Shown: positions 1-64,000 of the stretch, in pieces
Position numbering within the stretch: the stretch's first letter is position 1
How the letters are laid out: every line of letters starts with the position of its first letter
NCBI GenBank assembly: GCA_028286645.1
Contig: JAQBRF010000004.1
Span: 91,501-155,500, forward strand
Length of the DNA stretch: 64,000 nt
Reading direction: 5' to 3'
From: Candidatus Nomurabacteria bacterium
GTDB taxonomy: Bacteria; Patescibacteriota; Minisyncoccia; Phycocordibacterales; UBA5272
Program-made: the position numbers and the translations under genes
Notes under the pieces: model-generated
Told to the model about the DNA's origin: nothing
The model's input: the letters and a program-made list of their open reading frames with translations, nothing else
Database searches by the model: none

Positions 1-1
1 A

Positions 2-514
2 GCCGTAGAATGGCTTAAAGGGGAATTTCGTTCTATTCAAACAGGACGCGCGACTCCTCAAGTCTTAGATTTAGTTCATGTAGATATTTACGGAGCTCGT
101 ACACAAATCGCTCACGCTGGATCTGTAAATATTGAAGACGCTCGCACCTTGCGTGTTTCTCCATGGGATAAGACTATTATCGGAGATATGGAGCGTGCTA
201 TTAATGATGCGAACTTAGGGCTTTCTGTATCATCTGATGATCAAGGAATCAGGGTTCACTTCCCAGCGCTTACCACTGAAACTCGTGAAAAGCTTGTAAA
301 AGTCTTAAAAGAAAGATTAGAAGATGCTCGCGTAAAAGTAAGACTAATTAGAGAAGATGTAAATAAAGATATTGATGCTCGTGCTAAAGAAGGTGAATAC
401 GGCGAAGATGAAAGAATTCGATATAGAGGAGATTTGCAAAAAATCATTGATCAGACAAATGGAGAATTAGAAGAATTATTTGAGAAAAAAGAAAAAGAAG
501 TGCTGGGGGAATAA
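2..514 (+). CDS. frr: ribosome recycling factor (5' partial; continues upstream of the window)
   Basis: Frame 2 is open from position 2. Translation ...AVEWLKGEFRSIQTGRATPQVLDLVHVDIYGARTQIAHAGSVNIEDARTLRVSPWDK... matches RRF throughout; the listed 149..514 ORF is its C-terminus. Confidence 0.9.
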   Translation, partial: AVEWLKGEFRSIQTGRATPQVLDLVHVDIYGARTQIAHAGSVNIEDARTLRVSPWDKTIIGDMERAINDANLGLSVSSDDQGIRVHFPALTTETREKLVKVLKERLEDARVKVRLIREDVNKDIDARAKEGEYGEDERIRYRGDLQKIIDQTNGELEELFEKKEKEVLGE

Positions 515-516
515 AT

Positions 517-546
517 AAAAGCCGCGCCGAAGCGCGGTTTTTCTCA
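517..546. terminator. bidirectional intrinsic terminator
   Basis: Hairpin gccgcgc-cgaa-gcgcggt followed by tttttctc on plus, with an A-run before it (T-run on minus). Lies between frr(+) and the small minus-strand gene 544..729. Confidence 0.6.
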
Positions 547-729
547 CTGCGGTAGTTCTTCTGCAATGAGATGGAGAGCCGGAAGGGGAACGATACCATG
601 AATGTTATACGGATGGAGTTTGTATTCCTCGAACTCGAACCACTCGACATGGTTCTCGTTTCCTTCGTAGACTTTCGGAAGCTTGCCTCCCTTACATAGT
701 TTTGTGACAAACGCGACGGAGAATCTCAT
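544..729 (-). CDS. small hypothetical protein (61 aa), GC-rich class
   Basis: Internal ATG of the 544..873 minus ORF (MRFSVAFVTKLCKGG...). AGGAG sits 6 nt upstream of the ATG on the minus strand. Locally elevated GC, and a terminator hairpin lies immediately downstream. Confidence 0.35.
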   Translation of the reverse strand: MRFSVAFVTKLCKGGKLPKVYEGNENHVEWFEFEEYKLHPYNIHGIVPLPALHLIAEELPQ

Positions 730-801
730 GTGCGACTCCTCGGGATGGTTTACCATAAAACTACTCCCAAGACTAAGATAAGTCAATAAGGCGTAATCGT
801 A

Positions 802-810
802 TGGTAAAAT
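802..810 (+). promoter_or_regulatory. extended -10 box TGGTAAAAT, 7 nt before the rseP ATG (leaderless-type)
   Basis: tggtaaaat at 802-810, ATG at 818, no SD. Confidence 0.4.
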
Positions 811-817
811 ATTTGCT

Positions 818-1930
818 ATGTCTATTTCTGCTGTACTCATTTTCTTAGTAATTCTTCTCGTCCTTGTTATCATTCATGAGTTTGGCCATTTTATTGTTGC
901 TAAATGGACCAATATGCGCGTGGATGAATTCGCTTTTGGCTTTCCGCCAAGGATTTATAGGAAAAAACTCGGAGAAACTACTTATAGCTTAAACGCCCTT
1001 CCAATCGGAGGATATGTTTCTATATGGGGCGAAAATGGAAGCGAGGAAGATAATGCAAGCGATGGTGCGAAAAACAATCCCCGCGCTTTCGGCAATCGTC
1101 CATGGTGGGCGCAGATCTTAGTGCTTTTAGCGGGAGTAACAATGAACATGCTTTTAGCCTTGATTATTCTTGTCTGCCTTTCATTTGGAAAAGTAGAAAT
1201 GAGCGCAGATGATCCTACTTATGGGTCAAGAGTAGAAGATACATCGTTAGTTGTTTTAGATGCATATCCAGAAAGCCCTGCATATAAAGCAGGACTTACT
1301 CCAGGCTCACGCCTTATAAGCGTTACTAGTAAAAATATGAAAGCAAGTCTTGTAACGGCCACATCCTTAGTAACTTTTATAGAAAACCATAGCAATGATG
1401 CAATTACATTTGTATATGAAAAACAAAATGGAGAACACGCGTCGACAACAGTCGCGGCTATATATGGAATAGTTCCAAACAAAAAGGCAGTAGGCATAAG
1501 CGTGGGAACTACTGGGTATGTTTATACTTCAACCGGGGAAGCTATAAAGTTGGGACTTCAGAGAACAAAAGACATAACTCTTCTTACATTTGGCGGACTA
1601 AAGACACTTTTAGTATCTGCGATTCATCGTGATGGAAGCGTACTTAACTCTCTTTCTGGTCCAATTGGAATTGCAAAGATCGTTGGAGAAACTAGCGCAT
1701 ATGGAATCATGCCAATACTTACACTTGTTGCCATTCTTTCTATAAACTTGGCTGTATTTAACATTCTCCCGCTTCCAGCGCTTGATGGCGGAAGAATTAT
1801 AATGGTGGTTATTGAATCAATAAGCCGAAGAAAGATTCCATTTAAATATTATTCGTGGCTTAACCTCGGGGGTTTTGCTCTGCTTCTTTTATTGCTTGTG
1901 GTGGTAACAGTACATGATGTTATCAAATAG
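818..1930 (+). CDS. rseP: site-2 protease, M50 zinc metalloprotease RseP family
   Basis: HEFGH zinc motif near the N-terminus within a TM helix, a central PDZ-like region, and the C-terminal LPLPALDGGR (LDG) motif. Confidence 0.85.
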   Translation: MSISAVLIFLVILLVLVIIHEFGHFIVAKWTNMRVDEFAFGFPPRIYRKKLGETTYSLNALPIGGYVSIWGENGSEEDNASDGAKNNPRAFGNRPWWAQILVLLAGVTMNMLLALIILVCLSFGKVEMSADDPTYGSRVEDTSLVVLDAYPESPAYKAGLTPGSRLISVTSKNMKASLVTATSLVTFIENHSNDAITFVYEKQNGEHASTTVAAIYGIVPNKKAVGISVGTTGYVYTSTGEAIKLGLQRTKDITLLTFGGLKTLLVSAIHRDGSVLNSLSGPIGIAKIVGETSAYGIMPILTLVAILSINLAVFNILPLPALDGGRIIMVVIESISRRKIPFKYYSWLNLGGFALLLLLLVVVTVHDVIK

Positions 1931-1941
1931 ATTTCCTAATT

Positions 1942-2517
1942 ATGCAAGATAGGTCGCCGCATTTTAATCAAGATGTTGAATTAAAAAATGAAGATTTTGA
2001 AAAGTCTCTCCAGCTTAATTCTCTTAAAAGTAAATTAGTTAGAGCTCAGTCTTTGGGTATAGACGTTCCTTTTGATCTGCCAGAAGCGAGCGATCCTCTT
2101 TATAGAGACAGGTATCGAGAAATGCAAAGGTTTATAGAAGGAAGGCTAGATGAGCATTATGAAAAGTTTGGTAAGAGTCTCGCACAAGATCCCCAAATGC
2201 GCATTCTTATAATGGAATATAATCAGGCAGTACTAGAAGAAAGAAGGTCTACATCTGGAAACTTCAGTTTGTTAACTCATCCTAGTTTTAGCAGGGTTAA
2301 GAAAAGATTACAGAAGCGTACAAGCAAAGTCTTGGGCGGAGTAAATATTTTACAAAAAGGAGAGATGGCTATAATAAGGAGAGAGGAGTTAGAAAATAAA
2401 ATAATTTCTCTTTTGTGTGCAAAGTACGAACGCGCCGGGTTGAATAACGATCCGTATAGATCTATAAGCACTTCAAGTATAAATATAGCGCAGGCCTTAG
2501 AAATTATGGGAGTATAA
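1942..2517 (+). CDS. hypothetical protein
   Basis: 191-aa ORF in the AT-rich background; no recognisable motif. Confidence 0.45.
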   Translation: MQDRSPHFNQDVELKNEDFEKSLQLNSLKSKLVRAQSLGIDVPFDLPEASDPLYRDRYREMQRFIEGRLDEHYEKFGKSLAQDPQMRILIMEYNQAVLEERRSTSGNFSLLTHPSFSRVKKRLQKRTSKVLGGVNILQKGEMAIIRREELENKIISLLCAKYERAGLNNDPYRSISTSSINIAQALEIMGV

Positions 2518-2524
2518 TATTTAT

Positions 2525-3094
2525 ATGAAAGATATCGAAATAGAAATTCAAGCCAGAATCCAAAAAAGTGAAACTTTAAAAATCTTCTTAGATAATAATG
2601 CTAAGTTTATTTCAGAAAACAAACAAGTCGATCAATATTTTACTCCAGCCCATGAAAATTTCGTTTCAGTTAAGCCCATTGAAGAATGGTTTAGGATAAG
2701 AGAAGAAAATGGAGCGTTTACGATAAATTATAAAAAATGGCATTACGAAAACGGAATAGGCCAGTATGCAGATGAATATGAAACTGAAGTGAAAGATAAG
2801 GAAGCGATGCTTAAGATAATTCAAGCACTTGATATGAAGCCACTTATTACTGTAGATAAAACCAGAAAGAAATGGATCTATAAAGATTTTGAAATAGCTT
2901 TTGATACAGTTGTAGGTTTAGGAAGCTTTGTTGAAATCGAATATAAAGGAGAAGGGCCAGTAGATCCGAAAGAAAAAACTAAAGAAATGGTTGATTTCTT
3001 AAAGGAACATGATTGCGGAACGATTGAATTAAATAATGGTGGATATCCAATGCTCCTTTTGTTTCCGGAAGATGCGCATTATATAAAAGCATAA
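2525..3094 (+). CDS. CYTH-domain protein (class IV adenylyl cyclase / triphosphatase-like)
   Basis: N-terminal EIEIQARI strand with the ExExK-type signature, and a later GSFVEIEYKGE motif, both typical of the CYTH/CyaB fold. Confidence 0.55.
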   Translation: MKDIEIEIQARIQKSETLKIFLDNNAKFISENKQVDQYFTPAHENFVSVKPIEEWFRIREENGAFTINYKKWHYENGIGQYADEYETEVKDKEAMLKIIQALDMKPLITVDKTRKKWIYKDFEIAFDTVVGLGSFVEIEYKGEGPVDPKEKTKEMVDFLKEHDCGTIELNNGGYPMLLLFPEDAHYIKA

Positions 3095-3100
3095 GTCTCT

Positions 3101-3108
3101 TGTATAAT
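3101..3108 (+). promoter_or_regulatory. extended -10 TGTATAAT, 7 nt before the proS ATG
   Basis: tgtataat then atcttttATG; no SD. Confidence 0.4.
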
Positions 3109-3115
3109 ATCTTTT

Positions 3116-4381
3116 ATGCGACAATCACAACTTTTTACAAAGACCAGAAAAGAAGCCCCCGCGAATGAAGTTTCCAAAAATGCAATCCTACTCATTCGGG
3201 CGGGTTACATTCATAAAGAAATGGCGGGAGTGTACTCATACTTACCACTTGGGCTTCGTGTGCTAAAAAAGATTGAGGATATTATTCGTAATGAAATGAA
3301 CACTATCGGTGGCATAGAAATGCGCACTTCTATAATTCAGACAAAGGAAGTATGGGAAAAGTCTAACCGATGGGATGATAACATTGTCGACAATTGGTTT
3401 AAGACTGAGCTTAAAAATGGAACAGAAATTGGCCTTTCTTTTACAAATGAAGAAGCATACTCAAGCATGTTAACTCAGTACATTCATTCATATACAGATC
3501 TTCCAATATACCCATATGATTTTAAAAATATTTTCCGCAATGAAACTCGCAGTAAATCTGGCATAATGCGCGGACGTGAATTTTATTGGAAGGCACTCTA
3601 CTCATTCTCAAAAGACGATGCAGAACACCAAGAATTCTATGAAAAAGCTAAGCAGGCCTATAAAAATATTTTCCAAAATGTCGGCATTGGACATATAACA
3701 TATATGACATTTGCATCGGGAGGCTCATTTTCAAAATTTTCACATGAGTTTCAGACTATTACTGAAGCAGGTGAAGATACTATCTATATAGATGAGGCAA
3801 AGGGTATTGCAATAAATAAAGAAGTGTACACGGATGAGGTCATAGAATCTCTTGGACTTAATAAAGATAAAATTATTGAACAGAAGGCTGTGGAAGTAGG
3901 GAATATTTTTTCTCTCGGTACTAAATTTTCTGAACCATTTAATCTTTCATTTACAAATGAGAGCGGAGAAAAACAACTTGTCACTATGGGAAGTTATGGT
4001 ATTGGTCTTGGCCGCTTGATGGGAACAATAGCGGAAGTATTAAGTGATGATAAGGGCTTAATCTGGCCTACTTCGGTATCACCATTTTCGCTACATTTGA
4101 TTGTGTTAGGAAAGGACAAAGAGGGTGACACATATAAAAAAGCAGAAGAGATTTATAATGAACTAACTAAAAAGGGGATTGAAGTTCTATTTGATGACAG
4201 AGATGAATCAGCGGGAGCGAAGTTTGCAGATAGCGATTTGATTGGAATTCCAATGAGAGTAGTGGTGAGCGATAAATCTATTGCCGCAGGCGGTGTAGAA
4301 ATAAAAGAAAGAAAAGGGGACAAGAGCGAAATCATTACGATTGAAGAATTATATAAAACATATAAACCGAATTGCGAATAA
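3116..4381 (+). CDS. proS: prolyl-tRNA synthetase (short form, no large editing insertion)
   Basis: N-terminus MRQSQLFTKTRKEAPANEVSKNAILLIRAGYIHKEMAGVYSYLPLGLRVLKKIEDIIRNEM matches the ProRS signature. Class II motifs are present and the C-terminus is an anticodon-binding-like region. Confidence 0.88.
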   Translation: MRQSQLFTKTRKEAPANEVSKNAILLIRAGYIHKEMAGVYSYLPLGLRVLKKIEDIIRNEMNTIGGIEMRTSIIQTKEVWEKSNRWDDNIVDNWFKTELKNGTEIGLSFTNEEAYSSMLTQYIHSYTDLPIYPYDFKNIFRNETRSKSGIMRGREFYWKALYSFSKDDAEHQEFYEKAKQAYKNIFQNVGIGHITYMTFASGGSFSKFSHEFQTITEAGEDTIYIDEAKGIAINKEVYTDEVIESLGLNKDKIIEQKAVEVGNIFSLGTKFSEPFNLSFTNESGEKQLVTMGSYGIGLGRLMGTIAEVLSDDKGLIWPTSVSPFSLHLIVLGKDKEGDTYKKAEEIYNELTKKGIEVLFDDRDESAGAKFADSDLIGIPMRVVVSDKSIAAGGVEIKERKGDKSEIITIEELYKTYKPNCE

Positions 4382-4389
4382 AATAAAAA

Positions 4390-4413
4390 CTGTGCCAGCA
4401 ACAGCTGGCACAG
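4390..4413 (-). terminator. hairpin ctgtgccagc-aaca-gctggcacag with a T-run on the minus strand
   Basis: Perfect 10-bp stem. The A-run 4381-4389 on plus gives a U-tract for a minus-strand transcript arriving from 4400-4700. Confidence 0.45.
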
Positions 4414-4443
4414 ACTCCTCGGGGGTGCAATATTTCACGATCC

Positions 4444-4699
4444 CTTCTTTTTTTTCCAGCGCGCGAGCTCTTCTTCGGTCGCTGGTCGTGAATGGACCTC
4501 GCCCCCTAAGCCATTTTCATAAAACTCGAGCTCCTCAAATAGGATTCCTTTTTTTGATTCGACCAAAGTCGAAATAGTTCTGTCAGTTGTCTGAAGGTGG
4601 AGGGAGTGCGGGGTGGTGTGAACGGCCAGTCCTACGAGTAACAGGACAAAAGCTGTGGCGAGGATCGGTTTAGAGTTGGCAAGTGATTCTCCTTGTCAT
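4444..4699 (-). pseudogene. possible frameshifted small secreted protein
   Basis: Minus ATG at 4699 gives MTRRITCQL then a stop. A +1 shift continues KPILATAFVLLLVGLAVHTTPHS... for 78 codons, which looks like a signal-peptide protein. The region is GC-rich and bounded by minus-strand terminators at 4390-4413 and 4755-4781. Confidence 0.2.
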
Positions 4700-4754
4700 G
4701 CCCCGTGAAGTGGGAGGCTTTATATAAAGTTACTTATTTTTAAAACTTTTGTCA

Positions 4755-4781
4755 AATAAAAACCACCCCTTTATTAGGGGC
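4755..4781 (-). terminator. intrinsic terminator for the 4804..5106 minus gene
   Basis: cccc-tttatta-gggg hairpin with a T-run on the minus strand (plus aataaaaacca). Confidence 0.45.
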
Positions 4782-4803
4782 GTCTTGGCAATCCTGGTGG
4801 CCG

Positions 4804-5106
4804 TTAGTTTCTTCCAGTCATCTCGTCCACGAGTTTTTTGAATACTGGAAGCACGCGGGTAACTTCTTCGCCGGCTTCACGGTGCAAGTAGCCGCTCCCC
4901 TGGAGACGGTTCAGGCCCTGTATGGTGTAGACTGCCTCCCGTATTCCGTTGTGGGGAAAGTCCGTATGAGTGATCGTCACCTCTGTAGGCATGACGCCCT
5001 TTGTCACCTTGGTGCATAGAAGGGCAGCCGCAGTGGCTTCCTCCGATGTCTGGAAAATGTCGAGCCAGACCCAAGGTGACGTTATATGATCCTTGTTAGT
5101 TCTCAT
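4804..5106 (-). CDS. hypothetical protein (100 aa), GC-rich class
   Basis: ORF in a region of about 50% GC. AAGGGG lies 9 nt upstream of the ATG on minus, and a terminator follows downstream. Confidence 0.4.
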   Translation of the reverse strand: MRTNKDHITSPWVWLDIFQTSEEATAAALLCTKVTKGVMPTEVTITHTDFPHNGIREAVYTIQGLNRLQGSGYLHREAGEEVTRVLPVFKKLVDEMTGRN

Positions 5107-5205
5107 GAATAAGACCCCTTAAGGTGGATGAAACAAGTTGGACTGCTCATGTTGTTTATATATAAAAGTCTTTAATTTGTCAACTACTATATGAAAGCCT
5201 AAAAA

Positions 5206-5214
5206 ATGGTAGAA
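5206..5214 (+). promoter_or_regulatory. extended -10 TGGTAGAAT, 6 nt before the mreB ATG (leaderless)
   Basis: aatggtagaatgctcccATG. Confidence 0.5.
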
Positions 5215-5221
5215 TGCTCCC

Positions 5222-6271
5222 ATGTTTAACCGTCTTTACCGCCAATTTTCTAACGATATCGGAATAGATTTAGGAACAGCTAATACGCTTGTTTACTTGC
5301 GTGGCCGCGGGATAGTTATAAATGAGCCATCAGTGGTTGCATTAAACACGAAAACCAATCGCGTAGTCGCAGTAGGAATGGAGGCGAAAAATATGATGGG
5401 TAGAACTCCATCTCACATTAGAATCGTCCGGCCGCTTGTAGAAGGTGTGATATCAGATTATGAAGTGACAGAAGAAATGCTTTCGTATTTAATTAACAAA
5501 GCAAATGATGCTGATAAGAAGTTATTTCGTCCAAGAGTGGTAATAGGAATTCCTGTAGGAATTACTAATGTAGAAATGCGTGCAGTATATGATGCGGCAA
5601 AATCTGCTGGTGCTCGTGAAGTTTACATAGTAGAAGAACCGATGGCGGCAGCTATCGGAGTGCAAATGCCAATCCATGATCCTGTGGGAAGTATGATAAT
5701 AGACATCGGGGGAGGCACGACGGATATTGCTGTTATCGCACTTTCTGGAATTGTGAGAGCTAAGAGTTTAAAAATAGCAGGAGACAGGCTTACACAGGAT
5801 ATTATTTCTTATATGCGCGATGAGTTTAAAATGTTAATTGGAGAAAAAACCGCAGAGCATATAAAGATTACTGTGGGATCTGCCCTGCCGGACGAAATCC
5901 CTGAAGAAATTAGCATAAAGGGAAGGGATTTGGTTACAGGGCTTCCGCGGGAAGCGATTATCACAGATGTTGATATACGCGAAGCGATGTATGCATCTAT
6001 TTCACAATTAGTGGATGCTATTCGTGAGGTATTAGAAACAACTCCGCCCGAAGTACTGGCAGATATCATGCAAAAAGGAATGATGCTAGCAGGGGGCGGA
6101 GCACTTATCAGAAATTTGCCCCAGCTTCTTGAAAGTCAGCTTAAAGTGCCTGTAACAATAGTGGATGATCCATTAACGGCGGTCGCCCGCGGAACAGGGA
6201 TTATACTGGAAAATGTGAATTTATATAAAGATGTACTAGTAGAAAACACTGATGACATATCTTTCCGATAA
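5222..6271 (+). CDS. mreB: rod-shape determining actin homolog MreB
   Basis: DIGIDLGTANTLVY, GMMGRTP, and IDIGGGTTDIAV phosphate-binding motifs; full-length at 349 aa. Confidence 0.95.
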   Translation: MFNRLYRQFSNDIGIDLGTANTLVYLRGRGIVINEPSVVALNTKTNRVVAVGMEAKNMMGRTPSHIRIVRPLVEGVISDYEVTEEMLSYLINKANDADKKLFRPRVVIGIPVGITNVEMRAVYDAAKSAGAREVYIVEEPMAAAIGVQMPIHDPVGSMIIDIGGGTTDIAVIALSGIVRAKSLKIAGDRLTQDIISYMRDEFKMLIGEKTAEHIKITVGSALPDEIPEEISIKGRDLVTGLPREAIITDVDIREAMYASISQLVDAIREVLETTPPEVLADIMQKGMMLAGGGALIRNLPQLLESQLKVPVTIVDDPLTAVARGTGIILENVNLYKDVLVENTDDISFR

Positions 6272-7025
6272 AAAGAGAAAAAAAAGAGGCTATATCTGGT
6301 ACTCGGTAGTCATATTGCTTATTTTTATATTTGTTTATTTTTGGCCAAGCGTCAGGACATTTTTATACAATTATGTGGAAGGGCCAGTTATCATTTATGG
6401 AAGTACAAGAACAGGAATAGTAAGTATTCCATACAATGTATCAACTTACTTTAAATCAAAAAAAGATTTAGAAGATATAAACCGAGGGCTTGAATTAAAT
6501 ATCGAAAGATTAGAGAACGAAATTGCAGTAAAAGATGCAATTATATCTGATAATAAATTAAGCCAAAATGGTTCTAGTGTTTCGACATTGGAAATGTATT
6601 CGATATTAGAAGATAGTACGAACATTTACTCTACGATAATACTTTCAAAGGGATTTAAAGATGGACTAGAAATAAACAAATTAGTATATCTTCGCGGCAG
6701 ACAGCCCGTATGTATTATCGTAGAAGTACATGATCAGACGTCCGTATGCAAACTTTTATCATCATCCGGATCATTTATCGAAGGGGTAAGTCCAAATGGC
6801 GAAACATTATTTCTGAAAGGAGATGGGGGGGGGACTTTTATTGCTGATATCCCTCGGGATGCCATTTTAAACGAAGGAGATTCTGTACATTTAAAAAGCG
6901 ACCCGACACTTCTTTTGGGGACTGTAGTAAGCATCGTTAAAGACAATCAAGCAACCGCATGGAAAGTATATGTCCGAGGACAATATAATCCAATTACTTC
7001 AAATGTTTTTTATACCGATAAGTAG
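6252..7025 (+). CDS. mreC: rod shape-determining protein MreC
   Basis: Immediately follows and overlaps mreB by 20 nt. N-terminal TM helix, a coiled-coil segment (LELNIERLENEIAVKD), and a Gly-rich beta domain. Confidence 0.7.
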   Translation: MTYLSDKKRKKRGYIWYSVVILLIFIFVYFWPSVRTFLYNYVEGPVIIYGSTRTGIVSIPYNVSTYFKSKKDLEDINRGLELNIERLENEIAVKDAIISDNKLSQNGSSVSTLEMYSILEDSTNIYSTIILSKGFKDGLEINKLVYLRGRQPVCIIVEVHDQTSVCKLLSSSGSFIEGVSPNGETLFLKGDGGGTFIADIPRDAILNEGDSVHLKSDPTLLLGTVVSIVKDNQATAWKVYVRGQYNPITSNVFYTDK

Positions 7026-7101
7026 ATAGAATAGTTATTAGTAATTGGTTACTAGTAATTAGTGAATACACAAAGACATTTGGGAGGCTAATTGTCCGAG
7101 C

Positions 7102-7143
7102 CACAACTAATAACAAATAACTAATTACCATTTTTGCTATACT
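7102..7143 (+). promoter_or_regulatory. promoter with the shared CAACTAATAAC element and TATACT -10
   Basis: cacaactaataacaaataactaattaccatttttgctatact. The 11-mer caactaataac is identical to the element upstream of 42244. The ATG at 7150 lies 6 nt after the -10 box. Confidence 0.35.
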
Positions 7144-7149
7144 CTGCTC

Positions 7150-7305
7150 ATGCTTCGCTACATTATTTATATAATCTTGCTCCTCATAACTCTCTTTTTT
7201 GACACCGCATTAGGTGCACATAGAGTGCCAGTTTTTACATTAATCCTTTGTGTTATAGTGATAATATATGAATTTATTTCGCCGTACATTTACACGTCGC
7301 GCTAG
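7150..7305 (+). CDS. candidate small 2-TM membrane protein (51 aa)
   Basis: Leaderless ATG 6 nt after TATACT. Translation MLRYIIYIILLLITLFFDTALGAHRVPVFTLILCVIVIIYEFISPYIYTSR has two hydrophobic helices. It overlaps the mrdA start in another frame and sits where mreD would normally be, but is too short to call MreD. Confidence 0.25.
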   Translation: MLRYIIYIILLLITLFFDTALGAHRVPVFTLILCVIVIIYEFISPYIYTSR

Positions 7306-8965
7306 ACGTGCAAACTCATACGAAATCGCTCCAGAAGATGTATTCTTAGATTCGCAAAATCTATCGCAATTAAACATGGATCAAATGGAAGGGCAGCTTG
7401 AAAAGCCAATAGGCAGGAACATGTTTTATATAACAAGCATTATTGCATCTTTTTTAATTGTGGGTTTTTTAGCGAGATTGTATGACATGCAGATAGTAAA
7501 CGGAAGAGCATATGCTGACCAGGCAGATAGAAATCATTTAAAAAGCACTCCATTATTTCCTCTTCGAGGAACTATTTCTGATCGCAATGGCAGCTTACTT
7601 GCTTGGAATACTGTGAGTAGTACGACAGAGGAAGTTCCAGAAAGAGTGTATGAAAAAACTCCAGGATTTTCTCACTTGTTAGGTTATGTAAGTTATCCCA
7701 AGAAAGATCAAAGCGGAATCTTTTGGCAAGATTCATATTTAGGAAAAGATGGCATTGAAAAGAAATATCAAGATATTTTACAAGGAACCATCGGTGAGAC
7801 AGTTTTAGCGGTAAATGCCCAACAGAAAGTAGAGGCTAGGAATGTAACCGTAAGTCCTGTTAATGGCGAAAACATAAAACTTAGCATTGATAAAGGAGTG
7901 CAGGCGGAATTTTATAAAAATATTAAAAGTCTAGCGCTTGATTCAGGTTATATAGCGGGGGCGGGAGTAATTATGGATATACATACTGGAGAGGTATTAG
8001 CTATGGTAAGCTATCCGGAATATGATAATAATTTAATTACAAATGCTGCCACTCCACAAGAAAAAGACCAACTGGCAAAAGATTTGCTAGATAAAAATAA
8101 TAAATTTTTAAACCGCGCCGTCGGAGGGCTCTTTACTCCAGGATCAACAGTAAAGCCATTTATGGCAATAGCCGCGCTTATGGAAAATGTAATTACCCCG
8201 GAAAAACAAATTTATAGTTCGGGCGCACTAGTGATAAAGAATAAATACGGAGGACCTGACTCAGTTTTTAAAGATTGGAAAGCTCATGGATGGACAGACA
8301 TGCGTAAAGCTCTTGCTGAATCATCCGATGAATACTTTTATCAGGTAGGGGGCGGATACATGGATCAGCCAGGATTAGGTATTGCTCGCATTGATCAATA
8401 TGCTCAATTGTTCGGATTTGCCACTACCACCGGCATAGATCTTCCCGGAGAAGAATACGGCGTGATTCCCACCCCATCATGGAAGCAAAAGATTTTTAAC
8501 GAAGATTGGCTTTTAGGAGATACATATCATACTTCCATTGGGCAATATGGATTTCAAATAACACCGCTTGAGCTTGTGCGTGGTGTAGCCATGATTGCAA
8601 ATGGCGGATCTTTGGTTACTCCGCATCTTTTATCAGGATCTGAAACTGTACATATTGATTTGAAGTTAGATAAAGCCGACCTCGAAGTCGTGCGTGAAGG
8701 AATGAGACAGGGCGTAACTGAAGGAATCGGCGCAGCATTAAACATAGATGGTATACATGTAGCCTCCAAGTCTGGAACGGCAGAGCTAGGAGTTAAAAAG
8801 GATTTAGTAAATTCGTGGATAAGCGGATTTTTCCCATATGAAAATCCTAAATATGCCTTTGTTGTGATAATGGAAAAGGGCTCGGTCCATAACCTTCATG
8901 GCGCTATATTTGCAATGAGGGATACACTGCTCTGGATGCGCGACAACACTTCTTATACCAAGTAG
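7268..8965 (+). CDS. mrdA: penicillin-binding protein 2 class transpeptidase
   Basis: Follows mreBC. N-terminal TM helix, then the SxxK (GSTVKPF) and KSGT (ASKSGTAE) active-site motifs. Confidence 0.85.
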   Translation: MNLFRRTFTRRARRANSYEIAPEDVFLDSQNLSQLNMDQMEGQLEKPIGRNMFYITSIIASFLIVGFLARLYDMQIVNGRAYADQADRNHLKSTPLFPLRGTISDRNGSLLAWNTVSSTTEEVPERVYEKTPGFSHLLGYVSYPKKDQSGIFWQDSYLGKDGIEKKYQDILQGTIGETVLAVNAQQKVEARNVTVSPVNGENIKLSIDKGVQAEFYKNIKSLALDSGYIAGAGVIMDIHTGEVLAMVSYPEYDNNLITNAATPQEKDQLAKDLLDKNNKFLNRAVGGLFTPGSTVKPFMAIAALMENVITPEKQIYSSGALVIKNKYGGPDSVFKDWKAHGWTDMRKALAESSDEYFYQVGGGYMDQPGLGIARIDQYAQLFGFATTTGIDLPGEEYGVIPTPSWKQKIFNEDWLLGDTYHTSIGQYGFQITPLELVRGVAMIANGGSLVTPHLLSGSETVHIDLKLDKADLEVVREGMRQGVTEGIGAALNIDGIHVASKSGTAELGVKKDLVNSWISGFFPYENPKYAFVVIMEKGSVHNLHGAIFAMRDTLLWMRDNTSYTK

Positions 8966-9171
8966 GCAATACAAAGCCGCTCTTTGGCGTATTCCTAGCC
9001 GTTTTCTTCCGGTACGATTCAACGTACTATGATGTACGTCTCATCGTTATCCTCAGAAAGTGGCATCGGACTTCATCCAAATATCGGCTTTGCTGACGTA
9101 ATATTAAATTAACTTTGAATTACATCCAACTTACTCAACTAACGCAGTTTTGAAATTTAGAATTAAAAGAT

Positions 9172-9204
9172 AAATAAAAAACGCCACACCTTTCGATGTG
9201 GCGC
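9172..9204 (-). terminator. intrinsic terminator for the 9223..9813 minus gene
   Basis: Stem cgccaca / tgtggcg with loop cctttcga; the A-run 9172-9181 on plus gives a T-run on minus. Confidence 0.55.
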
Positions 9205-9222
9205 CGCTCAATTGGCAGGAAA

Positions 9223-9813
9223 TTACTTGCGATAGATGCGGTCGTGGGCAACTTTCTCGCCGTTGTGGGTGGCGGATTTCTCCGAGTACAAGGGTTTGAA
9301 GTAGTTGTCTTTGTACGCGACGCGGTCTACCACTTCAGTCGGACCGGTTGTTCGGAATTCCACGATAGTCATATCGCCATCTCTTTCGGCACTTGCCGTA
9401 AGAGGTAAGATGCGGAGAAGCTTGATGCCTTGAGAATTGTAACTTCCCACCTGCATCGTTCCTTCCGTGCTCTCCCCAGGTTTCAGTTTCGGAATCGGGA
9501 TTTTCGTTCTGATGATCGACGCGATACCTTGGGGCACTATAATGGTAAGCGCCGCGTCTTCGTCATAGGGCTTTTGTCCCATGACGCTTCCAAGCCAAAG
9601 GCCGGTTTCCAGATCAAAGGAGTGCAGAGCGTTGATGGCGGCGTCGTATTGGTACCGCTCGAGTTTTTTCTCCCCGGTAATGAGGTCTTCGTCCACCATG
9701 ATGAAGGTTTCGTTTTTGAGTGCCGAAAACTTCGCATGACGAATGATTGCTAAACCTACCACCAGAATCGCAACTGCGAGTACTATTCCTGTCACTGCTT
9801 GCGAGGTTTTCAT
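9223..9813 (-). CDS. membrane-anchored hypothetical protein (196 aa), GC-rich class
   Basis: N-terminal TM helix (VTGIVLAVAILVVGLAII). AAGGAA 8 nt upstream on minus, elevated GC, and a terminator downstream. Confidence 0.5.
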   Translation of the reverse strand: MKTSQAVTGIVLAVAILVVGLAIIRHAKFSALKNETFIMVDEDLITGEKKLERYQYDAAINALHSFDLETGLWLGSVMGQKPYDEDAALTIIVPQGIASIIRTKIPIPKLKPGESTEGTMQVGSYNSQGIKLLRILPLTASAERDGDMTIVEFRTTGPTEVVDRVAYKDNYFKPLYSEKSATHNGEKVAHDRIYRK

Positions 9814-9946
9814 CTTGTGTTCCTTTCAATGAATGAGCGGTTGATGTCATCTATATTATAACATAACCTATAAGTAATGTCAAACTAAGTATAAATTAAA
9901 ATAAAAGTATGTTAAATTTCTATAAACCACAGTAGGAAGAATTCTG

Positions 9947-10258
9947 ATGGAAACCGAAGACATTTTGCGAGAGATGCAAAAGTGCAGTAATCGCTATATT
10001 GTTATTTTGAGGGCGTTCAGGAATCATTTAACTTCGACAGGGATCCGCATTGGAACGCCGGGGCGCGTGAAAGCAAATATCACTCGTCATTACCGACTGT
10101 ATACAGACCTATATCAATTTAAAGAAGAAAAGGCTAAGGAAATCATCGGGCAAATTATTCGGGAGGATCAGGAGTTTGTCGATGCATTCTTCCGGCGTCA
10201 AGATTGGTCCTATAAAGATATGCAGCCTGAATTGGAGAAACGGATAAGGAGAGAATAG
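9947..10258 (+). CDS. hypothetical protein (103 aa), GC-rich class
   Basis: AGGAAG SD-like sequence 8 nt upstream; followed by the gcgga...tccgc+T5 terminator at 10258-10285. Confidence 0.45.
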   Translation: METEDILREMQKCSNRYIVILRAFRNHLTSTGIRIGTPGRVKANITRHYRLYTDLYQFKEEKAKEIIGQIIREDQEFVDAFFRRQDWSYKDMQPELEKRIRRE

Positions 10259-10285
10259 CGGATTAAAGAGTCCGCTTTTTATTTT
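10258..10285 (+). terminator. intrinsic terminator
   Basis: gcgga-ttaaagag-tccgc followed by tttttattttt. Confidence 0.55.
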
Positions 10286-10304
10286 TGCCAAACTATCAAA
10301 ATAT

Positions 10305-10313
10305 GGTAGAATA
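10305..10313 (+). promoter_or_regulatory. TTGCCA-16-TAGAAT promoter with TG extension for greA
   Basis: ttgccaaactatcaaaatatggtagaat; the ATG at 10321 is 8 nt after the -10 box. Confidence 0.5.
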
Positions 10314-10320
10314 CTCAGAT

Positions 10321-10776
10321 ATGGAATACTTAACACACGAAAAAAAGGATGAGCTTGAAATGGAATTAAATCACTTGAAGACTGTACGCAGAAAAGAAGT
10401 TGCAGATGCGCTTCTATATGCAAAGTCTCTGGGAGATCTTTCTGAAAACGCAGAATATCAGCAAGCGCGTGAGGATCAGGCGAATTGCGAAGAAAGAATT
10501 GCTCACATTGAACAGATTTTAAAAAATGCAGTGATCGCAGATAAGCATCATGCTGGAGTTGTAGAAGTAGGCACAACTGTTGTATTGGTTAAAGAAGGAG
10601 ATAAGGCTGAGAGGCAATTCATGATCGTTGGAAGCGAAGAAGCTGATTCTCAAGCAGGTAAAATTTCAAATGAATCTCCGATAGGAAAAGCCATCTTGGG
10701 TAAATCAAAGGGAGATAAAGTTACTGTGAGCGCCCCTAAAGGAGAAATTCTATATACCATTAAATCAATAGCATAA
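10321..10776 (+). CDS. greA: transcription elongation factor GreA
   Basis: MEYLTHEKKDELEMELNHLK N-terminus, then GDLSENAEYQQARE and the C-terminal SPIGKAILGKSKGDKV FKBP-like motif. The start is moved to 10321 because the listed 10285 start would include the promoter. Confidence 0.9.
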   Translation: MEYLTHEKKDELEMELNHLKTVRRKEVADALLYAKSLGDLSENAEYQQAREDQANCEERIAHIEQILKNAVIADKHHAGVVEVGTTVVLVKEGDKAERQFMIVGSEEADSQAGKISNESPIGKAILGKSKGDKVTVSAPKGEILYTIKSIA

Positions 10777-10778
10777 AC

Positions 10779-11132
10779 ATGCCGGTTAATAAGCATCTTC
10801 CAAATTTAGACCCGGAATATATGCTTGATGATTATGGGGCAATGCTAAATCTTATAAGAAATCAGTATGACCCGCCTCTTCCTATAGAAAGAATCGAAAC
10901 CATTAAGAAAGCTTTTTTCTTGGGAATTGATTATATGCAAGAGAGGGGCTTTATAAAAAGAAAAATAATTGATAATGCGCAAGACGTTGAAAAATTACAA
11001 CTCTTTGTAAGAGATTTTACCGAGGAAGGATTATTATTTTATAGGACTAAATATCAGAATTACCTTACTGCCATAGATAAAGTTTCAACTATACCGGAGG
11101 AAGCAGTAAAAAGATACCTGAAGAATAATTAA
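10779..11132 (+). CDS. hypothetical protein (117 aa)
   Basis: ORF immediately after greA; no motif recognised. Confidence 0.45.
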   Translation: MPVNKHLPNLDPEYMLDDYGAMLNLIRNQYDPPLPIERIETIKKAFFLGIDYMQERGFIKRKIIDNAQDVEKLQLFVRDFTEEGLLFYRTKYQNYLTAIDKVSTIPEEAVKRYLKNN

Positions 11133-11150
11133 AAAAATCTCCCTTTCTTA

Positions 11151-11159
11151 TGCTATAAT
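11151..11159 (+). promoter_or_regulatory. extended -10 TGCTATAAT, 8 nt before the lysS ATG
   Basis: tgctataattttttcatATG. Confidence 0.4.
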
Positions 11160-11167
11160 TTTTTCAT

Positions 11168-12991
11168 ATGGCAGCAATAGAAGAACTCCGAAACGAAAGA
11201 TTAAAAAAATTAGAAACCTTAAAGAATCTAGGAATTAACGCATATCCAAGCGTATCTAGACGTACTCATGAAATAGGGGAAGTGGTGAGAGGTTTTAAAA
11301 AATTAAAGGAAGAAGGAGTTCAAGTAATTCTTAATGGTCGCGTGATGTCTTCTCGAGGACAAGGCGCCCTTATTTTCCTAGATCTTTATGATGGGACAGC
11401 GAAGGTTCAAGCAGTAATAAAGAAAGATGAAGGAGGGGAAGAGGCTCTTAGCTTTTATTCTTCATATGTGGATATCGGAGACTTCATAGAAGTAACCGGA
11501 ACGCTTTTCGAAACCAAATCAGGACAAGAAAGTATTCTTGTGACTAAAGTCGCAATGCTTTCAAAGTCTCTTTTACCGCTACCGGACAAATATCACGGAT
11601 TGCAAGATGAAGAGCTCAGAATGAGAGAAAGATATTTAGATATTTTAACTAATCCCGAATTACGCGAATTATTTGAGAAGAAAGCAAAGTTTTGGAATGT
11701 GGTGCGCGAATTCTTTAATGAAAAGAAGTTCTTAGAAGTAGAAACTCCGACTATTGAAGTTACCACTGGAGGAGCAGAGGCACGGCCTTTTTCAACGCAT
11801 CATCATGATTATGATTTAGACGTGTATATGAGAATTTCTGTAGGAGAACTTTGGCAAAAGAGATTAATGGCTGCAGGATTTCCCAAAACATTTGAGATTG
11901 GAAGAATTTACCGAAACGAAGGGTCATCTCCAGATCATGTTCAGGAATTTACTAATTGTGAATTTTATATGGCCTATGCGGATTATGAAGATGGAATGAA
12001 AATAGTTGAGGAGTTGTATAAGAAGATTGCAGTGGATGTATTTGGAACGACCAAGTTTACTACTCGCGGGCATGAGTTTGATTTAAGTAATGAATGGAAG
12101 AGAATTGATTATAAAGAGGAAGTATTAAAACAAACCGGATTAGACTTAGATAAAGCAGAAGATGAAGAAATCAAAAATAAGCTTAATGAACTTAAGGTGA
12201 AATATGAAGGCACTAATCGAGAGCGACTAATGGATACACTATGGAAGTACTGCAGGAAAAATATCGCAGGTCCGGCTTTCCTTATAAATCCTCCAATTAT
12301 CGCTTCGCCGCTTGCAAAGAAAAATCCAGACGGTCTTACTGCTCAGAAATTTCAGCCTATTCTTGCGGGTGCCGAAGTTGGGAACGGTTATAGCGAGTTA
12401 AATGATCCTGTGGATCAAAAAGAACGATTTAATAAGCAGCAAGAGTTATTGGCTGGCGGCGACGAAGAAGCCATGATGGCAGATGATTCATTTATAGAAA
12501 TGCTTGAGCATGGCATGCCGCCAACATGCGGATTTGGATTTGGTGAAAGATTATTCGCCTTTATGGTGGATAAACCGATTCGTGAAGTACAAATGTTTCC
12601 CCTAGTAAAACCTAAAGAGAAAAGTTCTGATAAAATTAGTAGGAAAATATCTTTAGATTATTTTAAAGAAGTAGAAATAAAAATTGGAAAGATTTTAGAG
12701 TGTGATCCAGTAGAAGGATCAGATAAATTATATAAATTCTTAGTTGATGTGGGTGAAAAAGATGGGGACGGGAACGATGTTCATAGAACAGTTTTATCAG
12801 GAATTAGAAATTCATTTCCTGATAAAGGTGATTTAATCGGCAAGTCGGTTGAGGTTGTTACTAACTTAGCAGCAAAAGATTTGATGCAATATAAATCTAA
12901 TGGGATGCTATTGCTTGCCGTTGACGAAACTGGCAATGCTTTTTTGATGAGTCCAGAAGGTGATGTAAAACCTGGAACACTCGTTAGATAA
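11168..12991 (+). CDS. lysS: lysyl-tRNA synthetase (class II) fused to a C-terminal Trbp111/EMAPII-like tRNA-binding domain
   Basis: OB-fold N-domain and class IIb motifs (FRNEG, PEFT, GFGFGERL). About 110 extra C-terminal residues, KIGKILECDPVEGSDKLYKFLVDVGE..., match the Myf/CsaA tRNA-binding fold. Confidence 0.85.
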   Translation: MAAIEELRNERLKKLETLKNLGINAYPSVSRRTHEIGEVVRGFKKLKEEGVQVILNGRVMSSRGQGALIFLDLYDGTAKVQAVIKKDEGGEEALSFYSSYVDIGDFIEVTGTLFETKSGQESILVTKVAMLSKSLLPLPDKYHGLQDEELRMRERYLDILTNPELRELFEKKAKFWNVVREFFNEKKFLEVETPTIEVTTGGAEARPFSTHHHDYDLDVYMRISVGELWQKRLMAAGFPKTFEIGRIYRNEGSSPDHVQEFTNCEFYMAYADYEDGMKIVEELYKKIAVDVFGTTKFTTRGHEFDLSNEWKRIDYKEEVLKQTGLDLDKAEDEEIKNKLNELKVKYEGTNRERLMDTLWKYCRKNIAGPAFLINPPIIASPLAKKNPDGLTAQKFQPILAGAEVGNGYSELNDPVDQKERFNKQQELLAGGDEEAMMADDSFIEMLEHGMPPTCGFGFGERLFAFMVDKPIREVQMFPLVKPKEKSSDKISRKISLDYFKEVEIKIGKILECDPVEGSDKLYKFLVDVGEKDGDGNDVHRTVLSGIRNSFPDKGDLIGKSVEVVTNLAAKDLMQYKSNGMLLLAVDETGNAFLMSPEGDVKPGTLVR

Positions 12992-13088
12992 TTATATTTA
13001 AATAAGACTCTATTTACTTTTATTTTTGAAAATGTAGTATGTAGTAGAATGTGTGAGTAATTCATTTCATCTCATCGCTGGGAGCTGT

Positions 13089-13541
13089 ATGAAAAAAGCA
13101 CCAACCAAGGCAGACGTGATTCTGTTGGGAACTGAGGAAACTGATGGTCGCGTGATTTCACTCGATCGCGCAGTCGATACTGTAGCCACGCCCTTTCCGT
13201 ATGAAATCGTGAAAATTACGCCAATTGCCACAGAGATCAAGGGAGATGAGGACTATGTGGTGTTAGCGCGGTGGAATGGGGCCCTGTACACATTTTTCTG
13301 GCCCCATACATTCCCTCGCGCCACAAAACATACCGGGTTCTTTCTGTTTTCTAACGTAATGTCCAGTGAGGGGGTGTGCTCCAGGTTGTGTCACATTCTT
13401 TATGAACGGGCGCTTCCTCTTCCCAGAATTCACAAAGAAAGCGTGGAATTAAATCACGATAACCCGGAGACTAAATGGCGCACCTTTATAAAAAGGACGT
13501 CAGAATCCAAATGGGAAGAAATCAGGACGGTGGGTAAATAA
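13089..13541 (+). CDS. hypothetical protein (150 aa), GC-rich class
   Basis: ATG at 13089 preceded by GGGAG 4 nt upstream; the listed 13053 start is a GTG. Elevated GC, and the terminator at 13543-13575 follows. Confidence 0.4.
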   Translation: MKKAPTKADVILLGTEETDGRVISLDRAVDTVATPFPYEIVKITPIATEIKGDEDYVVLARWNGALYTFFWPHTFPRATKHTGFFLFSNVMSSEGVCSRLCHILYERALPLPRIHKESVELNHDNPETKWRTFIKRTSESKWEEIRTVGK

Positions 13542-13542
13542 T

Positions 13543-13575
13543 CGCGGCGCCGCAAGGTGCCGTTTTCTTTTTATT
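13543..13575 (+). terminator. intrinsic terminator
   Basis: gcggcgccgc palindrome followed by ttttctttttatttt. Confidence 0.5.
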
Positions 13576-13652
13576 TTCAAAGGGGTTTTGGGATTTTTGA
13601 TTCAAAAATTAGAAGTGAAATTGGTAACTTGCATGATATCCACAGGGATTAA

Positions 13653-13706
13653 TTAGGTTTTGAAAAGGGAAGTGGAGTATAATGGGTTTCAGTGGGGGGT
13701 TGTGGG
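13653..13706 (+). promoter_or_regulatory. candidate Pmra promoter (TATAAT 13678-13683) with two GTGGG direct repeats 10 bp apart
   Basis: gtggggggttgtggga lies immediately downstream of the -10 box. MraZ is known to bind TGGGN direct repeats with a 10-bp period in its own promoter. Confidence 0.35.
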
Positions 13707-13867
13707 AGACCTTCCAAAACCTTAAAATTTAATTATCTGCTTTGTCGCCACGAAACTTTTATCAGGCAATGTACTATTCGTACATCTTCTTCTATAAGTT
13801 TCTATGCTTCGCGCATCTAAAATAAATTTTAAAGTTTATGGTTGCTGCCATCAGTTAAAACATATTC

Positions 13868-14302
13868 ATGCTAATCGGAAAATACACGCACGACCTAGAT
13901 CCAAAAAAACGACTTACGCTACCTTCCAAGTGGCGTACGGATTTAGGGAGAAAAGTGATTGTAACTAACGGATTAGATGGTTCACTGTTCATTTTTCCTA
14001 CTCGTGAGTGGGAAAAAGTAGCGGAAAAGTTATCTCAAGGCGGCTTCGGAAATAAGGACACTCGTGACTTTAATAGATTTATTCTAGGAAATGCATTTGA
14101 GACCGACGTTGACGCTGCCGGAAGAATTGTAATTCCAGATATTTTAAAGGAGTTTGCCAAACTAGAAAATAAAGTAGTTCTAGCGGGGATGCACTCTCGA
14201 ATAGAAGTCTGGGATGAAACGCAATGGGATAATTTCACTACGAAAGTAAGCGGCGAAGCAGATGTATTAGCTTCTAAGCTTAGTGAACTAGGAATTATTT
14301 AA
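13868..14302 (+). CDS. mraZ: transcriptional regulator MraZ
   Basis: MLIGKYTHDLDPKKRLTLPSKWR... shows two UPF0040 repeats, each with the DxxxR motif; first gene of the dcw cluster. Confidence 0.9.
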   Translation: MLIGKYTHDLDPKKRLTLPSKWRTDLGRKVIVTNGLDGSLFIFPTREWEKVAEKLSQGGFGNKDTRDFNRFILGNAFETDVDAAGRIVIPDILKEFAKLENKVVLAGMHSRIEVWDETQWDNFTTKVSGEADVLASKLSELGII

Positions 14303-14303
14303 T

Positions 14304-15194
14304 ATGCATGTTCCTGTACTTTTAAATGAATCAATAGAGGGTTTAAACATATCACCTGGTGGTGTCTATGTAGACTGCACGACAAATCGTGGAGGTCATA
14401 GCATAGAGATCGCAAAAGCAATAGGTCACACTGGAACTCTTATTTGTCTTGATTTAGATCAAGAAGCTTTAAAAGCCGCAGAAGAAAGAATTAGCAGTAT
14501 TCCAAATGCTCCAAAGCTGCATTTCGTGCATTCTAACTTTCGCAGCTTAAAAGATGTCTTGAAAAACTTAAGTATAGAAAGAGTTAATGGAGTCCTTGCT
14601 GATCTAGGGCTTTCCTCAGAGGAGTTGGATATATCTAAAAGGGGATTTTCTTTCCGATTTGATGAGAAGCTACAAATGACTTTTAATTCTCATCCTGGGG
14701 AAGAAGACATAAAGGCAGAAGACATTGTGAATGACTGGAGCGAAGAATCTATAGCAGATATTTTATACGGCTTCGCCGATGAGCGTTATTCGCGCAAGAT
14801 TGCAAAGGGAATTGTGGAGAGCCGTAAGGAAAAGAGAATCCTGACTACGCAGCAACTTGTAGATATAATCTCACGCTTAGTACCGCCAAGCTATCGCCAT
14901 AAAAAGACTCACTTCGCTACAAAAACATTTCAAGCTATCCGCATGGCTGTAAATGACGAAGTGGGCAGCCTAACGGAATTAATAGACTCACTAGAAGATG
15001 TACTAGTTTCAGGCGGCAGAGCATGTTTTATAACCTTCCATAGTACAGAAGACAGAATCGTCAAACAAAAATTTCGCGCGCTAAAAGATTCGTTTGTGTT
15101 GGTAAATAAAAAAGCAATTGTTCCCAAGAAAGAAGAAATTATCAATAACCCGCGTGCACGCAGCTCACAGCTGCGAATAATCGAAAAAGTATAA
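14304..15194 (+). CDS. rsmH: 16S rRNA m4C1402 methyltransferase RsmH (MraW)
   Basis: MHVPVLLNE...VYVDCTTNRGGHS signature; directly follows mraZ. Confidence 0.9.
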   Translation: MHVPVLLNESIEGLNISPGGVYVDCTTNRGGHSIEIAKAIGHTGTLICLDLDQEALKAAEERISSIPNAPKLHFVHSNFRSLKDVLKNLSIERVNGVLADLGLSSEELDISKRGFSFRFDEKLQMTFNSHPGEEDIKAEDIVNDWSEESIADILYGFADERYSRKIAKGIVESRKEKRILTTQQLVDIISRLVPPSYRHKKTHFATKTFQAIRMAVNDEVGSLTELIDSLEDVLVSGGRACFITFHSTEDRIVKQKFRALKDSFVLVNKKAIVPKKEEIINNPRARSSQLRIIEKV

Positions 15195-15197
15195 CCC

Positions 15198-15515
15198 ATG
15201 AAATACAAATATAAGTCCATTAATCTATATGAAAGAACTGTGCACACTATGTTTGGCACTCTTCTTATATTAGGAATTATATATTCGGTTGTACTGCTTT
15301 CATTAATCTTTTCAGTAATAGAAAGAAAACAAAATACATTAGCAAACAGGGATTTAACCTCTGAACTAAGTTCGCTAGAAACGAGCTACGCAAATCAAGT
15401 GGCGACCATCACAGATTCTAAGCTTCTTGCGAATAATTTTAAAAGAGTAGATGGGGCGACCTTTGCTGTGCGTAAAGATGAAGTTGCAAGCTATACTGTG
15501 CTTTATGCAAGATAG
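15198..15515 (+). CDS. ftsL: FtsL-like cell division protein
   Basis: Small single-TM protein with a coiled-coil, lying between rsmH and ftsI. Confidence 0.5.
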   Translation: MKYKYKSINLYERTVHTMFGTLLILGIIYSVVLLSLIFSVIERKQNTLANRDLTSELSSLETSYANQVATITDSKLLANNFKRVDGATFAVRKDEVASYTVLYAR

Positions 15516-17247
15516 GGAGAAAGTAATCACTCAAAACCAAGAGATGCGCTCAAATGACAGAGCGCATCTTCTGTATTCCTTATGGGTTATTTTAGCCGTG
15601 ATTATTTTAATTCGAGCATTTTATATTCAGGTAATACAGCATAAAAGTTATATTACTAAAGCAGATGCTCAATACATATCTGTTGTTCCGACTAATTTTG
15701 ATCGGGGATCCATTTTCTTTTCTGGTTCCTCCGGGTCTCCTGTCCCATTTGCTCAGCTCGAAACCACTTATAGAATAGCCATTGATCCCACAGTAATAAA
15801 AGACCCAGAAGAACTATATAACACTCTCTCTCCATTCATAACATTAGACAAGACAAGCTTTATAGAAAAAGCTTCTAAGAAAAGTGACCCATATGAAGAG
15901 GTGGCGAAAAATATACCATTAGACATAGTAAATAAAATAAAAAGTTTAAAGATTATGGGTGTGAGTTTTGTAAAGGATAATAAGAGAGCCTATCCGCAAG
16001 GAACGAATGGGGCACAAATTGTCGGCTTCGTTGGAAATGATGGGATAAGAATAAAAGGCCAATACGGCCTTGAAAGATATTATGAAGATGTTCTTACACG
16101 AGATAATGGTCAAACTGTAAATTTCTTCGCGGAACTTTTTGCAGATATTGATAAAACAGCCATTTCAAATACCGATAAGCAGCAGGGTGATATAGTGCTT
16201 ACTATTGATGCAGAAGCGCAGAGGGAGCTTTCAGGAGTTTTGGCGGAGACTAAGAAAGTCTGGAATTCAGATAGTATCGGAGGAATAATCATGGACCCAA
16301 AAACAGGAGCGATAATAGCTATGGACGGTCTTCCATCATTTGATCCAAATAACTTTGGAAATGTTGATGATTCTAATGTATACATAAATAAAAATGTTTC
16401 AGGAGTATATGAAATGGGAAGTATTATTAAGCCTCTTACAATGGCGGCCGCACTTGATTCCGGAGCGATAACTGAGGATACCACTTATACAGACCTTGGT
16501 TGTCGAGAGTTAAATACATACAAAGTCTGTAACTTCGATAAACAGCCCCGCGGCCCAGATACTTCTATGCAGACCATCTTAGACAAATCTCTAAACGTAG
16601 GAATTGTCTTCCTGGTAGAGAAAATGGGAGCCAAAACATTTCAAGATTACTTTAAGAAATACGGACTTGGCCAAGAAACCGGTATTGATCTACCAGGAGA
16701 GGCGAGCGGTCTTACGAAAAACTTAGATAGCAAGGTTTTCGTGGATAGCGCAACCGCCGGATTCGGACAGGGAATTGCTGTTACTCCTATTCAAACAATC
16801 CGAGCCCTCGCATCTCTAGGAAATGGCGGCAAGCTAGTTACTCCTCACGTAGTAGACAGCATCATTTACCAAAATGGCGATGTGAAAAAAATAGTTTCAG
16901 ATGATGATATCCAAGTAATTAAGCCGGAAACTAGTGAAGCGATTTCCCGCATGCTTGTTCATGTGGTAGATACAGCTCTCCAAAATGGAGCAGATAAAAT
17001 GGAGCATTATAGTATTGCAGCAAAGACAGGGACCGCCCAAATGCCAAAGCCAGGAGGCGGCTACTATGAAGATAGGTACCTCCACTCCTTTTTCGGATAT
17101 TTCCCGGCATATGATCCAAAGTATATTATTTTCCTATTTCATACTTATCCTAAGGGGGCCCAGTACGCTTCTGCGACTTTATCCGATCCATTTTTTAAAT
17201 TGGTAAAGTTTCTGATCTCTTATTACGAAGTTCCTCCAGACCGTTAG
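15505..17247 (+). CDS. ftsI: penicillin-binding protein 3-type transpeptidase FtsI
   Basis: SxxK (GSIIKP) and KTG (AKTGTAQ) motifs plus an N-terminal TM helix. The start is ambiguous (15505 or 15544); the listed 15451 overlaps ftsL. Confidence 0.8.
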   Translation: MQDREKVITQNQEMRSNDRAHLLYSLWVILAVIILIRAFYIQVIQHKSYITKADAQYISVVPTNFDRGSIFFSGSSGSPVPFAQLETTYRIAIDPTVIKDPEELYNTLSPFITLDKTSFIEKASKKSDPYEEVAKNIPLDIVNKIKSLKIMGVSFVKDNKRAYPQGTNGAQIVGFVGNDGIRIKGQYGLERYYEDVLTRDNGQTVNFFAELFADIDKTAISNTDKQQGDIVLTIDAEAQRELSGVLAETKKVWNSDSIGGIIMDPKTGAIIAMDGLPSFDPNNFGNVDDSNVYINKNVSGVYEMGSIIKPLTMAAALDSGAITEDTTYTDLGCRELNTYKVCNFDKQPRGPDTSMQTILDKSLNVGIVFLVEKMGAKTFQDYFKKYGLGQETGIDLPGEASGLTKNLDSKVFVDSATAGFGQGIAVTPIQTIRALASLGNGGKLVTPHVVDSIIYQNGDVKKIVSDDDIQVIKPETSEAISRMLVHVVDTALQNGADKMEHYSIAAKTGTAQMPKPGGGYYEDRYLHSFFGYFPAYDPKYIIFLFHTYPKGAQYASATLSDPFFKLVKFLISYYEVPPDR

Positions 17248-17311
17248 TCTAACAAGCCGAGGACGAGAATATGCAGCAAATTTAGACTAGCGAACTATAT
17301 AAGAATAGAAA

Positions 17312-17335
17312 TAAAAAAACCGGCCAGGGGCCGGG
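17312..17335 (-). terminator. ccggcc-agg-ggccgg hairpin with a T-run on minus
   Basis: Preceded on plus by aaaaaaa. Serves the 17344..17755 minus gene and possibly ftsI as well. Confidence 0.5.
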
Positions 17336-17343
17336 AAAGAACT

Positions 17344-17755
17344 TCATTGATTAGATGCGGGCGAAAAGGCGATCGCATCATCCTTGCCTAAAACGACTTG
17401 AAACTGGTCGCTCAGACGGAATCGTCTCTGCCGCTGTTCGCGCACGATGGAAATCGTAAAAATGAACTCATCGAGGAAAAGAGGGTCAAGGACATCGGTA
17501 TTTGCCTGGAACACCGCCTTTCCTATATGAATCACGGCGATCTTCTTCCCGCTTTTGAGCAGGTCAAGCGTAATGCCCGCCTTCGCGTCTTCGCTTGTGG
17601 TTTGTATATTCGATCCTCCTATTTGATATGGAGTGTCGAACTCCAAACTTCTCACGCCCGGACGAAATTCAATTGAGCAGTTTGCCTCCGCGAAGGACGC
17701 TATGAACTCATCCCACGGGTCTTGGACAAACATGTCTTCTATCGTACCTTGCATA
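17344..17755 (-). CDS. hypothetical protein (136 aa), GC-rich class
   Basis: Internal ATG (MQGTIEDMFVQDPWDEF...) preceded by a strong GGAGG SD. The listed longer ORF has no SD. Confidence 0.45.
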
Positions 17756-17853
17756 CGGCCTCCTTCCTGTTTAAACTTTACAAACAGACTAGCATATTGA
17801 AATAAAAGTTTCATTAATTTCGTATAAACTGTTATATGATATAATTGATAAAT

Positions 17854-18525
17854 ATGAAAAAATTATCACACTTTTTAAGCACTTCACAAGGGAAATTCAT
17901 TGGTCTCATAGTACTTTTGATTGTTGTCTTATTTATTTATTATTTCTATGCTATGAGTAACAACACAAATTCTGCCCCAGTGGGTGAGCCATCAATAACG
18001 GAGACTGACCATGTAAGAGGCAATCTCGCAGGAACAGTGACTCTGGTAGAGTTCGGAGATTTTCAATGCCCAGCATGTGGGGCTTACGAACCTCTTGTGC
18101 GACAAATTACGAAGGATAATGGCGATATTCTAAAAGTAGTTTTCAAGCATTTTCCTTTAACTCAGCTTCACCAAAATGCACTCATAGCGGCGAAAGCCTC
18201 TGAGGCGGCGTCTATTCAAGGTAAGTTTTGGGAAATGCATGACATCTTATATGACAAGCAAGCAGAATGGCAGGGGTCATTAAACGCGCGAGATATGTTT
18301 TTAACATATGCTGCCACTCTAGGGCTTGATGCTGCAAAGTTCCAGGCTGATATAAATAGCACTGAGGTAGAAAATAAAGTTCTGTCAGAATATAAGGAAG
18401 GTCTAAGCTTAAAAGTAAACAGCACGCCAACTTTTTTCGTAAACGGCAAGAAAATTAATAATCCTCAATCAGTGCAGGAATTTAATGGCCTTATTCGTGC
18501 AAGTGCTAATGGCGCGGTACAATAA
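17854..18525 (+). CDS. DsbA-like thiol:disulfide oxidoreductase, membrane anchored
   Basis: N-terminal TM helix. The FQCPAC thioredoxin-fold active site sits in the context VTLVEFGDFQCPACGAYEP. TGATATAAT lies 8 nt before the ATG at 17854. Confidence 0.7.
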   Translation: MKKLSHFLSTSQGKFIGLIVLLIVVLFIYYFYAMSNNTNSAPVGEPSITETDHVRGNLAGTVTLVEFGDFQCPACGAYEPLVRQITKDNGDILKVVFKHFPLTQLHQNALIAAKASEAASIQGKFWEMHDILYDKQAEWQGSLNARDMFLTYAATLGLDAAKFQADINSTEVENKVLSEYKEGLSLKVNSTPTFFVNGKKINNPQSVQEFNGLIRASANGAVQ

Positions 18526-18527
18526 TC

Positions 18528-18755
18528 ATGATAAAAGAATTTTTTGTTAAGCAAGCAGTTAAATATGGCGCAAAGAACCTTCCGAAAGATCAGCAGGCAA
18601 TGCTTGCAGCTGCAGTAGAAAAGAATCCAGCATTATTTGCGAAGATAGCAAAAGAGATAGAAGCGCTAAAAAAACAGGGCAAGCCAGAAATGTATGCATC
18701 TCTTGATGTAATGAAGAAGTATCAGAAGGAATTACAAGAGTTATTCAAAAAGTAA
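18528..18755 (+). CDS. small helical hypothetical protein (75 aa)
   Basis: ORF 2 nt after the DsbA-like gene. Confidence 0.4.
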   Translation: MIKEFFVKQAVKYGAKNLPKDQQAMLAAAVEKNPALFAKIAKEIEALKKQGKPEMYASLDVMKKYQKELQELFKK

Positions 18756-18798
18756 AATTAAGAAATAAAAATGGCCCGCTTGCGCGAGCCGGAACCGG

Positions 18799-19221
18799 CT
18801 AGTGGCCGGGGTTGAAAAGATGAGCCTTGTCTGGGCGTATGTCACAGAACTCTATTGCTTTTTTTCTGTCCCATTGTTTTCGTAAAAGTGTGGTAATTAG
18901 CCAGGTTACCATCGTTACCACACTGATCCATAGCAAGATGTGGGCAAGGAACTCGGCACTAAACACTTCTGCAGAGACGATTCCCATAGTAAAGCAGAAG
19001 GTAAATGTCCTGCGACATATACGTGCGTGATTGCACAACCACCAATTCTTTGGCGTAAAGAAGTTGTGGTACATCTCAATCATTCGCGTGCGCTCTTCAT
19101 CGTTAGTTTCGTGTTTTTCACGAAGTGGAAATGGCCTCCCGCAAGTTGGGCATATGGACGGGTCTTTAATTATCTGATCCAGCCACATAAAGAATTTAAG
19201 TCCAATCCCGATACGATTCAT
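18799..19221 (-). CDS. hypothetical membrane protein with an N-terminal Cys-rich (zinc-ribbon-like) segment
   Basis: CPTCGRPF...C..C cysteine cluster followed by two hydrophobic helices. AGGGAGA 6 nt upstream on minus; moderately GC-rich. Confidence 0.45.
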   Translation of the reverse strand: MNRIGIGLKFFMWLDQIIKDPSICPTCGRPFPLREKHETNDEERTRMIEMYHNFFTPKNWWLCNHARICRRTFTFCFTMGIVSAEVFSAEFLAHILLWISVVTMVTWLITTLLRKQWDRKKAIEFCDIRPDKAHLFNPGH

Positions 19222-19410
19222 TTAATCTCTCCCTTTGTGCATTAGGCTTCCGCCTTATAGGTAATTATCCTGCATTTTTTATTAATATTTGTCAATTTAT
19301 GTTAGAATCTTTTTACTATGTCACTTTCTATCGGCATGGAGTGAACACAACCCAACATGCTGGCATAGGGAGAGTGGTACCGTTTCAATTTAAAATAGCC
19401 CTGAGTAAGA

Positions 19411-19438
19411 CAAAATAAAAACCCCACCGAAGCGGGGC
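19411..19438 (-). terminator. intrinsic terminator for the 19482-20014 minus genes
   Basis: ccccacc-gaa-gcgggg hairpin; the A-run on plus gives a T-run on minus. Confidence 0.5.
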
Positions 19439-19481
19439 TCTCTGAATATGTTGGACACTACTTGATGGCGAAGGCAGAAGT

Positions 19482-19694
19482 TTATATCGCTTGCTGCTTA
19501 ACTCCTTCCTCTTGTGCTTCGGTTAATTTGAGCTCTCTTGTAATGCCATCACTTCCCTTAATCAGAAAACCTGTAGTTGCTATCAGTAGAGAAAGTCCTG
19601 GGACTGTCGCCGCCTCCGCAATAACAGTGCCACCTACCTTGTATTTATTCTGTAAGGAAGGAGAGATGTTAGTCAATTCGTATTTTTTTGCCAT
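19482..19694 (-). CDS. small hypothetical protein (70 aa)
   Basis: ATG at 19694 (MAKKYELTNISPSLQNKYKV...) preceded by AGGAGA. It overlaps the stop of the upstream gene by about 20 nt, suggesting translational coupling. Confidence 0.35.
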   Translation of the reverse strand: MAKKYELTNISPSLQNKYKVGGTVIAEAATVPGLSLLIATTGFLIKGSDGITRELKLTEAQEEGVKQQAI

Positions 19695-20014
19695 GATGTC
19701 TCCTGAAGTTCTTTGCGCTGTTGAATTGCTGCCTCCATTCCCGCAGTCTGGCTTAGAATGCCAGGATAAACATCTTCTGCCCTTCCTTGGATAATTATTG
19801 CTTTGTCCTTGGTTTCGGCGGCATACCACATTTTTCCGCCATCCAGACTTAGCAATTTGTAGTCACCAACCAGTTGCGAATAACCGACTCTCCATTGCAT
19901 TTGTTGTCTGTGCTCTGCAAGTTCTTGCTTATCAGCTTTGTATTGCTGATAATGGGGGTCAAGTGCTAGCGCCAAAGCAACAACAACTAATATTCCGATA
20001 ACTAATTTGTACAT
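19673..20014 (-). CDS. hypothetical secreted/membrane protein (113 aa)
   Basis: N-terminal hydrophobic signal-like segment MYKLVIGILVVVALALA. AGGAGA 7 nt upstream; GC-rich. Confidence 0.4.
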   Translation of the reverse strand: MYKLVIGILVVVALALALDPHYQQYKADKQELAEHRQQMQWRVGYSQLVGDYKLLSLDGGKMWYAAETKDKAIIIQGRAEDVYPGILSQTAGMEAAIQQRKELQETSWQKNTN

Positions 20015-20085
20015 TTGCGTATCTCCTAAAAGGATTCATAATTACACTACAATAAAGTTTCCTTAGCGTCAACTTATTCTGGAAC

Positions 20086-20094
20086 TGGTATACT
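20086..20094 (+). promoter_or_regulatory. extended -10 TGGTATACT (leaderless)
   Basis: The 14-mer aactggtatacttt is identical to 22317-22330. The ATG at 20101 is 6 nt after the -10 box. Confidence 0.5.
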
Positions 20095-20100
20095 TTGATG

Positions 20101-21009
20101 ATGGAAAACCTGGAACAAATAGAGCCTTTGAAATTTGAAATCTCTGTTGCAACCCCAGAAGATGCAAGGGGTATCCGAGAAGTTCAATATAAAACCTGGC
20201 TAGAGACTTATACTAATGAAAATGCTGGTATTACGACAGAAGATGTTGAAAAGCGTTTTGAGGACGCATTTACAGATGAAAAGATAAAGAAAAGAGAAGA
20301 AAGTATTCGTAATCAGCCAGAAAATGAAAATTTTTATGTGGTAAAGAATAGTGGGAAAGTTATAGGATTTTGTATGGTAATAAGAAAAGAAGATAGGAAT
20401 CAACTTCAAGCCATTTACATCTTGCCTGAATTTCAAGGAAAGGGACTTGGAAAGAATCTATGGAATAAAGCAAAGGAATTTTTAGACAAAGAAAAAGATA
20501 CTTATGTTGAAGTAGTTGATTATAATCAGGGAGCAATTAACTTTTATACCTCGTTAGGTTTTAAAAAGACAGATAGAAAGTGGAGAGAGGAGGAAGAGAT
20601 TAAAGTAAATGGAAAAGTACTTCCAGAAATTGAGATGGTTCGTAAAGCGGAGGGTCAGGAATCTAAATCTTTAGAAATGGCTAGGGAATATTTAAGTAAG
20701 AAGATAAGTATAGTCATGGACAGACCAATGGGGACTAAACACCCAAAACACGGTTTTATATATGAAGTTAATTACGGGTTCATAGAAGGAACAAAAGCCC
20801 CTGATGGAGAGGAGCTAGATACTTACTTTCTAGGTGTAAAGGAGTCGCTAAATAAAGCAGAAGGAATCTGTATAGCAATTGCTCACAGAAGAAATAATGA
20901 TGATGATAAATTAATTATTGTTCCTGAAGGAGTAACTATGACGGACGAAGAAATAATAGCTGCAATTAAATTTCAAGAACAATATTTTGATACAGAAATT
21001 GTTAGATAA
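20101..21009 (+). CDS. GNAT N-acetyltransferase fused to a C-terminal inorganic-pyrophosphatase-like segment
   Basis: GNAT acetyl-CoA motif (FQGKGLGKNLW). The C-terminal NYGFIEGTKAPDGEELDTYFLGV resembles the family-I PPase NYGFIP..DGDPLDVLV core. Confidence 0.65.
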   Translation: MENLEQIEPLKFEISVATPEDARGIREVQYKTWLETYTNENAGITTEDVEKRFEDAFTDEKIKKREESIRNQPENENFYVVKNSGKVIGFCMVIRKEDRNQLQAIYILPEFQGKGLGKNLWNKAKEFLDKEKDTYVEVVDYNQGAINFYTSLGFKKTDRKWREEEEIKVNGKVLPEIEMVRKAEGQESKSLEMAREYLSKKISIVMDRPMGTKHPKHGFIYEVNYGFIEGTKAPDGEELDTYFLGVKESLNKAEGICIAIAHRRNNDDDKLIIVPEGVTMTDEEIIAAIKFQEQYFDTEIVR

Positions 21010-21012
21010 GTT

Positions 21013-22314
21013 ATGGAAAATATACCCCAATTTGGAACTAAAACAGAAAGTGCAGAATACATAGACCGTCCTGGTGTTTATGCAATTGTTACGAACCAAG
21101 AAGGAGATATTGCTGTTGTAGAAGTAAATGAGAGATATTTCCTCCTTGGAGGAGGATTGGATGCTGGAGAGACAGCAGAACAGGGCTTAAAAAGAGAAAT
21201 TATGGAAGAAACAGGTAAAGGTATCCAGTCAGCAACTTTTCTTGGAAAAGCGAATCAATATGTAGATGCGAAAGATGGGTATTTTAATAAGTTTGCAACC
21301 TTCTATAAAGTAGATTTAGGAGAAGATGTCAGCGCTAGTTCAGAATTAGACCACAAATTTAAATGGATAACAAAAGAGGAGTTTAAATCTAAAGGGGCAC
21401 AGGAGTTTCAGATATGGGCAGTAGAGAACTTAATAACAGAAAAAGAAAAGGCTACTATTCAAAAAAACTTTCCCGAATTAAATATAAACTCTATTCGCCT
21501 CGCAGGCGAAGGGATGAACAGCAAAGCTTTTATCGTAAATGATAATTTAATCTTTCGCTTCTCTAAAGTTGAGGAGGCTTCCGAGCAACTAAAGATGGAA
21601 ATAGAGATTTTACCTAAACTTAGAAATAGTATTACTCTTTCTATTCCAGACTTTGAATATATAGGAAAACAAGCGAATGGGCTTCCATTTGTTGGGTATA
21701 AAAAAATTCAGGGTGTGGGTTTAGATAAGGAGATTCTAGAAAATCTAAATTATGAGCTAAGAAGTAAATTATTAAACGAGATTTCAGATTTTATACAACA
21801 AGTACATGAATTTCCTCTTGAGATGGCAAAACTATCTGGAATAAAGGTGCGGGGATTTAGAGAAGATTACAGTAGTGATTTAAAAGACCTAAGAAAACAC
21901 GCTTTTCACTTATTGGATGAGAACACAAAGGAATACATAGAAAGAATCTACGGAGAGTATCTTTCCAATGGAAGTAATTTTACATATACTCCTGTTTTCC
22001 TCCATGCAGATTTTAGTCCTGAACATATCATCTATGATGAACAAAAACAAACTATTTCTGGAGTAATAGACTTTGGAGATATTGAAATTGGTGACCCAGA
22101 TTATGACTTGATGTATTTATACGAAAGATGGGGTGAGGCTTTAATTAAGGAGTTGCTTAAATACTATCCTCATAAAGATGAAGCTCATCTACTTAGAAAG
22201 TTAGAATTCTTCAGCCGCGCCAATACGACACAAGATGTTTTGATTGGAATCTTTAGAAAAGATAATGGAATATTGGACTGGGCATTAGAAAAATTAAAGA
22301 AAGAAGTAGTTTAG
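21013..22314 (+). CDS. Nudix hydrolase fused to an aminoglycoside/choline-kinase-like phosphotransferase (APH) domain
   Basis: Nudix box GGGLDAGETAEQGLKREIMEETG in the N-terminal domain. The C-terminal domain carries LHADFSPEHIIYD (HxD..N-type catalytic loop) and IDFGD (DFG) motifs. Confidence 0.7.
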   Translation: MENIPQFGTKTESAEYIDRPGVYAIVTNQEGDIAVVEVNERYFLLGGGLDAGETAEQGLKREIMEETGKGIQSATFLGKANQYVDAKDGYFNKFATFYKVDLGEDVSASSELDHKFKWITKEEFKSKGAQEFQIWAVENLITEKEKATIQKNFPELNINSIRLAGEGMNSKAFIVNDNLIFRFSKVEEASEQLKMEIEILPKLRNSITLSIPDFEYIGKQANGLPFVGYKKIQGVGLDKEILENLNYELRSKLLNEISDFIQQVHEFPLEMAKLSGIKVRGFREDYSSDLKDLRKHAFHLLDENTKEYIERIYGEYLSNGSNFTYTPVFLHADFSPEHIIYDEQKQTISGVIDFGDIEIGDPDYDLMYLYERWGEALIKELLKYYPHKDEAHLLRKLEFFSRANTTQDVLIGIFRKDNGILDWALEKLKKEVV

Positions 22315-22320
22315 TTAAAC

Positions 22321-22329
22321 TGGTATACT
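22321..22329 (+). promoter_or_regulatory. extended -10 TGGTATACT (leaderless)
   Basis: The ATG at 22336 is 6 nt after the -10 box; same 14-mer as at 20076. Confidence 0.5.
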
Positions 22330-22335
22330 TTTTAT

Positions 22336-22791
22336 ATGAACGAGGAACAGTATATGCAACTAGCCATAGACGAAGCCACAAAAGCTGCCTGGCCTTTTGG
22401 AGCTGTGATAGTTAAAGATGGTGAGATTATTGCTCAAGCAGGGTCAGGGGATGGACAAGATGAGACTCATGACCCCACCGCTCATGCAGAGGTTAATGCA
22501 ATTAGAAGAGCCTCTCTAAAACTTAAAGGAGATTTAAAGGGCGCCACTCTATACGCTTCATGTGAACCTTGCGCCCTATGCTTTGGGGCTTCCTGGTATG
22601 CAGGAATAAGGAATATAGTGTATGGTTCTTCAATTAAAGATTTGCAAGAAATAGATTATCTAAAAGACGGAGACTTAGTATTCCCCCATGAACATGTTTC
22701 AGAGTCTGATGTAGAGGTAAAGACTGGAGTTCTTAGGGATAAGGTGATGGATATGTATAAAAGTCATTCTAAAGCTAAACAGTGGTTATGA
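22336..22791 (+). CDS. cytidine/deoxycytidylate-family zinc deaminase (TadA/guanine deaminase-like)
   Basis: HAEVNAIRRA and CEPCALC zinc-binding motifs of the CDA fold; 151 aa. Confidence 0.8.
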   Translation: MNEEQYMQLAIDEATKAAWPFGAVIVKDGEIIAQAGSGDGQDETHDPTAHAEVNAIRRASLKLKGDLKGATLYASCEPCALCFGASWYAGIRNIVYGSSIKDLQEIDYLKDGDLVFPHEHVSESDVEVKTGVLRDKVMDMYKSHSKAKQWL

Positions 22792-23327
22792 AGAATGCCA
22801 TAATCCTTCACGGAACAGGAACATTAAATACAGAGTTTTGGTTTCCATACATTAAAGAAAAACTAGAAGAGAAAGGATATGAAGTTTGGCTTCCTCAACT
22901 TCCAAACGAAGATATTCCTAACTTAGAAGAGTGGCTTCCTTTTGTATTAAATGATGGAAAATTTAATGAAGAAACTATTTTAATTGGGCATTCTGCTGGC
23001 TCTCAACTTATATTAAGTATCCTTGAAAAGCTGAATATAAAAATCCATAAGGCTATCCTTGTTTCTGGGTATGCACAGTCTTTAAGAGAAAGCGCATCTT
23101 CGGAGAATAAACCAGAGCTTAATTGGAATAAAATCAAGGAGCACGCAGAAGAGTTTATATTTATCAATTCAGATAATGACCCTTGGGGATGCGATGACAC
23201 TCAAGGTAAGATAATGCAAGAAAAGCTCGGAGGTGAGTTAATCCTACCCAAAGGAGAAGGACATATGGGCTCCACTACCTACAACCAGCCTTATAAGGAA
23301 TTTCCTTTACTAGCAGAGCTGTTATAA
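22782..23327 (+). CDS. alpha/beta hydrolase, YdeN/RBBP9-like serine hydrolase
   Basis: About 180 aa with a GHSAG nucleophile elbow (LIGHSAGSQ). Confidence 0.55.
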   Translation: MVMKNAIILHGTGTLNTEFWFPYIKEKLEEKGYEVWLPQLPNEDIPNLEEWLPFVLNDGKFNEETILIGHSAGSQLILSILEKLNIKIHKAILVSGYAQSLRESASSENKPELNWNKIKEHAEEFIFINSDNDPWGCDDTQGKIMQEKLGGELILPKGEGHMGSTTYNQPYKEFPLLAELL

Positions 23328-23334
23328 TCTAGTA

Positions 23335-23910
23335 ATGAACCATCAAGAACAAATGAATACCCCACAAAACATATTAGAAACAAACATAAGGCGTATTATT
23401 GAGAATTTTCAAACAGGAGAGAAGTATGAAATGCAGGGTGGCAAAGATATGGTATTTACAGATGAGGATATAAAAAAGATTGCCGAGATTTGTTCCCAAG
23501 AAAATAAATACAATCTCCTCTTTAAGGATATGCTTCAGGGGAAACCTTACACAGAAGAAGATGCTAGAAAGTTTGTTAACTGGGTAAAAGAAGGATGGGA
23601 TAAGCAATCTCACTATGTTTTCTTTCTACGAAAACCAGACGGAGATATAGTCGGCTGTATAGATATAAAGGGCAAAGAAGGAGAAGTAGGATATTGGGCA
23701 GATGAGAACTATTCTGGTTTTATGACTAATGCAGCAAAAGAACTTTCTTCTATAGCTAGAGAGGGAGGGTTTGAAAAATTGTTTGCTTGGGTAAGAGCCA
23801 TAAATGATAAATCTATTGGTGTGTTGGAGAGAGCAGGATACGAAAAAGTTCTTGAAGAAGAAAAAGAAGGTAAGGGGTTAAGTTTTCAGTACGAGAAACA
23901 GCTTAAATGA
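23335..23910 (+). CDS. GNAT family N-acetyltransferase
   Basis: The C-terminal half shows the GNAT fold pattern (VGCIDIK...GYWADENYSGFMTNAAKEL). Confidence 0.55.
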   Translation: MNHQEQMNTPQNILETNIRRIIENFQTGEKYEMQGGKDMVFTDEDIKKIAEICSQENKYNLLFKDMLQGKPYTEEDARKFVNWVKEGWDKQSHYVFFLRKPDGDIVGCIDIKGKEGEVGYWADENYSGFMTNAAKELSSIAREGGFEKLFAWVRAINDKSIGVLERAGYEKVLEEEKEGKGLSFQYEKQLK

Positions 23911-24554
23911 AAAGAATTAAGGAAGAATTTTTAGATAAGTTAGAGAAAGTAGTAAAGCTGAAGAATAAGAGGGTTCTGGAAATTGGCTGTGGAGTGGGAA
24001 CTAGGTCAATACAAATAGCTAAAAGAAGCAAACACCTAACGGCGATTGAGCCAAGCACAAAACTAATCCAAGAGGCTAAAAAGACTAATAGCTTAGAGAA
24101 TATAGATTATCAGGTTGGAAAAGCAGAGAAATTAAAATTTAGTAAAGGAATGTTTGATGCAGTCATTTTTACTTTATCACTTCATCATGTACCTCCTGTA
24201 AAAATTAATAATGCGATAAAAGAAGCAAATAGAGTGGTTAAGAAAGGCGGTTATATTGTGTTTCTTGAACCAACTCATGATGGAAACTTCTTTGAGTCTG
24301 AAGTAAAGTTTGATGCGTGCGACGGGGACGAAAGGAAAGATAAGGCTTTTGCGTACTACTCAATCTTAAGTTATAAGGGCTATAAAGAAGTAGCCGAAAT
24401 TCCTGATGAAACAGTATTTCAATTTGATTCTTATGAAGATTTTATAAAATCTATGAATCCAAAGAAGAATAAAAAAGAGATTAAAAACTTCCTAGAAGCT
24501 AATAACTATATTCTTACAGCCTCTAGGAGAATCAATATATTCAAAGTGGTATAA
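23907..24554 (+). CDS. class I SAM-dependent methyltransferase
   Basis: Motif I VLEIGCGVGTRS; overlaps the previous gene by 4 nt. Confidence 0.7.
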   Translation: MKRIKEEFLDKLEKVVKLKNKRVLEIGCGVGTRSIQIAKRSKHLTAIEPSTKLIQEAKKTNSLENIDYQVGKAEKLKFSKGMFDAVIFTLSLHHVPPVKINNAIKEANRVVKKGGYIVFLEPTHDGNFFESEVKFDACDGDERKDKAFAYYSILSYKGYKEVAEIPDETVFQFDSYEDFIKSMNPKKNKKEIKNFLEANNYILTASRRINIFKVV

Positions 24555-24561
24555 TCTGGAA

Positions 24562-25296
24562 ATGAAAGGTAAAATTGCTTTAATAACAGGCGTGGGAAGA
24601 AGAAATGGCATTGGTGCCGCTTTATGTGTAGAGGTTGCAAAAGCGGGAGTTAATATTTTCTTTACTTATTTATCTAGATATGACCACGAAAAGTATCCAG
24701 AGATACAGAAGATGGATGTTAATACCTTTACTGATGAATTAGAGCAATTAGGAGTAAAGGTTAAGAGTCTTGAACTTGATTTGTCCAAACCAGATTCAGT
24801 AAAGATTTTATTTGATAAAGTAAAAACTGAATTAGGTGCACCAGATATTCTAATAAATAATGCAGCAGTTTCCGCCAGTGTCCCATTTCTAGGTGTTACA
24901 GCAGAATTGTTAGATGAGCATTACGCGGTAAATGTTAGAACTACTACATTGCTCTGTAAAGAATTTGTCTTACAAGGTAAGGAAGGTAAAATTATAAACC
25001 TTACTTCTGGACAAGCTTTGGGGGTTATGAAAGATGAAATTCCATACACAATAACCAAAGCAAGTATTGAAATGCTTACCCAACAACTTGCTCTTGAATT
25101 TAAGGAACATCATATTACTATTAATGCGTTTGACCCAGGGCCAACTGACACAGGGTGGATGGATGACGAAGTTAAAGAAATGGTCAAAAAACATTCAAGT
25201 ACTGGAAGGATTAACTCTCCTGAAGACGCAGCTAAGCAGATTGCGGCACTTTTGTCTCAAGATATTACAGGACAAATAATTAATGCAGAAAGATAG
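24562..25296 (+). CDS. short-chain dehydrogenase/reductase (SDR)
   Basis: ALITGVGRRNGIGAA Rossmann motif, NNAA, and YTITKASIE (YxxxK catalytic). Confidence 0.8.
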   Translation: MKGKIALITGVGRRNGIGAALCVEVAKAGVNIFFTYLSRYDHEKYPEIQKMDVNTFTDELEQLGVKVKSLELDLSKPDSVKILFDKVKTELGAPDILINNAAVSASVPFLGVTAELLDEHYAVNVRTTTLLCKEFVLQGKEGKIINLTSGQALGVMKDEIPYTITKASIEMLTQQLALEFKEHHITINAFDPGPTDTGWMDDEVKEMVKKHSSTGRINSPEDAAKQIAALLSQDITGQIINAER

Positions 25297-25302
25297 ATAC
25301 CT

Positions 25303-25839
25303 ATGGAAGAAATTAAATACAAAGGAAATATAATTGAAGTAGTTCAGAAGGAGGTTGAACAGAAAGGTAAGAAGAAGACCTTTGAATATGCTAGACGCTC
25401 ACCAGGAACAAGATTGATTATTCCAAAAGGAAATACTGTCTTGCTTACTAAGGAATTTCGTCATGAGATAAAGGGGTATGATTATAGACTTCCAGGTGGT
25501 AAGGTTTACGATACTTTAGAGGAATATAACAATGCGCTGGCGTCGGGGATAGACATAGTACAAAAAGCTAAAGAAGGCGCTATAAAAGAAGCCAAAGAAG
25601 AAGCGGGAATAGATGTTAAGAACTTATCTTTATTTCATAAGTCTGTGTGCGGAGCGACAATAATATGGGATTTATTTTATTTTGAAATAAATGAATTTAA
25701 TGAGACCTCACAAAAATTGGAAGAGGGCGAAGATATTACATCTGAGTTTGTTGATAAAGAAAAAGTTAAGCATATGTGTCTAGATGGTTCTATAAGCGAG
25801 GAAAGAAGCGCACTAGTGCTACTTCGCTATTTAAATTAG
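25303..25839 (+). CDS. Nudix hydrolase
   Basis: Nudix box LPGGKV...AIKEAKEEAGI. Confidence 0.7.
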   Translation: MEEIKYKGNIIEVVQKEVEQKGKKKTFEYARRSPGTRLIIPKGNTVLLTKEFRHEIKGYDYRLPGGKVYDTLEEYNNALASGIDIVQKAKEGAIKEAKEEAGIDVKNLSLFHKSVCGATIIWDLFYFEINEFNETSQKLEEGEDITSEFVDKEKVKHMCLDGSISEERSALVLLRYLN

Positions 25840-25840
25840 T

Positions 25841-26374
25841 ATGTCAGTCCAAATAATCTTTGAAGCACACGGAACCACATTTGATAACGAAGCTCATCTG
25901 TCTTCAGGTTGGAATGATGTTGAACTATCACCACTAGGAATAGAGCAGTCTAAAGAAATGGGAGAAAGGTACAAAGATGAACATTTTGATGCAATCTTTT
26001 GTTCAGATTTGCAAAGAGCCTGGAGAAGTGCCGAAATAGCCTTTGGGGATAAATTTAAGATTGTAAAAGATAATAGATTAAGAGAATGTAACTATGGAGA
26101 CCTTACACAAAGTCCCTCTGAAATAGTAGACAAAGAAAAACCCCACAGAATAAGCAGTCCTTTTCCTAATGGAGAAAGTTATAAGCAGACTACTGAAAGA
26201 ATGAAAAGTTTTTTGGAAGATTTAAAGAAAGATTACGATGGTAAGAAGGTGCTTATAATCGGCCATAGAGCCACACAATACGGTTTAGACCACTTAATTG
26301 ATGGTGTTCCACTAGACCAACTAGTTTCTGCAAAATTTAAGTGGCAACCAGGGTGGGAATATAATTTAAGTTAA
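25841..26374 (+). CDS. histidine phosphatase superfamily (phosphoglycerate-mutase-like) protein
   Basis: IIFEAHGTT in place of the RHG motif, and a distal IIGHRATQ His motif. Confidence 0.6.
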   Translation: MSVQIIFEAHGTTFDNEAHLSSGWNDVELSPLGIEQSKEMGERYKDEHFDAIFCSDLQRAWRSAEIAFGDKFKIVKDNRLRECNYGDLTQSPSEIVDKEKPHRISSPFPNGESYKQTTERMKSFLEDLKKDYDGKKVLIIGHRATQYGLDHLIDGVPLDQLVSAKFKWQPGWEYNLS

Positions 26375-26375
26375 T

Positions 26376-26798
26376 ATGGAGGACTCTTCTGATATAAAAT
26401 CTGCAGCTATTATTCTTATTAAGGGTGACAAGGCTTTGCTTCAATTAAGAGACAATAAACCAACCACTCCATATTCCCACCATTGGGGTTTTGCAGGTGG
26501 AGGACACCTAAACGAAGGTGAGACATTTCTAGAGGCAGCTCAAAGAGAGCTGAAAGAAGAAACTGGGTATACCTCAAAGAGTCCAATACATTTTATGACA
26601 GCTGAATATACTCTGCCTGACGGAAGAACAGTTAAATCTGAAAGATATTATGAAATCTACGACGAAGTTCAGGAAGTAAAATGTTTGGAAGGGGAGAAAA
26701 TAGAATTCCTATCTTTAGAAGAAATTGCAAAAGAACAAATGTATCCAGGAGTAGCTGAAGCAGTAGAAAAAGCATTAAAAGTAGCCTTAAATAATTAG
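26376..26798 (+). CDS. Nudix hydrolase
   Basis: Nudix box GGGHLNEGETFLEAAQRELKEETGY. Confidence 0.75.
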   Translation: MEDSSDIKSAAIILIKGDKALLQLRDNKPTTPYSHHWGFAGGGHLNEGETFLEAAQRELKEETGYTSKSPIHFMTAEYTLPDGRTVKSERYYEIYDEVQEVKCLEGEKIEFLSLEEIAKEQMYPGVAEAVEKALKVALNN

Positions 26799-26833
26799 TT
26801 TTCATTCATTATGATTATCTGCTTTATTAGCTA

Positions 26834-26862
26834 TTGACATTATGCATATTTTAGTGTATAAT
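26834..26862 (+). promoter_or_regulatory. perfect sigma70 consensus promoter TTGACA-17-TATAAT with a TGn extension
   Basis: ttgacattatgcatattttagtgtataat. About 97 nt of GC-rich leader follows before the ATG at 26966. Confidence 0.6.
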
Positions 26863-26965
26863 AAGATAGCTGACCTGACACAGCTTTGCTAAGGCGAGTG
26901 CCGAAGCGAGATTTGAAACTTTAAGCCCCGTCAGAGGCTGAACCTTGAAATCAAGGAGCGACAAA

Positions 26966-27604
26966 ATGTTTGACTTCTTTTCGGAACTGTCCGTAACGAC
27001 CTGGATGTGGATTCTTGCTGTTCTCGTTGCCTTCTTGCTGCGTCGCAAGATTTTCCGTCTCATCAAATGGCTTTCTGCACCTCTGAAGAAGCGGTGCGAG
27101 GCAGTGGAGGCAAATGTCGCCCAGAAGGTTAGTGAGAGTGTCTTCGGTAAGCTTAAAGAAAACATTTTCACTTTCCACTTGCCGCAGGTTCTCTCTGATA
27201 CGCTTGTAAAGCGCATCTTGGAGAAACTGCCCGAAGCGATGGAAGCGCGTGCTCTCAAAACCATTTCTAATCTGACTGCGCAGGTCAATGGCTTGCGTAA
27301 ACAGATAAACGAAGATGGCTGGGTCACGCTCGGTGTTCACGTTCGTGGGTTCAAGTTGGACAGCGAGGACAAAGACCAGTATTTCGCACTGATTCAGTTC
27401 AACACCCGTTACGGTGGTTTACGGGCAGTGCAAGATGCAGGTCGTCGTAAACTGGTTCGCAAGCAAGACCTTGTGCGAGACAGGTCACCGTTCAAGGGTT
27501 GCCCAAGTTACGCCACGCACCTCGGTGCACCGTGGTACGGGAAAGTTGACGGCGACCCGAAAAGCATCGTGATGTTAGGCGAAGCCTACACTCTGGTGGA
27601 TTAA
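26966..27604 (+). CDS. membrane-anchored hypothetical protein (212 aa), GC-rich class
   Basis: AAGGAG 7 nt upstream of the ATG; N-terminal TM helix (TWMWILAVLVAFLL); a strong terminator follows. Confidence 0.5.
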   Translation: MFDFFSELSVTTWMWILAVLVAFLLRRKIFRLIKWLSAPLKKRCEAVEANVAQKVSESVFGKLKENIFTFHLPQVLSDTLVKRILEKLPEAMEARALKTISNLTAQVNGLRKQINEDGWVTLGVHVRGFKLDSEDKDQYFALIQFNTRYGGLRAVQDAGRRKLVRKQDLVRDRSPFKGCPSYATHLGAPWYGKVDGDPKSIVMLGEAYTLVD

Positions 27605-27639
27605 AGCAACAACCACACAGACTGAAGCTTCTGTTCCAA

Positions 27640-27677
27640 ACCCCCAGCCGCTCTCGGTTGGGGTTTTTCTTTTTTTA
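27640..27677 (+). terminator. strong intrinsic terminator
   Basis: ccccagccg-ctct-cggttgggg followed by tttttctttttttaaa. Confidence 0.7.
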
Positions 27678-27720
27678 AAGTGGTCAATGATTGATAAAGG
27701 GAGTGAGTTATAATGACTAT

Positions 27721-28431
27721 ATGGATACCGAACGCCTCCAAACTATATCTATTGGCAACAAGAAGCGACTAAACTCGTTTATTGAAATAATTAAAGAAAC
27801 TTCCGAACTTACGGGTTTCAATAGACTTACGCGAATAGTCAAAATTCCAATCTCCACTCTTAACCAAAATAATCTATCTCAAGTAGAAGCAGAGCAATTA
27901 TGCACTCTTATAAATGGAATCACGAGGGAAACGATTATAGACCTACCAGTAAGGAAGGCGGATAAGCACATAGGCGGTGCTGACGACTTTATTCCCGACA
28001 GTTCAATAAAAAGACTAGCCTCTCTTCAGAAAATCAAATTTGATAAAATCATTATGGCAGAACAACAACTGTCGCTTTTAGGTATTACAGACTATGATAG
28101 GGATACATTTCTAATACTTCAATTTATAAGTGCTGACGGTCTTCAGCAAGTATTTAGTATGCAGAAGTATATTGATTCTCAAAACGAATCAGATACCCAG
28201 CTAGATGACGCCACAAAAAAGAAATTGGGTATTTTAAAAAAGCTTAAAGTAGAGTGGGAGTTAATGCCCAAGGGTTTTAAAAATAAACAGATAAAGATTT
28301 CTGATGATAAGTGGCAGGATTGGATAAGAGAATCTGGTGTTGACGAGTATTATCAGTTAGAGAATATCCTTTTTAGCCTCCAAGAGGAAGGTCTAATCAT
28401 AGAATATGATTTTATAGATAATTATAGATAA
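27721..28431 (+). CDS. hypothetical protein (236 aa)
   Basis: ATG 7 nt after TATAAT at 27708. AT-rich, no motif recognised. Lies upstream of the recombinase module. Confidence 0.45.
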   Translation: MDTERLQTISIGNKKRLNSFIEIIKETSELTGFNRLTRIVKIPISTLNQNNLSQVEAEQLCTLINGITRETIIDLPVRKADKHIGGADDFIPDSSIKRLASLQKIKFDKIIMAEQQLSLLGITDYDRDTFLILQFISADGLQQVFSMQKYIDSQNESDTQLDDATKKKLGILKKLKVEWELMPKGFKNKQIKISDDKWQDWIRESGVDEYYQLENILFSLQEEGLIIEYDFIDNYR

Positions 28432-28434
28432 ACT

Positions 28435-28881
28435 ATGAGTGAATTATACATACAATTACCCGATGATTTTGGAGAGAGATATGAGAAGTATCTTAACAAA
28501 GCACTAAATGCGAAAGAGAAGCCGATGGTGGTTCCTCCACAGGAGAGTATTGGGAAGGATATTCCAGTTATTACCTATGACCCTGCAACAGGTGATGGGC
28601 AAGTTTTAGGTGGTAGAAAATTTAAATTTAAATATGACGGTAAAGAATTCAAATTATTTCGTGAGTTATACAAAAATATAAACACTGTTATTAAAAGATA
28701 TGATGTGGTAATTGCAATAGAAATCTATGAGGATGGAGATAAGCCAATAGAAGCACAACGCTCTTTAGATACTGAAAAAATTAACAGAGCAGTTACAAAG
28801 ATACGAGAAAAGACTGGTCTTACGCCTGAACAGTTAAGCAATAATGATGGCAATTTAATACTGCGGGCTAAACAGGGGTAA
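28435..28881 (+). CDS. hypothetical protein (148 aa)
   Basis: ORF 4 nt after the previous gene. Confidence 0.45.
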   Translation: MSELYIQLPDDFGERYEKYLNKALNAKEKPMVVPPQESIGKDIPVITYDPATGDGQVLGGRKFKFKYDGKEFKLFRELYKNINTVIKRYDVVIAIEIYEDGDKPIEAQRSLDTEKINRAVTKIREKTGLTPEQLSNNDGNLILRAKQG

Positions 28882-28995
28882 ATAAGGTTTTTTAGGACTA
28901 AAAAAGGTTACACAGGTTTAATTGAAATGGCTACTATCAAAGTAGCCTGTTTCTTTGGTTGTAAATAATTCACAGAACGCACGAGTAAGCCAATT

Positions 28996-29038
28996 GCTTG
29001 CTTGAACTGTTTCAGCGTTCGGAATGGTTCAAGCAAAG
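28996..29038. repeat. 10-bp inverted repeat ttgcttgaac / gttcaagcaa overlapping the start codon of the HTH gene
   Basis: Arms at 28998-29007 and 29027-29036, with 19 bp between them. Confidence 0.5.
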
Positions 29039-29458
29039 AGCGGGCTTTCAGATGTGGCTAACAAATACAACCTTCATTCAATCAAAACACGCAGAAGCTA
29101 CTCCTTAAAAGAAGTGTCTGTATTGTTGCAAGTTGATAGAAAAACCTGCTCAAGATGGATAAAAGATAAGGGCTTAAAAGTTATTGCTCCTGATACTACT
29201 CCTATTCTTATTATGGGAGCAGACCTAAAGACATTTCTCCTAGAGATGCGCTGTAAGAACAGGGTAGTACTAGGTGAAGATGAGCTTTATTGCCTCAAAT
29301 GTCACTGTGGGAGAAAAGCCAAGAAGGGGAGCGAACAAGTAATTAAGACGGGAAAGAAGATTGGAAAAGAAAAGCAGGAACAGTTCAAAAAAATAGGTAA
29401 CTGTGATACCTGCGGTACTCCAATGCATAAATTCTTAGGGCTCCAGCAGAAGGATTAA
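29024..29458 (+). CDS. HTH DNA-binding protein (excisionase/MerR-like) with a C-terminal zinc ribbon
   Basis: YSLKEVSVLLQVDRKTCSRWIKDKGLKV helix-turn-helix, then CLKCHCG...CDTCG cysteine pairs. Confidence 0.55.
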   Translation: MVQAKSGLSDVANKYNLHSIKTRRSYSLKEVSVLLQVDRKTCSRWIKDKGLKVIAPDTTPILIMGADLKTFLLEMRCKNRVVLGEDELYCLKCHCGRKAKKGSEQVIKTGKKIGKEKQEQFKKIGNCDTCGTPMHKFLGLQQKD

Positions 29459-29499
29459 TAGGTTACTTACCATGACCTGTAAATGTCCCACTCAATACT

Positions 29500-30627
29500 A
29501 TGACAAACAAAGCATATAAAAACGAGACGATAAAGAGAAAATTCTACAGCTATTTAGCTAATTCTTCAAAAGGATTTTCTCCTACTACCATTGATTGTTA
29601 CGATGGTGCTATTTGTCTATGGGAAGATTTTTCTAAGGGAGAGGATTTCTTGTATTTTAGTAAAACAAAAGCAGAAGAATTCAAAGAATGGCTAAGAAAC
29701 AAGAAGAAGGTGCGTTCTTCAGAAAATGTAAGTCTGTCCTATTGTTACGACATGTTGAGATATTTGAGATGTTTCTTCAACTGGTTGTCTCAACAAAAGG
29801 GATACAGAAAAATAACTCAAAGTGATGTTGATTATCTCAATCTATCAAAAAAAGAAAGAAGAGTAGCAATGCAGCCAAAAAGTAAAGTTGTTCCTTCCTT
29901 AGAACAAGTAAAAAAGGTGATTGAAAATATTAAGGGGGAAAATGAAGTGGAGATGCGTGATAGGGCACTTCTGTCTCTTGCCCTGCTGACAGGAGCGCGA
30001 ATTACTGCTTTAACTTCGTTACCTCTAAGGAGTTTTGATAGGGAAAGACAGGTAATTGACCAGAGTCCAGAGCTGAATGTTAAAACTAAATTCTCAAAAA
30101 GAATTGTCTCACCGCTCATTTCCTTTTCATATAAGGAGCCATTAGGATACTTTGTTGAGTGGGTAAATTATTTAACTAGAAAGGGTTTTACAGATGAAGA
30201 CCCGATATTCCCAGCTACCAAAGTACAAAATGGTACAAAAGATGAGCTGGGTTATTTTAATACTGGTGAAGTAGAGCCTACCTTTTGGCAAAGTACATCT
30301 ACTGCAAGAAAGATATTTGAACAGAGGTTTACCCAAGCAGGTATTAGCTATCACAACCCTCACTCTTTTAGACATCTACTAGTTAAAGAAATATCAAAGC
30401 TCCATCTAACCGAGGAGCAGAGAAAAGCCTTCAGTCAAAGTTTAGGGCATGAGGATGTAGGTACAACATTTGGTTCGTACGGATATGGATATATTGATGA
30501 AGATAGACAAATAGAAATTGTTAATAGTATAGATTTTGAAGGGAAACATCATAGAAAAGAATATGTATTTACCGAGGAAGGGATAAATGAACTTATTAGG
30601 AAAGCCAAAGAGGGTGACGAAGTATGA
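29500..30627 (+). CDS. tyrosine-type site-specific recombinase / phage integrase family
   Basis: LALLTGARITAL (box I Arg), HNPHSFRHLLV (HxxR), LGHEDVGTTFGSYGY (catalytic Tyr region). Confidence 0.85.
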   Translation: MTNKAYKNETIKRKFYSYLANSSKGFSPTTIDCYDGAICLWEDFSKGEDFLYFSKTKAEEFKEWLRNKKKVRSSENVSLSYCYDMLRYLRCFFNWLSQQKGYRKITQSDVDYLNLSKKERRVAMQPKSKVVPSLEQVKKVIENIKGENEVEMRDRALLSLALLTGARITALTSLPLRSFDRERQVIDQSPELNVKTKFSKRIVSPLISFSYKEPLGYFVEWVNYLTRKGFTDEDPIFPATKVQNGTKDELGYFNTGEVEPTFWQSTSTARKIFEQRFTQAGISYHNPHSFRHLLVKEISKLHLTEEQRKAFSQSLGHEDVGTTFGSYGYGYIDEDRQIEIVNSIDFEGKHHRKEYVFTEEGINELIRKAKEGDEV

Positions 30628-30786
30628 AACATCCGCTTCCAGGAAAGAAAAAGAAGCTAGTGATTCCTCAAATAATATATCAGGAATGTAACTGCGATGC
30701 GTCTGATTCACAGTTAAGGATAGATAAGGCATTTGATATTCTTTTTGAAGAGCTAATTAGGTCTAAAGAACTAGTGAATAACTAAC

Positions 30787-31005
30787 TTGACATCTATGGA
30801 CAATTTAGAACATACTGTAAATATGGAATTTTATACAAGAAGCGAAGTGGCGACATATCTTAGAGTTCATGAAAGAACTATTATGAGGTGGCTTAAAAGC
30901 GGAGCTCTGAAAGGTTACAAATTAGGAGAAGGAAAAACTGCCGTATGGAGAATTAGGAAGTCTGAAGTAGAGAATTTTCTAAAAAAGCACATAAGTAAAA
31001 AATAA
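30787..31005 (+). CDS. excisionase-family HTH DNA-binding protein
   Basis: 72 aa; YTRSEVATYLRVHERTIMRWLKSGALKGYKLG ... WRIRKSEVENFL matches the Xis/AlpA-type HTH pattern. Confidence 0.65.
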   Translation: MTSMDNLEHTVNMEFYTRSEVATYLRVHERTIMRWLKSGALKGYKLGEGKTAVWRIRKSEVENFLKKHISKK

Positions 31006-31008
31006 TTT

Positions 31009-32640
31009 ATGCCAGAACAATTACAAAATCAAACAAAACTAATTGCTGTTTATGGAAGGGTCTCTAGTTCAAATCAAGAAAACGAGGGAACTATTGAAAC
31101 ACAGCTCTCTGCAGTTAATGAGTTTTCTAAGAAGAATGGCTATACAATTGTGCAGAAATATACTGATGAAGGATGGAGTGGAGATAGTATCGCGAGACCT
31201 GCGTTAGACCAATTGCGAATGGATGCAAAGAAAAAGATTTGGTCTGCAGTTCTAATGTATGACCCAGATAGGTTGGCACGGCGCTATTCCTATCAAGAGT
31301 TGATTATGGATGAATTGAAGGAAGCTGGAATTGAAGTCATATTTGTAACAGTTTCCGCCCCGAAGAATAGTGAAGATAAAATTCTCTACGGAGTACGAGG
31401 TTTATTTGCTGAATACGAAAGGGCAAAGATTGCAGAACGCTTCCGACTAGGAAAAGTTCGTAAAGCAAACGAAGGCCATATTATTGCTAGTGAGGCACCT
31501 TATGGGTATACATTCATTACAAGAAATTCTGAAAGACAAGGTTACTACGAAATAAACGAAATTGAAGCAATTATCGTTAGGAAAATATTTACCTGGGTAG
31601 CTGACGAGGGTTTAACTTTACGAGCCATAGTTAAGCGTCTTCAGAATGAGGGAATACTACCTCGTAAAAGCAAAAGAGGTGTATGGAACACAAGTACATT
31701 AAGCACCCTATTACGAAATAAGACATACATAGGGGAAGCCCACTATGGTGCATCTTATGCTGTGGTTCCATTAAAACCGATTAAGAAGGAAGGCTATAAG
31801 AAAATAAAGAAAACGAGTAGACGAAATAAGCCTGAAAGTGAGTGGATTAAAATTTCTACTCCAAAAATTATTGAGGAAGAACTATTTATACGAGTAGGGC
31901 AAAGATTAAAGTCTAATTTTGAAAAGGCAGTAAGAAATACTAAAAATGAATATCTTCTCGCTGGTTCTATTTGGTGCTCGTGTGGAAATAGGCGGGCAGG
32001 GGAAGGGCCTCAACATGGTAAACACTTATATTACAGATGTACTAATCGCGGATATTGCTATCCTTTACCACGCACTTGTTTTGAAGGAGGAGTAAACGCA
32101 AGAATTGCTGATAAATTAGTTTGGCAAAAAGTCAGTATGCTTATGAGTTCTCCTGAACTTCTAACAAGACAAGCAGAACGATGGCTTAATAATAAGGTGA
32201 GCAGCAAACCTGCGGCCGCTACTGATATTTCAATATTAAGAAAAGAGATTGAAAAACTTAAAGACTCACAAGAACGATACATGAAAGCATATGGTGCGAA
32301 TGTCATCTCTTTAGAGCAGTTAACAGAATACACAGCACCTTTAAAAGAAAAAATGACTTCTCTGGATAGTCAAATAAAGCAAACTGAACTCGCAAATAAT
32401 CAGTTAAATGAAATACCACTACCCAAGAAAGAGGAAATAGAAGAGTTTGCACACAAGGCAAGCCATGAACTCAAAAATTTGAGCTTTAAGGCGAAACAGG
32501 AGATAATAAGAAGCATTATTGAAAAGGTCGTAGGTAATCAACAAGAACTAATAATATCAGGGTTTATACCCGTACAATATCTCAACCATGTCTCATTCTG
32601 CTCTCTCCATCGGAATCGTCGGATTGCCAAATGTAGGTAA
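31009..32640 (+). CDS. large serine recombinase (resolvase domain + recombinase domain + zinc ribbon + coiled coil)
   Basis: N-terminal LIAVYGRVSSSNQ catalytic Ser motif, a recombinase domain, a Cys-rich CSCGNRR...YYRCTNRGYCY ribbon, and a C-terminal coiled coil. The last 53 nt overlap the ychF start. Confidence 0.85.
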   Translation: MPEQLQNQTKLIAVYGRVSSSNQENEGTIETQLSAVNEFSKKNGYTIVQKYTDEGWSGDSIARPALDQLRMDAKKKIWSAVLMYDPDRLARRYSYQELIMDELKEAGIEVIFVTVSAPKNSEDKILYGVRGLFAEYERAKIAERFRLGKVRKANEGHIIASEAPYGYTFITRNSERQGYYEINEIEAIIVRKIFTWVADEGLTLRAIVKRLQNEGILPRKSKRGVWNTSTLSTLLRNKTYIGEAHYGASYAVVPLKPIKKEGYKKIKKTSRRNKPESEWIKISTPKIIEEELFIRVGQRLKSNFEKAVRNTKNEYLLAGSIWCSCGNRRAGEGPQHGKHLYYRCTNRGYCYPLPRTCFEGGVNARIADKLVWQKVSMLMSSPELLTRQAERWLNNKVSSKPAAATDISILRKEIEKLKDSQERYMKAYGANVISLEQLTEYTAPLKEKMTSLDSQIKQTELANNQLNEIPLPKKEEIEEFAHKASHELKNLSFKAKQEIIRSIIEKVVGNQQELIISGFIPVQYLNHVSFCSLHRNRRIAKCR

Positions 32641-33694
32641 ATCCACGCTCTTCAACGCCATTACGAAAAAATCCGTTCCTGCGGATAATTATCCTTTTTG
32701 TACTATCGACCCATCAGTTGGTATCGTTCCAGTGCCGGACGAGAGATTAGATGTGCTTGCAAAGCTATCTCTATCTAAAAAAATAATTCCTGGCGTAATT
32801 GAATTTGTGGATATAGCGGGCCTCGTTAAAGGTGCCGCCGAGGGCCAGGGACTTGGAAATCAATTTCTTTCACACATTCGCGAGACAGATGCCATCGCCG
32901 AAGTCGTGCGCATATACGAAAATAGCGATCTCATTCACGTCGAAGGAACGGTAGACCCTCTGCGAGATATTGAGATTATAAATATGGAGTTAATTCTCGC
33001 CGATATGTCTACTGTAGAAAAAAGAATTCAAACAATTGGGCGCGATGTAAAAAGGGGAGACAAAGACGCTTTGAAGCTGGAAGCAATACTTCAGAAGCTA
33101 AAAATTGCGTTTGATGCAGGTCAGTTAGCTAACAGTGTTCATATGGACGAAGAGGAGAAGGGGTTATTGAAAGAGCTTCATTTGATTACTATGAAGCCGA
33201 TTTTATATGTCTTAAATAAACAGTCCGGTGGTAAAAGTTTAGATGAGATGAATGATGAAAGATTTAAAAAGCTAATCTCATTCTTTAATGACAATAACCA
33301 AAAGTATGTAATAGTGGACGCGAAGATAGAAGACGAGCTCAAAGAGTTTGAAGGTGTCGAGAAGGAAGAAATGAGAAGAGAGCTCGGAGCTCATGATAAT
33401 GGAGTGGACGGTCTCATCAAAGCCGGATATGAATTACTCGGTCTTGAAACATTTTTGACTACAGGCCCGGAGGAGACAAGAGCATGGACAATTAAGAAAG
33501 GAAGTACAGCGCCAGTTGCTGGACAAGCCATTCACACAGACTTTAAAGATAAATTCATCCGCGCTGAAGTTGTAGCATACGAAGACTTAGTAAAAGTGGG
33601 AACGTTTGCTGAAGCGAAAAATAAAGGGGTACTAAGAACCGAGGGGAAAGAATACATCGTAAAGGATGGAGATGTGATTGAGTTTAAGATCTAA
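32588..33694 (+). CDS. ychF: ribosome-binding ATPase YchF (Obg-family GTPase)
   Basis: MSHSALSIGIVGLPNVGKSTLFNAIT P-loop, NQFLSHIRETDAI, and a C-terminal TGS domain. Confidence 0.9.
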   Translation: MSHSALSIGIVGLPNVGKSTLFNAITKKSVPADNYPFCTIDPSVGIVPVPDERLDVLAKLSLSKKIIPGVIEFVDIAGLVKGAAEGQGLGNQFLSHIRETDAIAEVVRIYENSDLIHVEGTVDPLRDIEIINMELILADMSTVEKRIQTIGRDVKRGDKDALKLEAILQKLKIAFDAGQLANSVHMDEEEKGLLKELHLITMKPILYVLNKQSGGKSLDEMNDERFKKLISFFNDNNQKYVIVDAKIEDELKEFEGVEKEEMRRELGAHDNGVDGLIKAGYELLGLETFLTTGPEETRAWTIKKGSTAPVAGQAIHTDFKDKFIRAEVVAYEDLVKVGTFAEAKNKGVLRTEGKEYIVKDGDVIEFKI

Positions 33695-33700
33695 ACAGAC

Positions 33701-34399
33701 CTATCTTACCTCTAGAAATACTTTAGGTTTGGTGGTGATAATGCGATCCTTTATTTCTGGAAAGATTTTACCTAATTGGATATTCTCAAAAAATATTGTT
33801 AATTCTCCATCATATGGATAGGCATTGGCATCATACAGAACATTTTTTATTTTTACTCTTTTTAACATTTCGGGCATTTCCTCAATGACATAGTGTGCCA
33901 TTCGGTTGATTTGTTGGTCATCGAAAGTTCGATTTTCATTCTTTGTGAATCCTTTGATTATTCCCTTTAATGTATCTTTAAACAATGGATTACTTTCGTA
34001 GTAATTATACAGAAACTTTACATCTTCTTTGTATCGGTCATCCATTAAATCCTTCCACGAGGCATAAATAATCTTTTCTTTTTCTTCTAAGCTAAAGCTT
34101 TTATCAATCTCATTTTTTACTTTTTCTATAATCACATTTCCCATTTTGTTAGAAAGTTCTAAGGCTTTAGCATGGGTAATGCCATTTCTAACCTCTAAGT
34201 TTATGGCATGAATATAATCAGCCACATATACCACAACGACGTCTTTGGTATGTTCTAAAGACCAACGGGTAAGTGCAACTATGTTTTCTACAGTAAACCA
34301 TTTATTTCCCAAACTTACTCCTATTCCTATTGTGTACTGCTTCTGTTGAAGTTCTTCCAAGTTGCCTCCTCTAATTTTACGAAGTTCCATGATACACAA
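33701..34399 (-). CDS. tRNA-dependent cyclodipeptide synthase (CDPS)
   Basis: IGIGVSLGNKWFTVENIVALTRWSLEHTKDVVVVYVADYIHAINL aligns with the AlbC-type motif IGISAGNSYFSQKNTVMLLQWA...VVYVDTHIDEML, including the catalytic Ser. Downstream, HYVIEEMPEM matches the CDPS Y[VI]xxExP motif with the catalytic Tyr and Glu. Size is about 230 aa. Confidence 0.75.
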   Translation of the reverse strand: MCIMELRKIRGGNLEELQQKQYTIGIGVSLGNKWFTVENIVALTRWSLEHTKDVVVVYVADYIHAINLEVRNGITHAKALELSNKMGNVIIEKVKNEIDKSFSLEEKEKIIYASWKDLMDDRYKEDVKFLYNYYESNPLFKDTLKGIIKGFTKNENRTFDDQQINRMAHYVIEEMPEMLKRVKIKNVLYDANAYPYDGELTIFFENIQLGKIFPEIKDRIITTKPKVFLEVR

Positions 34400-34427
34400 A
34401 TTTTAACATAAATTATATATAAATTAG

Positions 34428-34436
34428 ATGTTATAA
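34428..34436 (+). promoter_or_regulatory. extended -10 TGTTATAAT, 8 nt before the ATG of the aaRS-like gene, in the shared divergent promoter region
   Basis: The 45-bp CDPS/aaRS-like intergenic region is AT-rich and carries -10-like boxes on both strands. Confidence 0.4.
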
Positions 34437-34444
34437 TTCTATCC

Positions 34445-35188
34445 ATGAATCAGGAGTATTCTGCCGATTATAAGTTAAGTCTATATATAAACAGGATAAG
34501 AGCCTTTTTACTAAATCAGGGATTTTTCGAGCATCATTTATACTCTACAACTAATTACAAAATTGAAAACACAGATACTTTTCCTTTAAAGGATGGCATA
34601 TCTTTACGTTATAATCCTGAACCAGATATTTGGCAGATAGGTATTAAGTACGATAAATTTTTCTGGATTGGCAGTATGTTTAGAAATGAAAAAGAGATTA
34701 ATGAAACCAGAAGATATGAATTTACGGTAGTGGACATTTACCAACCAAATGGGAGACAAGAAGATGTTGTAAGTAAATTTATAGAAATATTGAAAATGTT
34801 GGAAGAAAGGTTAAAATTACCAGTTTTATCTTCATGTGAAGTTAAAACAATGCTTCATGAGGAATTCAATAAGGAGGACAGAATATTACCTTCAGGTAGG
34901 TGCTGGCTTCTAGTTACTAATTATCCAATTGTAGAATCATTTTATGACACAGGAAAAGATTCTGATTATACTTCTAAATTCGAAATTTACTTTGTTGATG
35001 AAGGCGTGCCTTTAGAAATAGCCGCTTGTGGAAATTTAGGGGAAAATATAAATAAAGTTAATTATATTTCGAGTGAAGATAGTTACATTAATCAAGAAAT
35101 AATAAATAAAAAGTTTATCGGTTTTGGTTTTGGGTTAGAAAGATTAATTTTTTTGTATGATCGGGAAGCTATCGACCATACAGAATGA
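34445..35188 (+). CDS. truncated class IIb aminoacyl-tRNA-synthetase-like catalytic core (LysRS/AsxRS paralog; EpmA- or AsnA-archaeal-type-like), no anticodon-binding domain
   Basis: Motif 2 MFRNEKEINETRRYEFTVVDIY (FRNE...EFT) and motif 3 GFGFGLERLIFLY (GxGxGxERL) are present; only 247 aa. Transcribed divergently from the CDPS. Confidence 0.7.
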   Translation: MNQEYSADYKLSLYINRIRAFLLNQGFFEHHLYSTTNYKIENTDTFPLKDGISLRYNPEPDIWQIGIKYDKFFWIGSMFRNEKEINETRRYEFTVVDIYQPNGRQEDVVSKFIEILKMLEERLKLPVLSSCEVKTMLHEEFNKEDRILPSGRCWLLVTNYPIVESFYDTGKDSDYTSKFEIYFVDEGVPLEIAACGNLGENINKVNYISSEDSYINQEIINKKFIGFGFGLERLIFLYDREAIDHTE

Positions 35189-35189
35189 T

Positions 35190-35320
35190 CATGGGTGATG
35201 CCTACTTGTACTAGCGGCGAGAGGCCAGTCCGCATCTCAACAAAAAGGTAGGGCAGGTACGCTCTGCACGTAATCCCATCAAAGCCTACGGACCACGAGC
35301 TGGCGCGAAATCGCCAGCTC
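35190..35320 (+). ncRNA. GC-rich structured element ending in an intrinsic terminator (candidate small RNA or 3' UTR element)
   Basis: A 130-nt stretch markedly GC-richer than its surroundings with several internal pairings (gcgg...ccgc, ccuac...guagg). It ends with the gagctggcg-cgaaat-cgccagctc hairpin plus tttcttttt. Confidence 0.25.
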
Positions 35321-35375
35321 TTTCTTTTTATATTATCGTTTGACTTACTAAAAATAAGATGTAGTGTTTGGGTAA
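35317..35375. repeat. 59-bp direct repeat, copy 1 (58/59 identical to 41559..41617)
   Basis: gctctttctttttatattatcgtttgacttactaaaaataagatgtagtgtttgggtaa. Weaker similarity continues for about 85 bp further, into a degenerate copy of the 5' end of the 41641 HTH gene. Confidence 0.8.
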
Positions 35376-35560
35376 TCATTTTGCCTCGAGGTGCGTATGA
35401 GTGAGCCTACATTTCGTAAGGTTGTTAATTTACAGGAGTTGGCGTAGCATTTGCAAACTCTGCGAAGGATGGCAAAAGGTCGGTCCATTCAATGACCGGG
35501 GCTTAATTGAATTCTATCTATGGAATCTTGTGTTGCGAGTCGGTTGAATTGAGTCTAATA

Positions 35561-35566
35561 TATAAC
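35561..35566 (+). promoter_or_regulatory. -10 box TATAAC, 6 nt before the ATG at 35573 (leaderless)
   Basis: tatataaccatacaATG. Confidence 0.35.
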
Positions 35567-35572
35567 CATACA

Positions 35573-38500
35573 ATGGAATTTATTAAAATATTTACCCAGT
35601 TAAATAAAAACAACGCACCTATTGCTGGAGGAAAAGGGGCCTCCTTGGGGGAAATGACTCAGGCGGGGATTCCGGTTCCGCCTGGATTTGTTATTTTATC
35701 TGAGACTTTTGATCATTTTTTATCGGAAACAGATTTAACGCAGGAAATTGAATTGATTTTAAAGAAAATAAATCATAATGAGATTCATGCTGTAGAGTCT
35801 GCCTCAGAAGAGATTCGGAATTTAATACTTCACAAAGATATTCCAGCAGATATTGAAGAAGGGATAATTAAATCGTTTAAAGAACTTAATGCTACCTACG
35901 TAGCAGTGAGATCATCTGCCACAGCAGAAGATGGAGCGGACCATGCTTGGGCAGGTCAACTAGAAACTTATTTAAATACTACAGAAGAAGACCTTCTTCG
36001 TAATGTAAAGCTTTGCTGGTCATCGCTTTTTACTCCGAGGGCCATTTTTTACAGATTTGAAAAGGAGCTAGATCAAACTAAAATTTCTGTAGCCGTAGTT
36101 ATACAAAAGATGGTGGAATCAGAGGTTTCAGGAATTGCCTTTTCAGTTCATCCTGTAACTGAAGATTATAACCAACTCATTATAGAAGCCGGATTTGGCT
36201 TAGGCGAAGCCATTGTGTCGGGGGCGGTTACTCCGGATTCATATATCGTGACAAAGAATTCACGGGAAATCGATATAAATGTATTTACGCAAAGCCGCGC
36301 ACTTTATAGATCTGTTAATAAAAATACGGAAGATGGAAATAACGAATGGAAGATAATCTCCGAGCCTCAGGCTTCATCTCAAGTACTTACAAATGATCAG
36401 ATTTTAGAACTTACTGAAATTATTATCACCATCGAGAATCATTACGGATTTCCATGTGATATCGAATGGGCGTACGAAAAAGGAAAGTTTTACATAGTCC
36501 AAAGCAGGCCCATCACAACTTTGAAAGGAAATATTGATTTATTAATAAAAACAAAAGAAGTTAATTTTAAAAAGGAGGATTATGTAATTACGTTTTGGGC
36601 ATCAGGCGTGAGTATTATATATACCGATATGGTTAAGGATATGTACCTACCGTATGATCCGCTGTTATGTATTTATGAAAATAAATATTATCAATATTTA
36701 TCGAAAACCGCTTATGACCAAGCAGGGAAAGATGGTATAGATTTATATGGCAATAAAGAAGCATATTATAAATATGAAGAAGATTTAAAAAAGGTAAGTC
36801 TTGATTTTAAGCGCTTTCGTGATAAGCGAATAAGTGAAACCTTTATCACTAAAGAAATACTTGAAGATTTTATAATGTATTCTAGCAAATTGCACCGAGG
36901 GTACAGTAAAATGGGATATGAGCATACCGACAAAGCTTTTTCTTTAGCAAATGAAAACCCTATAATTGCGGAGACCTTAAAAGAAGTTTCTATATTTAAG
37001 GACCAGATTAGAGCTGTAATAAATGAGATGTATTTTGAAAAAGGTTCATTGTTAGAGAATCTTTTAATACGATTAGAAAACCAGTTTCATGTTTCTTCTG
37101 GCGATTTATTAAATTATACTCAACAAGAATTACTCAATCTTTTTGATGGCAGCTTTGTCTCAAAGGAAGAGCTAGAAACTCGCGCCCTTGGTTTTGCTAT
37201 TCAGGGAATAGGCGGTGAAATTAAATTCTTTACAGGGAAAGTTGTAGAAAAAATAATTAACCAATTAGCTGAGCATATATTAGATAATAGAAATGAAATA
37301 AAAGGAATAATCGCGAATAAGGGTAAAGTATCTGGTCGAGTAAAAAAAATTAATGTTGATTATAGTGATTTTACGAAGCTAAATCAAGAAATCGAAAAGA
37401 TGAAAAATGGGGAAATTCTAGTGGCCGAAACCACTGCTCCTGAATTAATTATCGCTTGCCGAAAAGCTTCCGCTATAGTGACGGATCAAGGAGGCTTAAT
37501 GTCCCACGCCGCCATAATAAGCAGAGAATTTAATATTCCATGTATAGTTGGAACTAAATATGCTAGCCAGATTCTTCAGGATGGTGACGAAGTTGAAGTG
37601 GACGCAGATAAGGGAATAATAAAGATTTTAAAGAAAGCGGATCGAGAAAATTATCTCTTTTATTATGAATCACAGGGCTATTATTTTATTTTAGATGATC
37701 TTATTGTGGAATCATATATTGATTGGCCAATAGTTGAGATGCGAAGAGGAGACTGGAAACGGGTGTATATGACCGAAGAAGATATTCAAGAAAATTATCT
37801 TAAGGGACTTTCTTTTACAGAAAAAGAAATTAAGAAGAAAACCGATAATATACGACGACTGATTGAAAAAATAAGAAAAGTAAATTTTAATAATGCGCCA
37901 AAAGAAATAATTCTTAGTGGATTACAGATGATGGAAGATTTATTCGAATCATATAAATACCTTGATACCTCGTTTAGTGAGGGTTTATATGAGAAAAATA
38001 TCTCTGATCTTAGAGTGCTTATTATTGAACAATCTAAAAACCTTATACGAGATGATTTTGATTATATCTTTTTTAAGGACGGTGGAATATTGCGGCAATT
38101 ACTAACGGCTACAGCATTGCTCACTGGAACAAAAGCAGAAGATATAAGATGGTATCGCACTAAAGAGTTAAAAAGACTTATAAATGAACCTTATGAGATT
38201 TCTTCTTCTGAGATCCAAGCAAGATCTAAAGCTGCTGTCTTTGATAAAGACAGGAATGGAAATATAACTTTTTATTCGGGCCAAGAAGCAGAAGACTTTA
38301 TACAAAAGTTTGATAAAGAATTTGAAAAAGATAAGACTGAAGTGCTTAAGGGAACTGTTGCGTATGGAAATGGGGGTAAAATTAAAGGAATAGTTACTAT
38401 CATACATCGCGACTATTCGAATCTTTCAAAATTAGGTATTGATATGGAAAGGATGGCACCAGGTTCAATTTTAATAACAACCATTACAGACCCTGAATTC

Positions 38501-38689
38501 CTCCCTGCTATGAAGAAGGCCAGCGCAATAGTCACGGACATTGGAGGACTCTTGTCACACGCTGCTATTTCCGCAAGGGAACTCAAGGTTCCATGCATCG
38601 TAGGAACTCAGATTGCCACTAAGACTCTAAAAGATGGAGACGAAATTGAAATTGATATGAATACAGGAGCTATAAAATTCTTATCATGA
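35573..38689 (+). CDS. PEP-synthase/rifampin-phosphotransferase-like kinase: N-terminal PPDK_N ATP-grasp domain plus two PEP-utilizing phosphohistidine swivel domains, with no PEP/pyruvate TIM barrel
   Basis: N-terminus APIAGGKGASLGEM...PVPPGF, VAVRSSATAEDGADHAWAGQ, CDIEWAYEKGKFYIVQSRPIT. Swivel domains at about residues 620-700 (GGLMSHAAIISREFNIPCIVGT) and 960-1040 (GGLLSHAAISARELKVPCIVGT). The start is set at the MEFIKIF Met. Confidence 0.8.
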   Translation: MEFIKIFTQLNKNNAPIAGGKGASLGEMTQAGIPVPPGFVILSETFDHFLSETDLTQEIELILKKINHNEIHAVESASEEIRNLILHKDIPADIEEGIIKSFKELNATYVAVRSSATAEDGADHAWAGQLETYLNTTEEDLLRNVKLCWSSLFTPRAIFYRFEKELDQTKISVAVVIQKMVESEVSGIAFSVHPVTEDYNQLIIEAGFGLGEAIVSGAVTPDSYIVTKNSREIDINVFTQSRALYRSVNKNTEDGNNEWKIISEPQASSQVLTNDQILELTEIIITIENHYGFPCDIEWAYEKGKFYIVQSRPITTLKGNIDLLIKTKEVNFKKEDYVITFWASGVSIIYTDMVKDMYLPYDPLLCIYENKYYQYLSKTAYDQAGKDGIDLYGNKEAYYKYEEDLKKVSLDFKRFRDKRISETFITKEILEDFIMYSSKLHRGYSKMGYEHTDKAFSLANENPIIAETLKEVSIFKDQIRAVINEMYFEKGSLLENLLIRLENQFHVSSGDLLNYTQQELLNLFDGSFVSKEELETRALGFAIQGIGGEIKFFTGKVVEKIINQLAEHILDNRNEIKGIIANKGKVSGRVKKINVDYSDFTKLNQEIEKMKNGEILVAETTAPELIIACRKASAIVTDQGGLMSHAAIISREFNIPCIVGTKYASQILQDGDEVEVDADKGIIKILKKADRENYLFYYESQGYYFILDDLIVESYIDWPIVEMRRGDWKRVYMTEEDIQENYLKGLSFTEKEIKKKTDNIRRLIEKIRKVNFNNAPKEIILSGLQMMEDLFESYKYLDTSFSEGLYEKNISDLRVLIIEQSKNLIRDDFDYIFFKDGGILRQLLTATALLTGTKAEDIRWYRTKELKRLINEPYEISSSEIQARSKAAVFDKDRNGNITFYSGQEAEDFIQKFDKEFEKDKTEVLKGTVAYGNGGKIKGIVTIIHRDYSNLSKLGIDMERMAPGSILITTITDPEFLPAMKKASAIVTDIGGLLSHAAISARELKVPCIVGTQIATKTLKDGDEIEIDMNTGAIKFLS

Positions 38690-39798
38690 ATATATTAGAG
38701 TATATTAAATCTAATACCTATGAGCGTCTCGTCCGGTATCCACGGATTCCTGTTTTATATGCCGAAGCAATGAATGAGGGTTTACAAAATAATCCATATT
38801 TTGATCTTGCTGATTCTATTCCTAACCCCTCAATTATTGTTTATATTAATGATATTTATGAAGCGTGGATAAAAATATCAGGACGTGTTATTGTAAGCGA
38901 CCTTGAATCCATAAAAGAAATAGAAACAGCAAGCTTAAAGTGTATAGAAAGAAATCAATCTATTTTGGAGGATATCTTAAATTTAAAAGATGAATTATCT
39001 GACAAAGAGGTGATTATTGAAATGATTAAAAAAACAAATTCTGCGTCCTCAGATATATATAAGCATTTTATATTCTTTATAGATGAAAGTTTCAGAGTTT
39101 CTGATCAGGAAATAATCGAAAGCTTACAAAGTACTCGTCTGAAGTTAGACCTCCTAGTTACTGAATATTTATTTCCTGCCTTTGAAAGGTTAGTTAATGA
39201 ACTTGTTGAGGTTTATGATTTTCCTAAAGAAACAGTAGAAAAAATGACAACCTCTGAAATAATTGAATCTTTAAAAGATTATGATTATCTTATAAAACTT
39301 GAAAATATCAGTGCCCGACCTATATGTTTTTTGCTGGCAGACAATACCATTAAGGTCCTTTTCAGTAAAGAAGCAAAAGATGTGTGCTCTTATTTATATA
39401 AGCAAGACACAGATAAAAAAATATTTGATCAGGCTTTAGAAAGTAAAACCTTAAAAGGAAATATTGGTAACCAAGGAAAAGTTCGAGGGAAAGTTAGAAA
39501 GCTTTTAGCTAAGGATTTCTTCAATAAAGATAAACTTGCTAATCTATCTCAAGGAGATAAGTTTGTTTTGGTTACTTCTATGACGGCTCCTGAGCTTGTG
39601 CCTTATTTTAAAAATGCAATTGCGTTTGTAACTGACGAAGGTGGGATCACATGCCATGCGGCGATTATCGCTCGCGAATTAAATATTCCTTGTATTATAG
39701 GAACCAAGGTAGCTACAGAAGTTATAAATGACGGTGACGACGTGGAAGTGGATGCATATAAAGGGTTAGTAAAAATAATTAATAATTTAAATAGATAA
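38686..39798 (+). CDS. PEP-utilizing-enzyme mobile (phosphohistidine swivel) domain protein with an uncharacterised 250-aa N-terminal domain
   Basis: C-terminal LKGNIGNQGKVRGKV...GGITCHAAIIARELNIPCIIGT. Overlaps the upstream gene by 4 nt (ATGA). Confidence 0.7.
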   Translation: MNILEYIKSNTYERLVRYPRIPVLYAEAMNEGLQNNPYFDLADSIPNPSIIVYINDIYEAWIKISGRVIVSDLESIKEIETASLKCIERNQSILEDILNLKDELSDKEVIIEMIKKTNSASSDIYKHFIFFIDESFRVSDQEIIESLQSTRLKLDLLVTEYLFPAFERLVNELVEVYDFPKETVEKMTTSEIIESLKDYDYLIKLENISARPICFLLADNTIKVLFSKEAKDVCSYLYKQDTDKKIFDQALESKTLKGNIGNQGKVRGKVRKLLAKDFFNKDKLANLSQGDKFVLVTSMTAPELVPYFKNAIAFVTDEGGITCHAAIIARELNIPCIIGTKVATEVINDGDDVEVDAYKGLVKIINNLNR

Positions 39799-39800
39799 AC

Positions 39801-40832
39801 ATGTCAAATTTGCAAGAGTATAGATACATAATGAATCGCTCTTTATCACTTATTGCCTGTGAATTATGGGACAAAGGAGAAAGGCTAATGATGCCAGAAA
39901 AGCTAGCTCAAAAGATTTTCTTTGACCCTCTTTTTATTTACAGAATGAATAAGGCTGTAACAATCTATTATAATTTTACTGACCCGAAACAAAGTCTTAA
40001 TTCAGTCGCACAATACCTTAATGAAAATGAAAGTATTTTTGATGAATTAAAGGACCAATTTGATGTAGATTGCTATGAAATAAGACAAATGATAGATCGA
40101 AAAAAGCCTGAAGAATTTAATAATCTCTTCGAAAAAGTAATTTGTATTTGGCCATTAATTGCTATTAGCAATGTTTTAGGAGATGACAGGGATTATCTTC
40201 CAATTGTTAAAGAGAGTATGCGGGAAAAGTATTTGCTTATTAGGAAAGAAAGTGACGGTCTGTGGCAAAAAGGAGCCAAAATACTTCAAATACAAGCTGA
40301 ACATCTTATACCCCAGAAGTATTTACCATGGTCTGAGTTCCTTCTATCTAAGGAGGTTATTTCTAAAGAGTTGCCATCCATTACAGAACTAAAAAAAAGA
40401 AAAGATGGATATCTTTATCATAAGGGATCACTTTATGTAAATGAAACGACAGAGATCTATTTAAAAGATAACCAATATTTCCTTACCGAGAATGAAAAGC
40501 CTTCAGCGGAAGTTAAGATAATAAAAGGAATATCTGCCATGAAGGGAAAAGTAATAGGAAAAGTCAAAGTTATTTTTGAAAAGAAGGATATAAAAAAAAT
40601 TGAAAAGGGAGATATACTAGTCACTCCTATGACGTCTCCTAATTTAATAGAGGCCATGAATAGAGCTGCAGGATTTGTAACAGATGAAGGAGGTGTCACG
40701 TGTCATGCGGCGATTATCGCTCGCGAAATGGGAAAGCCTTGCATAATTGCGACAAAGATAGCAACCAAAGTGCTTAATGATGGAGATCTGGTTGAAGTGG
40801 ATGCAGATAGCGGAAGAGTTATAAAATTATAG
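39801..40832 (+). CDS. PEP-utilizing-enzyme mobile (phosphohistidine swivel) domain protein with an uncharacterised N-terminal domain
   Basis: C-terminal IKGISAMKGKVIGKV...GGVTCHAAIIAREMGKPCIIAT. Starts 2 nt after the upstream stop. Confidence 0.7.
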   Translation: MSNLQEYRYIMNRSLSLIACELWDKGERLMMPEKLAQKIFFDPLFIYRMNKAVTIYYNFTDPKQSLNSVAQYLNENESIFDELKDQFDVDCYEIRQMIDRKKPEEFNNLFEKVICIWPLIAISNVLGDDRDYLPIVKESMREKYLLIRKESDGLWQKGAKILQIQAEHLIPQKYLPWSEFLLSKEVISKELPSITELKKRKDGYLYHKGSLYVNETTEIYLKDNQYFLTENEKPSAEVKIIKGISAMKGKVIGKVKVIFEKKDIKKIEKGDILVTPMTSPNLIEAMNRAAGFVTDEGGVTCHAAIIAREMGKPCIIATKIATKVLNDGDLVEVDADSGRVIKL

Positions 40833-40865
40833 AATTAATATTTAAATATAAAGGAAAAGGGCTTA

Positions 40866-40894
40866 TTGACTTTCTGTACATAATATGGTATACT
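40866..40894 (+). promoter_or_regulatory. near-consensus promoter TTGACT-17-TATACT with a TG extension
   Basis: ttgactttctgtacataatatggtatact. A 38-nt leader with an AGGGAG SD precedes the ATG at 40933. Confidence 0.5.
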
Positions 40895-40932
40895 ATGTAT
40901 TGATCTAGTTACCCATAACAGGGAGTTGAAAC

Positions 40933-41514
40933 ATGGACCAAAATCGTGAAATCTGGCTTGCTCGCCACTTTCCTGCGGAAAACACAGGCGAGGTCGGCTG
41001 GCAGCAAAACGCCAAGCTTCGCCCGGAAGCAGAGAACATGGCCGAACGCGTGAAGGTGGCATATCTGCAATCGGTGTCGTTTGCTGCATTCGGCTGCTCC
41101 ATGATGGACCGGGCTCACGCGAGTCTCGGGCTCCTGTTTTTGGAGATAGGGAATGGCAACAAGGTGCCGGTGACTTGTCAGAGCCTCGGCCCGCTTAATC
41201 CCGACGAGTGGGGGTTTTTCGGACAACTGAAGACCGGAACCATCGAGGAAATACACGAGCATGCACCAGAAGGTCTGCTCGACCGCGAAGGTGTACGCGT
41301 TCTGGAGAGAGGCGTTATCATGTTCGCCGACGCCTGGCTTCAGCCCGGAGAGAAAGCTTTCCTCGTTTCCCATACGCCCTTTATAGAAGGTGCACTCGCC
41401 GCTCTCAAGGGTTACTGGGATCTCGAGTTCACGATGGGAAAAGGCGACATCCTCGTCTTCACCATTGGCGAACGCGGCGTCGAAAGCACTCGGCATCTGA
41501 TAGTTCCGAAGTAG
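40933..41514 (+). CDS. SixA-like histidine phosphatase family protein, GC-rich class
   Basis: IWLARHFPAE (RHG-like RHF) and FLVSHTPFIEGALAAL (VSHxP) resemble phosphohistidine phosphatase SixA. GC-rich with an SD. Confidence 0.45.
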   Translation: MDQNREIWLARHFPAENTGEVGWQQNAKLRPEAENMAERVKVAYLQSVSFAAFGCSMMDRAHASLGLLFLEIGNGNKVPVTCQSLGPLNPDEWGFFGQLKTGTIEEIHEHAPEGLLDREGVRVLERGVIMFADAWLQPGEKAFLVSHTPFIEGALAALKGYWDLEFTMGKGDILVFTIGERGVESTRHLIVPK

Positions 41515-41558
41515 CGTTCGTGCTCCTGTGGTATTTTAGCCGGCGGCTCTATGCGCCG

Positions 41559-41617
41559 GCTCTTTCTTTTTATATTATAGTTTGACTTACTAAAAATAAG
41601 ATGTAGTGTTTGGGTAA
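41559..41617. repeat. 59-bp direct repeat, copy 2
   Basis: gctctttctttttatattatagtttgacttactaaaaataagatgtagtgtttgggtaa. Preceded by a terminator hairpin (gccggcg...gcgccggc) whose sequence differs from the hairpin before copy 1 but whose structure is analogous. Confidence 0.8.
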
Positions 41618-41640
41618 ACTCATTCACCTGCGGGGCAGCT

Positions 41641-42153
41641 ATGAAAAGGACGGTAGAATCTGGGAAATTGCATTTGCCGGAGCTCGCGAAATATCTGCAA
41701 ATGTGCCGGCTCATGATGAAGCCTCGCCTTAACCAGCGAGAATTCTCACAAAAGATCGGCACTAGTGATCATGTGGTGATTGATCTGGAATGTGGCGTAA
41801 CCATGGACCCGAAGCGAGCCATTCTGGAAAAATGGGCCAAAGTGACTGGAGGCTCATACACCAGGATGGTTCAGATTCTGACCTTCGAGAAGTTCGGCAT
41901 TGCGGTGGTTCCTTCAACGTGCGGGAGTGTCTGGTCTTCGCAAATCCTTCAGATGGGGGGAGAGTTGGTAATGGTGACACTGCAGAAATGCGAACCGTTG
42001 CCTTTCCTCTTCTCGGCATCAAAGCAGGAAAGCGATAAGAAGTTCCAGTCTCGGAAACGAGCAACAAGGGATGAGATCGAAAGGTTCAAGGAAACTCCGC
42101 GTCCAACCATGTCTGTAGGGCGCGTTGTTTCCGGACGATCCACACGTGGCTAA
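41641..42153 (+). CDS. XRE-family helix-turn-helix protein, GC-rich class
   Basis: LNQREFSQKIGTSDHVVIDLECG Cro/C1-type HTH near the N-terminus. Its 5' region has a degenerate duplicate at 35376-35460. Confidence 0.5.
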   Translation: MKRTVESGKLHLPELAKYLQMCRLMMKPRLNQREFSQKIGTSDHVVIDLECGVTMDPKRAILEKWAKVTGGSYTRMVQILTFEKFGIAVVPSTCGSVWSSQILQMGGELVMVTLQKCEPLPFLFSASKQESDKKFQSRKRATRDEIERFKETPRPTMSVGRVVSGRSTRG

Positions 42154-42179
42154 TAAGCTTTCAAGAAAATGTATTCAAA

Positions 42180-42205
42180 GGCCTCCGAGGAGGGCCTTTT
42201 CTTTT
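42180..42205 (+). terminator. intrinsic terminator
   Basis: ggcctcc-gag-gagggcc followed by ttttcttttcc. Confidence 0.55.
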
Positions 42206-42207
42206 CC

Positions 42208-42237
42208 CTAGCAACTAATAACCATTAACTATAAACT
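42208..42237 (+). promoter_or_regulatory. promoter with shared element CTAGCAACTAATAACC (TAGCAA-17-TAAACT)
   Basis: 15/16 identical to the element at 45294-45309. The -10 box is 6 nt before the ATG at 42244. Confidence 0.45.
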
Positions 42238-42243
42238 ATCCCC

Positions 42244-42693
42244 ATGTATATTTTATTTGCATTCTTAGGCGCCATCATGGCTTCGCTCGGAACCATATTT
42301 GCGAAGATCGGATTAAAAGGAGTTGATGCAAATTTACTAACAGCAATCCGAGGAATTACTATGGCAGTTATTGTTTCTGTCGCAGCTCTGTCTTTTGGAA
42401 AGCTTTCAGTTGTATCGCTTGCGGCACTTACTCCTAAGCAATGGACCTTCGTGCTTCTCTCAGGTTTAGCCGGAGGATTGTCATGGCTTTTCTTTTATCA
42501 CGCATTAGCATTCGGTCCGATAGTTCCTGTGACAGTAATAGACAAATTTTCTATTGTTCTTGTGGCAATTTTGGCTACATTAATCCTTTCGGAAAAGATT
42601 ACTCTTCAAGCGGGCGTTGGGCTTATTATGATTACAATTGGAACAGTCTTAGTATCAATACCAATAGAAAAGATCATAAGTGTCTTTAAATAG
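42244..42693 (+). CDS. EamA/DMT-like small membrane transporter (4 TM)
   Basis: 149 aa with four hydrophobic helices and an EamA-like pattern (GLAGGLSWLFFYHALAFGP). Confidence 0.5.
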   Translation: MYILFAFLGAIMASLGTIFAKIGLKGVDANLLTAIRGITMAVIVSVAALSFGKLSVVSLAALTPKQWTFVLLSGLAGGLSWLFFYHALAFGPIVPVTVIDKFSIVLVAILATLILSEKITLQAGVGLIMITIGTVLVSIPIEKIISVFK

Positions 42694-42717
42694 ATGATTT
42701 TGTTATAATTTGATTCT

Positions 42718-44655
42718 ATGACGACAAACGAAATCCGTACGAAATTCTTGGAATATATGAAAGACAAGGGACATGCTATTGTCCCTTCAGCTTCTTTAGT
42801 TCCAGAAAACGATCCCACCACTTTATTTACTGGTTCGGGGATGCAGCCTATGCTTCGCTATTTCTTAGGTGAACAACACCCGTTGGGAAAGAGAGTTGCG
42901 GACTCGCAAAAGTGTTTCCGTTCACAAGATATAGAAGAAGTGGGAGATAATCGTCATACAACATTTTTCGAAATGTTGGGCAATTGGTCTTTCGGAGATT
43001 ATTTTAAAGAAGAACAGATCAAGTGGATGTGGGATTTTTTAATTGATGAATTAAATCTAAATCCTAAAAATTTCTATACTACATGTTTTAAAGGAAATAA
43101 TGCTCTGGGAATCCCAAGAGATACCTTCTCCGCCGACTTATGGCAGAAGCTGTTTGCGGAAAAAGGCCTAGATGTAACCATAGGAGAAAATCCTGAAGTT
43201 GATGGGATGAAAGAAGGACAGCATATTTTTTATTATGATGAAAGTAAAAATTGGTGGAGCCGTTCAGGAAAGCCGGGCGGTATGCCAGAGGGAGAGCCAG
43301 GAGGACCTGATACTGAAATGTTTTATGACTTTGATCCAGACCTTTCAAAGCAGATTCATGCTAAATCAAAATGGAGCAGCGAAGTTTGTCATGTGAATTG
43401 TGACTGCGGAAGATTTATGGAAATTGGGAACAATGTGTTTATGCAGTATAAAAAGACCGCTAATGGTTTCGCGGAGCTTCCACAAATGAATGTAGATCAC
43501 GGTTCAGGACTTGAACGATATGCCGCAGCGTTACGAAATGATCCAGATATGTTGGCAATTGATGTATTTGATGAACCTAGAAAAACAATTGAAGAGTTAT
43601 CGGGAAAAAATTATGGGGCAAACGAAGATGAAACTTATGCTTTTAGAGTTATCTTAGATCATCTTCGCGCGGCGACTTTCTTGATAGGAGATGGGATTCT
43701 TCCAGGAAACAAAGATCAGATGTATTATGTTAGACGCTTGATTCGTCGTGCCGTACGATTCGGAAATAAACTGGGTATAAATGAATCATTTACTAAGCGA
43801 GTCGCTGACTCATACATAGAAACATATAAAAAAGAATATAAAGTCTTAGAAGAAAAGAAAGATTTAATTCTTTCTGAAATGGAGAAAGAAGAAAGTAAAT
43901 TCCGATTAACTCTGGAAAAAGGAATAAAGGAGTTTGAAAAGATTGCAACGAAAGATATTTCCGGAATTGATGCATTTAACCTTCTTCAGTCTTACGGATT
44001 TCCAATCGAATTAACAGAAGAGCTAGCCGCCGAGCGCGGAATAAAAGTAGATCGCTCAAGTTTTGACGAAGCAAAGAAAAAGCATGCAGAAGAATCCCGT
44101 ACAGCTTCAGCTGGAAAGTTTAAAGGAGGATTGGGGGGCGATGGAGAAATAGAAACAAAGTATCATACGGCTACACATTTACTTCACGAAGCCTTGAGAC
44201 AGGTACTAGGCGAACACGTTCTCCAAAAAGGATCTAACATTACATCAGAACGACTACGCTTTGATTTCTCATTTGATAGGAAAATGACAGATGACGAAAA
44301 GAAAAAAGTGGAAGATATAATCAATGATGTTATCAAACAAGATCTGCCAGTACATAGAGAAGAAGTTACATATGAGGAAGCGAGAGAGCGAGGAGCTATA
44401 GGAGTGTTTGATGAAAAGTACGGAGAGAAAGTAAGTATTTATACAGTAGGAGAGCCCGGAAAGCGTGGTACTGCTAAATTATTCTCAATGGAGTTTTGTG
44501 GTGGGCCCCACGTGAATTCCACAGGCGAACTCGCCGTAGGTGGAATTCATCCACCTGACAGCAGTCAAGGGGATAAACCTTATAGACATTTTGTAATACA
44601 AAAAGAAGAGGCGGTATCTGCTGGGGTTAGAAGAATAAAAGCAGTATTAGAATAA
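42718..44655 (+). CDS. alaS: alanyl-tRNA synthetase, short form (catalytic + tRNA-recognition + editing core, no C-Ala domain)
   Basis: FTGSGMQPM, HTTFFEMLGNWSFGDYFK, the editing-domain HTATHLLH, and FCGGPHV motifs. 645 aa, against about 875 for canonical bacterial AlaRS. Confidence 0.88.
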   Translation: MTTNEIRTKFLEYMKDKGHAIVPSASLVPENDPTTLFTGSGMQPMLRYFLGEQHPLGKRVADSQKCFRSQDIEEVGDNRHTTFFEMLGNWSFGDYFKEEQIKWMWDFLIDELNLNPKNFYTTCFKGNNALGIPRDTFSADLWQKLFAEKGLDVTIGENPEVDGMKEGQHIFYYDESKNWWSRSGKPGGMPEGEPGGPDTEMFYDFDPDLSKQIHAKSKWSSEVCHVNCDCGRFMEIGNNVFMQYKKTANGFAELPQMNVDHGSGLERYAAALRNDPDMLAIDVFDEPRKTIEELSGKNYGANEDETYAFRVILDHLRAATFLIGDGILPGNKDQMYYVRRLIRRAVRFGNKLGINESFTKRVADSYIETYKKEYKVLEEKKDLILSEMEKEESKFRLTLEKGIKEFEKIATKDISGIDAFNLLQSYGFPIELTEELAAERGIKVDRSSFDEAKKKHAEESRTASAGKFKGGLGGDGEIETKYHTATHLLHEALRQVLGEHVLQKGSNITSERLRFDFSFDRKMTDDEKKKVEDIINDVIKQDLPVHREEVTYEEARERGAIGVFDEKYGEKVSIYTVGEPGKRGTAKLFSMEFCGGPHVNSTGELAVGGIHPPDSSQGDKPYRHFVIQKEEAVSAGVRRIKAVLE

Positions 44656-44735
44656 TATATCAGTAGAAATTACTTATATTTGGCGCCTGCCTTATTTCAT
44701 CGCATTAAATCTAATTTAGTGTAAACTAAATACAC

Positions 44736-45230
44736 ATGGACCTGGATTTCAAAAGAAGTCAGTCAGTAAAACGCTTTGGTATCAAGCTTGAGTTCAGTTA
44801 TTGGCTCTTAGCTATCGCTTTTACACTCTTTACATTTATCATCACCCTTAATCCGGCCTTGGTAAAAGCAGATCCTTATCTCTCGCTTCAATTGTCACTG
44901 TGTATTCCTCTTTATTTTAGTTCAATTTTTGCCCGGGCAAAGATAAGCCTCAATCCACAAAAAGTTCTTTTATGGGAGGAATATGGATTTATAGTTTTTA
45001 TGTTGGCATATGGTATGACTATAAATGTCATCGGTATTCTTTTAACAAATCTTGTTAGTCTCCATATCGGACTGTATTTCTGGGGCACAAACATTCTGGC
45101 TTCACTTATTTATACGGCAATGGAGGTGCATACCCACGAAGCTATATTAATGGCGAAATTACCTAAAGATATATATTTTATTTTGATTTTACTTATTCTC
45201 GGCATACTGCCATCTCTTGGTTTGTACTAA
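44736..45230 (+). CDS. hypothetical polytopic membrane protein
   Basis: 164 aa with four or five hydrophobic helices. Confidence 0.45.
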   Translation: MDLDFKRSQSVKRFGIKLEFSYWLLAIAFTLFTFIITLNPALVKADPYLSLQLSLCIPLYFSSIFARAKISLNPQKVLLWEEYGFIVFMLAYGMTINVIGILLTNLVSLHIGLYFWGTNILASLIYTAMEVHTHEAILMAKLPKDIYFILILLILGILPSLGLY

Positions 45231-45293
45231 ACTTCTATAATACTTTTAAATATATGAGAAGAATTTGTATAATGTGGTAATTTTTGTATTTCA

Positions 45294-45323
45294 CTAGCAA
45301 CTAGTAACGTGTAACTATATACT
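45294..45323 (+). promoter_or_regulatory. promoter with shared element CTAGCAACTAGTAACG (TAGCAA-17-TATACT), leaderless
   Basis: See 42208; the -10 box is 6 nt before the ATG at 45330. Confidence 0.45.
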
Positions 45324-45329
45324 ATTATT

Positions 45330-45713
45330 ATGAATCCATATTTATCAATTTCTGTTGGAGACTCTGCGACATTGATACATTATATTGTTGACGGAGAAAT
45401 AGTTGTATCACATACGCATCCAATTGGATTCAAAAATATTGAAGCTGAAGGAATGAATGTAATCGCGGGATCGAAATTAGTAGATGGAATACTTTACGCG
45501 CTAGAATTCATATCTTTACACGATAGAATTCCTACGAACTTTAAATTAATCGCTCCAAGATATGCAACATGGATAGGCGAAGTGATAGAGAACACATCTT
45601 ATTCACAGTTCTACACGAATGGCGCACCAGTAAGTGTTACACTTGAGGGTACAGAAGAAGCTCCTTTCTCTTATGCAAGACATACGCAAACCATATTCTC
45701 GTTCAAGGTCTAA
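45330..45713 (+). CDS. hypothetical protein (127 aa)
   Basis: ORF with a leaderless promoter. Overlaps the next ORF for about 80 nt in another frame. Confidence 0.4.
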   Translation: MNPYLSISVGDSATLIHYIVDGEIVVSHTHPIGFKNIEAEGMNVIAGSKLVDGILYALEFISLHDRIPTNFKLIAPRYATWIGEVIENTSYSQFYTNGAPVSVTLEGTEEAPFSYARHTQTIFSFKV

Positions 45714-45840
45714 CCGCGAACTAAATAACAAAGTGACAGAATTCGAAAAGCACTCATATCCTAGAGATACATTTGAAGAGGATGCTGAACCTGCGCCTAT
45801 CTCTATCCCTATTAAAAGATCTCGCCGCGACATCCATAGC

Positions 45841-47058
45841 ATGGAAATGTACCCTCGCCGCCGAGCCGATGATCTTGAAAGAAGAGACGGATCCGACAGG
45901 AGAGACACTATAACTGGAGCTAGACGGCGAAAGGGAAGCGCGGGTACTTGGATTTTTATATTAGTTGTGGTGGCTCTCGCCGTGGCGGCATATCTTTTGA
46001 CGTATGTATTTAATAGCTCCACAATTACTATTGTACCGAAATATCAAGATATAGATGTAAATAAAACTATTACTTTTAGTAAAGAAGGAAGCGGGGTAGA
46101 AGGAGTGAGTTTTATAGTCGCGACATCTTCAATTACAAAATCAAAAGCTTTGCCACTATCAGAAACAAAGCAAGTACAAGCTAAAGCTCAAGGTAAAGTA
46201 ATTATTTATAACAATTACGATACTAATCCTCAAAGATTAATTAAAAATACTCGCTTTGAATCTTCTTCAGGAAAGATTTATCGCATAAATGAATCTGTAA
46301 CAGTGCCTGGTAAGACCGGGTCAACTCCTGGAAGCTTAGAAGTTACGATTTATGCTGATAGTTACGGAGCGGATTATAATAGTGCGCCGACGGATTTCAC
46401 AATACCCGGATTTAAAGGCGGCCCAATGTATAGCGCTTTCTTTGCAAGATCTGACGGACCTATTTCTGGAGGAGCGTCAGGAAATGTATCTCTAGCTTCA
46501 TTGTCTGATATTAATGCAGCAAAAGATGCTCTTGCTCTTGAATTAATAGCAAAAGTTAAAGATGATCTTTCTGGAGTAAAAAAGGATGGGTATGTCGGCA
46601 TGTACGGGGCAATAGACGTAATCTATGAAGACAATGAAGCTGCTCTGCTTGCAGGAAATACTTCAACTTATGAAGTTACGGCAACCGGATACCTTATGCT
46701 TGCGAATAATAACGAGCTTGCGAAGAATCTCGCACAGGAGATCAGGGATTATCCAGGAGATATGGTGAGGCTAGGGTACGAGGATACTTTAACCTTCACA
46801 AGAAAGGATACAGATCATATTAATGCAAATGATTCCCTGTCTATTTTAGTAGAAGGAAAACCAAGAATAATTTGGGTAATTAATCAAGATGATATTAAGA
46901 CTCTTCTTGCCGGAAAGAATCGGTCAGAGTTTGAACCGCTTATGAAATCTAATAAAAGTATTGAAGGAGCAGAGATTGGGTTCTCTCCGCTGTGGCTTAC
47001 TAAGTTTCCGGCTGATACAAGTAAAATCGGAGTTGTAGAATCTCTGCCAAAGCGTTGA
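45841..47058 (+). CDS. membrane-anchored hypothetical protein with an Arg-rich cytoplasmic tail and a large extracytoplasmic domain
   Basis: MEMYPRRRADDLERRDGSDRRD... then the TM helix WIFILVVVALAVAAYLL. The frame is open back to 45634, so the start is uncertain and a frameshift fusion with 45330..45713 is possible. Confidence 0.45.
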   Translation: MEMYPRRRADDLERRDGSDRRDTITGARRRKGSAGTWIFILVVVALAVAAYLLTYVFNSSTITIVPKYQDIDVNKTITFSKEGSGVEGVSFIVATSSITKSKALPLSETKQVQAKAQGKVIIYNNYDTNPQRLIKNTRFESSSGKIYRINESVTVPGKTGSTPGSLEVTIYADSYGADYNSAPTDFTIPGFKGGPMYSAFFARSDGPISGGASGNVSLASLSDINAAKDALALELIAKVKDDLSGVKKDGYVGMYGAIDVIYEDNEAALLAGNTSTYEVTATGYLMLANNNELAKNLAQEIRDYPGDMVRLGYEDTLTFTRKDTDHINANDSLSILVEGKPRIIWVINQDDIKTLLAGKNRSEFEPLMKSNKSIEGAEIGFSPLWLTKFPADTSKIGVVESLPKR

Positions 47059-47095
47059 TAATAAGGAACATTACTGATACAATAGTTAGTACTTT

Positions 47096-47308
47096 ATGGC
47101 AGATACCGATATAGATACAATAGAAGGTCGCGTAATAGAAGCTCTTCCCAGTACTCTTTTCCGCGTAGACACTGGAAATGGAAAAATTATGCTCTCATAT
47201 TTAGGAGGAAAAATGAGAATTCATAAAATAAAAGTATTAGTTGGAGATAAAGTTTTAGTGCAGGTGGATCCATACGGAGGCAAGGGGAGAATTATCAAGC
47301 GTATATAA
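47096..47308 (+). CDS. infA: translation initiation factor IF-1
   Basis: 70 aa; S1-like OB fold with the GKMR...KVLVGDKVLVQVDPYGGKGRIIKR signature. Confidence 0.9.
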   Translation: MADTDIDTIEGRVIEALPSTLFRVDTGNGKIMLSYLGGKMRIHKIKVLVGDKVLVQVDPYGGKGRIIKRI

Positions 47309-47504
47309 AAGATAATTTTCAATCGACAGTTCTCAATTCCCACTTAGTTTTCAATGAATTAATGTTTAAAAGTTGAAGAATTGTTTATTATTGAAATGAT
47401 GAATTGATAATTGTAAAGAAGGCCTCTGGTCTGTCTCCGGGGAGTCTTTAGGATTTGATTTGCAAAAAATCACAAAATATACTATAATTATAACCACTTT
47501 TCTC

Positions 47505-47618
47505 ATGAAAATAAGATCGTCAATAAAGCCAATTTGTTCAAAGTGTCAGATGATAAAGCGAGGCGGAGTGCTTCGCGTAATTTGTGTTACTCCTAAACAT
47601 AAGCAGGCTCAAGGATAG
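47505..47618 (+). CDS. rpmJ: 50S ribosomal protein L36
   Basis: Not in the supplied ORF track (37 aa). Translation [37 protein letters not shown] matches the L36 zinc-ribbon signature (C..C...C....H). TATAAT at 47483. Confidence 0.85.
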
Positions 47619-47641
47619 TCTAAAAATAATTTATATCTTAT

Positions 47642-48022
47642 ATGCGTATCTCAGGTATTACTCTCCCAGAAAATAAAAGACTAGAAATTGCTTTAACTGC
47701 AGTTTATGGTGTAGGACGTCCTCGTGCCAAGATGATCATAAGCAAGCTTGGTCTTGAAGATGGAATGAAGACTACAGAATTGACAGGAGATCAAGAAAAT
47801 CAGATACGACGTGAAATTGAACTATTTAAGACGGAAGGAGATCTTAAGAGAGAGATGCAACAGAACATAAAGCGTCTTAAAGACATCAAGGCCTATAGAG
47901 GCATAAGGCACATTAGACATTTACCAGCGCGCGGGCAGAGAACAAAGACTAACAGCCGTACAGTTAGAGGTAACGTACGCCGCACGATGGGAAGCGGTAG
48001 AAGAAAGGCTGAGAAGACATAA
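47642..48022 (+). CDS. rpsM: 30S ribosomal protein S13
   Basis: MRISGITLPENKRLEIALTAVYGVGR N-terminus and a basic C-terminal tail. Confidence 0.95.
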   Translation: MRISGITLPENKRLEIALTAVYGVGRPRAKMIISKLGLEDGMKTTELTGDQENQIRREIELFKTEGDLKREMQQNIKRLKDIKAYRGIRHIRHLPARGQRTKTNSRTVRGNVRRTMGSGRRKAEKT

Positions 48023-48052
48023 AATACAATCTGAAATAAATACACATAACAT

Positions 48053-48487
48053 ATGGGAAAGAAAAGAATAGTAAAAAAGAATAGCTCTGGTGTAGATAAT
48101 GCGCTGAAAGCTCGATCACTTGCAAAGGTGATGAAAAAAAGGATTGTTGAAGGAACACTCTATGTTAATTCAACTTACAACAACACCAGGCTTTCTCTAG
48201 CAGATAGACAGGGGAATGTTATAGCCTGGTCTTCGTCTGGCGCTCTAGGGTTTAAAGGTGCAAAGAAGGGTACTCCGTTTGCTGCGTCAAAGATCGGAGA
48301 GCTCATCGGAGAAAAAGCTCAGCAAGCAGGAATAAAAGAAGTGATTGTAGTAGTAAACGGAGTAGGTTCAGGCCGAGAATCAGCTATCCGTGGATTTTCT
48401 ACATTCGGAGTAGAAATAGTTTCCATTATTGATAAAACACCGGTTCCACACAACGGGCCAAAGCCGCGTAAGCCGCGACATATTTAA
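48053..48487 (+). CDS. rpsK: 30S ribosomal protein S11
   Basis: AWSSSGALGFKGAKKGTPFAA signature. Confidence 0.95.
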   Translation: MGKKRIVKKNSSGVDNALKARSLAKVMKKRIVEGTLYVNSTYNNTRLSLADRQGNVIAWSSSGALGFKGAKKGTPFAASKIGELIGEKAQQAGIKEVIVVVNGVGSGRESAIRGFSTFGVEIVSIIDKTPVPHNGPKPRKPRHI

Positions 48488-48492
48488 TATTT

Positions 48493-49113
48493 ATGAGTAG
48501 AATTACATGTAAAACTTGCCGTCGTCTAGGAGAATCACTTTGTGGCCGTGAGAAGTGTGCTTTTAAGAAGCGTCCATATGCTCCTGGAAGATTAGATAGC
48601 GAAAGAAAACACAGATCATCGACTTCAGAATATGGAGAGCAGCTTCGTGCAAAGCAAAAGATGCGTATAACCTACGGTCTTATGGAAAAGCAGTTTGCAA
48701 GCTATGTGAAAACTGCCACCGAAAAGCATGAAACAGGCGAAGGCGCAGCTACTCCTTCACTTAAGCTTTCACGAGTTTTAGAATCTCGACTAGACAATAT
48801 GGTTTTCAGATCAGGATTTGCAAATACACGCGCTCTTGCTCGTCAATTAGTTTCTCACGGACATATTGATGTAAATGGCAGAAGAATCAATGTGGCTTCA
48901 CATAAGACTAAAGTAGGGGATGTTCTATCTATCCGTGAGGGTAGTAGAAAGGCTAAAGTGTTCGATGGTCTTGCGGAAAAGTTAAGAGGAATGTCACCAG
49001 ATTATGTGGTGACAGTTAATCCGGACGCTCTTTCGGCTGAAATAAAAGCTGAACTTAGAGAGGTTACAGGAGTATTTGATATCCAGAAAGTTCTGGAATA
49101 CTACTCAAGATAG
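48493..49113 (+). CDS. rpsD: 30S ribosomal protein S4
   Basis: N-terminal C4 zinc finger (CKTCRR...CGREKC) and an S4 RNA-binding domain. Confidence 0.95.
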   Translation: MSRITCKTCRRLGESLCGREKCAFKKRPYAPGRLDSERKHRSSTSEYGEQLRAKQKMRITYGLMEKQFASYVKTATEKHETGEGAATPSLKLSRVLESRLDNMVFRSGFANTRALARQLVSHGHIDVNGRRINVASHKTKVGDVLSIREGSRKAKVFDGLAEKLRGMSPDYVVTVNPDALSAEIKAELREVTGVFDIQKVLEYYSR

Positions 49114-49273
49114 CCCTACTTACTAACACATACTTGCATTTTTTGCAATTTCGGGTTAAAATAGTAGGACTTTCTTATAAAGGTGTATATAACGTTTCTT
49201 AAATTAAGCTTAATAAAACTTTTGTAAGCAGCCACAGCGAGCTTCTTACGGAAAATAAACATTTATATTTTAT

Positions 49274-50239
49274 ATGTCTTCACATTCCATTATATTACCT
49301 TCAAAACCTAAAATTGTTAAAGAAGATGCCATATCTGGCGTTTATGAAATCGATGGACTTTATCCTGGGTATGGACACACTCTAGGAAATTCACTTCGTC
49401 GTATTATTTTATCTTCCATTCCAGGAGCCGCTATAACGTCTCTATCAATCGATGGTGTTAAACACGAGTTTTCTGCAATTGATGGTATCAAGGAAGATGT
49501 GATTGCCATTATCCTTAATCTTAAGAAGACCAGATTTAAACTTCATGGCGATGAAGCACAAAAAGCAACTCTTCATATAAAAGGCGGAAAGGTTATAACT
49601 GCAAAAGACATTACTCTCCCGACTCAGCTAGAGGTTTTAAATGATGATCAATATATTTGCGAATCAACTGCCAAGACTGTAGATCTAGCAATTGAAATTA
49701 CAGTAGAGAAGGGACTTGGATATGTGCCACGAGAGTCTCTGCAAAAAGAAAAAGCTGATATAGGAACTATTTTCCTGGATGCTTCATTTACTCCAATTCG
49801 ACGCGTGAGCTACGAAGTGGAAAACATGCGCGTGGGTGACAGAACAGACAATAACCGCTTAAGAATTTCTATAGAAACAGACGGAACGATTACTCCGAAC
49901 GATGCTCTTGTCGGAGCGATCCAGACCATGATCACACAGCTTCAGGCTATAGTCGGATTCCGTCAGGAAGTTATTGACGCTCCACAAGAAAAAGCTTTCG
50001 TGTCTTCTCCGGTTGATTCTGACTCACTTGATACGACAGATGCTACAAAGGTAAAAATCGAAGATTTAGGTCTTTCGACTCGGACAGAAAACGCCCTTGT
50101 TTCAGCTTCAATCCGTACAGCAGGAGGATTAGCACGAAAGAGCGAATCAGATTTACTGTCGACTGATGGTTTAGGAGAAAAAGGAATTACAGAAATTAAG
50201 AAGGCATTATCAGACCTAGGACTTACGCTAAAGGATTAG
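49274..50239 (+). CDS. rpoA: DNA-directed RNA polymerase alpha subunit
   Basis: GYGHTLGNSLRRILLSS N-terminal-domain motif and a C-terminal domain. Confidence 0.95.
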   Translation: MSSHSIILPSKPKIVKEDAISGVYEIDGLYPGYGHTLGNSLRRIILSSIPGAAITSLSIDGVKHEFSAIDGIKEDVIAIILNLKKTRFKLHGDEAQKATLHIKGGKVITAKDITLPTQLEVLNDDQYICESTAKTVDLAIEITVEKGLGYVPRESLQKEKADIGTIFLDASFTPIRRVSYEVENMRVGDRTDNNRLRISIETDGTITPNDALVGAIQTMITQLQAIVGFRQEVIDAPQEKAFVSSPVDSDSLDTTDATKVKIEDLGLSTRTENALVSASIRTAGGLARKSESDLLSTDGLGEKGITEIKKALSDLGLTLKD

Positions 50240-50282
50240 TAAAAGTCACGAAAAGATGATATAGTAGGTCAACTTATTAAGT

Positions 50283-50636
50283 ATGAAACATCACAAAGCA
50301 TTCAGAAAATTCGGAAGAGAAAAGAACCAGCGCAAAGCCTTTGTGCGCGGTCTTGTGGTGAATCTAGTTCGTCACGGACGGATCGAAACAACTCTTGCGC
50401 GAGCAAAGGAAATTCGTCCTTTAACTGAAAGACTTATTACGCTTGCAAAAGAAGATACTGTTTCAAGAAGAAGACTAGTTGCTTCTCGCATAATGAATCA
50501 GGAATTAGAAACGAAGAAAATTTTCACGGAGTATGCTCCTAAATATAAAGATATAAGCGGAGGGTACACCAGAATACTTAAACTTTCTACCAGACTTTCT
50601 GATGGAGCGGAGAAAGCTATAATCGAATTTGTATAA
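50283..50636 (+). CDS. rplQ: 50S ribosomal protein L17
   Basis: MKHHKAFRKFGREKNQRKAFVRGLVVNLVRHGRIETT. Confidence 0.95.
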   Translation: MKHHKAFRKFGREKNQRKAFVRGLVVNLVRHGRIETTLARAKEIRPLTERLITLAKEDTVSRRRLVASRIMNQELETKKIFTEYAPKYKDISGGYTRILKLSTRLSDGAEKAIIEFV

Positions 50637-50640
50637 ATAT

Positions 50641-50985
50641 ATGAACCATACCATTGATGCCACAAACAAATCTCTTGGACGTCTTGCTGCAGAAGTCGCG
50701 GCTCTTCTTAATAACAAAAATAGCGTAGCTTTCGTAAAGAATAAAGTAGCGGAAGGAACTGTTACAGTAACTAACGCAAGCAAAATTAAAGTAACAGGAA
50801 ATAAGATGAAGGAAAGCGTCCATAAGTCATACTCAGGATATCCTGGAGGCTTAAAAGAAATGCCACTACACTATGTAGTAGAAAAGAAAGGGTATACAGA
50901 GTTGCTAACTCATGCAGTTAGAGGCATGCTTCCAAAGAATCGACTTCAGGAAGTGCGTATGAAGAATCTAAAAATAGAAGAATAA
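50641..50985 (+). CDS. rplM: 50S ribosomal protein L13
   Basis: MNHTIDATNKSLGRLAAEVAALLNNK. The start is moved from 50629 to 50641 so that the TATAAAT box lies directly upstream. Confidence 0.9.
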   Translation: MNHTIDATNKSLGRLAAEVAALLNNKNSVAFVKNKVAEGTVTVTNASKIKVTGNKMKESVHKSYSGYPGGLKEMPLHYVVEKKGYTELLTHAVRGMLPKNRLQEVRMKNLKIEE

Positions 50986-50991
50986 TAATAT

Positions 50992-51390
50992 ATGGCAGAA
51001 ACTAGATACATTGAAAATATTGGAAGAAGAAAAACAGCAGTAGCGCGAGTGCGTATTACGCCTGCTACAAAGGGATCATTTATAGTAAATGGAAAAGAGC
51101 TTCATGAGTATTTCCCAGTGAAAGATCTTCAGACAGTTGCGGAAGAGGCTATTTCAAAAGGTGAAGTTACGGAAAAGTACACTATTACAGTACAAGTGGT
51201 AGGTGGAGGCATTCACGCTCAAGCAGAAGCCATTCGTCACGGACTATCACGCTCACTTGTTGAACGAGATGAAGAAGTAAAGAATAAATTAAAGAAGTTA
51301 GGCTTCCTAAAGCGTGATGCGAGAAAGGTGGAACGAAAGAAATTCGGATTAAAGAAAGCTAGAAAGGCGCCCACTTGGTCAAAGAGATAG
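50992..51390 (+). CDS. rpsI: 30S ribosomal protein S9
   Basis: The C-terminal GLLKRDARKVERKKFGLKKARKAPTWSKR is diagnostic. Confidence 0.95.
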   Translation: MAETRYIENIGRRKTAVARVRITPATKGSFIVNGKELHEYFPVKDLQTVAEEAISKGEVTEKYTITVQVVGGGIHAQAEAIRHGLSRSLVERDEEVKNKLKKLGFLKRDARKVERKKFGLKKARKAPTWSKR

Positions 51391-51507
51391 TAATATTCTT
51401 TACTTTATCATTCTTGATGCATCCCGATTTTTGTATTTATATTAGTTTGACATTTCTTTAAGTGTGTTTTAGAGTGATCTTAGGTAGCCAAACGCAAAGG
51501 GGACATA

Positions 51508-52011
51508 ATGCTCATCGCACTATACCAAGCCGCTAACATGTATTTTCCGGACTCCAACAAACTCGATCAGCCCTATCGGATATTAGAGAATCGTGAAGAA
51601 CTTTTTTCCCATTCGGAAGTTGCCACATCATGGATGTGGCAACTGTTGCAGGCCATAGACGCCATGATGGATATGCCCATCATGGCGCATGTGGCGATTC
51701 CATATCGAGCGCGGAAGTTTCTCCCTGATTACTGGGGAGTGAAGGTGCTTTTCACGACATTGCCTAAGAATTACCGAAAGGGGTCACTGCCAAAGGTTGT
51801 TAACGAACAAGGAGATCGGCTCGTGCAAAAGCTCCTTGCCCTTCGCTGTGTGGGGAAAGAGATAAGCTGTGATCCGATCAAGCCTGCGGAATATTGGGAA
51901 GAATTCCTGCGCACCGCGCTTCTTGCGGAGAGAGATCGAGTCTTTAAACAAACCGAAGATGAGATCCAAAAAGCCCAAAGCCTCCGAAGTCTGTACAAAG
52001 TAATCAAGTGA
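51508..52011 (+). CDS. hypothetical protein (167 aa), GC-rich class
   Basis: AAAGGGGA 5 nt upstream of the ATG; elevated GC. Confidence 0.4.
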   Translation: MLIALYQAANMYFPDSNKLDQPYRILENREELFSHSEVATSWMWQLLQAIDAMMDMPIMAHVAIPYRARKFLPDYWGVKVLFTTLPKNYRKGSLPKVVNEQGDRLVQKLLALRCVGKEISCDPIKPAEYWEEFLRTALLAERDRVFKQTEDEIQKAQSLRSLYKVIK

Positions 52012-52048
52012 AGCCAGGCCGCCCAAGTATTGGGCGGTATTTTCTTGA

Positions 52049-52078
52049 CAAATATTTCCGAATGGTTTATATAAATAT
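52049..52078 (+). promoter_or_regulatory. candidate promoter TTGACA-17-TATATA upstream of grpE
   Basis: ttgacaaatatttccgaatggtttatataaat. No CIRCE inverted repeat seen. Confidence 0.35.
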
Positions 52079-52164
52079 GGTACCCGAATGAAATGCTATA
52101 CTGACATGACAGAAAGATAGATCGACCCCTAAATAGAATTATAAATTAACCAGATAGTTCATAT

Positions 52165-52803
52165 ATGAATGAAGAAAACAAAGAACAATCTGCAGATGAA
52201 ACTTTTAAAGAAAAGATAGAGCAGGAAAAAGATAATATTGAAGTAACTCCATCGAGCGCCGAGTCGGACGATGTCTCATTTGAAGAAACGGACGAGGATG
52301 GCAATGCTCCGACAGGAGCGGCTGCTATCAAAAAGCTTAGGGAAAAGGTGAAAAGATTAGAAAAAGAGAAACAAGAATATCTGCTTTTAAGCCAGCGCTC
52401 ACGGGCAGATTATGTGAACTTTAAAAAGGAAGTAGAAGAGAAGAGGTCAATAGACCGAAAGTTCGCAGTTAAGAATTTTATAGAAGACCTTCTTCCGGTC
52501 CTCGATGCATATGATATGGCTCAAGCAAATAAAGAAGCATGGGAAAAGGTAGACAAAAATTGGAGGGTTGGCATTGAATATATATTTAACCAATTTACGT
52601 CAATTTTAGAAAAAGAAGGAGTAACACAATTTGGAGAAGTTGGAGAAAAGTTCAATCCGAACACCCACGAAAGCATAGAAATTATAAAAGTTACAGATCC
52701 GAACGAAAGTGATAAAATTGTAAAAGTCTTACAGAAGGGATATAAAATGCACGATACTATTTTACGTCCCGCCCGAGTGCATGTGGGTCATCATGAAGAA
52801 TAA
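52165..52803 (+). CDS. grpE: nucleotide exchange factor GrpE
   Basis: An acidic N-terminus, a coiled coil, the LSQRSRADYVNFKK motif, and a C-terminal beta domain. Confidence 0.9.
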   Translation: MNEENKEQSADETFKEKIEQEKDNIEVTPSSAESDDVSFEETDEDGNAPTGAAAIKKLREKVKRLEKEKQEYLLLSQRSRADYVNFKKEVEEKRSIDRKFAVKNFIEDLLPVLDAYDMAQANKEAWEKVDKNWRVGIEYIFNQFTSILEKEGVTQFGEVGEKFNPNTHESIEIIKVTDPNESDKIVKVLQKGYKMHDTILRPARVHVGHHEE

Positions 52804-52845
52804 ACTTAGAAATTATTTATTAGAATTTAGAAATTATTACATACT

Positions 52846-54732
52846 ATGTCAAAAATAATTGGAATAGATCTTGGAACTACAAACTCCGCAGTGGCAATCA
52901 TTGAAGGAGGCCATCCAAAGATAATTGAAAACCTAGAAGGAAACCGTACGACACCATCTGTTGTTTCGGTAAATAAAAATGGCGAAAGAGCAGTTGGGCA
53001 AATCGCTAAGCGTCAGGCAGTTACAAATCCAGAAAACACCATCTATGGAGTGAAACGTTTTATGGGGCACTCATTTACAGATAAAGATGTACAGGATGAC
53101 ATTCCGCGGGTGGCATATAAAATAAAATCTGGGAATGATGGAGGCGTGCTTATAAATTTGGGTGGCAAGGATTCTCGTCCAGAAGAAATAAGCGCGATGA
53201 TCTTACAGAAAATAAAGGCAGATGTAGAAGCGAAACTCGGAGAAAAGATTACAGAGGCAGTTATCACAGTACCTGCATACTTTAATGATGCTCAACGCCA
53301 GGCTACAATCGCGGCAGGTAAAATAGCGGGCCTTGATGTAAAGAGAATTATTCCAGAACCAACGGCTGCGGCTTTAGCATATGGATATAACAGCTCTAAG
53401 AATGAAAAGATTGCCGTGTATGACTTAGGAGGAGGAACATTTGATATTTCCATTTTAGAAGTAGGTGATGGCATTGTGGAAGTGAAGTCAGTCGATGGGG
53501 ATTCACATTTAGGCGGACGCGATATTGACCAAAAGTTTGTGCGATTTATAGCAGAAGAATTTAAAAAGGATCAAGGAATAGATGTTACAAAAGATCCTCT
53601 TGCACTTCAGAGATTAGATGAAGCGGCAGAAAAAGCAAAGCATGAACTTTCAACCCAGGCAGAAACCGAAATAAATATTCCATTCATCACTTCAGGGGCT
53701 GATGGTCCCAAGCATTTGCTTATGAAAGTAACGCGTGCCAAGTTAGAAGAAATAGCCAAGCCTTTTATCGATAGATCGATTGAGATCACCAAACGCGCAC
53801 TAGATAATTCACCATTTAAAAAAGAAGATATCCATGAAATCATCATGGTGGGAGGACAAACACGTATGCCTATGGTTATAGAAGCGGTAAAGGCGCTGTT
53901 TGGTAAAGAACCAAATCGTTCCATTAATCCAGATGAAGTGGTGGCGCTTGGCGCTGCAGTTCAAGCTGGGGTATTACAAGGAGATATTGGGAAAGATATT
54001 ACTTTACTTGATGTGACTCCGCTTACTCTTTCTATCGAAACTATGGGGGGAGTAGCTACGCCGATAGTAAAGAAAAATACAACCATTCCAACTAATGCTT
54101 CACAAGTATTTTCTACTGCTGCTGATAACCAAACTTCTGTAGAAATTCACATCACCCAAGGAGAGCGTCCAATGGCGGCAGATAATAAATCTCTAGGCAG
54201 GTTTATCTTAGACGGCATTCCTCCAGCTCCACGAGGCATGCCACAAGTAGAAGTAACGTTTGATATCGACGCAAACGGTGTGTTAAATGTAACTGCAAAA
54301 GATAAAACTTCTGGAAAAGTTCAGTCAATTAAGATTGAAGCATCGTCTGGGCTTACGGATGATGAGATAAAGAAGATGCAGGCAGATGCTGAAGTTCATG
54401 CGGATGAAGATAAGAAGAAAAAAGAATTCGTTGAATCAAAGAATATGGCCGACGTTCTCGTTCACACTGCAGAGAAAGCTCTTAAAGATGCAGAAGGGAA
54501 AATAGGCGATGACATTAAAAAAGAAATAACAGATGCAATTGAAGAAGTAAAGAAAGCTCAAAATGGTGGAGATACTGAAGTGCTTAAAAAATCCACGGAA
54601 GATCTTTCACAAAAGTTGATGAAGATAGGAGAAGCAATGAAGACTGCGGGGGATAATGCTGCTCCAAATCCCGCACCAGAAAGCCCTACCGATATTCCAG
54701 AAGATAAAAAAGAAGGAGAAACTAAGGCATAA
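52846..54732 (+). CDS. dnaK: molecular chaperone DnaK (Hsp70)
   Basis: [26 protein letters not shown] and the rest of the canonical Hsp70 signatures. Confidence 0.97.
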
Positions 54733-54762
54733 AAAAGTGGCCGGAGTTTCCGGCCACTTTCT
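54731..54762. terminator. bidirectional intrinsic terminator
   Basis: gtggccgg-agttt-ccggccac, flanked by aaaaaa upstream and tttctgg downstream. Confidence 0.65.
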
Positions 54763-54770
54763 GGTCTTAT

Positions 54771-55238
54771 TCAGAATGGAACATGCATGTACAGGCCGTA
54801 GATCACGTCATGGCCAATAGGGATGATGGCCGGCAGCTCTGGGCAATTGACGAGAGTCAATTTATTGAGCGCTGGATAAAACGAATATTCAATCCATCCC
54901 AGAGGCCTCCGCATGCTGTTACTTCGCCCAGCTACGAATCCGTTAGGACCGCAATTCCCTGTAGACCAGAGTTCCCGGATGGCAGTGCGAAGTTGTACCT
55001 CAAGACACGCAACGGGCTCAAACATCTCTTCCCACAGCTTTTCAATAAGCGCCCCCGAAGTTGCGGGAAATTTGCTGTCCATGCTCCGGATGACTCCGAA
55101 ATAGCCGGCGTCAGTCTGGAAAGACCCATTCGGCTCTTTAAGCTGGAGCACCGGAAATGGCTCAGGGATACGTGCGAGACATTCGGGAAATGGCTCAGGG
55201 AGGGAAAGCTTGGTGAAAGGCAACAGTCGCGAATGCAT
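54771..55238 (-). CDS. hypothetical protein (155 aa), GC-rich class
   Basis: ATG at 55238 (MHSRLLPF...); the listed longer ORF begins with TTG. Convergent with dnaK behind the bidirectional terminator. The overlapping plus ORF 54783..55319 is the alternative reading. Confidence 0.3.
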   Translation of the reverse strand: MHSRLLPFTKLSLPEPFPECLARIPEPFPVLQLKEPNGSFQTDAGYFGVIRSMDSKFPATSGALIEKLWEEMFEPVACLEVQLRTAIRELWSTGNCGPNGFVAGRSNSMRRPLGWIEYSFYPALNKLTLVNCPELPAIIPIGHDVIYGLYMHVPF

Positions 55239-55372
55239 ATTTGTCCTATTTCTTTTAATCAGGAAAATCCTGATCTTCAAAACCTATCCTATATAAAGAA
55301 AAGGGGGATGTCAAAATGAAAATAATGATTTTGTTTTAACCGATAAAATATGGTATAACTTCAATATAAACT

Positions 55373-56458
55373 ATGGCTACGAAAAATTATTACGATGTTT
55401 TGGGGATAGATAAAAGCGCTTCGAAAGAGGACATAAAAAAAGCTTTTTATAAGCTTGCTTCAAAGTACCATCCAGATAAAAAAGGAGGTGACGAAGCTAA
55501 ATTCAAAGAAATAAACGAGGCCTACCAGATTCTTTCGGACGAAAAGAAAAGAAAAGAATATGATACATACGGCCAGACATTTAATGGCGCGGGTCCACAA
55601 GGGGGAGGAGGGTTTGGTGGCTTTGGCGGATTTAATGCTTCTGACTTTGGAAATATGGAATTTGATTTCGGAGATCTTGGGGATATTTTCGGCGATATGT
55701 TCGGCGGAGGTTTTGGTGCGCAGAGACAGAAAAGAGGCCGTGATATTTCGTTAGAAATTGATGTTACATTTACCGAAGCCATATTTGGAACAGAAAGAAA
55801 TGTTCTCATATCTAAAGTAAGCACATGCAAGGTTTGTACAGGAACAGGCGCGAAACCTGGAAGCAAAAAGATAACCTGTACTATATGTAATGGCCAAGGG
55901 AAGGTTCATGATGTGAAGAAAACAATAATGGGTAATTTTCAGACAGTGAGAACCTGTGAAGTATGTCATGGCAGTGGTCAGGTTCCAGAAGAAAAATGTA
56001 ATGAGTGCCGCGGAAATGGCGTGGTGAACGCTCGCGAAGAAATAAACATAACTGTACCTGCCGGAATTTCAAACGGCGAAATGATACGCATGTCTCAAAT
56101 GGGGGAAGCGGTGCCTGGAGGAACTCCAGGAGACTTATATGTAAAGATAAATGTTCAATCTCATAAGATATGGAAAAGAGAAGGAAATGATTTAGTTACA
56201 ACTCATGAGATCAAATTAACCGATGCGCTTCTGGGGGTAAAGCATTCTGTGGAGGGGTTAGATGGAAAGATTGATATTGAAGTGCCGGCTGGAGTTCAAT
56301 CAGGTGAGATATTGCGGGTGCGCGGACGCGGGGTTCCTCATGTTCACGAAAAGAATAAAAGAGGAGATGTGCTTGTAAAACTAACGATCGCTATGCCGAA
56401 GAAGTTGTCGAAGAAGGCGATGTCTTATATCGAAGGATTACAGCAAGAAGGTCTCTAA
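55373..56458 (+). CDS. dnaJ: molecular chaperone DnaJ
   Basis: J domain with HPDK, a G/F-rich linker, and four CxxCxGxG zinc repeats. Confidence 0.95.
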
Positions 56459-56507
56459 GCCTTAAAATCATCCAATCTACTTTGTCGAAACTGCTTTTTC
56501 ATCACTC

Positions 56508-56533
56508 AACGTACGATTTGTACGTTTCTTTCC
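56508..56533 (+). terminator. intrinsic terminator after dnaJ
   Basis: aacgtac-gattt-gtacgtt followed by tctttcc. Confidence 0.5.
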
Positions 56534-56620
56534 AAAAATTTGTTTCTTCGCGTATCTCGAATAATTTTATAGCTTAGAATTTGTGCAGAACTAAATTTAG
56601 TTTAGATTTTAAAATGAAGC

Positions 56621-56649
56621 AACCGGGTCAGCCTTACGACTGCCCGGTT
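56621..56649 (-). terminator. hairpin downstream of the 56654..57031 minus gene
   Basis: aaccggg(tcag)...(ctg)cccggtt; on minus it is followed by gcttcatttt. Confidence 0.4.
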
Positions 56650-56653
56650 CTGG

Positions 56654-57031
56654 TTACCTGCAACGAACCGCTACGGTTCCGCCTGTTATTGACACCACCA
56701 CGAAGCTGACGATTAGTGCCACTCCGAATGCTGTGTCGAGATCTTTCCACTGCATGAGACCGAGGACGCAGCTATCTATGAATAGAGGAAGCACCAGGGT
56801 CACCATGGAGAGGATGATGGCAAGGGCTCCAATTTGGTAGCCCTTCATCACTATGCTCACCCACTTATTGCGAGGGAGATGCAGAAGCTCGAAGAGGATT
56901 ATTCCCGCCGCACATCCGACGAGGTTGATCGGAGTTAGGGGGTGAAAGTCTTTTATCGCAAAGATGTACATGATGTAAATCAAGGTAGACACCATTGCGA
57001 TACGAAGGAACAGCTTCACTTGGTTATTCAT
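56654..57031 (-). CDS. hypothetical membrane protein (125 aa), GC-rich class
   Basis: Four hydrophobic helices; GGAGA 7 nt upstream on minus. Confidence 0.45.
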   Translation of the reverse strand: MNNQVKLFLRIAMVSTLIYIMYIFAIKDFHPLTPINLVGCAAGIILFELLHLPRNKWVSIVMKGYQIGALAIILSMVTLVLPLFIDSCVLGLMQWKDLDTAFGVALIVSFVVVSITGGTVAVRCR

Positions 57032-57163
57032 GGTTAATCTCCATAGGCAGCCGTGAAAAACAGAGGAAAGGGTTATTTTTACTCTAGGATATGTGTATCA
57101 GTTTGTCAAGTTTAAGTATTCAACTAATTATCAATTATTAATTACTGTGTTAAAATTAATTTT

Positions 57164-58180
57164 ATGTTCTCATTCTTCTCAAAACCAGATACCAGGAAAG
57201 TTCTTGTCTCAGGAATAAAGCCAACCGGACGTCCTCATGTGGGTAATTATTTTGGTGCCATGAAGCAAAATATTGCTTTTTCCAATAGTGGAGACTATAG
57301 AAGTTTTGTATTTATTGCCGATTACCACGCACTTACCACAGTAAAAAATAAGGAAGAATTAAGTAAACAGACTGTGGAAATGGTGGCGGGGTATATTGCT
57401 TGTGGATTGGATATCAATAAAGCGATTTTATTTAAACAGTCAGATGTGCCAGAGCATACCGAGCTTTGTTGGATATTTAATAATATAGTTACAGTCCCAT
57501 ATCTGATGCGAGCTCATGCTTATAAAGATCATGAGGCAAAAGGGAAAGAAGTAAATGCTGGACTCTTTGATTATCCAGTCCTAATGGCTGCAGATATATT
57601 AATGTATGGGGCAGACATCGTACCAGTGGGCGCGGATCAGAAGCAGCACGTTGAATATGCTCGCGATATTGCTGGTTTTTATAACAGAGCTTTTATAAAG
57701 GATAACCGCGAATACTTTAAAATGCCTAAGGAGCTTATCGTTGAGCGTGTCGCAACTATTCCAGGAATTGATGGGAAAAAGATGTCAAAAAGCTATGGCA
57801 ATCACATAGAGTTATTCTGCCCAGAAGAAGAGTTAAAAAAAACCGTGATGTCTATCGTTACTGATAGTTCTTCTCCTGAGGAAAAGAAAAATCCCGATGA
57901 AAATAATATTTATAATATTCACAAACACTTTTTGAGCACAGAAGAGGATTTACTTTTGCGAGCGAAATTTGAAAATGGAGGATATTCGTATAAGCAAGCA
58001 AAGGAGGATTTGCTAGAAACTATTTTCAAATGGAGAAAAGGAAAAATTGATATTTATATGAGGCTTGTTAAAAATCCAAATAAAATTTATAAAATTTTAA
58101 ATAAAGGAGGAAGAATTGCAAAAACCGAAGCGCAGAAGAGAATGAAAGAGGTAAGGAAACAAGTGGGATTAGATTTATAA
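57164..58180 (+). CDS. trpS: tryptophanyl-tRNA synthetase
   Basis: Class I HIGH-type motif KPTGRPHVGNYFGA and KMSKS; 338 aa. Confidence 0.88.
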   Translation: MFSFFSKPDTRKVLVSGIKPTGRPHVGNYFGAMKQNIAFSNSGDYRSFVFIADYHALTTVKNKEELSKQTVEMVAGYIACGLDINKAILFKQSDVPEHTELCWIFNNIVTVPYLMRAHAYKDHEAKGKEVNAGLFDYPVLMAADILMYGADIVPVGADQKQHVEYARDIAGFYNRAFIKDNREYFKMPKELIVERVATIPGIDGKKMSKSYGNHIELFCPEEELKKTVMSIVTDSSSPEEKKNPDENNIYNIHKHFLSTEEDLLLRAKFENGGYSYKQAKEDLLETIFKWRKGKIDIYMRLVKNPNKIYKILNKGGRIAKTEAQKRMKEVRKQVGLDL

Positions 58181-58225
58181 AAAGAAAACGCCCGTAGGCG
58201 CCATAAAGGGTCTTTATATGTGCTT

Positions 58226-58711
58226 TTAAACCTTGCACATACCGCAGGTGATTGCCTCAAGCATTGCCGCAATCCACGCGTTGGTATTTTCCGCTAAAGT
58301 GGATTTTTTGATGATCCGATCTTTAGGAAAGTCTTTGAGCATTGTCCGGATGAGTTCGGGTGGGTGATGTGTAAAGATGATCGTTGGCAGCCGGAGCGGT
58401 TGGATTCTCTTGACGAGCCCAATACCTCTTGCTTCATCTTCCTCGTAGAACTTATGCTCGAGGCTACCCACGGCCGGAGAGATGTCCTTGCTGCGTTCGT
58501 CATAAGGAATCTCGAGGCTGGTGGAAATCGTAATCACCTTCCTGGTGTCCACGACTTCAATCGCACCGACGTAAGATTCTCTTGCGAGTACTTCGGCTTG
58601 GATCTCTCGCTTCTCAAGCTCGCCCATTAAACGTCGAACGATGCTAATTCGGAATGTGGGACTTCCGTATTCCACTACGAGAACTGCAGGTATAGTTCCT
58701 GCCTCATTCAT
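58226..58711 (-). CDS. hypothetical protein (161 aa), GC-rich class
   Basis: AGGGAG 6 nt upstream on minus; elevated GC. Confidence 0.45.
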   Translation of the reverse strand: MNEAGTIPAVLVVEYGSPTFRISIVRRLMGELEKREIQAEVLARESYVGAIEVVDTRKVITISTSLEIPYDERSKDISPAVGSLEHKFYEEDEARGIGLVKRIQPLRLPTIIFTHHPPELIRTMLKDFPKDRIIKKSTLAENTNAWIAAMLEAITCGMCKV

Positions 58712-58821
58712 TGCTGTCTCCCTGATCAGGTTTATAATGACTTAAATATAAACTACAACTTTTAATCACGTAAGTCAAGTTATCTTCATATAATTCATAT
58801 ATTTGTTATAATAGAAAAACT

Positions 58822-60231
58822 ATGCAAAGAACTCTGATAAAAAATATTTCTCCACTTGTTGGAAGTGAAGTTCTTGTACAAGGATGGATTGATGTAAGAA
58901 GAGACCAGGGGAAAATGGTCTTTTTAGATCTTAGGGATTACACAGGGAAAATCCAAGGAGTTGTTCTTCCAAATCATACAGAAGCGCTTGATGTCGCCCA
59001 GAAGCTTCGTACCGAATGGGTAGTGGAAGTAACCGCTCAAGTTAATGAGCGTCCCGAGAAAAATATAAAGGCAGATGTAGTAAATGGAGATGTAGAATTG
59101 GAAATTCTTTCCATACAGGTTTTAAACGAAGCAGAAACTCCTGCCTTTGATATTTCTACGGATGGATTAGAAGTGGGAGAGACCGTGCGCATGGAATATA
59201 AATATTTAGATCAGAGGCGCGCTCGCATACAAAGAAATATGCGTACTCGCCATAGGGTAATTAAATATATCCGAGATTATTTAGATAAAGAAAGTTTTAC
59301 AGAAGTAGAAACACCATTATTAACAAACCCGACTCCAGAAGGAGCTAGGAGTTATTTGGTTCCATCGAGAATTTATCCTGGAAGCTTTTACGCTCTTCCC
59401 CAATCTCCGCAGCAGTACAAACAATTGCTTATGGTAGGAGGTCTTGAAAAGTATTTCCAGATAGCAAGATGCATGAGAGATGAGGATACAAGAGGGGATC
59501 GCCAGCCAGAATTTACTCAGCTTGATATCGAAATGAGTTTCGCTACGAAAGAAGAAGTAAGAAGTTTAAATGAAAGTTTATTAATTGCGCTCATAAGTTC
59601 GCTCTTTCCAGAAAAAAGAATTCAAACAGTCCCATTCCCAGTTATTACATATAAAGAATCAATGGAAAAGTATGGGAATGACAGGCCGGACTTAAGAGAA
59701 GATAAAAATGATCCTAACCTACTTTCATTTGCTTGGATAGTAGATTTTCCTTTCTTTGAAAAAACAGGGGAAGAAAATTTAGATGGTACTGGCGAATGGA
59801 CGTTTACTCATAATCCATTTTCTAAAGCCCAGGATAAATATAAAGAGGATTTATTAAAGAAAGAGAATGTTGGAGAAATTATTGCTGAACAGTATGATAT
59901 TACATTAAACGGATTTGAGATTGGAGGAGGGTCTATCCGCGAACATAATGCAGACGCCTTAAGAAAAGTTTTTGAAATCATGGGATATAGTGACGAAAGG
60001 ATTGATGGAAACTTCGGACACATGTTAAAGGCTTTAAAGTCTGGATGTCCTCCGCACGGTGGTATTGCTTGGGGGTTAGACAGGCTTCTAATGATTCTTT
60101 TAAATGAGCCAAATATCCGTGAAGTAATTGCATTTCCTAAGACAGGCGAAGGGAAAGACCTACTTATGGAATCGCCGTCTCCAGCTCCAGAAAAAACTCT
60201 GAAGGAACTAAAAATTTCTATAAACAAGTAA
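58822..60231 (+). CDS. aspS: aspartyl-tRNA synthetase, short form without the GAD insertion
   Basis: OB-fold N-domain, then FRDEDTRGDRQPEFTQLDIE (motif 2) and GGIAWGLDRLLMIL (motif 3); 469 aa. Confidence 0.88.
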   Translation: MQRTLIKNISPLVGSEVLVQGWIDVRRDQGKMVFLDLRDYTGKIQGVVLPNHTEALDVAQKLRTEWVVEVTAQVNERPEKNIKADVVNGDVELEILSIQVLNEAETPAFDISTDGLEVGETVRMEYKYLDQRRARIQRNMRTRHRVIKYIRDYLDKESFTEVETPLLTNPTPEGARSYLVPSRIYPGSFYALPQSPQQYKQLLMVGGLEKYFQIARCMRDEDTRGDRQPEFTQLDIEMSFATKEEVRSLNESLLIALISSLFPEKRIQTVPFPVITYKESMEKYGNDRPDLREDKNDPNLLSFAWIVDFPFFEKTGEENLDGTGEWTFTHNPFSKAQDKYKEDLLKKENVGEIIAEQYDITLNGFEIGGGSIREHNADALRKVFEIMGYSDERIDGNFGHMLKALKSGCPPHGGIAWGLDRLLMILLNEPNIREVIAFPKTGEGKDLLMESPSPAPEKTLKELKISINK

Positions 60232-60311
60232 GTTGACTTTATATATAATTGTGATATAATAAAAAATAGACGGAACTTTTGTTTCGTCACTTTATAGGGA
60301 GACTAAAAATC

Positions 60312-60758
60312 ATGGCCACTTCGTCCGAAGGTCGCTTGGCTCGCTTCTGGCGCAACAACAGGAAGGCGGTGATATTCGCTCTCGCCCTTCTCCTCTGCGG
60401 TATCGTCGGTAACGGTGGTTACATCTGGGGTAAAAACGATCTCTCAACTGTGATCAAGCAGCGCGATCAGCTTTCGCGAGAAAATGGCAAGCTTCAACTC
60501 AGGGAACAGGAGCTCCGTATCGATCTCCACAATCTGACTCTCCTGAGACAGGAAGCGGAAGCTCATGCGGGGCGTGAAAGCATGGCTCGCGAGAAAGCCG
60601 AAGGTAACGCTGCAAACGCTCTTAGGCGTGCCAGGCTTGCTGAAAAGAATGCAAGTGCTGAGCAGATCGGCCAGCGAAATGCTGCCGAAGTCGCAAAAGC
60701 CGCCGCGAAAGAAGCTGCCCGCATCAAGCACGAAGCCGGGGCTCCGCCTAGGCGTTAA
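60312..60758 (+). CDS. membrane-anchored coiled-coil hypothetical protein, GC-rich class
   Basis: ATG at 60312 preceded by GGGAGA. TM helix AVIFALALLLCGIV, then a long Ala/Arg/Glu-rich coiled coil. A strong terminator follows. Confidence 0.45.
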   Translation: MATSSEGRLARFWRNNRKAVIFALALLLCGIVGNGGYIWGKNDLSTVIKQRDQLSRENGKLQLREQELRIDLHNLTLLRQEAEAHAGRESMAREKAEGNAANALRRARLAEKNASAEQIGQRNAAEVAKAAAKEAARIKHEAGAPPRR

Positions 60759-60780
60759 CAAGCGCAGTGGTCGCGCGAGA

Positions 60781-60808
60781 CGGGGTAGCGATACCCCGTT
60801 TTTATTTT
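60781..60808 (+). terminator. intrinsic terminator
   Basis: cggggta-gcga-taccccg followed by tttttattttg. Confidence 0.65.
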
Positions 60809-60866
60809 GCATAATAAGTAACCTTTTGCTGTCACAATTCGTCTAGAATATTGTTATACTTAATAT

Positions 60867-62102
60867 ATGAAGAAATATACTTTTTTGGGCATTTTTATAA
60901 TTTTATTAGGCGTAGGAGGTCTTACATTAGCGGCAACTACCACTAAAACACCCGTTAAGGCTCCGGCCAAGACTACTAAAACCGTAGTTAAAACTCCTGT
61001 GAAGAAAACTACAACCGTCGCTACGAAATTTGATTACGAAGCTTGGATTCCGTATTGGAGAAAAACTGAAGGTGCGGCAAATGCCACAGCGAACCTCGAT
61101 AAGCTTACTCAAATAAGTCCATTTAACTATGAACTTAAACTAGATGGCTCAAACATAATTGATGACGCGGGAGTTATAAATGAAGAGCCTTGGGTAAGCC
61201 TTATAGCTCAAGCCAAGAAAAAGGGAGTAAAAGTTTATCCTACAATATTAGCTTATCCTCATAATGATACAGAGAAAAATAATTTATACCTTCTTTTAGC
61301 ACAACGCGAAAGCAGGAATGCCCACATACAGGATATTATGGAAACAGTAACAATGAATAATTTTGACGGTATTGATATTGACTACGAAGCAAAGACTGCC
61401 GAAACGAGAGATTACTTTTCAGATTTTCTTACTAAGTTGGGAACGGAGCTACATAAGAAAAACAAGCAGCTTATTTGTACTATAGAAGCAAGAACTCCTC
61501 CAGAAAGTAAATTCGCAACTACTTCACCAGAAGTATTGCAGAAAATCGAATATTCAAATGATTACAAAGCGATAGGGGCTGCATGTGATCAGGTTCGTAT
61601 AATGATGTATGACCAGATGAATGATGACCAGGTATTGGTGAACGCAAACAGTGCGCAAGGAAATTTGTATATGCCCGTAGCTGACATTGAATGGATAAAG
61701 AAAGTGGCGACTCTTGCTCTCTGGGATATTCCTGCCAAAAAAATCATCATGGGAGTTCCGACATATGGATATAAATATGAAATAACTCCCGCTACAGCCA
61801 CTAATCGTGCGAAATATTCAAGAATAGGGTCTATGAACTGGAATTATGCAGATGAATTAGCCAAGTCTATTGGAGTAACTCCTATCAGAAATAGTGCCGG
61901 AGAATTAAGCTTTACATATGCTACTTCTACTGGGGTTAATGGCGAAGATTTAGGAGGAATAAAGCAATACTTAATTTGGTATTCAGACGCGCAAGCCATT
62001 GCGGATAAAATTAAAATAGCAAAGCTTTATGGATTAGGCGGAATCGCAATATTTAAAATCGATGGAGGATTTGATCCGAAGCTCTGGAGTGTACTTAAAT
62101 AA
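60867..62102 (+). CDS. secreted glycoside hydrolase family 18 (chitinase-like) with a Thr/Lys/Pro-rich repeat linker
   Basis: N-terminal signal/TM segment, TTKTPVKAPAKTTKTVVKTPVKKTTTV repeats, and the GH18 catalytic motif FDGIDIDYE (DxxDxDxE). Confidence 0.8.
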   Translation: MKKYTFLGIFIILLGVGGLTLAATTTKTPVKAPAKTTKTVVKTPVKKTTTVATKFDYEAWIPYWRKTEGAANATANLDKLTQISPFNYELKLDGSNIIDDAGVINEEPWVSLIAQAKKKGVKVYPTILAYPHNDTEKNNLYLLLAQRESRNAHIQDIMETVTMNNFDGIDIDYEAKTAETRDYFSDFLTKLGTELHKKNKQLICTIEARTPPESKFATTSPEVLQKIEYSNDYKAIGAACDQVRIMMYDQMNDDQVLVNANSAQGNLYMPVADIEWIKKVATLALWDIPAKKIIMGVPTYGYKYEITPATATNRAKYSRIGSMNWNYADELAKSIGVTPIRNSAGELSFTYATSTGVNGEDLGGIKQYLIWYSDAQAIADKIKIAKLYGLGGIAIFKIDGGFDPKLWSVLK

Positions 62103-62281
62103 CTAGATAATAGACGTTAGATTTTAGATGTCAGATTAATAAAGAAGGATAGAATATAAAACGTAGGAAAATAAAAGTTTCTAGAGCACGCGAAGTTTAG
62201 TTTGGGAGTACATATATTTAAAATTAATTAGGGACTTGGTCCTGAGCTTCGGAGTGTACTTAAAAATTTAGAAATGAAGAA

Positions 62282-62320
62282 TTCCCAGAGGCGCTATAAA
62301 ACAGCGCCTCTGGGAATTTT
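62282..62320 (+). terminator. strong hairpin terminator (13-bp stem)
   Basis: ttcccagaggcgc-tataaaaca-gcgcctctgggaa followed by tttt. Lies immediately next to the stop of the 62319..62747 minus gene. Confidence 0.6.
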
Positions 62321-62747
62321 AGTACGATCGCTTGATCCTGTTGACCACCACCGTAATGTACGGCTCCCGTTCGTAATCAAGCATGAGAAGCGTCGAGAAG
62401 CCTTCACCCTGCTCTTCACAGCCCCATATGAGGTTCTTCGGAAAGACCTCTTCAATGAAGCAGTCTCCCACGAGTTGGTCAGCCTCTTCGGGGGTTCGGG
62501 CATATTTGACGACGTTCCGGATCATGCCATCTATCTCGGTAAAACTTAACCGCTCGAAGTGCCGCGGCTTGTAAACCGCATTCGTTCGTCCACCAGTAGT
62601 TACTTGTGCCCAGCCATGCCGAGCTAGGGCGGCGATTCGGACCCCTACCGAAAGGCACTCCCAGGTGATGTGAGTCGGAAGGGCGTCCGATTCTGTCGGC
62701 ATCAGGTCTGCCTGGGTTGCCAATACTATGTCGCCATGGATTTTCAT
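62319..62747 (-). CDS. hypothetical protein (142 aa), GC-rich class
   Basis: ATG at 62747 (MKIHGDIVLATQADL...) preceded by AGGAGA 6 nt upstream; GC-rich. Confidence 0.45.
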   Translation of the reverse strand: MKIHGDIVLATQADLMPTESDALPTHITWECLSVGVRIAALARHGWAQVTTGGRTNAVYKPRHFERLSFTEIDGMIRNVVKYARTPEEADQLVGDCFIEEVFPKNLIWGCEEQGEGFSTLLMLDYEREPYITVVVNRIKRSY

Positions 62748-62880
62748 CGGTGTTCTCCTATCGGTGTCCAGAGGGTGTTCGTGTGTAGGATACAATGTAC
62801 TTGCTATATTGTCAAATATATACAATTTGATTATTATCTGGAGCGTACTAAAATAAAAAACCCGCGTGTAACATGCGGGC

Positions 62881-63114
62881 CTATCTACTACATTTGAATT
62901 GCTGGAACCCTTCAATCACCCGGACTCTTACATTTATCAGAAACTCGTGTTCTGGGTACTCGAATATCTGCAAGAGATAAAGCTGGGGGTTGAAATGGGC
63001 GGCTACTCTTCTCATCGCTTCGTCCTTGGTCTCAGCGCCTTTAATGAGTTTGATTATTTCTTCCCGAAGACGATCTCCCGATATTAGTCTAGGGTTAATC
63101 TTTTTTTCTGCCAT
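62881..63114 (-). CDS. small hypothetical protein (77 aa)
   Basis: GGAG 8 nt upstream on minus. Confidence 0.3.
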   Translation of the reverse strand: MAEKKINPRLISGDRLREEIIKLIKGAETKDEAMRRVAAHFNPQLYLLQIFEYPEHEFLINVRVRVIEGFQQFKCSR

Positions 63115-63218
63115 TTCTAAAGCTCCAAAAAACTGTATATTTTTAGAGTATTTAAATTATTCTTTGTAGTCAAGCAGTTTCACTGGTATGCATTCTAGAC
63201 TCCCTATATACTATCCTT

Positions 63219-63938
63219 ATGGAATTTACTGTTAAACTTGATCGGTTTGAAGGACCGTATACTAAGTTACTTGAGCTATTAGAGCAAAAGAAATTATCAA
63301 TCACTGAAATTTCTCTTGTAACAATTGCTGATGATTATATTTCTTATATAAAGACATTGGATCAGAAAAATCTAGTAGATATTTCACAGTTTATAGTTGT
63401 GGCTTCAACGCTTATGCTGATGAAAGCAAAATCGCTTTTACCCGGAGTGGTATATACGGAAGAGGAAGAAAAGCAGGTTCATGATCTTGAAAGAAAGTTG
63501 GAGCTGTACGCCATCTTACAAGAGGCTGGCGGGTTAATTCGATCTACTTACATGAAAACCCCGCTTCACTCTCGAGATAGAATTGCTTACAAAGGTGGAT
63601 CTGTATTCGTCCCAGATATGCGTTTAAACCAAAATCTTCTTCATTCAATTGCAAACTTAACCTTAATGTCTTTCATTACACCAAAGGCATTGGTTAAAGT
63701 TGCGGTAGAGCAGGCACTACGGTTAGAAAATGTAATAGAGTCAATGTTAAACCGCGTGCGAGAAATGAAAGCAGTAACTCTTGAAAAGCTGACAGATGGA
63801 GCGAAAACAATTGAAGAAAGAAAGAAGCTTTTAATAGTTCATTTTATTGCATTGTTAGAATTGCTCCGAAGCGGAGAAATCCAGGCTGAGCAAAATACAA
63901 ACGGAGGAGATATACAGATAATTCATCAAAACGCATGA
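63219..63938 (+). CDS. scpA: segregation and condensation protein A (kleisin)
   Basis: N-terminus MEFTVKLDRFEGPYTKLLELLEQKKLSITEISLVTIADDYISYI matches the ScpA FEGPLDLL pattern. Confidence 0.8.
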   Translation: MEFTVKLDRFEGPYTKLLELLEQKKLSITEISLVTIADDYISYIKTLDQKNLVDISQFIVVASTLMLMKAKSLLPGVVYTEEEEKQVHDLERKLELYAILQEAGGLIRSTYMKTPLHSRDRIAYKGGSVFVPDMRLNQNLLHSIANLTLMSFITPKALVKVAVEQALRLENVIESMLNRVREMKAVTLEKLTDGAKTIEERKKLLIVHFIALLELLRSGEIQAEQNTNGGDIQIIHQNA

Positions 63939-64000
63939 TTCTCCATGTTAAACTAAGCACATGTTGCAGAAACTTGTTACCATTCTCTTCCTTTCAGGAG

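Follow-up and report, generated by a model that had tools for sequence, protein, structure and literature searches.

GC-rich gene units with promoters, leaders and Shine–Dalgarno sites interspersed among putatively leaderless genes in a Candidatus Nomurabacteria chromosome

A 64-kb chromosomal stretch, referred to here as the window, from a tiny-genome Candidatus Nomurabacteria (Parcubacteria; candidate phyla radiation, CPR) raises the question of why about twenty (18–20) GC-rich units, in either orientation, are interspersed among AT-rich genes that appear to be expressed by other signals. The GC content of the whole window is 0.389, whereas discrete islands of 0.3–0.8 kb reach 0.47–0.50. The 58 core coding sequences have a GC of 0.374 (range 0.30–0.43) and a GC3 of 0.302, compared with 0.494 (range 0.43–0.56) and 0.550 for 18 island coding sequences (Mann–Whitney p = 2e-10). 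Relative synonymous codon usage was anticorrelated between core and island genes (r = −0.35), whereas one half of the core compared with the other gave r = 0.98. The division into two compositional classes made in the original prediction is therefore borne out, and its island coordinates hold, except that one gene ends at 17754 rather than 17755, that 19482–20014 is a two-gene unit, and that a further unit (4382–4755, minus strand) is to be added (Table 1). Two features absent from that prediction were also seen: the −35/−10 promoters of the island genes, and their bias to the minus strand (11 of 18, against 1 of 58 core genes, the other 57 lying on the plus strand).

For the core genes, a TAnnnT box with a gap of 5–9 nt, anticipated in the original prediction, was found before 25 of 57 starts, compared with 9.7% of the remaining ATGs (p = 2e-11), and the extended form TGnTAnnnT, at a gap of 6–9 nt, before 12 starts where chance would give 0.5. 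A gene was scored as having a Shine–Dalgarno (SD) site if the 20 nt upstream formed a duplex of ≤ −4.5 kcal/mol with ACCUCCUUU, and as having a terminator if a hairpin of ≤ −8 kcal/mol with a T-run lay ≤70 nt from the stop codon. By these measures 5 of 58 core genes have an SD-strength duplex and none has a terminator. Going by motif geometry alone, core mRNAs would be leaderless and those of the GC-rich genes leadered.

Island genes showed the converse, again as had been proposed: an SD duplex precedes 16 of 18 (Fisher p = 2e-10 against the core), the sites of 9947–10258 and 54771–55238 being only weak, and a terminator follows 15 of 18. The same SD threshold is reached by 22.5% of random island 20-mers (binomial p = 4e-9), and the SD core lies 4–10 nt from the ATG. 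Of 18 matches to TTGACN-16..18-TAnnnT in the window, 15 precede an island gene in the correct orientation, and the predicted 5′ leaders measure 22–100 nt. The promoter at 41582–41609 falls within a 64-nt repeat whose other copy is at 35312–35375. The earlier suggestion of a distinct regulatory class with another mode of initiation is thus in keeping with SD-bearing, apparently leadered GC-rich genes beside an SD-less, apparently leaderless core.

Table 1. GC-rich units and extended −10 boxes in the window. Except where noted, units are putatively leadered GC-rich genes; energies are in kcal/mol.
Feature	Position	Strand	GC	SD	Promoter	Terminator
61 aa	544–729	−	0.47	GAGGAG, 6 nt from ATG	758–786, TTGACT-17-TAGTTT	510–542, −13.3
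Extra unit, ORF broken by frameshift; TM-helix protein in another frame	4382–4755	−	0.48	AAGGAG + TTG, after promoter	4727–4755 (TTGACA)	GTGCCAGC..GCTGGCAC + T-run, near 4382–4415
100 aa, JWN37_475	4804–5106	−	0.53; codon positions 0.55/0.42/0.61	AAGGGG	5155–5183	4758–4802, −15.0
196 aa, N-terminal TM, JWN37_479	9223–9813	−	0.51	AAAGGAA	9855–9883, TTGACA-17-TATAAT	9176–9216, −18.4
103 aa, weakest member, JWN37_480	9947–10258	+	0.43	AGGAAG, weak, −4.2	no good −35	weak, −5.4
150 aa, JWN37_484	13089–13541	+	0.47	GGGAG		13544–13572, −15.6
136 aa	17344–17754	−		AGGAAGGAGG, −12.3		17313–17334
140 aa, Cys-rich N-terminus + TM, JWN37_492	18799–19221	−		AAGGGAG	~19264–19295, TTGACA..GATAAT	18767–18790, −14.3
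Bicistronic, GC-richer: 19673–20014 (113 aa, TM, JWN37_494) + 19482–19694 (70 aa, JWN37_493)	19482–20014	−		AGGAG, CAGGAG	20044–20072	19412–19442, common, −16.9
Promoter + ~100-nt conserved structured 5′ leader of 26966	26834–26965	+			26834–26862, TTGACA-17-TATAAT	
212 aa, N-terminal TM + conserved C-terminal domain	26966–27604	+	0.51 (GC3 0.59)	AAGGAG		27642–27676
193 aa, predicted divergent histidine phosphatase, JWN37_519	40933–41514	+	0.56 (GC3 0.64)	AGGGAG	40866–40894	41538–41571
170 aa, weak HTH signal, JWN37_520	41641–42153	+	0.51	GCGGGG, G-rich, −5.0	41582–41609	42177–42205
167 aa, JWN37_534	51508–52011	+		AAAGGGGA	51447–51475	52018–52043, −15.9
155 aa, dnaK–dnaJ gap, JWN37_537	54771–55238	−	0.53	TAGGA, weak, −3.9	55286–55314	54731–54757, −16.7
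125 aa, 4 TM-like segments	56654–57031	−		TGGAG	57081–57109	56611–56651, −20.7
161 aa, trpS–asnS gap, JWN37_540	58226–58711	−		AGGGAG	58750–58778	58179–58218
148 aa, TM + coiled coil, JWN37_542	60312–60758	+	0.56	GGGAG	60233–60260, TTGACT-16-TATAAT	60767–60808, −18.8
142 aa	62319–62747	−	0.54	AGGAG	62787–62815	62280–62318, 18-bp hairpin
77 aa, GC-richer, JWN37_545	62881–63114	−		TGGAG	63145–63173	62850–62880
Extended −10 box TGGTAAAAT, leaderless-type core promoter, 7 nt before rseP ATG at 818	802–810	+				
Extended −10 box TGGTAGAAT, 6 nt before mreB ATG	5207–5215	+				
Extended −10 box TGTTATAGT, 8 nt before PBP2 ATG	7251–7259	+				
Extended −10 box TGCTATAAT, 8 nt before lysS ATG	11151–11159	+				
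Extended −10 box, 6 nt before deaminase ATG	22321–22329	+				
Extended −10 box, 6 nt before GNAT ATG	23320–23328	+				
Extended −10 box, 6 nt before SDR ATG	24547–24555	+				
Extended −10 box, 7 nt before ATG at 34445	34429–34437	+				
Extended −10 box, 8 nt before alaS ATG	42701–42709	+				
Extended −10 box, 7 nt before trpS/tyrS ATG	57148–57156	+				
Extended −10 box, 9 nt before asnS/aspS ATG	58804–58812	+				
Extended −10 box, 6 nt before GH18 ATG	60852–60860	+				

Several lines of evidence bear on whether the island ORFs are coding. GC by codon position follows a high-low-high pattern, and the proposed frame scores best by an amino-acid-composition log-likelihood ratio, highest for 9223–9813 (+18.6). 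Gene calls from NCBI or Logan agree with the proposed frame in at least 16 of 19 ORFs and with the start in 14; for 17344–17754 the NCBI call is a longer form, 17344–17814. For 544–729 the short ORF is favoured, because a further possible start codon, the ATG at 873, lies upstream of the promoter. Homologue searches, made with three island proteins, found homologues for two; the third, 9223–9813, gave none at ~40% identity or above. The label ORFan, applied earlier, therefore holds only in part, two of the three searched families having remote homologues. That several products are membrane-anchored or secreted was also proposed, and TM-like segments are present in 6 of 19 island proteins. The island ORFs are real genes, whose proteins evolve fast, are often membrane-anchored and mostly belong to no Pfam family.

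The two families with homologues were followed into other genomes. Six homologues of the 26966 protein (40–53% identity) are each a GC3 outlier in their own contig; GC3 values among them are 0.76, 0.84, 0.89 and 0.55, where neighbours are at roughly 0.3–0.5, and in one contig (L089) two neighbours are themselves at 0.72–0.75. A TTGACA promoter, an SD and a terminator accompany each homologue, as does the conserved leader. The leader, alignable in seven loci, folds into four hairpins with compensatory changes at 8 pairs, the last hairpin (CCTTG..CAAGG) pairing with the SD, and has no match in Rfam. The family occupies unrelated, non-syntenic contexts in five genomes; between L086 and L089 a 1.2-kb unit is 85% identical whereas its flanks, of different GC content, are unrelated, and in L083 the unit adjoins a tRNA-Gln gene, after which comes a second copy of the 3′ half of this tRNA.

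The 40933 protein is confidently predicted to adopt a histidine-phosphatase fold: the AlphaFold2 model has a pLDDT of 93, Foldseek matches it to PhoE, RosC and dPGM, and catalytic R11, H12, R60 and H147 are conserved among 21 remote homologues. Homologues have GC3 values of 0.68 and 0.76, compared with about 0.5, SDs AAGGAG and AGGAGG, and leaderless-type neighbours. PEP-utilizer genes always adjoin members of this family, homologues included.

A clade-wide comparison was made over 65 related loci (L002–L081), unselected for island genes, using a home-made ORF caller and defining outliers as genes with GC3 ≥0.15 above the locus median. A −35 promoter was found for 11 of 27 outliers (41%) and 33 of 926 other genes (3.6%; p = 4e-9), and a leaderless box for 2 of 27 and 342 of 926, respectively (p = 9e-4). 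The effect for SDs was modest (7 of 27 against 67 of 926, p = 0.003). In L010 and L011, at 93% identity elsewhere, the coding sequence of one such unit has been swapped for an allele 28% identical at the protein level, while its promoter, UTR and terminator remain 96–97% identical. In L002, the closest though not a close relative, slot-matched genes lack homology to the island genes of the window, and the trpS–asnS gap is empty; in L010, L011 and L051 this gap holds a GC3-rich hypervariable gene. GC richness is not always coupled to an SD or to mobility: L010, L011, L045 and L051 have, upstream of asnS, the family with the highest GC3, which lacks an SD and is syntenic. Nor does it merely reflect accessory status, as the window also holds ORFans and leaderless-type accessory genes that are AT-rich, two recombinases among them.

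Horizontal acquisition from ordinary SD-using, GC-rich donors, for example a host bacterium, had been put forward to account for the islands. Movement and exchange of units agree with the acquisition part of this proposal. The donor part is not supported: the searches with three island proteins returned no homologue in typical bacteria or phages, and all homologues with a readable context lie among leaderless-type, CPR-like genes, each a local GC3 outlier. It follows that GC richness is carried along with the gene family, and is not simply un-ameliorated foreign DNA. That the GC-rich segments are assembly chimeras, a possibility raised at the outset, is very unlikely, since the same two-class split recurs in related genomes, which argues that the gene class is real.

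Because, in the families that can be traced, the traits of the GC-rich units are kept across CPR-like genomes, and some units are exchanged, we read them as an accessory gene class of CPR that is conserved, self-contained and in part mobile, standing beside a leaderless core, and give this reading about an even chance of being correct. Mobility may be the main source of the units. For their GC enrichment we favour, as conjecture, GC-biased gene conversion during frequent recombination, exchange with CPR lineages richer in GC, or both. In build, as self-contained units, they may be likened to phage ‘morons’.

The chromosome would then run two gene-expression grammars side by side. In the first (~58 genes), the AT-rich genes, among them housekeeping genes, numerous accessory enzymes and an integrase-bearing element, would be read from one strand, from extended −10 promoters that lack a −35 box, transcription probably beginning at the A of the ATG; genes downstream in operons likewise lack an SD, and intrinsic terminators are absent. 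The second would comprise GC-rich coding sequences of opposite codon preference, in either orientation and arranged as at least 19 monocistronic units and one bicistronic unit, each with a −35/−10 promoter, a leader of the length given above, a GGAG-type SD and a strong hairpin terminator, some units apparently being exchanged from promoter to terminator. An anti-SD motif has been detected in only 48% of Parcubacteria (PMC9297842). At least one leader forms a conserved structured RNA pairing with its own SD, and ribosomes may use the SDs of this apparently undescribed GC-rich, leadered class for SD-dependent, regulatable initiation instead of the leaderless route.

GC content and codon usage are not uniform across the window, and the original prediction of two gene classes was borne out by composition, Shine-Dalgarno (SD) sites, -10 boxes, and terminators, all of which differ between core and island genes. 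Overall GC is 0.389, with sharp GC-rich islands of 0.3-0.8 kb. The core CDS have a mean GC of 0.374 and a GC3 of 0.302, whereas the 18 listed island CDS have values of 0.494 and 0.550, respectively (p = 2e-10). Codon preferences are reversed between the classes: RSCU values of core and island genes correlate at r = -0.35, against r = 0.98 for one half of the core set compared with the other. Amino-acid usage in the islands is likewise shifted relative to the core, from K to R and towards more W, C, and P.

When SD sites were tabulated by class, duplexes of -4.5 kcal/mol or lower were found for 16 of 18 island genes and 5 of 58 core genes. Random island 20-mers reach this value in 22.5% of cases, so that the island excess is significant (p = 4e-9) and the core frequency falls below the random rate. 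In the island genes, the SD core is spaced 4-10 nt from the ATG. Core starts were instead characterized by a TAnnnT box at a gap of 5-9 nt (25 of 57, compared with 9.7% of other ATGs; p = 2e-11), which took the extended form TGnTAnnnT at 12 starts where 0.5 were expected. No -35 box was seen upstream of core starts. A -10 element approximately 6-9 nt before the start codon is the mark of a leaderless-type gene, and this is what the core set displays; downstream operon genes of the core class also carry no SD. Promoter scans were custom-made, a generic consensus scanner being too noisy for class separation. Of the 18 matches to TTGACa-16..18-TAnnnT in the window, 15 stand before an island gene, and the predicted island leaders are approximately 22-100 nt long. 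Strong hairpin and T-run terminators follow 15 of 18 island genes and, within 70 nt past the stop, none of the 58 core genes. The minus strand encodes 11 of 18 island genes but only 1 of 58 core genes. Several island terminators directly adjoin or overlap the stop codons of core genes, as at dnaK (54731-54757) and trpS (58179-58218).

The core genes encode RRF, RseP, ProS, MreB, MreC, PBP2, GreA, LysS, MraZ, RsmH, FtsI, AlaS, and IF-1, together with S13, S11, S4, RpoA, GrpE, DnaK, DnaJ, TrpS/TyrS, AsnS/AspS, ScpA, and YchF. The nearest relatives of the AsnS/AspS protein come from MAGs of Patescibacteria and Parcubacteria, with a top identity of 73% (locus L002). The YchF GTPase is encoded at 32588-33694, in a genome dominated by leaderless-type starts; in the literature, YchF has been tied to the regulation of leaderless-mRNA translation (PMC12641178).

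Within the islands, GC by codon position follows the high-low-high pattern of coding sequence, and a likelihood ratio based on amino-acid composition scores the proposed frame above overlapping ORFs in almost all islands; coding scores are weak in a few members (9947, 18799, 41641, 54771, and 60312, named by start coordinate). The NCBI and Logan gene callers agreed with the proposed frames, and their starts were identical for 14 of 19 genes; the deposited proteins of the window (JWN37_475 ... JWN37_545) are annotated as "MAG: hypothetical protein". Deposited starts differ for several GC-rich genes (26945/26966, 17754/17814, and 60279/60312), and JWN37_505 as deposited is 13 aa shorter than the start backed by homologues. 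Such shifts fit a gene finder struggling with two start models in one genome. Chimeric assembly had been raised as a possibility alongside the original prediction; the independent Logan assembly counters it, reproducing positions 37610-41609, including a core/island junction, at 100% identity and also containing most island proteins. By exact look-up, S11 and the 40933 protein were found in run SRR13312974 only, and DnaK returned no record.

Pfam gave nothing for 20 island ORFs except a sub-threshold His_Phos_1, PHROGs gave two marginal matches for 18 island proteins (E = 0.003 and 0.008), and tRNA and Rfam scans of the window gave zero matches. No DNA similarity among the islands was detected by blastn, nor any shared flanking repeat around them, apart from the repeats at 35312/41554 and 62049/62214. 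The island proteins had no tblastn match in 80 related loci (L002-L081), gene 9223-9813 had no homologue in a word-seeded search, and for the three island proteins searched no homologue in a typical bacterium was found among 5.8 billion and 1.84 billion proteins. TM-like segments are present in 6 of 19 island proteins. Integron cassettes were rejected as an identity for the units, which are dispersed, each with its own promoter and with no common repeat, whereas cassettes are promoterless ORFs with attC sites, arrayed beside an integron integrase. Non-coding RNA genes were rejected as well, given the codon periodicity, the protein homologues, and the lack of tRNA or Rfam matches.

For two island genes, families could be assembled. 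Gene 40933-41514 has 21 remote homologues at 26-37% identity in which the catalytic residues of histidine phosphatases are conserved; in an alignment of 15 sequences, R11, H12, R60, and H147 vary little or not at all. The Pfam His_Phos_1 score of the protein is 17.6 bits, with a gathering threshold of 21.7 bits. Its AlphaFold2 model has a pLDDT of 93 and was matched by Foldseek to PhoE, RosC, and dPGM structures, with E down to 4e-9. Based on catalytic residues and the predicted PGM-like fold, the protein is a divergent member of branch 1 of the histidine phosphatase superfamily. Homologues in loci L093 and L094 have a GC3 of 0.68 and 0.76, respectively, with neighbours at approximately 0.5, and carry the SDs AAGGAG and AGGAGG. 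Another remote homologue lies on a 751-bp contig of 57% GC, with AAGGAGG before both genes.

PEP-utilizer genes, which form arrays of phosphohistidine swivel-domain paralogues, neighbour the family in three genomes (window 35507-41514, L093 7925-10014, and L094 2608-11054). This adjacency suggests a functional link, e.g. dephosphorylation of phospho-His carriers. A duplication was also observed at positions 35290-35520 and 41532-41765, covering the tail of a terminator, a TTGACT promoter, and a 5' portion of the HTH gene 41641. A core of 64 nt is 97% identical between the copies and the remainder is degraded. The duplicates bracket a 6.2-kb module comprising a PPDK_N/PEP-utilizer protein, two PEP-utilizer paralogues, and the histidine phosphatase, which suggests that this module was inserted or duplicated en bloc.

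Gene 26966-27604 has six homologues at 40-53% identity, and the AlphaFold2 model of its protein has a pLDDT of 62. Family GC3 is 0.76 in L083 (neighbours approximately 0.44), 0.84 in L086 (approximately 0.37), 0.55 in L095 (approximately 0.38), and 0.89 in L089 (0.41-0.75). The genomic neighbourhoods of the family are mutually unrelated. L086 and L089 have in common a 1.2-kb unit of 85% identity, the flanks of which are unrelated and differ in GC. In L083, a tRNA-Gln(UUG) followed by a duplicate of the tRNA 3' half (9728-9870) lies directly upstream of the promoter of the homologue and resembles an att-type scar; the L089 homologue has a tRNA-Gln(CUG) 2 kb upstream. The 5' leader of this family appears more conserved than the protein and is predicted to fold into four hairpins with compensatory changes, in the last of which CCTTG pairs with the CAAGG of the SD. 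An alignment of six leaders has 22 predicted pairs, 8 of them with double changes, at a covariation energy of only -1.4 kcal/mol. An Rfam e-value scan of the leader returned a chance match and no family, and a metagenome scan with the family alignment added one new locus. The leader is a candidate for a new cis-regulatory RNA.

Every homologue of the two families with readable context is surrounded by neighbours with leaderless-type boxes and no SD, among which it is itself a GC3 outlier with a leader and an SD. Because homologues remain outliers of this kind among leaderless-type genes, we read GC richness, leader, and SD as heritable family traits inside CPR and not as remnants of recent transfer out of a host bacterium.

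The generality of the pattern was examined in 65 loci fetched through AsnS, which are therefore unselected for GC-rich genes, with outliers defined as genes having a GC3 at least 0.15 above the locus median. A -35-type promoter was found for 41% of outliers and 3.6% of the remaining genes (p = 4e-9), an SD for 26% and 7% (p = 0.003), and a leaderless box for 7% and 37% (p = 9e-4), respectively. Outliers account for approximately 18% of called genes in the window; their overall share is 2.8%, and the densest of the other loci reach 16-18%, such that the window is unusual mainly by density. Pfam assigned no family to 10 GC3-rich genes from the relatives. One outlier family keeps its position before asnS in four genomes, directly next to the gene in L010, L011, and L051 and approximately 1.4 kb upstream of it in L045. 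Its GC3 is 0.74-0.88, where genome medians are 0.25-0.44, and its members carry a -35 promoter and a leader without any SD. L010 and L011 are 93% identical to each other, and the GC3-rich gene before asnS (0.74-0.76) has been swapped for an allele of 28% protein identity within a promoter, leader, and terminator that match at 96-97% identity. The window and L002, its closest relative, have slots in common with unrelated contents, for which a slot-matched comparison found no homology.

Coordinates of leader, accessory, and outlier-family features in the window and in related loci
Feature	Sequence	Position (strand)	Remarks
Conserved 5' leader, ~100 nt	Window	26863-26965 (+)	Upstream of membrane-anchored protein 26966
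Same leader in relatives	L083	~9895-10000	
Same leader in relatives	L086	~9895-10000	
Same leader in relatives	L089	~4597-4702	
Same leader in relatives	L091		
Same leader in relatives	L092		
Same leader in relatives	L095	~5900-6000	
AT-rich mobile-element-like block	Window	27691-32640	Two unknown ORFs and HTH_17 protein
Tyrosine integrase	Window	29500-30627	In AT-rich block 27691-32640
HTH_17 excisionase-like protein	Window	30787-31005	In AT-rich block 27691-32640
Large serine recombinase	Window	31009-32640	In AT-rich block 27691-32640
Cyclodipeptide synthase	Window	33701-34399 (-)	Divergent to the next feature
Truncated class II aminoacyl-tRNA-synthetase-like protein	Window	34445-35188 (+)	Divergent to the preceding feature
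Twentieth unit	Window	4382-4755 (-)	Promoter, AAGGAG and TTG start, terminator; TM-helix ORF runs on in another frame
asnS-upstream family, ~220 aa	L010	9209-9901	
asnS-upstream family, ~220 aa	L011	5395-6060	
asnS-upstream family, ~220 aa	L045	7922-8557	
asnS-upstream family, ~220 aa	L051	953-1639	

Accessory genes of the window are not confined to the islands. An AT-rich, leaderless-type array at 20-27 kb encodes GNAT, APH/NUDIX, deaminase, methyltransferase, SDR, and His_Phos_1 enzymes, the recombinase-bearing element at 27.7-32.6 kb and the cyclodipeptide synthase gene are of the same AT-rich, leaderless type, and there are several AT-rich ORFans. Since these coexist with the islands, the simple equation of GC-rich with accessory was rejected. 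The twentieth unit is GC-rich with a frameshifted ORF, which may reflect decay to a pseudogene, an indel from sequencing, or programmed frameshifting. The terminal 59 nt of GH18 (62049-62107) were found to recur 165 nt downstream (62214-62272) at 76% identity; this repeat sits just before the GC-rich genes at 62319-63114 and may be an insertion scar at the gene 3' end.

We give roughly even weight, for and against, to the reading that two expression grammars operate side by side in one chromosome, with the GC-rich class forming a conserved, self-contained, and partly mobile CPR accessory pool whose SD-dependent initiation can be regulated. The GC enrichment would arise from recombination-linked biased gene conversion, from exchange with GC-richer CPR lineages, or from both, an origin favoured because alleles are swapped and amino-acid composition is shifted as well.

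An unlikely alternative is a vertically inherited, native regulatory class, in which the leader would provide post-transcriptional control, selection on the mRNA (stability, structure, or decoding speed) would keep GC high, and transfer would be minor. The structured, conserved leader predicted to pair with the SD would be expected of such a class, as would the constant position of the 40933 family beside PEP-utilizer genes, the synteny of the GC3-rich asnS-upstream family in four genomes, and a GC3 excess that is kept in hosts of 31% to 52% GC. However, the 26966 family is non-syntenic, its common 1.2-kb unit has unrelated flanks, an allele has been replaced between 93%-identical genomes, and the slots hold different contents in the window and in L002; the K to R shift, with more W, C, and P, suggests general GC pressure and not codon selection alone.

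Recent horizontal acquisition from ordinary GC-richer, SD-using bacteria, such as the host of an episymbiont, would make the island signals un-ameliorated donor features. This accounts for the atypical GC, the codon usage anticorrelated with the core, the textbook sigma-70, SD, and terminator signals, the random orientation, the mostly undetected relatives, and the 57% GC contig carrying a 40933 homologue with AAGGAGG before both genes. We nevertheless consider it improbable. The suggested donor, a host-like GC-rich bacterium, was not supported, as traceable homologues are confined to CPR-like surroundings of the leaderless type and are outliers there too; for the three proteins searched, no ordinary-bacterial relatives turned up, and the ORFan label fits only in part, given the homologues of two of the three. 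The conserved leader and the conserved PEP-utilizer neighbourhood argue for long residence in CPR, and approximately 19 independent recent single-gene insertions would be needed in 64 kb. Like islets and ORFans attributed to horizontal transfer, the units have atypical GC and codon usage, restricted lineage distribution, apparently variable content at conserved intergenic slots, and, in one related locus, a nearby tRNA. Acquired DNA is usually AT-richer than its host, whereas the island units are GC-richer than the genome. Moreover, family GC3 (0.55-0.89) does not simply decay to host medians of approximately 0.30-0.44, and no donor was found outside CPR.

We are equally doubtful of a scheme in which Parcubacteria keep separate systems of transcription and translation for two gene pools, whereby a leaderless AT-rich core would coexist with CPR-wide, exchangeable, leadered GC-rich cassettes, their GC derived from GC-biased gene conversion and GGAG marking a separate, regulatable initiation route. 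Phage morons, reportedly described by Hendrix and colleagues as single genes with their own promoter and terminator, of deviant composition and lying between conserved units, have the architecture found in the window units, and the window contains an integrase/serine-recombinase element at 27.7-32.6 kb. Dispersed morons or prophage remnants are very improbable all the same: the two PHROGs matches are unconvincing, genes for phage structure or replication are missing from the vicinity, the element with the recombinases is AT-rich and of the leaderless type, the units stand between housekeeping operons of a cellular chromosome and not within a prophage or phage genome, and the compositional offset of the families is conserved across host genomes. 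Artefact (chimeras, contamination, or non-coding GC-rich DNA with spurious ORFs) is scarcely credible: long ORFs do arise in several frames of GC-rich DNA because stop codons are AT-rich, the organism is seen in one sequencing run only, and some coding scores are weak, but beyond the Logan agreement and the blank tRNA and Rfam scans approximately 38 misjoins would be required in one 514-kb contig, each unit has a correctly placed host-style AT-rich promoter, SD, and terminator, the same architecture recurs in MAGs of other studies, and there is protein-level conservation and a confident fold.

Bacterial genomes that mix leaderless and SD-led genes are known, for example in Mycobacterium and Deinococcus, and form the "leaderless plus SD" class of GeneMarkS-2. 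As in those genomes, the window has one set of genes whose start codons follow a -10 box at a short, constant spacing, and an SD-led set alongside. Unlike in those genomes, the sets are also split by composition, codon usage, -35 use, terminators, and strand, the downstream operon genes are SD-less too, and the SD-led genes, a minority, are short, Pfam-less, and arranged as single-gene units. No paper describing leaderless dominance or GC-rich SD-led genes in CPR was found in the literature.

Nomurabacteria are presumably members of the group that lacks ribosomal protein L1. Parcubacteria lineages without an anti-SD overlap the L1-lacking group, and only 48% of Parcubacteria were found to have an anti-SD motif (Tsurumaki et al. 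2022, PMC9297842). The present organism belongs to the same superphylum, and its SD-less core genes are as that study would predict; the study covers rRNA and ribosomal proteins, however, and describes neither an SD-bearing gene subset nor a compositional split. No rRNA was found in the window or the fetched loci, and the conserved 3' region of 16S was not found in 83 sequences. An indirect pointer to use of the SD comes from the 26966 family, where the SD is conserved and predicted to pair with CCTTG in the leader. Should this genome lack the anti-SD, conservation of the GGAG motifs would be far more surprising; with a 16S lacking CCUCC, GGAG would be read by something other than an anti-SD, or the genes would be expressed elsewhere, e.g. 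in a host.

CPR bacteria account for much of bacterial diversity and have reduced ribosomes. A conserved minority of genes with canonical SDs, for which sequence-level signs point to regulated SD accessibility, would allow a test of whether CPR ribosomes still use the SD and for which genes. Gene finders with a single start model will mis-start one of the two classes, and the NCBI annotation truncated or extended several island genes. The persistence of a GC3 of 0.6-0.9 against locus medians of approximately 0.25-0.44 offers a sharp natural test of biased gene conversion versus selection, and GC3 together with promoter type could flag a flexible, probably host-interaction, gene pool in CPR genomes.

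Follow-up and report, generated by a model that had tools for sequence, protein, structure and literature searches.

Leaderless mRNAs are the majority mode of expression for operon-first genes in the archaeal group D; there, the archaeal RNA polymerase uses a TATA/BRE box located about 26 nt upstream. In Bacillus, promoters with a TRTGn extension generally retain a -35 box, and the leaders downstream of them have strong Shine-Dalgarno sites. This TRTGn is the -16 region of Bacillus subtilis (cited in PMC4245973). The group C genomes of GeneMarkS-2 include Actinobacteria and Deinococcus-Thermus, for instance M. tuberculosis and D. deserti (PMC6028130, PMC3160421), and the -10 spacing of leaderless genes in M. 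tuberculosis is 6-8 nt (PMC6028130). Group C genomes using genetic code 11 are almost all high-GC, and some Mycoplasma were also placed in group C (bioRxiv 10.1101/2022.07.25.500264). In M. gallisepticum, TRTGn was found at 25 of 1061 transcription starts, nine transcripts were leaderless, and the mode of the 5′ UTR was about 15 nt (PMC4245973).

Here, we analyzed a window of 64,000 nt of Candidatus Nomurabacteria bacterium (GCA_028286645.1 JAQBRF010000004.1:91501-155500), an ultra-small bacterium of the Paceibacteria (CPR) whose genome has 39% GC and uses genetic code 11. For comparison, 28 close Paceibacteria loci were used, which are not independent samples because all of them are centred on mreB. 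Genes were called leaderless-type when the -10 hexamer ended 6-9 nt upstream of the ATG, the mRNA start being predicted from sequence. In total, 26 of the 76 curated genes in the window, about one third, were leaderless-type. At least about half of the recognisable promoters had this placement; among extended -10 sites, its share was roughly half within the window and 60% across the clade. The best reading, to which we give a probability of about 80%, is that housekeeping-sigma extended -10 promoters produce leaderless mRNAs here, as in group C genomes. A first-pass annotation of this DNA had proposed leaderless initiation as the default of the core genome; this holds in part, as it is not the default for all genes.

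As in group C, a Pribnow box of the form TAnnnT lies 6-8 nt upstream of the start codon in the window, mainly at operon-first genes, with Shine-Dalgarno-led genes alongside, and 25-50% of transcripts are predicted to be leaderless (PMC6028130, PMC3160421). Unlike group C, the lineage belongs to CPR/Paceibacteria, the code-11 genome is low in GC, 75% of the sites carry a strong TRTGn extension, Shine-Dalgarno usage is only about 10-18%, and half of the genes have no signal. The arrangement T-R-T-G-n directly 5′ of TATAAT, which compensates a weak or absent -35, is shared with Gram-positive TRTGn promoters. However, the Nomurabacteria sites carry no information at -35 and directly adjoin the start codon, unlike those of Bacillus. 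The small AT-rich genome, the -10-only promoters with no detectable -35 and some leaderless transcripts, here predicted ones, recall the Mollicutes (Mycoplasma gallisepticum, M. pneumoniae) (PMC4245973), whereas the share of sites with TGn (about 75%) and the predicted leader mode (0 nt) differ from M. gallisepticum. In addition, a constant spacing between promoter and start codon, predicted to give 5′-AUG mRNAs, resembles archaeal group D, but the box in Nomurabacteria is a bacterial -10 box located 6-9 nt upstream.

To be counted, a -10 box had to have T1, A2 and T6 fixed (TAnnnT) and at least five of six matches to TATAAT. Such boxes ended 6-8 nt upstream of 18 of 73 gene starts in the window, called automatically as the first ATG, versus 7 of 1064 internal or out-of-frame control ATGs (0.7%; Fisher 1.4e-17). 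The recurrent -10 motif abutting starts in the first-pass annotation is thus real, and stronger than claimed. The comparison with a shuffled background that it had suggested was run, and the signal exceeded composition: 2000 shuffles of the upstream 40 nt averaged 2.7 and never exceeded 8, versus 18 observed. There was no box at gap 5, and there were 9, 5, 4 and 3 at gaps 6-9, with the remaining gaps in the same upstream regions at background level. Furthermore, the window contains 29 sites of the form TGnTA[TAG]A[AC]T; 15 of them have an ATG downstream at gap 6-8 (1.5 expected), and 25 lie on the + strand, which is the gene-coding strand. A reverse test from the motif to the downstream ATG, independent of gene calls, covered 235 such sites in the window and the 28 loci. 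ATG occurred at gaps 6/7/8/9/10 in 56/30/18/26/12 cases, versus 3 at gap 5 and a background of about 3, and 132 of the ATG-followed sites lead into ORFs of 80 aa or more. Of the start codons, ATG alone was enriched at gaps 6-9 in the window and the 28 loci; GTG (0-2) and TTG (0-3) were not.

AT-rich DNA, TAA or TAG stops near the first ATG and mis-called starts could in principle make such a TAnnnT peak. Stop codons contained in TATAAT and TAGAAT can indeed bound an ORF, the first ATG was taken as the start, and loose TAnnnT showed small extra bumps at gaps 0 and 4. However, direct tests did not support an artefact of composition or annotation, which is scarcely credible given the shuffles, the other gaps at background, the 12-fold TG enrichment, the call-free reverse test and the anchored starts. 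Three lines of evidence fix the start codons: Pfam boundaries, with domains starting at residues 2-13 of the predicted proteins; the N-termini of orthologs; and the deposited public annotation, which has the identical start codon for 9 of 10 genes compared.

In sequence terms, the motif has every property of a housekeeping-sigma extended -10 element. Its consensus is TRTGnTAtAaT; the TGG of the first-pass annotation did not survive, as position -13, the base after TG, is not conserved. TG at -15/-14 occurred in 123 of 164 sites (about 75%) versus 9.8 expected, a 12-fold enrichment, and T at -17 in 106 of 164 (65%), with a purine at -16. These features were unselected in the motif search and agree with sigma-70/sigma-A recognition. 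The invariant positions T-12, A-11 and T-7, plus TRTG at -17 to -14, are the DNA contacts of sigma regions 2.4/3.0. At -35, the 164 sites had no information content and TTGACA matches no better than a displaced control, and a bipartite -35/-10 scan showed no enrichment relative to shuffled sequence (43 vs 53.5 and 53 vs 46.9). TTGACW lay upstream in 4-5% of leaderless-type genes. In leadered genes, the same -10 motif is paired with a perfect TTGACA at 17 bp (e.g. 9883-9855); therefore, the motif is the promoter -10 of this organism.

The exact form TGGTAKAMT occurs six times (5207, 10304, 20086, 22321, 24547 and 40886) versus 1.9 expected, and 1 of 100 shuffles reached six. Positions 20086, 22321 and 40886 had been listed correctly before, 5206 and 10305 were one base off, and 24547 (TGGTATAAT, 6 nt before ATG 24562) had been missed. 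Two further entries, 802 (TGGTAAAAT) and 55351 (TGGTATAAC, lacking the invariant last T), do not match the proposed consensus TGGTA(T/G)A(A/C)T. The 14-mer AACTGGTATACTTT shared by two promoters exists, but at 20083-20096 and 22318-22331 rather than at 20076-20089 and 22317-22330. It is unremarkable: the window has 120 repeated 14-mers, about 20 being expected by chance, and the motif itself accounts for 9 of its 14 bases.

The motif frequency climbs with upstream intergenic distance, from 14% at 10 nt or less to 43% above 100 nt, which fits promoters and not ribosome-binding sites. The signal is concentrated at the first genes of transcription units, the exceptions being promoters embedded in upstream genes. 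Some sites directly follow terminators (10257-10276 before greA; 42177-42199 before 42244). The 6-9 nt between box and ATG vary in sequence and leave too little space for a leader or a Shine-Dalgarno site, and GGAG is nearby in only 1 of 26 leaderless-type genes, where it overlaps the TRTG region. An A/U-rich, non-Shine-Dalgarno translation signal acting at the RNA level in longer transcripts, with no promoter, as in group B of Bacteroidota, would be in line with the low Shine-Dalgarno usage, with the absence of the anti-Shine-Dalgarno sequence in part of Parcubacteria (PMC9297842) and with motifs before some genes with tiny intergenic gaps. Nevertheless, we regard it as very unlikely. The invariant bases and TRTG are sigma contacts and not an A-rich stretch, the motif is paired with TTGACA in leadered genes, and its register is fixed, where rRNA complementarity would give a sliding one. 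Moreover, its frequency depends on intergenic distance and is not uniform, whereas a group B motif would be expected in leadered mRNAs before first and internal operon genes alike.

Most genes listed as leaderless in the first-pass annotation kept that assignment, with gaps of 6-9 nt to an ATG on the + strand. These are RseP/M50 protease (818-1930; site 802-820, TGGTAAAAT, 7 nt; Pfam M50 domain from residue 9, deposited start identical), ProS (3116-4381; 3100-3118, ttgTATAAT, 7 nt), MreB (5222-6271; 5207-5224, TGGTAGAAT, 6 nt), PBP2/MrdA (7268-8965; 7251-7270, TGTTATAGT, 8 nt), GreA (ATG 10321; 10304-10323, TGGTAGAAT, 8 nt, directly 3′ of its terminator; N-terminal domain from residue 3), LysS (11168-12991; 11151-11170, TGCTATAAT, 8 nt) and a DsbA-like thioredoxin protein (17854-18525; 17837-17856, TGATATAAT, 8 nt). 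In addition, there are a GNAT/pyrophosphatase-like protein (ATG 20101; 20086-20103, TGGTATACT, 6 nt; annotation start identical), a cytidine/dCMP deaminase (22336-22791; 22321-22338, TGGTATACT, 6 nt; domain from residue 3), a truncated class II aaRS-like protein (34445-35188; 34429-34447, TGTTATAAT, 7 nt) and an AspS/AsnS-type aaRS (58822-60231; 58804-58824, TGTTATAAT, 9 nt).

Further + strand sites precede ATGs of a CYTH protein (2525-3094; 2510-2527, gagTATAAT, 6 nt, with the TAA of the upstream gene inside the -10; domain from residue 4, deposited start identical), a 51-aa hydrophobic ORF between mreC and mrdA (7150-7305; 7135-7152, TGCTATACT, 6 nt), within which the mrdA promoter lies, an FtsI-type PBP (ATG 15505, also used by the deposited annotation; 15489-15507, agcTATACT, 7 nt, an internal promoter in an ftsL-like gene), a GNAT (23335-23910; 23320-23337, TGTTATAAT, 6 nt) and an SDR (24562-25296; 24547-24564, TGGTATAAT, 6 nt; adh_short domain from residue 4), the last two with the upstream TAA stop inside the -10. 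AlaS (42718-44655; 42701-42720, TGTTATAAT, 8 nt; domain from residue 5, deposited start identical), a class I W/Y aaRS (57164-58180; 57148-57166, TGTTAAAAT, 7 nt) and a GH18 protein (60867-62102; 60852-60869, TGTTATACT, 6 nt) also carry the motif. So do proteins of unknown function at 27721-28431 (27706-27723, agtTATAAT, 6 nt), 44736-45230 (44719-44738, gtgTAAACT, 8 nt), 45330-45713 (45315-45332, ctaTATACT, 6 nt) and 63219-63938 (63204-63221, ctaTATACT, 6 nt). YchF (32588-33694; 32570-32590, ccgTACAAT, 9 nt) and a PEP-utilizer protein (38686-39798; 38670-38688, ctaTAAAAT, 7 nt, lacking TG) are weaker candidates. The only leaderless-type site on the minus strand belongs to a cyclodipeptide synthase (ATG 34390; 34388-34408, TGTTAAAAT, 9 nt). 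The motif is therefore not restricted to core genes, as had been thought: GNAT, deaminase, SDR, GH18, cyclodipeptide synthase and unknown proteins carry it.

Nor is it the rule for core genes, since the leaderless-type motif is absent from the ribosomal-protein, dnaK/dnaJ and mraZ operons, which have leaders instead. Besides the 26 leaderless-type genes, the 76 curated genes comprise about 14 Shine-Dalgarno-led genes, about 30 operon-internal genes with no signal at all and six with 5-13-nt leaders lacking Shine-Dalgarno sites (infA, rpmJ, rplQ, rplM, dnaK and 26376). Shine-Dalgarno usage is low, 9-13% of genes by motif counts, and a GGAG peak at -11/-10 gives an indirect indication of the anti-Shine-Dalgarno state of this genome. 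Leaderless starts that had been proposed for dnaJ (ATG 55373; 55351-55375, + strand, TATAAC at 13 nt), rplM (TATAAT at gap 17) and the PPDK-like gene at 35573 (TATAAC only) could not be confirmed.

A second promoter class, TTGACA-17-TAnnnT with a leader of about 40 nt and a GGAG Shine-Dalgarno, precedes short, high-GC genes without detectable relatives. For example, the minus-strand ORF at ATG 9813 (9811-9883) has a perfect TTGACA-17-TGTTATAAT, a leader of about 41 nt and the Shine-Dalgarno GAAAGGAA; its terminator is at 9205-9180. The site at 40886, formerly taken as a leaderless promoter, belongs here too: the + strand ORF at ATG 40933 (40866-40935) has TTGACT-17-TGGTATACT and a 38-nt leader with CAGGGAG, and its terminator is at 41538-41561. 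Homologs of these two ORFs were looked for and none was detected. The high-GC ORF at ATG 60312 (60234-60314, + strand), with no Pfam match, has TTGACT..TGATATAAT, a leader of about 50 nt and the Shine-Dalgarno TAGGGAGA.

The 28 related loci show the same pattern, which sets in sharply at 6 nt and involves ATG only. For mreB, 26 of 27 close orthologs have TGnTA(G/A)A(A/C)T, with a gap of exactly 6 in 25 and a variable spacer sequence. TGTGnTAnnnT is kept, with the box at gap 6-9, before mrdA in 24 of 26 (exactly 8 in 22), and the third codon positions supplying T-15 and T-12 are always T, so that these synonymous sites are fixed. The -10 is at gap 6-9 before proS in 15/18 close and 29/41 distant orthologs (44/59) and at gap 6-7 before rseP in 4/6 close ones; a leaderless-type -10 was also found for lysS in 10/24 close orthologs and for the FtsI-type PBP gene in 6/10. 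For greA, 16 of 26 close orthologs have no -10 box at gap 6-9, and several of these show an extended -10 at about gap 16-17, giving a leader of about 10 nt without Shine-Dalgarno.

The greA orthologs would also suit real but mostly secondary promoters, with read-through or short-leadered transcripts dominating, leaderless mRNAs a minority, and translation by other Shine-Dalgarno-independent means such as re-initiation or unstructured A/U-rich regions. Five to seven boxes overlap a co-directional upstream gene or follow it by a few nt (2525, 23335, 24562, 15505 and 38686), where read-through transcripts with re-initiation could be an alternative expression route. The boxes in the 3′ end of such an upstream gene, with 7-nt spacing and the stop codon inside the -10 (2525, 23335, 24562), the 5-13-nt leaders of infA, rpmJ, rplQ and dnaK, and the roughly 30 operon-internal genes evidently translated with neither Shine-Dalgarno nor promoter point the same way. 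However, the sharp gap-6 onset and the ATG specificity would be unexpected unless the 5′ end itself matters. Furthermore, a terminator or a divergent gene precedes mreB and the monocistronic aaRS genes, so there is no upstream transcript for read-through. Such a secondary role is, in our judgment, unlikely.

We thus prefer leaderless transcription from extended -10 promoters; where transcription starts, and that translation is leaderless, we infer from the features above. The housekeeping sigma factor would read TRTGn-TAtAaT independently of a -35. Because RNA polymerase begins a transcript about 7 nt past the -10, a hexamer 6-9 nt before the ATG would place the start at the A of the start codon or 1-3 nt upstream of it, as the first-pass annotation had essentially predicted from the box position; for gaps of 8-9 nt, a true 5′-AUG and a leader of 1-3 nt are equally likely. 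Such an mRNA would offer no room for a ribosome-binding site, and the ribosome with the initiator tRNA would recognise the 5′-terminal AUG. The same genome also has classical -35/-10 promoters, with leaders of about 40 nt and GGAG sites, for a separate gene set. Our literature search returned no report of leaderless gene expression for CPR/Paceibacteria and no mapped transcription starts for Paceibacteria. Leaderless expression is known from other bacteria, and its probable use by the Nomurabacteria lineage is apparently described here for the first time.

Genes of the window were called mechanically as non-overlapping ORFs of at least 100 aa beginning at the first ATG, and a −10 box was defined by T1, A2, and T6 together with at least 5/6 identity to TATAAT. 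Counting the gap from the end of this hexamer to the start codon, we found a box at gap 6–8 for 18 of the 73 starts, compared with 1 of 314 internal in-frame ATGs and 6 of 750 out-of-frame ATGs (P = 1.4 × 10−17). In the same upstream regions of the window, there was no box at gap 5, there were 9, 5, 4, and 3 boxes at gaps 6–9, respectively, and about 0.7 per gap farther upstream. Since the first-ATG rule misplaces some starts, this signal is diluted rather than inflated. The comparison with a shuffled background proposed in the first-pass annotation confirmed the enrichment: 2000 shuffles of the upstream 40 nt gave 2.7 boxes on average and 8 at most, against 18 observed. Furthermore, a test free of gene calls found 29 TGnTA[TAG]A[AC]T sites in the window, 25 of them on the plus strand, and an ATG followed 6–8 nt past 15 of the 29 (1.5 expected). 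An artefact of composition or annotation is therefore disfavoured, both by the shuffle controls and by the motif-to-ATG test.

The narrower consensus first proposed, TGGTAKAMT, occurs exactly at six sites in the window (1.9 expected), so its enrichment held, but two of the seven sites listed for it depart from it, namely, 802 (TGGTAAAAT) and 55351 (TGGTATAAC). In addition, two of the coordinates were shifted by one base, and one good site, at 24547, was left out. A 14-mer shared by two promoters was rejected as a sign of promoter duplication; 14-mers recur often, and the flanking sequences show no alignment.

The window has a GC content of 39%, and nearly all genes lie on the plus strand. A tRNA scan and an Rfam scan of the window returned no tRNA and no Rfam match, and on this basis the motif was rejected as a piece of an RNA gene. 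Pfam annotation bore out the gene names given earlier. It supports an RseP-type M50 protease, ProS, MreB, MreC, PBP2, GreA, LysS, MraZ-RsmH-FtsL-FtsI, a DsbA-like protein, an aaRS-like protein, PPDK/PEP-utilizer proteins, AlaS, a W/Y aaRS, a D/N-type aaRS, and the clusters rpsM-rpsK-rpsD-rpoA-rplQ-rplM-rpsI and GrpE-DnaK-DnaJ. The Pfam domains set in 2–13 residues from the proposed N-termini (for instance, at residue 3 in GreA and the deaminase, 4 in the CYTH and SDR proteins, 5 in AlaS, 9 in RseP, and 10 in MreB). Nearly all tblastn alignments of the orthologs begin at the first residue, without offset. The deposited annotation (locus tags JWN37_) has the identical protein for 9 of 10 genes checked among those with a box at gap 6–9, hereafter leaderless-type genes, including the non-obvious starts 15505 and 20101.

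To characterize the motif, we combined 164 sites of the window and of 28 close loci, chosen by hexamer and ATG distance alone. T stands at −15 in 79% and G at −14 in 82% of them, and the TG dinucleotide is found in 123 of 164 (9.8 expected); T stands at −17 in 65%, and −16 is a purine. No base is preferred at −13, so the G placed there in the earlier consensus was incidental. A −35 element was sought at 15–19 bp in these sites and none was found, the information around −35 being zero. By its base pattern, the motif is a TRTGn extended −10 promoter in its −35-independent form. Such promoters are known from Gram-positive bacteria. A scan for classical TTGACA-17-TATAAT promoters was not above shuffles (43 vs. 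53.5; 53 vs. 46.9); thus, the leaderless-type promoters are not bipartite. Terminator-like hairpins were commoner than in shuffles (27 vs. 15; 23 vs. 15).

Relatives conserve a TTGTCAA some 27 nt ahead of the mreB −10; it was considered as a −35 of mreB and rejected as too distant. It is the TTGACA −35 of a divergent minus-strand promoter (5106–5222, and the equivalent region of the related loci L003–L027). In several relatives, this divergent slot holds Shine-Dalgarno-led ORFs of above-average GC, mostly non-homologous to one another; the promoter position is conserved and its cargo is variable. CAACTARTAAC precedes the leaderless-type promoters of three genes for small membrane proteins (7104–7114, 42212–42222, and 45298–45308), with five matches at up to one mismatch (1.8 expected) and inconsistent spacing. 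An imperfect hairpin at 7026–7135 (−22 kcal/mol, z = −3.0), between mreC and a small ORF, has the first copy as its 3′ arm.

The related genomes, in which MreB identity reaches 90%, belong to Paceibacterota, Nomurabacteria, and Parcubacteria, that is, CPR/Patescibacteria. The close clade comprised 28 loci (MreB at least 73% identical, 471 genes) and the distant set 52 Paceibacteria loci (739 genes); all lie around mreB and are non-independent samples. In the close clade, a box was found at gap 6–8 for 25% of the first-ATG starts, with 2 boxes at gap 5 and 46, 31, 41, and 26 at gaps 6–9 over a background of 5.7. The distant loci gave 11%, again with a peak at gap 6 (47 vs. 7). Across the window and the close clade, 142 of 235 extended −10 sites are followed by an ATG at gaps 6–10, and 132 of these 142 ATGs begin an ORF of 80 aa or more; no such enrichment was seen for GTG or TTG after the same 235 sites. 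The leaderless genes of M. tuberculosis have a reported spacing of 6–8 nt (PMC6028130). The match to this spacing, the hard minimum of 6 nt, and the specificity for ATG are as expected if the transcript must begin with AUG.

The box frequency rises with intergenic distance, from 14% for genes that follow a co-directional gene within 10 nt to 43% for distances beyond 100 nt, which is the behaviour of a promoter and not of a ribosome-binding site. In view of this dependence and of the sigma-contact pattern, we disfavour a non-Shine-Dalgarno signal acting at the RNA level.

Conservation among orthologs varied from gene to gene. In mreB, TGnTA(G/A)A(A/C)T is present in 26 of 27 close orthologs, in 25 of them exactly 6 nt before the ATG, and the 6-nt spacer varies freely. 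In mrdA, TGTGnTAnnnT occurs in 24 of 26 close orthologs, with TAnnnT at gap 6–9 (exactly 8 in 22). The mrdA box lies within an overlapping small hydrophobic ORF, and the third codon positions giving T−15 and T−12 are always T despite synonymous alternatives; the encoded residues change among orthologs and TAnnnT stays. A box at gap 6–9 precedes proS in 15 of 18 close and 29 of 41 distant orthologs. About 40% of the greA and lysS orthologs retain it, and several greA orthologs have an extended −10 at about 16–17 nt instead, leaving a leader of about 10 nt without a Shine-Dalgarno site. Orthologs of mreC, mraZ, and rsmH essentially never have the box. In the related loci L001–L044, many upstream regions (of lysS, mraZ, and rsmH, and of mreB in L030, L034, L044, and L073) carry 2–4 short direct repeats with a period of about 7–9 nt that contain CTAA or CTA (e.g., cctaaatcctaatgcctagagcctaattatctaattttctATG) and end in CTA plus a pyrimidine-rich 5–6 nt before the ATG. 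The repeats might represent TAnaCT boxes in degenerate form or some other signal.

The best-supported reading, with a probability of about 0.8, is that sigma-A-type extended −10 promoters yield predicted leaderless or nearly leaderless mRNAs. The main rival holds that the promoters are real and that leaderless transcripts do not dominate. It draws on boxes lying within upstream genes, on an upstream TAA inside the TATAAT before the genes starting at 2525, 23335, and 24562, and on the clear existence of Shine-Dalgarno-independent translation of internal genes; we consider it unlikely. In these three gene pairs (boxes at 2513–2518, 23323–23328, and 24550–24555), the order is TA-TAA-T, 6 nt, and ATG, with a gene spacing of 7 nt. 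This compact overlap of stop, promoter, and start would allow termination-reinitiation too.

Among 76 curated genes, 26 have the leaderless-type box at gap 6–9, about 14 are Shine-Dalgarno-led, 6 (infA, rpmJ, rplQ, rplM, dnaK, and 26376) have a −10 at 10–19 nt without a Shine-Dalgarno site, and about 30 have no recognisable signal, most of these starting within 10 nt of the preceding gene. Leaderless initiation as the default of the core genome, as the first-pass annotation put it, is thus overstated per gene (26/76), but it is fair when counted per promoter, since, of those that can be recognised, about half or more abut an ATG. Several genes assigned to this mode belong elsewhere. The site at 40886 belongs to a TTGACT-17-TGGTATACT promoter, and its ATG, at 40933, is preceded by CAGGGAG and a leader of 38 nt; dnaJ has a TATAAC box at gap 13, rplM has gap 17, and the PPDK-like gene at 35573 falls outside the leaderless type.

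The leaderless-type housekeeping genes include five aaRS genes and those for MreB, PBP2, FtsI, GreA, RseP, and YchF, and the accessory ones encode two GNATs, a deaminase, an SDR, a GH18, a CDPS, and unknown proteins. YchF is encoded at 32588–33694, with a TACAAT box 9 nt ahead of its own ATG; a passage of PMC12641178 cites this protein as a modulator of leaderless-mRNA translation in E. coli. In addition, infA, rpmJ, rplQ, and dnaK (47075–47096, 47482–47505, 50283, and 52846) have a −10 12–19 nt before the ATG and 5–13-nt leaders without a Shine-Dalgarno site; rpmJ heads the rpsM-rpoA-rplQ operon. Such short leaders are a third initiation context beside the leaderless and the Shine-Dalgarno-led.

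Most Shine-Dalgarno-led genes have a strong −35 (TTGACA/TTGACT) 17 bp upstream of an often weak −10 (TAGAGT, TAGTGT, TAGTTT, or TATCCT), a 35–50-nt leader, GGAG 6–8 nt before the ATG, and their own intrinsic terminator. Their ORFs are short (median 148 aa), many of them on the minus strand. In GC content, these genes (0.43–0.56) are fully separated from the leaderless-type ones (0.30–0.42; Mann-Whitney U = 0, P = 1.7 × 10−7), and a Pfam match was found for 0 of 13 of them compared with 21 of 24 leaderless-type genes (P = 1.6 × 10−7). A tblastn search of these ORFs against the 80 related loci gave no match, and the two queried against 5.8 billion proteins had no homologs. In the relatives, TTGACW lies upstream of 35% of Shine-Dalgarno-led but 4% of leaderless-type genes. 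In a k-mer search of non-leaderless upstream regions, GGAG alone stood out, with a sharp positional peak at −11/−10; AACAC was rejected as a product of mreC ortholog redundancy. The TTGACW association and the GGAG peak suggest that −35 recognition and Shine-Dalgarno pairing are functional in the clade; they appear to serve another gene set. The 3′ end of 16S rRNA was sought in the 80 related loci for its anti-Shine-Dalgarno, and none was found.

About 15 short ORFs (77–212 aa) lie in high-GC islands (0.43–0.56 vs. 0.37 in neighbours; GC3 up to 0.64): 4804–5106(−), 9223–9813(−), 13089–13541, 18799–19221(−), 19673–20014(−), 26966–27604, 40933–41514, 41641–42153, 51508–52011, 56654–57031(−), 58226–58711(−), 60312–60758, 62319–62747(−), and 62881–63114(−). 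Most of them carry a TTGACA/T-17-TAnnnT promoter, a leader of about 40 nt, a GGAG Shine-Dalgarno site, and a terminator, and none gave a Pfam match or a hit in the 80 related loci. About half have an N-terminal hydrophobic segment, and they may be acquired, phage-derived, or fast-evolving.

A 64-nt direct repeat (35312–35375 and 41554–41617, 97% identical) consists of a terminator tail, a TTGACT-17-TAGTGT promoter, and a leader start. Its copies flank a 6.2-kb PEP-utilizer cluster and one homolog-less ORF, and a 15-codon mini-ORF (35397–35444) with a GAGG Shine-Dalgarno site follows the first copy. The region 33701–40832 is a candidate for a small biosynthetic cluster of a CPR genome. In it, a minus-strand cyclodipeptide synthase (Pfam CDPS, E = 4.6 × 10−12) and a truncated class II aaRS-like protein of 247 aa are encoded divergently, and a PPDK_N/PEP-utilizer protein of 1038 aa and two PEP-utilizer mobile-domain proteins come next. 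Meanwhile, 20101–32640 is a run of small accessory enzymes (two GNATs, four NUDIX proteins including one NUDIX-APH fusion, a deaminase, a serine hydrolase, a methyltransferase, an SDR, and a histidine phosphatase) closing with an HTH protein, a tyrosine integrase (29500), and a large serine recombinase (31009). It may be an integrated island, and its genes are still on native leaderless-type promoters.

CPR/Patescibacteria account for a large part of bacterial diversity; their ribosomes are reduced, and very few have been cultured. To our knowledge, their transcription and translation initiation are known mostly by analogy. In Actinobacteria and Deinococcus-Thermus, leaderless genes preceded at about 10 bp by a TAnnnT box are well established (PMC3160421, PMC6028130), and they have been predicted in some Mycoplasma (bioRxiv 10.1101/2022.07.25.500264). 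Our full-text literature search found no paper tying leaderless expression to CPR, Patescibacteria, or Parcubacteria; the nearest reports that an anti-Shine-Dalgarno motif is undetectable in about half of Parcubacteria (PMC9297842). Thus, the leaderless promoters proposed here from sequence would be of a known kind in a new lineage, and the partition into two grammars would be the most novel element.

We tentatively propose, at somewhat less than even odds, that the clade runs two expression grammars per genome. Conserved low-GC genes would be expressed leaderless from the −35-less TRTGn extended −10, often sitting in the end of the preceding gene, and short high-GC homolog-less genes from TTGACA-17-TAnnnT, with leaders of about 40 nt, GGAG Shine-Dalgarno sites, and their own terminators. 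The latter set would turn over rapidly.

If the predicted leaderless mRNAs are real, extensive leaderless expression would not be confined to high-GC Actinobacteria and Deinococcus. Gene-start prediction might change in thousands of metagenome-assembled CPR genomes, in which callers based on Shine-Dalgarno sites may misplace starts, and TRTGnTATAAT + 6 nt + ATG could give ready promoter parts for the emerging genetics of CPR. The complete split between leaderless and Shine-Dalgarno-led genes by GC, length, and conservation could sort native from variable genes. A testable explanation for the reported absence of the anti-Shine-Dalgarno in about half of Parcubacteria (PMC9297842) may also be at hand. 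If the two-grammar proposal is true, a CPR ribosome would natively initiate in the leaderless way, which could explain why some Parcubacteria were able to lose the anti-Shine-Dalgarno sequence, and Shine-Dalgarno-led initiation would mark a distinct gene pool, acquired or fast-evolving.

Follow-up and report, generated by a model that had tools for sequence, protein, structure and literature searches.

Tyrosine integrases are common at the ends of mobile elements, where they lie beside an Xis-like gene. SCC elements target the 3′ end of rlmH, and the SSV1-type integrases of Sulfolobus viruses, which are tyrosine recombinases, have attP inside int, with integration splitting the gene into two large parts. 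Islands with dusA-specific tyrosine integrases use the 5′ end of a protein-coding gene (Farrugia et al. 2015, PMC4482086). The locus described here, in a Candidatus Nomurabacteria (Patescibacteria/CPR) chromosome, combines a tyrosine recombinase, termed Yint, with a large serine recombinase (LSR) next to ychF. From the sequence of the window, i.e. the whole 64,000-nucleotide stretch that was analyzed, we conclude that positions 19335–32613 very probably constitute an integrative genomic island of 13,279 bp inserted by the LSR, the right end of which is a five-gene recombinase module. The module consists of an HTH/zinc-ribbon (HTH/Zn) protein, Yint, a 53-aa ORF, an excisionase-like HTH and the 543-aa LSR, all intact, tightly packed and on the + strand; the preliminary description had placed an HTH/zinc-ribbon protein, a tyrosine integrase, an Xis-like HTH and a 543-aa LSR in one orientation, which ORFs and family matches bear out. 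The features are, in window coordinates:

19288–19334, + strand: B arm of attL, the one sequence in the window that fits the ychF start pattern of empty sites exactly
19335–19418, + strand: P′ arm of attL, holding the 27 codons and stop detached from the LSR 3′ end
19417–19442, − strand: terminator-like hairpin just past the detached LSR tail
19482–20014, − strand: two overlapping small ORFs, of 115 and 113 aa, at the element's left end, without family match
20095–26798, + strand: cargo, ten co-oriented genes for small-molecule- and nucleotide-modifying enzymes (Pfam)
26834–27663, + strand: self-contained expression unit (promoter, leader, ORF, terminator)
27691–28881, + strand: two hypothetical genes (246 and 148 aa) with homologues upstream of HTH/Zn
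28987–29007 and 29027–29047, no strand: arms of an imperfect inverted repeat or hairpin in the HTH/Zn–Yint operon leader
29054–29458, + strand: HTH (HTH_17-like, weak HTH_17 match) and zinc-ribbon (CxxC...CxxC) protein
29500–30627, + strand: Yint, tyrosine recombinase, 375 aa (Phage_integrase, 4.9e-10)
30624–30785, + strand: conserved 53-aa ORF with homologues in L001 (33%), L092 (40%) and L111 (42%)
30787–31005, + strand: excisionase-family HTH, 72 aa (HTH_17, 9e-14; TIGR01764 excisionase, 7.8e-12)
31009–32640, + strand: LSR, integrated form, 543 aa (Resolvase, PF00239, 1.9e-30; Recombinase, PF07508, 3.6e-20; Zn_ribbon_recom, 0.002)
32560–32660, + strand: attR, with the LSR 3′ end as P arm and the G1-motif region of ychF as B′ arm
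32588–33694, + strand: ychF (YchF equivalog TIGR00092, 425 bits versus a cut-off of 279)

In the empty sites of relatives, TGnTAnAAT is followed after about 10 nt by ATGTCNCTNTCNATCGG. The B arm of attL carries the extended −10 TGTTAGAAT at 19300–19308, then 9 nt and the codons ATGTCACTTTCTATCGG (MSLSIG), such that the native promoter and the first six codons of ychF now lie 13.3 kb upstream of the gene. The left junction spans 19318–19334, with the crossover GG at 19333–19334. Beyond it, the P′ arm encodes the peptide HGVNTTQHAGIGRVVPFQFKIALSKTK followed by a stop, in frame with the LSR across the junction, and at least 15 homologues in the databases have a native tail that is homologous to it; the arm ('ATCGGCATGGAGTGAACACAACC') matches the intact attP of L091 ('ATCGGTATGGAGCGAACACAACC') and that of L089. 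On the right, attR lies where an attachment junction had been expected (about 32560–32650), with the crossover GG at 32612–32613, within ychF codons 8–9. Joining the left part of attR to the right part of attL gives '...GCTCTCTCCATCGGCATGGAGTGAACACAACC', and L091, which is not integrated, has 'GCTCTCTCGATCGGTATGGAGCGAACACAACC' as its intact LSR 3′ end; the reconstructed attP is an imperfect palindrome and a near-match to the intact LSR 3′ ends of non-integrated relatives. In the window, 12 of 20 arm positions are dyad-symmetric in attP versus 5 of 20 in attB, and over four elements the arm matches out of 20 are 12, 7, 14 and 10 for attP and 5, 9, 4 and 3 for attB. Identity between attL and attR of L092 is limited to GG. 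Short att sites, a dyad-symmetric attP and a 2-bp crossover are, as judged from these sequences, the hallmarks of a large serine recombinase. For six other ychF elements, attL was not found in the 8–10 kb available upstream.

The ancestral gene order is a DsbA-like gene, a 75-aa gene (18528–18755) and ychF; from the stop of the 75-aa gene to the ychF promoter there are about 25 nt in L010, versus 13.8 kb between them in the window. The locus is bounded by attL and attR, is present or absent among relatives and carries variable cargo, as an integrative island does. Earlier, the left end had been sought at 26800–27700 or 28880–29040, but attL, at 19334, lies far to the left of these positions; of the cargo extents considered, the whole accessory block from 20.1 kb does fall inside the element, between attL and attR, whereas the narrower left ends do not hold. 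No structural, packaging or lysis genes of a prophage were found, the PHROGs matches being confined to the integrase and the excisionase, with the backbone and orphan proteins unmatched in that search, and no viral-contig relative was found. Relaxase, coupling-protein and T4SS genes, typical of ICE/IME, were not detected by Pfam in 19.3–32.6 kb of the window; TrwB-like and Replic_Relax genes adjoin the non-integrated relatives L089 and L091. There are no repeated attC-like sites between the cargo genes, and, in contrast to the integron layout, Yint and the cargo share their orientation with the cargo upstream of Yint.

The cargo genes encode, in order, a GNAT–pyrophosphatase fusion, a NUDIX–APH kinase fusion, a cytidine/dCMP-type deaminase, a serine hydrolase, a GNAT protein, a SAM methyltransferase, an SDR, a NUDIX protein, a histidine phosphatase and a further NUDIX protein. 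The block is missing from the g18528–ychF interval of relatives. Its GC content equals that of the host, and homologues of two of its genes occur elsewhere near ychF in the relatives L014 and L051; some of the block could be host DNA that was captured, or could have accreted earlier, instead of being original cargo. The expression unit that follows has a perfect TTGACA-17-TATAAT promoter (26834–26862), a leader of about 100 nt, an orphan, high-GC ORF of 212 aa (26966–27604, about 47% GC) that has only 7 homologues and no family match, and a strong terminator (27642–27663). The 246- and 148-aa genes have homologues in L093 (31% and 43%), L115, L143, L146 and L119, and belong to the semi-conserved backbone of Yint-type elements.

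The LSR has a resolvase catalytic domain, a Recombinase domain and a zinc ribbon with an embedded coiled coil. For the zinc ribbon, Zn_ribbon_recom scores under the Pfam cut-off, yet C323, C325, C344 and C357 are invariant, as are Y15-R17-V18-S19, with the nucleophilic Ser19, across 24 homologues. Long helices at about 364–489 appear in a low-confidence AF2 model of the homologue P0101, and the AF2 model of a full-length LSR is poor (pLDDT 62.7), giving only a hint of a β-strand in the IPFEF tail. The nearest named NCBIfam models are CcrB (129.8 bits) and CcrC (111.3 bits); assignment as an SCC-type Ccr was rejected, since these scores are far under the 900-bit cut-off. The last 9 codons and stop of the LSR (32614–32640) are out-of-frame ychF sequence, and the overlap with the first 53 nt of ychF noted in the preliminary description is exact (32588–32640). 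Most other LSR homologues likewise end in peptides read out of frame from ychF (HRNRR..KCR) and are therefore integrated copies. At least 15 database homologues share the tail motif R.G.NT..H...IPFxFxI, which is also encoded by the attL remnants of the window, L092, L103 and L113, with codons that vary synonymously; the detached tail ORF of the window contains no stop and no frameshift. Since attP lies inside the LSR ORF, integration is predicted to swap a conserved C-terminal tail of 27–45 aa for out-of-frame ychF residues. The ychF gene remains intact with a slightly longer N-terminus, because the P arm of attR mimics a ychF start, with its own ATG (32588) and nine codons ending in ATCGG; the element-derived MSHSALSIG... 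replaces the native MSLSIG, and ychF would now be expressed from within the element.

Yint is, by sequence, a simple two-domain recombinase of the Xer/Cre/IntI-like type with a complete catalytic set: R167, K197, H288, R291, H317 and Y329 are invariant in an alignment (A2) of 23 homologues with 54–64% identity. The AF2 model (pLDDT 83.8) predicts a core-binding and a catalytic domain, and the best Foldseek matches are XerA, IntI, Tn1549 Int, Cre and XerD (E 1e-7 to 1e-5); no PDB match was obtained at the sequence level, and Xer models match only partly, far under their cut-offs. The inactivating mutations that had been considered for the two recombinases were not found, LSR Ser19 and the six Yint residues all standing in invariant alignment columns. 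HTH/Zn, the constant partner of Yint, immediately precedes it in 54 of 60 loci; the ORF can be read from an ATG at 29024, but most likely starts at GTG 29054, the position at which its homologues start (MANKYN). The 10-bp inverted repeat reported earlier (28998–29007/29027–29036) is real and forms the inner part of a longer imperfect repeat (chance expectation 0.01 matches); with the start at 29054 it lies in the leader and does not span the start codon. As RNA, the hairpin has −31.6 kcal/mol (z = −2.07), and comparison of the window with two other element lineages, L093 and L099, shows it to be conserved, with compensatory changes in 8 of 25 pairs. Of 59 distinct upstream regions, only 3 contain the repeat, and with 19 nt its spacer departs from what is usual in core sites of tyrosine recombinases (6–8-bp overlap); we regard it from sequence as a candidate operator or Yint site, the sole candidate obtained for the latter. 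Downstream of Yint, packing is operon-like, with a 4-nt overlap between its stop and the start of the 53-aa ORF, followed by gaps of 1 and 3 nt. The 53-aa ORF was absent from the preliminary description. Most ychF-targeting elements have the excisionase-like gene immediately before the LSR (57–70% identity; not detected in L069), and the product of this gene is a candidate recombination directionality factor of the LSR.

In the mechanism that we propose, the LSR would insert the island by attP × attB recombination, where attP would be the GG-centred imperfect palindrome within the last ~60 nt of its own gene and attB ychF codons 1–12, with the crossover in the Ile-Gly codons ATC-GG. Integration would exchange the LSR tail HGVNTT...VPFQFKI for 9 out-of-frame ychF residues; excision would rebuild a 562-aa LSR, presumably with the 72-aa HTH as directionality factor. 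The HTH/Zn–Yint pair stands where sister elements have primase/helicase genes: of six Yint-less ychF elements, five encode AAA_25, Toprim or D5_N/DUF5906 proteins at the Yint position. As a low-confidence best guess, Yint may act in a simple-site, Xer/Cre-like reaction at the leader repeat, serving multimer or cointegrate resolution or cargo exchange.

Carriage of two recombinase types had been taken to suggest nested or composite elements, e.g. a tyrosine-integrase element (about 26.8–30.6 kb) that landed in or next to a small LSR element. This reading accommodates the HTH_17-like accessory gene accompanying each recombinase, the six ychF-targeting LSR elements that lack this Yint, and the consensus promoter and compositional break at 26.8–27.6 kb as a possible seam. 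However, among 51 related metagenomic loci, HTH/Zn and Yint lie just upstream of an LSR, no more than 1.5 kb away in 38 and no more than 6 kb away in 46, in the order HTH/Zn–Yint–(small ORF)–(HTH)–LSR that is also seen in loci L092–L102. Their partners are three LSR types (clades) sharing only ~25% identity, and recurrence with such divergent LSRs disfavors chance nesting. Three further elements with both ends, L092 (11,114 bp), L103 (9,594 bp) and L113 (12,858 bp), have the same architecture with Yint inside the LSR-defined ends, the packing is operon-like, and a sub-element flanked by direct repeats or att-like duplications was not found; we therefore consider nesting very unlikely, and HTH/Zn–Yint is, across these loci, a recurrent, conserved partner module of LSR genes in these CPR islands. 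That Yint is the true chromosomal integrase, with the LSR in another role such as resolution or inversion, would fit the usual position of tyrosine integrases at element ends beside an Xis-like gene, but is extremely improbable: the junction falls inside the LSR gene, the reconstructed attP matches LSR 3′ ends in the Yint-less L089 and L091, and the crossover identity is a 2-bp GG of the serine type, not a 6–8-bp overlap.

Another reading is a fixed, immobile remnant whose recombinase genes were kept by chance or domesticated, e.g. to drive ychF expression. Decayed copies do occur at the site, with attL-like remnants without LSR in L065 and L078 and variable gaps of 0.5–3.6 kb upstream of ychF in relatives, the ychF start codon is now supplied by the element, and control of ychF expression has been reported for a prophage remnant that lies upstream of the gene in pneumococci (PMC8637289). 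Against this, all parts for excision are intact (both att sites, the LSR with its invariant residues, the gene for the excisionase-like protein and the tail ORF at attL), and, unlike a fixed remnant that relatives share without polymorphism, the site is polymorphic and the LSR patchy among species. Roughly 74 of the 80 related species lack an LSR upstream of ychF; among 80 species-representative ychF loci it occurs only in L009, L059, L069 and L075, with a cut fragment in L062, and the nearest relatives (80–82% YchF identity) lack it. Immobility is thus improbable, and about equally so is a Yint that acts without recombination as an MrpR-like DNA-binding regulator at the leader repeat. MrpR (8a0a) is among the Foldseek matches, at rank 40, the LSR-integrating SPbeta has a master repressor of this fold without recombinase activity (PMC10516654), and the operon leader holds a conserved palindromic site; but MrpR retains only 3 of 7 catalytic residues (PMC10516654), whereas all six in Yint are invariant, and the top structural matches are active recombinases. 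An LSR-inserted island remains our preferred reading. Somewhat less unlikely than these two alternatives, we tentatively envisage a class of dual-recombinase elements, in which a swappable LSR picks the target (ychF or tRNA genes) and a constant Yint–HTH/Zn pair performs a second, obligatory step, which would be resolution or cargo exchange at a structured site. As the LSR ORF contains attP, free circles and integrated elements would differ in the LSR isoform that they encode, with or without the conserved IPFxFxI tail; in such a class the form of the LSR would be coupled to the integration state, contributing to directionality control.

Among known systems, SCCmec is similar in being a non-phage, non-conjugative cargo island inserted by an LSR (Ccr) at one precise housekeeping-gene site, with variable cargo and a conserved recombinase backbone, and CcrB/CcrC are the nearest named models; here, however, the target is the 5′ end of ychF rather than the rlmH 3′ end, one LSR and a tyrosine recombinase replace CcrA/CcrB, and attP lies inside the LSR ORF. 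As with SSV1, the coding sequence of the recombinase itself contains the attachment site, and in both cases integrated and free states encode different proteins for that reason; here only the last 27–45 codons of a serine recombinase are exchanged, leaving the catalytic and DNA-binding domains intact. The dusA islands (PMC4482086), widespread across many species, also hit the 5′ end of a conserved gene and supply a replacement 5′ end that leaves the gene intact, but they use tyrosine integrases instead of an LSR with a 2-bp crossover, and differ in target gene and host phylum. SPbeta of Bacillus (LSR SprA, RDF SprB, MrpR) is likewise LSR-integrated, with an intragenic attB and a protein of tyrosine-recombinase fold, but MrpR has lost most catalytic residues and is not next to sprA (PMC10516654), whereas Yint is complete and directly upstream of the LSR, in an element without phage genes. 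The pneumococcal remnant (PPH005 attB; PMC8637289) also lies immediately upstream of ychF with its integrase gene beside it, yet its attB is intergenic (DUF951/ychF) and not in ychF coding sequence, and element type and phylum differ. Tycheposons of Prochlorococcus (bioRxiv 10.1101/2020.12.28.424599) are comparable as small, cargo-shuttling integrative elements of streamlined genomes, with mostly tyrosine recombinases, a minority of LSRs and, like the Yint-less sister elements here, often primase/helicase genes; they target tRNA genes with a single integrase each, and neither a Yint–LSR pair nor a ychF target is described in that paper. Against this background, two features of the present elements are unusual, as read from their sequences: the recurrent pairing of Yint with an LSR in these bacteria, and the tail swap, in which attP lies within the LSR gene and excision would restore the IPFxFxI tail.

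The recombinase module is a run of ORFs packed in an operon-like manner, all on the + strand:

29024–29458, + strand, HTH/zinc-ribbon protein (HTH/Zn), with a weak HTH_17 match and two CxxC pairs
29500–30627, + strand, tyrosine recombinase (Yint; Phage_integrase, 4.9e-10)
30624–30785, + strand, 53-aa ORF
30787–31005, + strand, excisionase-family HTH protein of 72 aa (HTH_17, 9e-14; TIGR01764, 7.8e-12)
31009–32640, + strand, large serine recombinase (LSR; Resolvase, 1.9e-30; Recombinase, 3.6e-20; Zn_ribbon_recom, 0.002)
32588–33694, + strand, ychF (TIGR00092, 425 bits vs a cut-off of 279)

Every ORF named in the preliminary description was recovered on this strand with family matches that agree; the 53-aa ORF was absent from that description. 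The overlap it had reported was likewise found, LSR and ychF sharing 53 nt. The LSR family comprises more than 1,600 homologues; an exact-sequence look-up of the window's YchF and LSR returned no record. LSR does have a match of 100% identity in a protein from a Candidatus Nomurabacteria MAG, encoded on a contig of 514 kb. The 72-aa HTH protein would serve as the directionality factor of LSR.

We compared the ychF upstream region across 80 species-representative loci. Relatives that keep both upstream genes have the order DsbA-like gene, 75-aa gene, ychF, and the first two of these lie in the window as follows:

17845–18525, DsbA-like gene
18528–18755, 75-aa gene

In the related locus L010 the stop codon of the 75-aa gene is ~25 nt from the ychF promoter, and in the window 13.8 kb separates this gene from ychF. 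An LSR is present 5' of ychF in only four of the 80 loci (L009, L059, L069 and L075), with a 3' LSR fragment at the contig edge in L062, and the nearest relatives (YchF identity 80–82%) have no LSR upstream of ychF. The comparison with relatives proposed in the preliminary description has thus revealed both the uninterrupted site and a patchy distribution of LSR. Empty sites consist of TGnTAnAAT, ~10 nt and then ATGTCNCTNTCNATCGG, while at filled sites the ychF N-terminus is altered and slightly longer, MSHSALSIG or MSSLSIG vs MSLSIG.

The att sites were located by comparison with these empty sites. attL, at 19300–19334, reads TGTTAGAAT-ctttttact-ATGTCACTTTCTATCGG, corresponding to the native ychF promoter and six codons, beyond which the sequence diverges; the left end thus lies here instead of at 26800–27700 or 28880–29040, as had been proposed. 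attR, ATGTCTCATTCTGCTCTCTCCATCGG (32588–32613), is followed by genuine ychF and falls where a junction had been expected, at about 32560–32650. The element between them measures 13,279 bp (19335–32613), and the LSR target is ychF codons 5–6 (native numbering) with GG at the crossover. Joining the left part of attR to the right part of attL reconstructs attP as ...GCTCTCTCCATCGGCATGGAGTGAACACAACC..., nearly the same as intact LSR 3' ends situated away from ychF (L091, GCTCTCTCGATCGGTATGGAGCGAACACAACC; L089 is similar). attP is an imperfect palindrome about GG (CTCCATC-GG-CATGGAG), its arms showing symmetry at 12 of 20 positions; in attB, 5 of 20 positions are symmetric. Both ends were also found for three other elements, L092 (11,114 bp), L103 (9,594 bp) and L113 (12,858 bp). 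In L092, attL (AAT-T-GG-T-AT) and attR (AAT-C-GG-C-AT) have GG alone in common, which confines the crossover to this dinucleotide of 2 bp, in line with the action of a serine recombinase. A repeat search over 19–33.2 kb missed the att sites, since only ~5–7 nt are common to attL and attR. No attL pattern was found within 8–10 kb 5' in L001, L003, L007, L009, L059, L069 and L075. Two hairpins, at 19417–19442 (−) and 27642–27663 (+), were considered as inversion sites and rejected, being probably just similar terminators.

Taken as sequence comparisons, these data establish the island boundaries, att sites of the LSR type that cross over at GG, a ychF start supplied by the element, displacement of the native promoter and exchange of the LSR tail. 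Transcription of ychF would come from element sequence, either the LSR operon or a TACAAT box at 32573–32578. This box lies 9 nt 5' of the new ychF ATG, at the spacing of the native TAGAAT, an arrangement that is not consistent across other elements. The site upstream of ychF appears to be an insertion hot spot that retains decayed copies, since two loci without LSR (L065:1822 and L078:7639) contain attL-like remnants, in which the native ychF start is fused to sequence resembling a P' arm, and since other relatives have anything from 25 bp to 3.6 kb separating the 75-aa gene from ychF. The remnants lie 4.8 kb (L065) and 2.4 kb (L078) 5' of ychF and seem to be what is left of decayed elements inserted here. 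The window also has a 140-aa ORF with CxxC (18799–19221, −), placed after the 75-aa gene and before the native ychF promoter. This ORF, without a homologue in the fetched loci compared or a family match, may be an older insertion at this hot spot.

It is evident from the sequence itself that the integrated and attP states encode different LSR C-termini. Integrated LSR (543 aa) ends in ...SLHR-NRRIAKCR*, the final residues being ychF read out of frame, and the ORF read across attP continues as ...SLHR-HGVNTTQHAGIGRVVPFQFKIALSKTK*, giving 562 aa. This native tail is homologous in at least 15 database homologues, with the consensus R.G.NT..H-(4-12)-IPFxFxIK.PPP, and HRHGVNTTQH is common to the window's native tail and that of the homologue P0101. 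Most other LSR homologues end in ychF-out-of-frame peptides and are therefore integrated copies. The IPFxF codons vary synonymously among elements (CCG/CCT/CCA, GAA/GAG, ATT/ATA) and sit 45–60 nt past the crossover, outside a normal half-site, so it is as protein that the tail is conserved. An AF2 model of a full-length native-tail homologue placed a short strand at the motif (551–559); the model is poor (pLDDT 62.7), and this placement was dropped owing to its low confidence. The close LSR relatives in L089 and L091, with intact attP and native tail away from ychF, are on contigs of 195 kb and 85 kb with TrwB/VirD4-like, Replic_Relax, NYN and ArdC-like genes nearby, suggesting conjugative or plasmid-like carriers. 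The ORFs of divergent LSRs that accompany Yint proteins of this family extend antisense into tRNA genes (L094:11780–11990 and L100:11760–11930), so an att site embedded at the 3' end of LSR seems to be a general trait of these elements.

Yint has ~1,400 homologues at 47–65% identity, among which R167, K197, H288, R291, H317 and Y329 are invariant; an inactivating change at the catalytic Tyr, raised in the preliminary description, was accordingly not seen. Its confident AF2 model (pLDDT 83.8) resembles recombinases of a simple two-domain build (XerA, IntI, the Tn1549 Int core, Cre and XerD), a sequence-level PDB search giving no matches. Assignment to Xer, IntI or MrpR was considered, and no family was assigned; Xer models scored far below their cut-offs. 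In a first context sample, HTH/Zn and Yint were directly 5' of LSR in every context examined, the targets being ychF (L092, L093) or tRNA genes entered by the LSR ORFs (L094–98, L099–102). A metagenome scan fetched 80 loci. With Yint as the bait for fetching loci, HTH/Zn was immediately 5' of Yint in 54/60, and an LSR started within 1.5 kb 3' of Yint in 38 of 51, a count that rose to 46 of 51 when the limit was set at 6 kb. These LSRs, detected by tblastn with three LSR queries because the HMM built from the homologue alignment missed divergent types, fall into three types with a mutual identity of only ~25%. The contexts establish Yint–LSR as a recurrent module by gene order, in which Yint and HTH/Zn can be read as the constant part and LSR as the exchangeable part that defines the target. 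In five of six ychF-targeting elements lacking Yint, its place is taken by a primase/helicase-type gene:

L001 and L075, AAA_25
L007, Toprim
L009 and L069, D5_N/DUF5906

The 10-bp inverted repeat noted earlier is present at 28998–29007 and 29027–29036, as the inner portion of a longer imperfect repeat (28987–29007 and 29027–29047) that is unique within the window (0.01 matches expected by chance) and, folded as RNA, reaches −31.6 kcal/mol (z = −2.07). It had been described as spanning the HTH/Zn start codon; it sits instead in the leader, because homologues begin at MANKYN, placing the start probably at GTG 29054. The repeat also occurs 5' of HTH/Zn in L093 and L099–102, with compensatory change in 8/25 pairs, and was found in only 3 of 59 distinct upstream regions. 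At that leader position, ~100 nt 5' of HTH/Zn, some other Yint lineages (L107, L119 and L130) have a different conserved leader carrying two inverted repeats. These are interleaved as A-B-A'-B', which gives a pseudoknot-like topology, and between-locus changes look compensatory. Tentatively, Yint might catalyze a second reaction, of the simple-site type, with its own leader repeat as a possible site.

The proposal that the accessory block from 20.1 kb is cargo agrees with its position inside the element, the remaining contents being:

20095–26798, host-like block of ten enzymes, the putative cargo: GNAT-pyrophosphatase, NUDIX-APH, deaminase, serine hydrolase, GNAT, methyltransferase, SDR, NUDIX, histidine phosphatase, NUDIX
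26834–27663, stand-alone unit: perfect TTGACA-17-TATAAT promoter, ~100-nt leader, 212-aa orphan ORF, strong terminator

The 212-aa ORF has ~47% GC vs ~36% in its surroundings; its product matched no family, only 7 homologues were found among 5.8 billion, and the leader has no Rfam match. Among sister elements, L103, L113, L094 and L099 carry restriction-modification of type I or type III-like, L093 carries copper/metal ATPases and L092 an S8 peptidase. Genes for phage structure, conjugation or replication were not found in the window's element, and a viral-contig scan with LSR gave a single distant match (27% identity) and no phage link. An Rfam scan of the window had no match, E-value-mode scans of 26.8–29.1 kb and 40.7–42.3 kb yielding nothing credible, and ARAGORN predicted zero tRNA genes across these 64 kb of chromosome. 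At 41000–42000, GC peaks locally (0.528) and ORFs overlap on both strands; this stretch contains no tRNA or credible Rfam match (best E = 0.22). Directly 3' of ychF, a cyclodipeptide synthase gene (33701–34399, −; PF16715, 4.8e-12) is divergently transcribed from one for a 247-aa truncated class-II aminoacyl-tRNA-synthetase-like protein (34445–35188, +; tRNA-synt_2, 3e-6), a combination that is unusual in a CPR genome.

The element provides a mechanistic handle on CPR gene transfer, with a universally conserved gene, ychF, rewired to a start codon and upstream region from the element. The analysis yields the exact LSR target and reconstructed attP/attB pairs from four elements, natural pairs that are candidates to test for genome engineering; a large LSR/att survey drew on isolate genomes (PMC10083194). 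Two questions become testable: whether C-terminal tail exchange on integration affects LSR activity or directionality, and why a catalytically complete Yint is nearly always just 5' of LSR, in the place of the primase/helicase of sister elements. Patescibacteria islands have so far been reported by compositional prediction only, as in an example that mentions no integrase (PMC12455944). Our literature search found nothing joining Patescibacteria and 'serine recombinase' with 'integrative' or 'tyrosine recombinase', and no account of attP inside an LSR ORF, a point it addressed narrowly.

By the features tested, the element fits neither a prophage, an ICE nor an integron. The SPbeta protein MrpR, which has lost its catalytic residues (PMC10516654), is a comparable case: it has the tyrosine-recombinase fold and belongs to an LSR element. 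SSV1-type integrases likewise have attP inside the recombinase gene, but are of the tyrosine type. With 130 bits against the Ccr cut-off of 900, LSR does not make this a Ccr element. In lifestyle, the island resembles SCC-type and dusA-type islands, with its site-specific insertion into a conserved gene whose end is repaired by the element.
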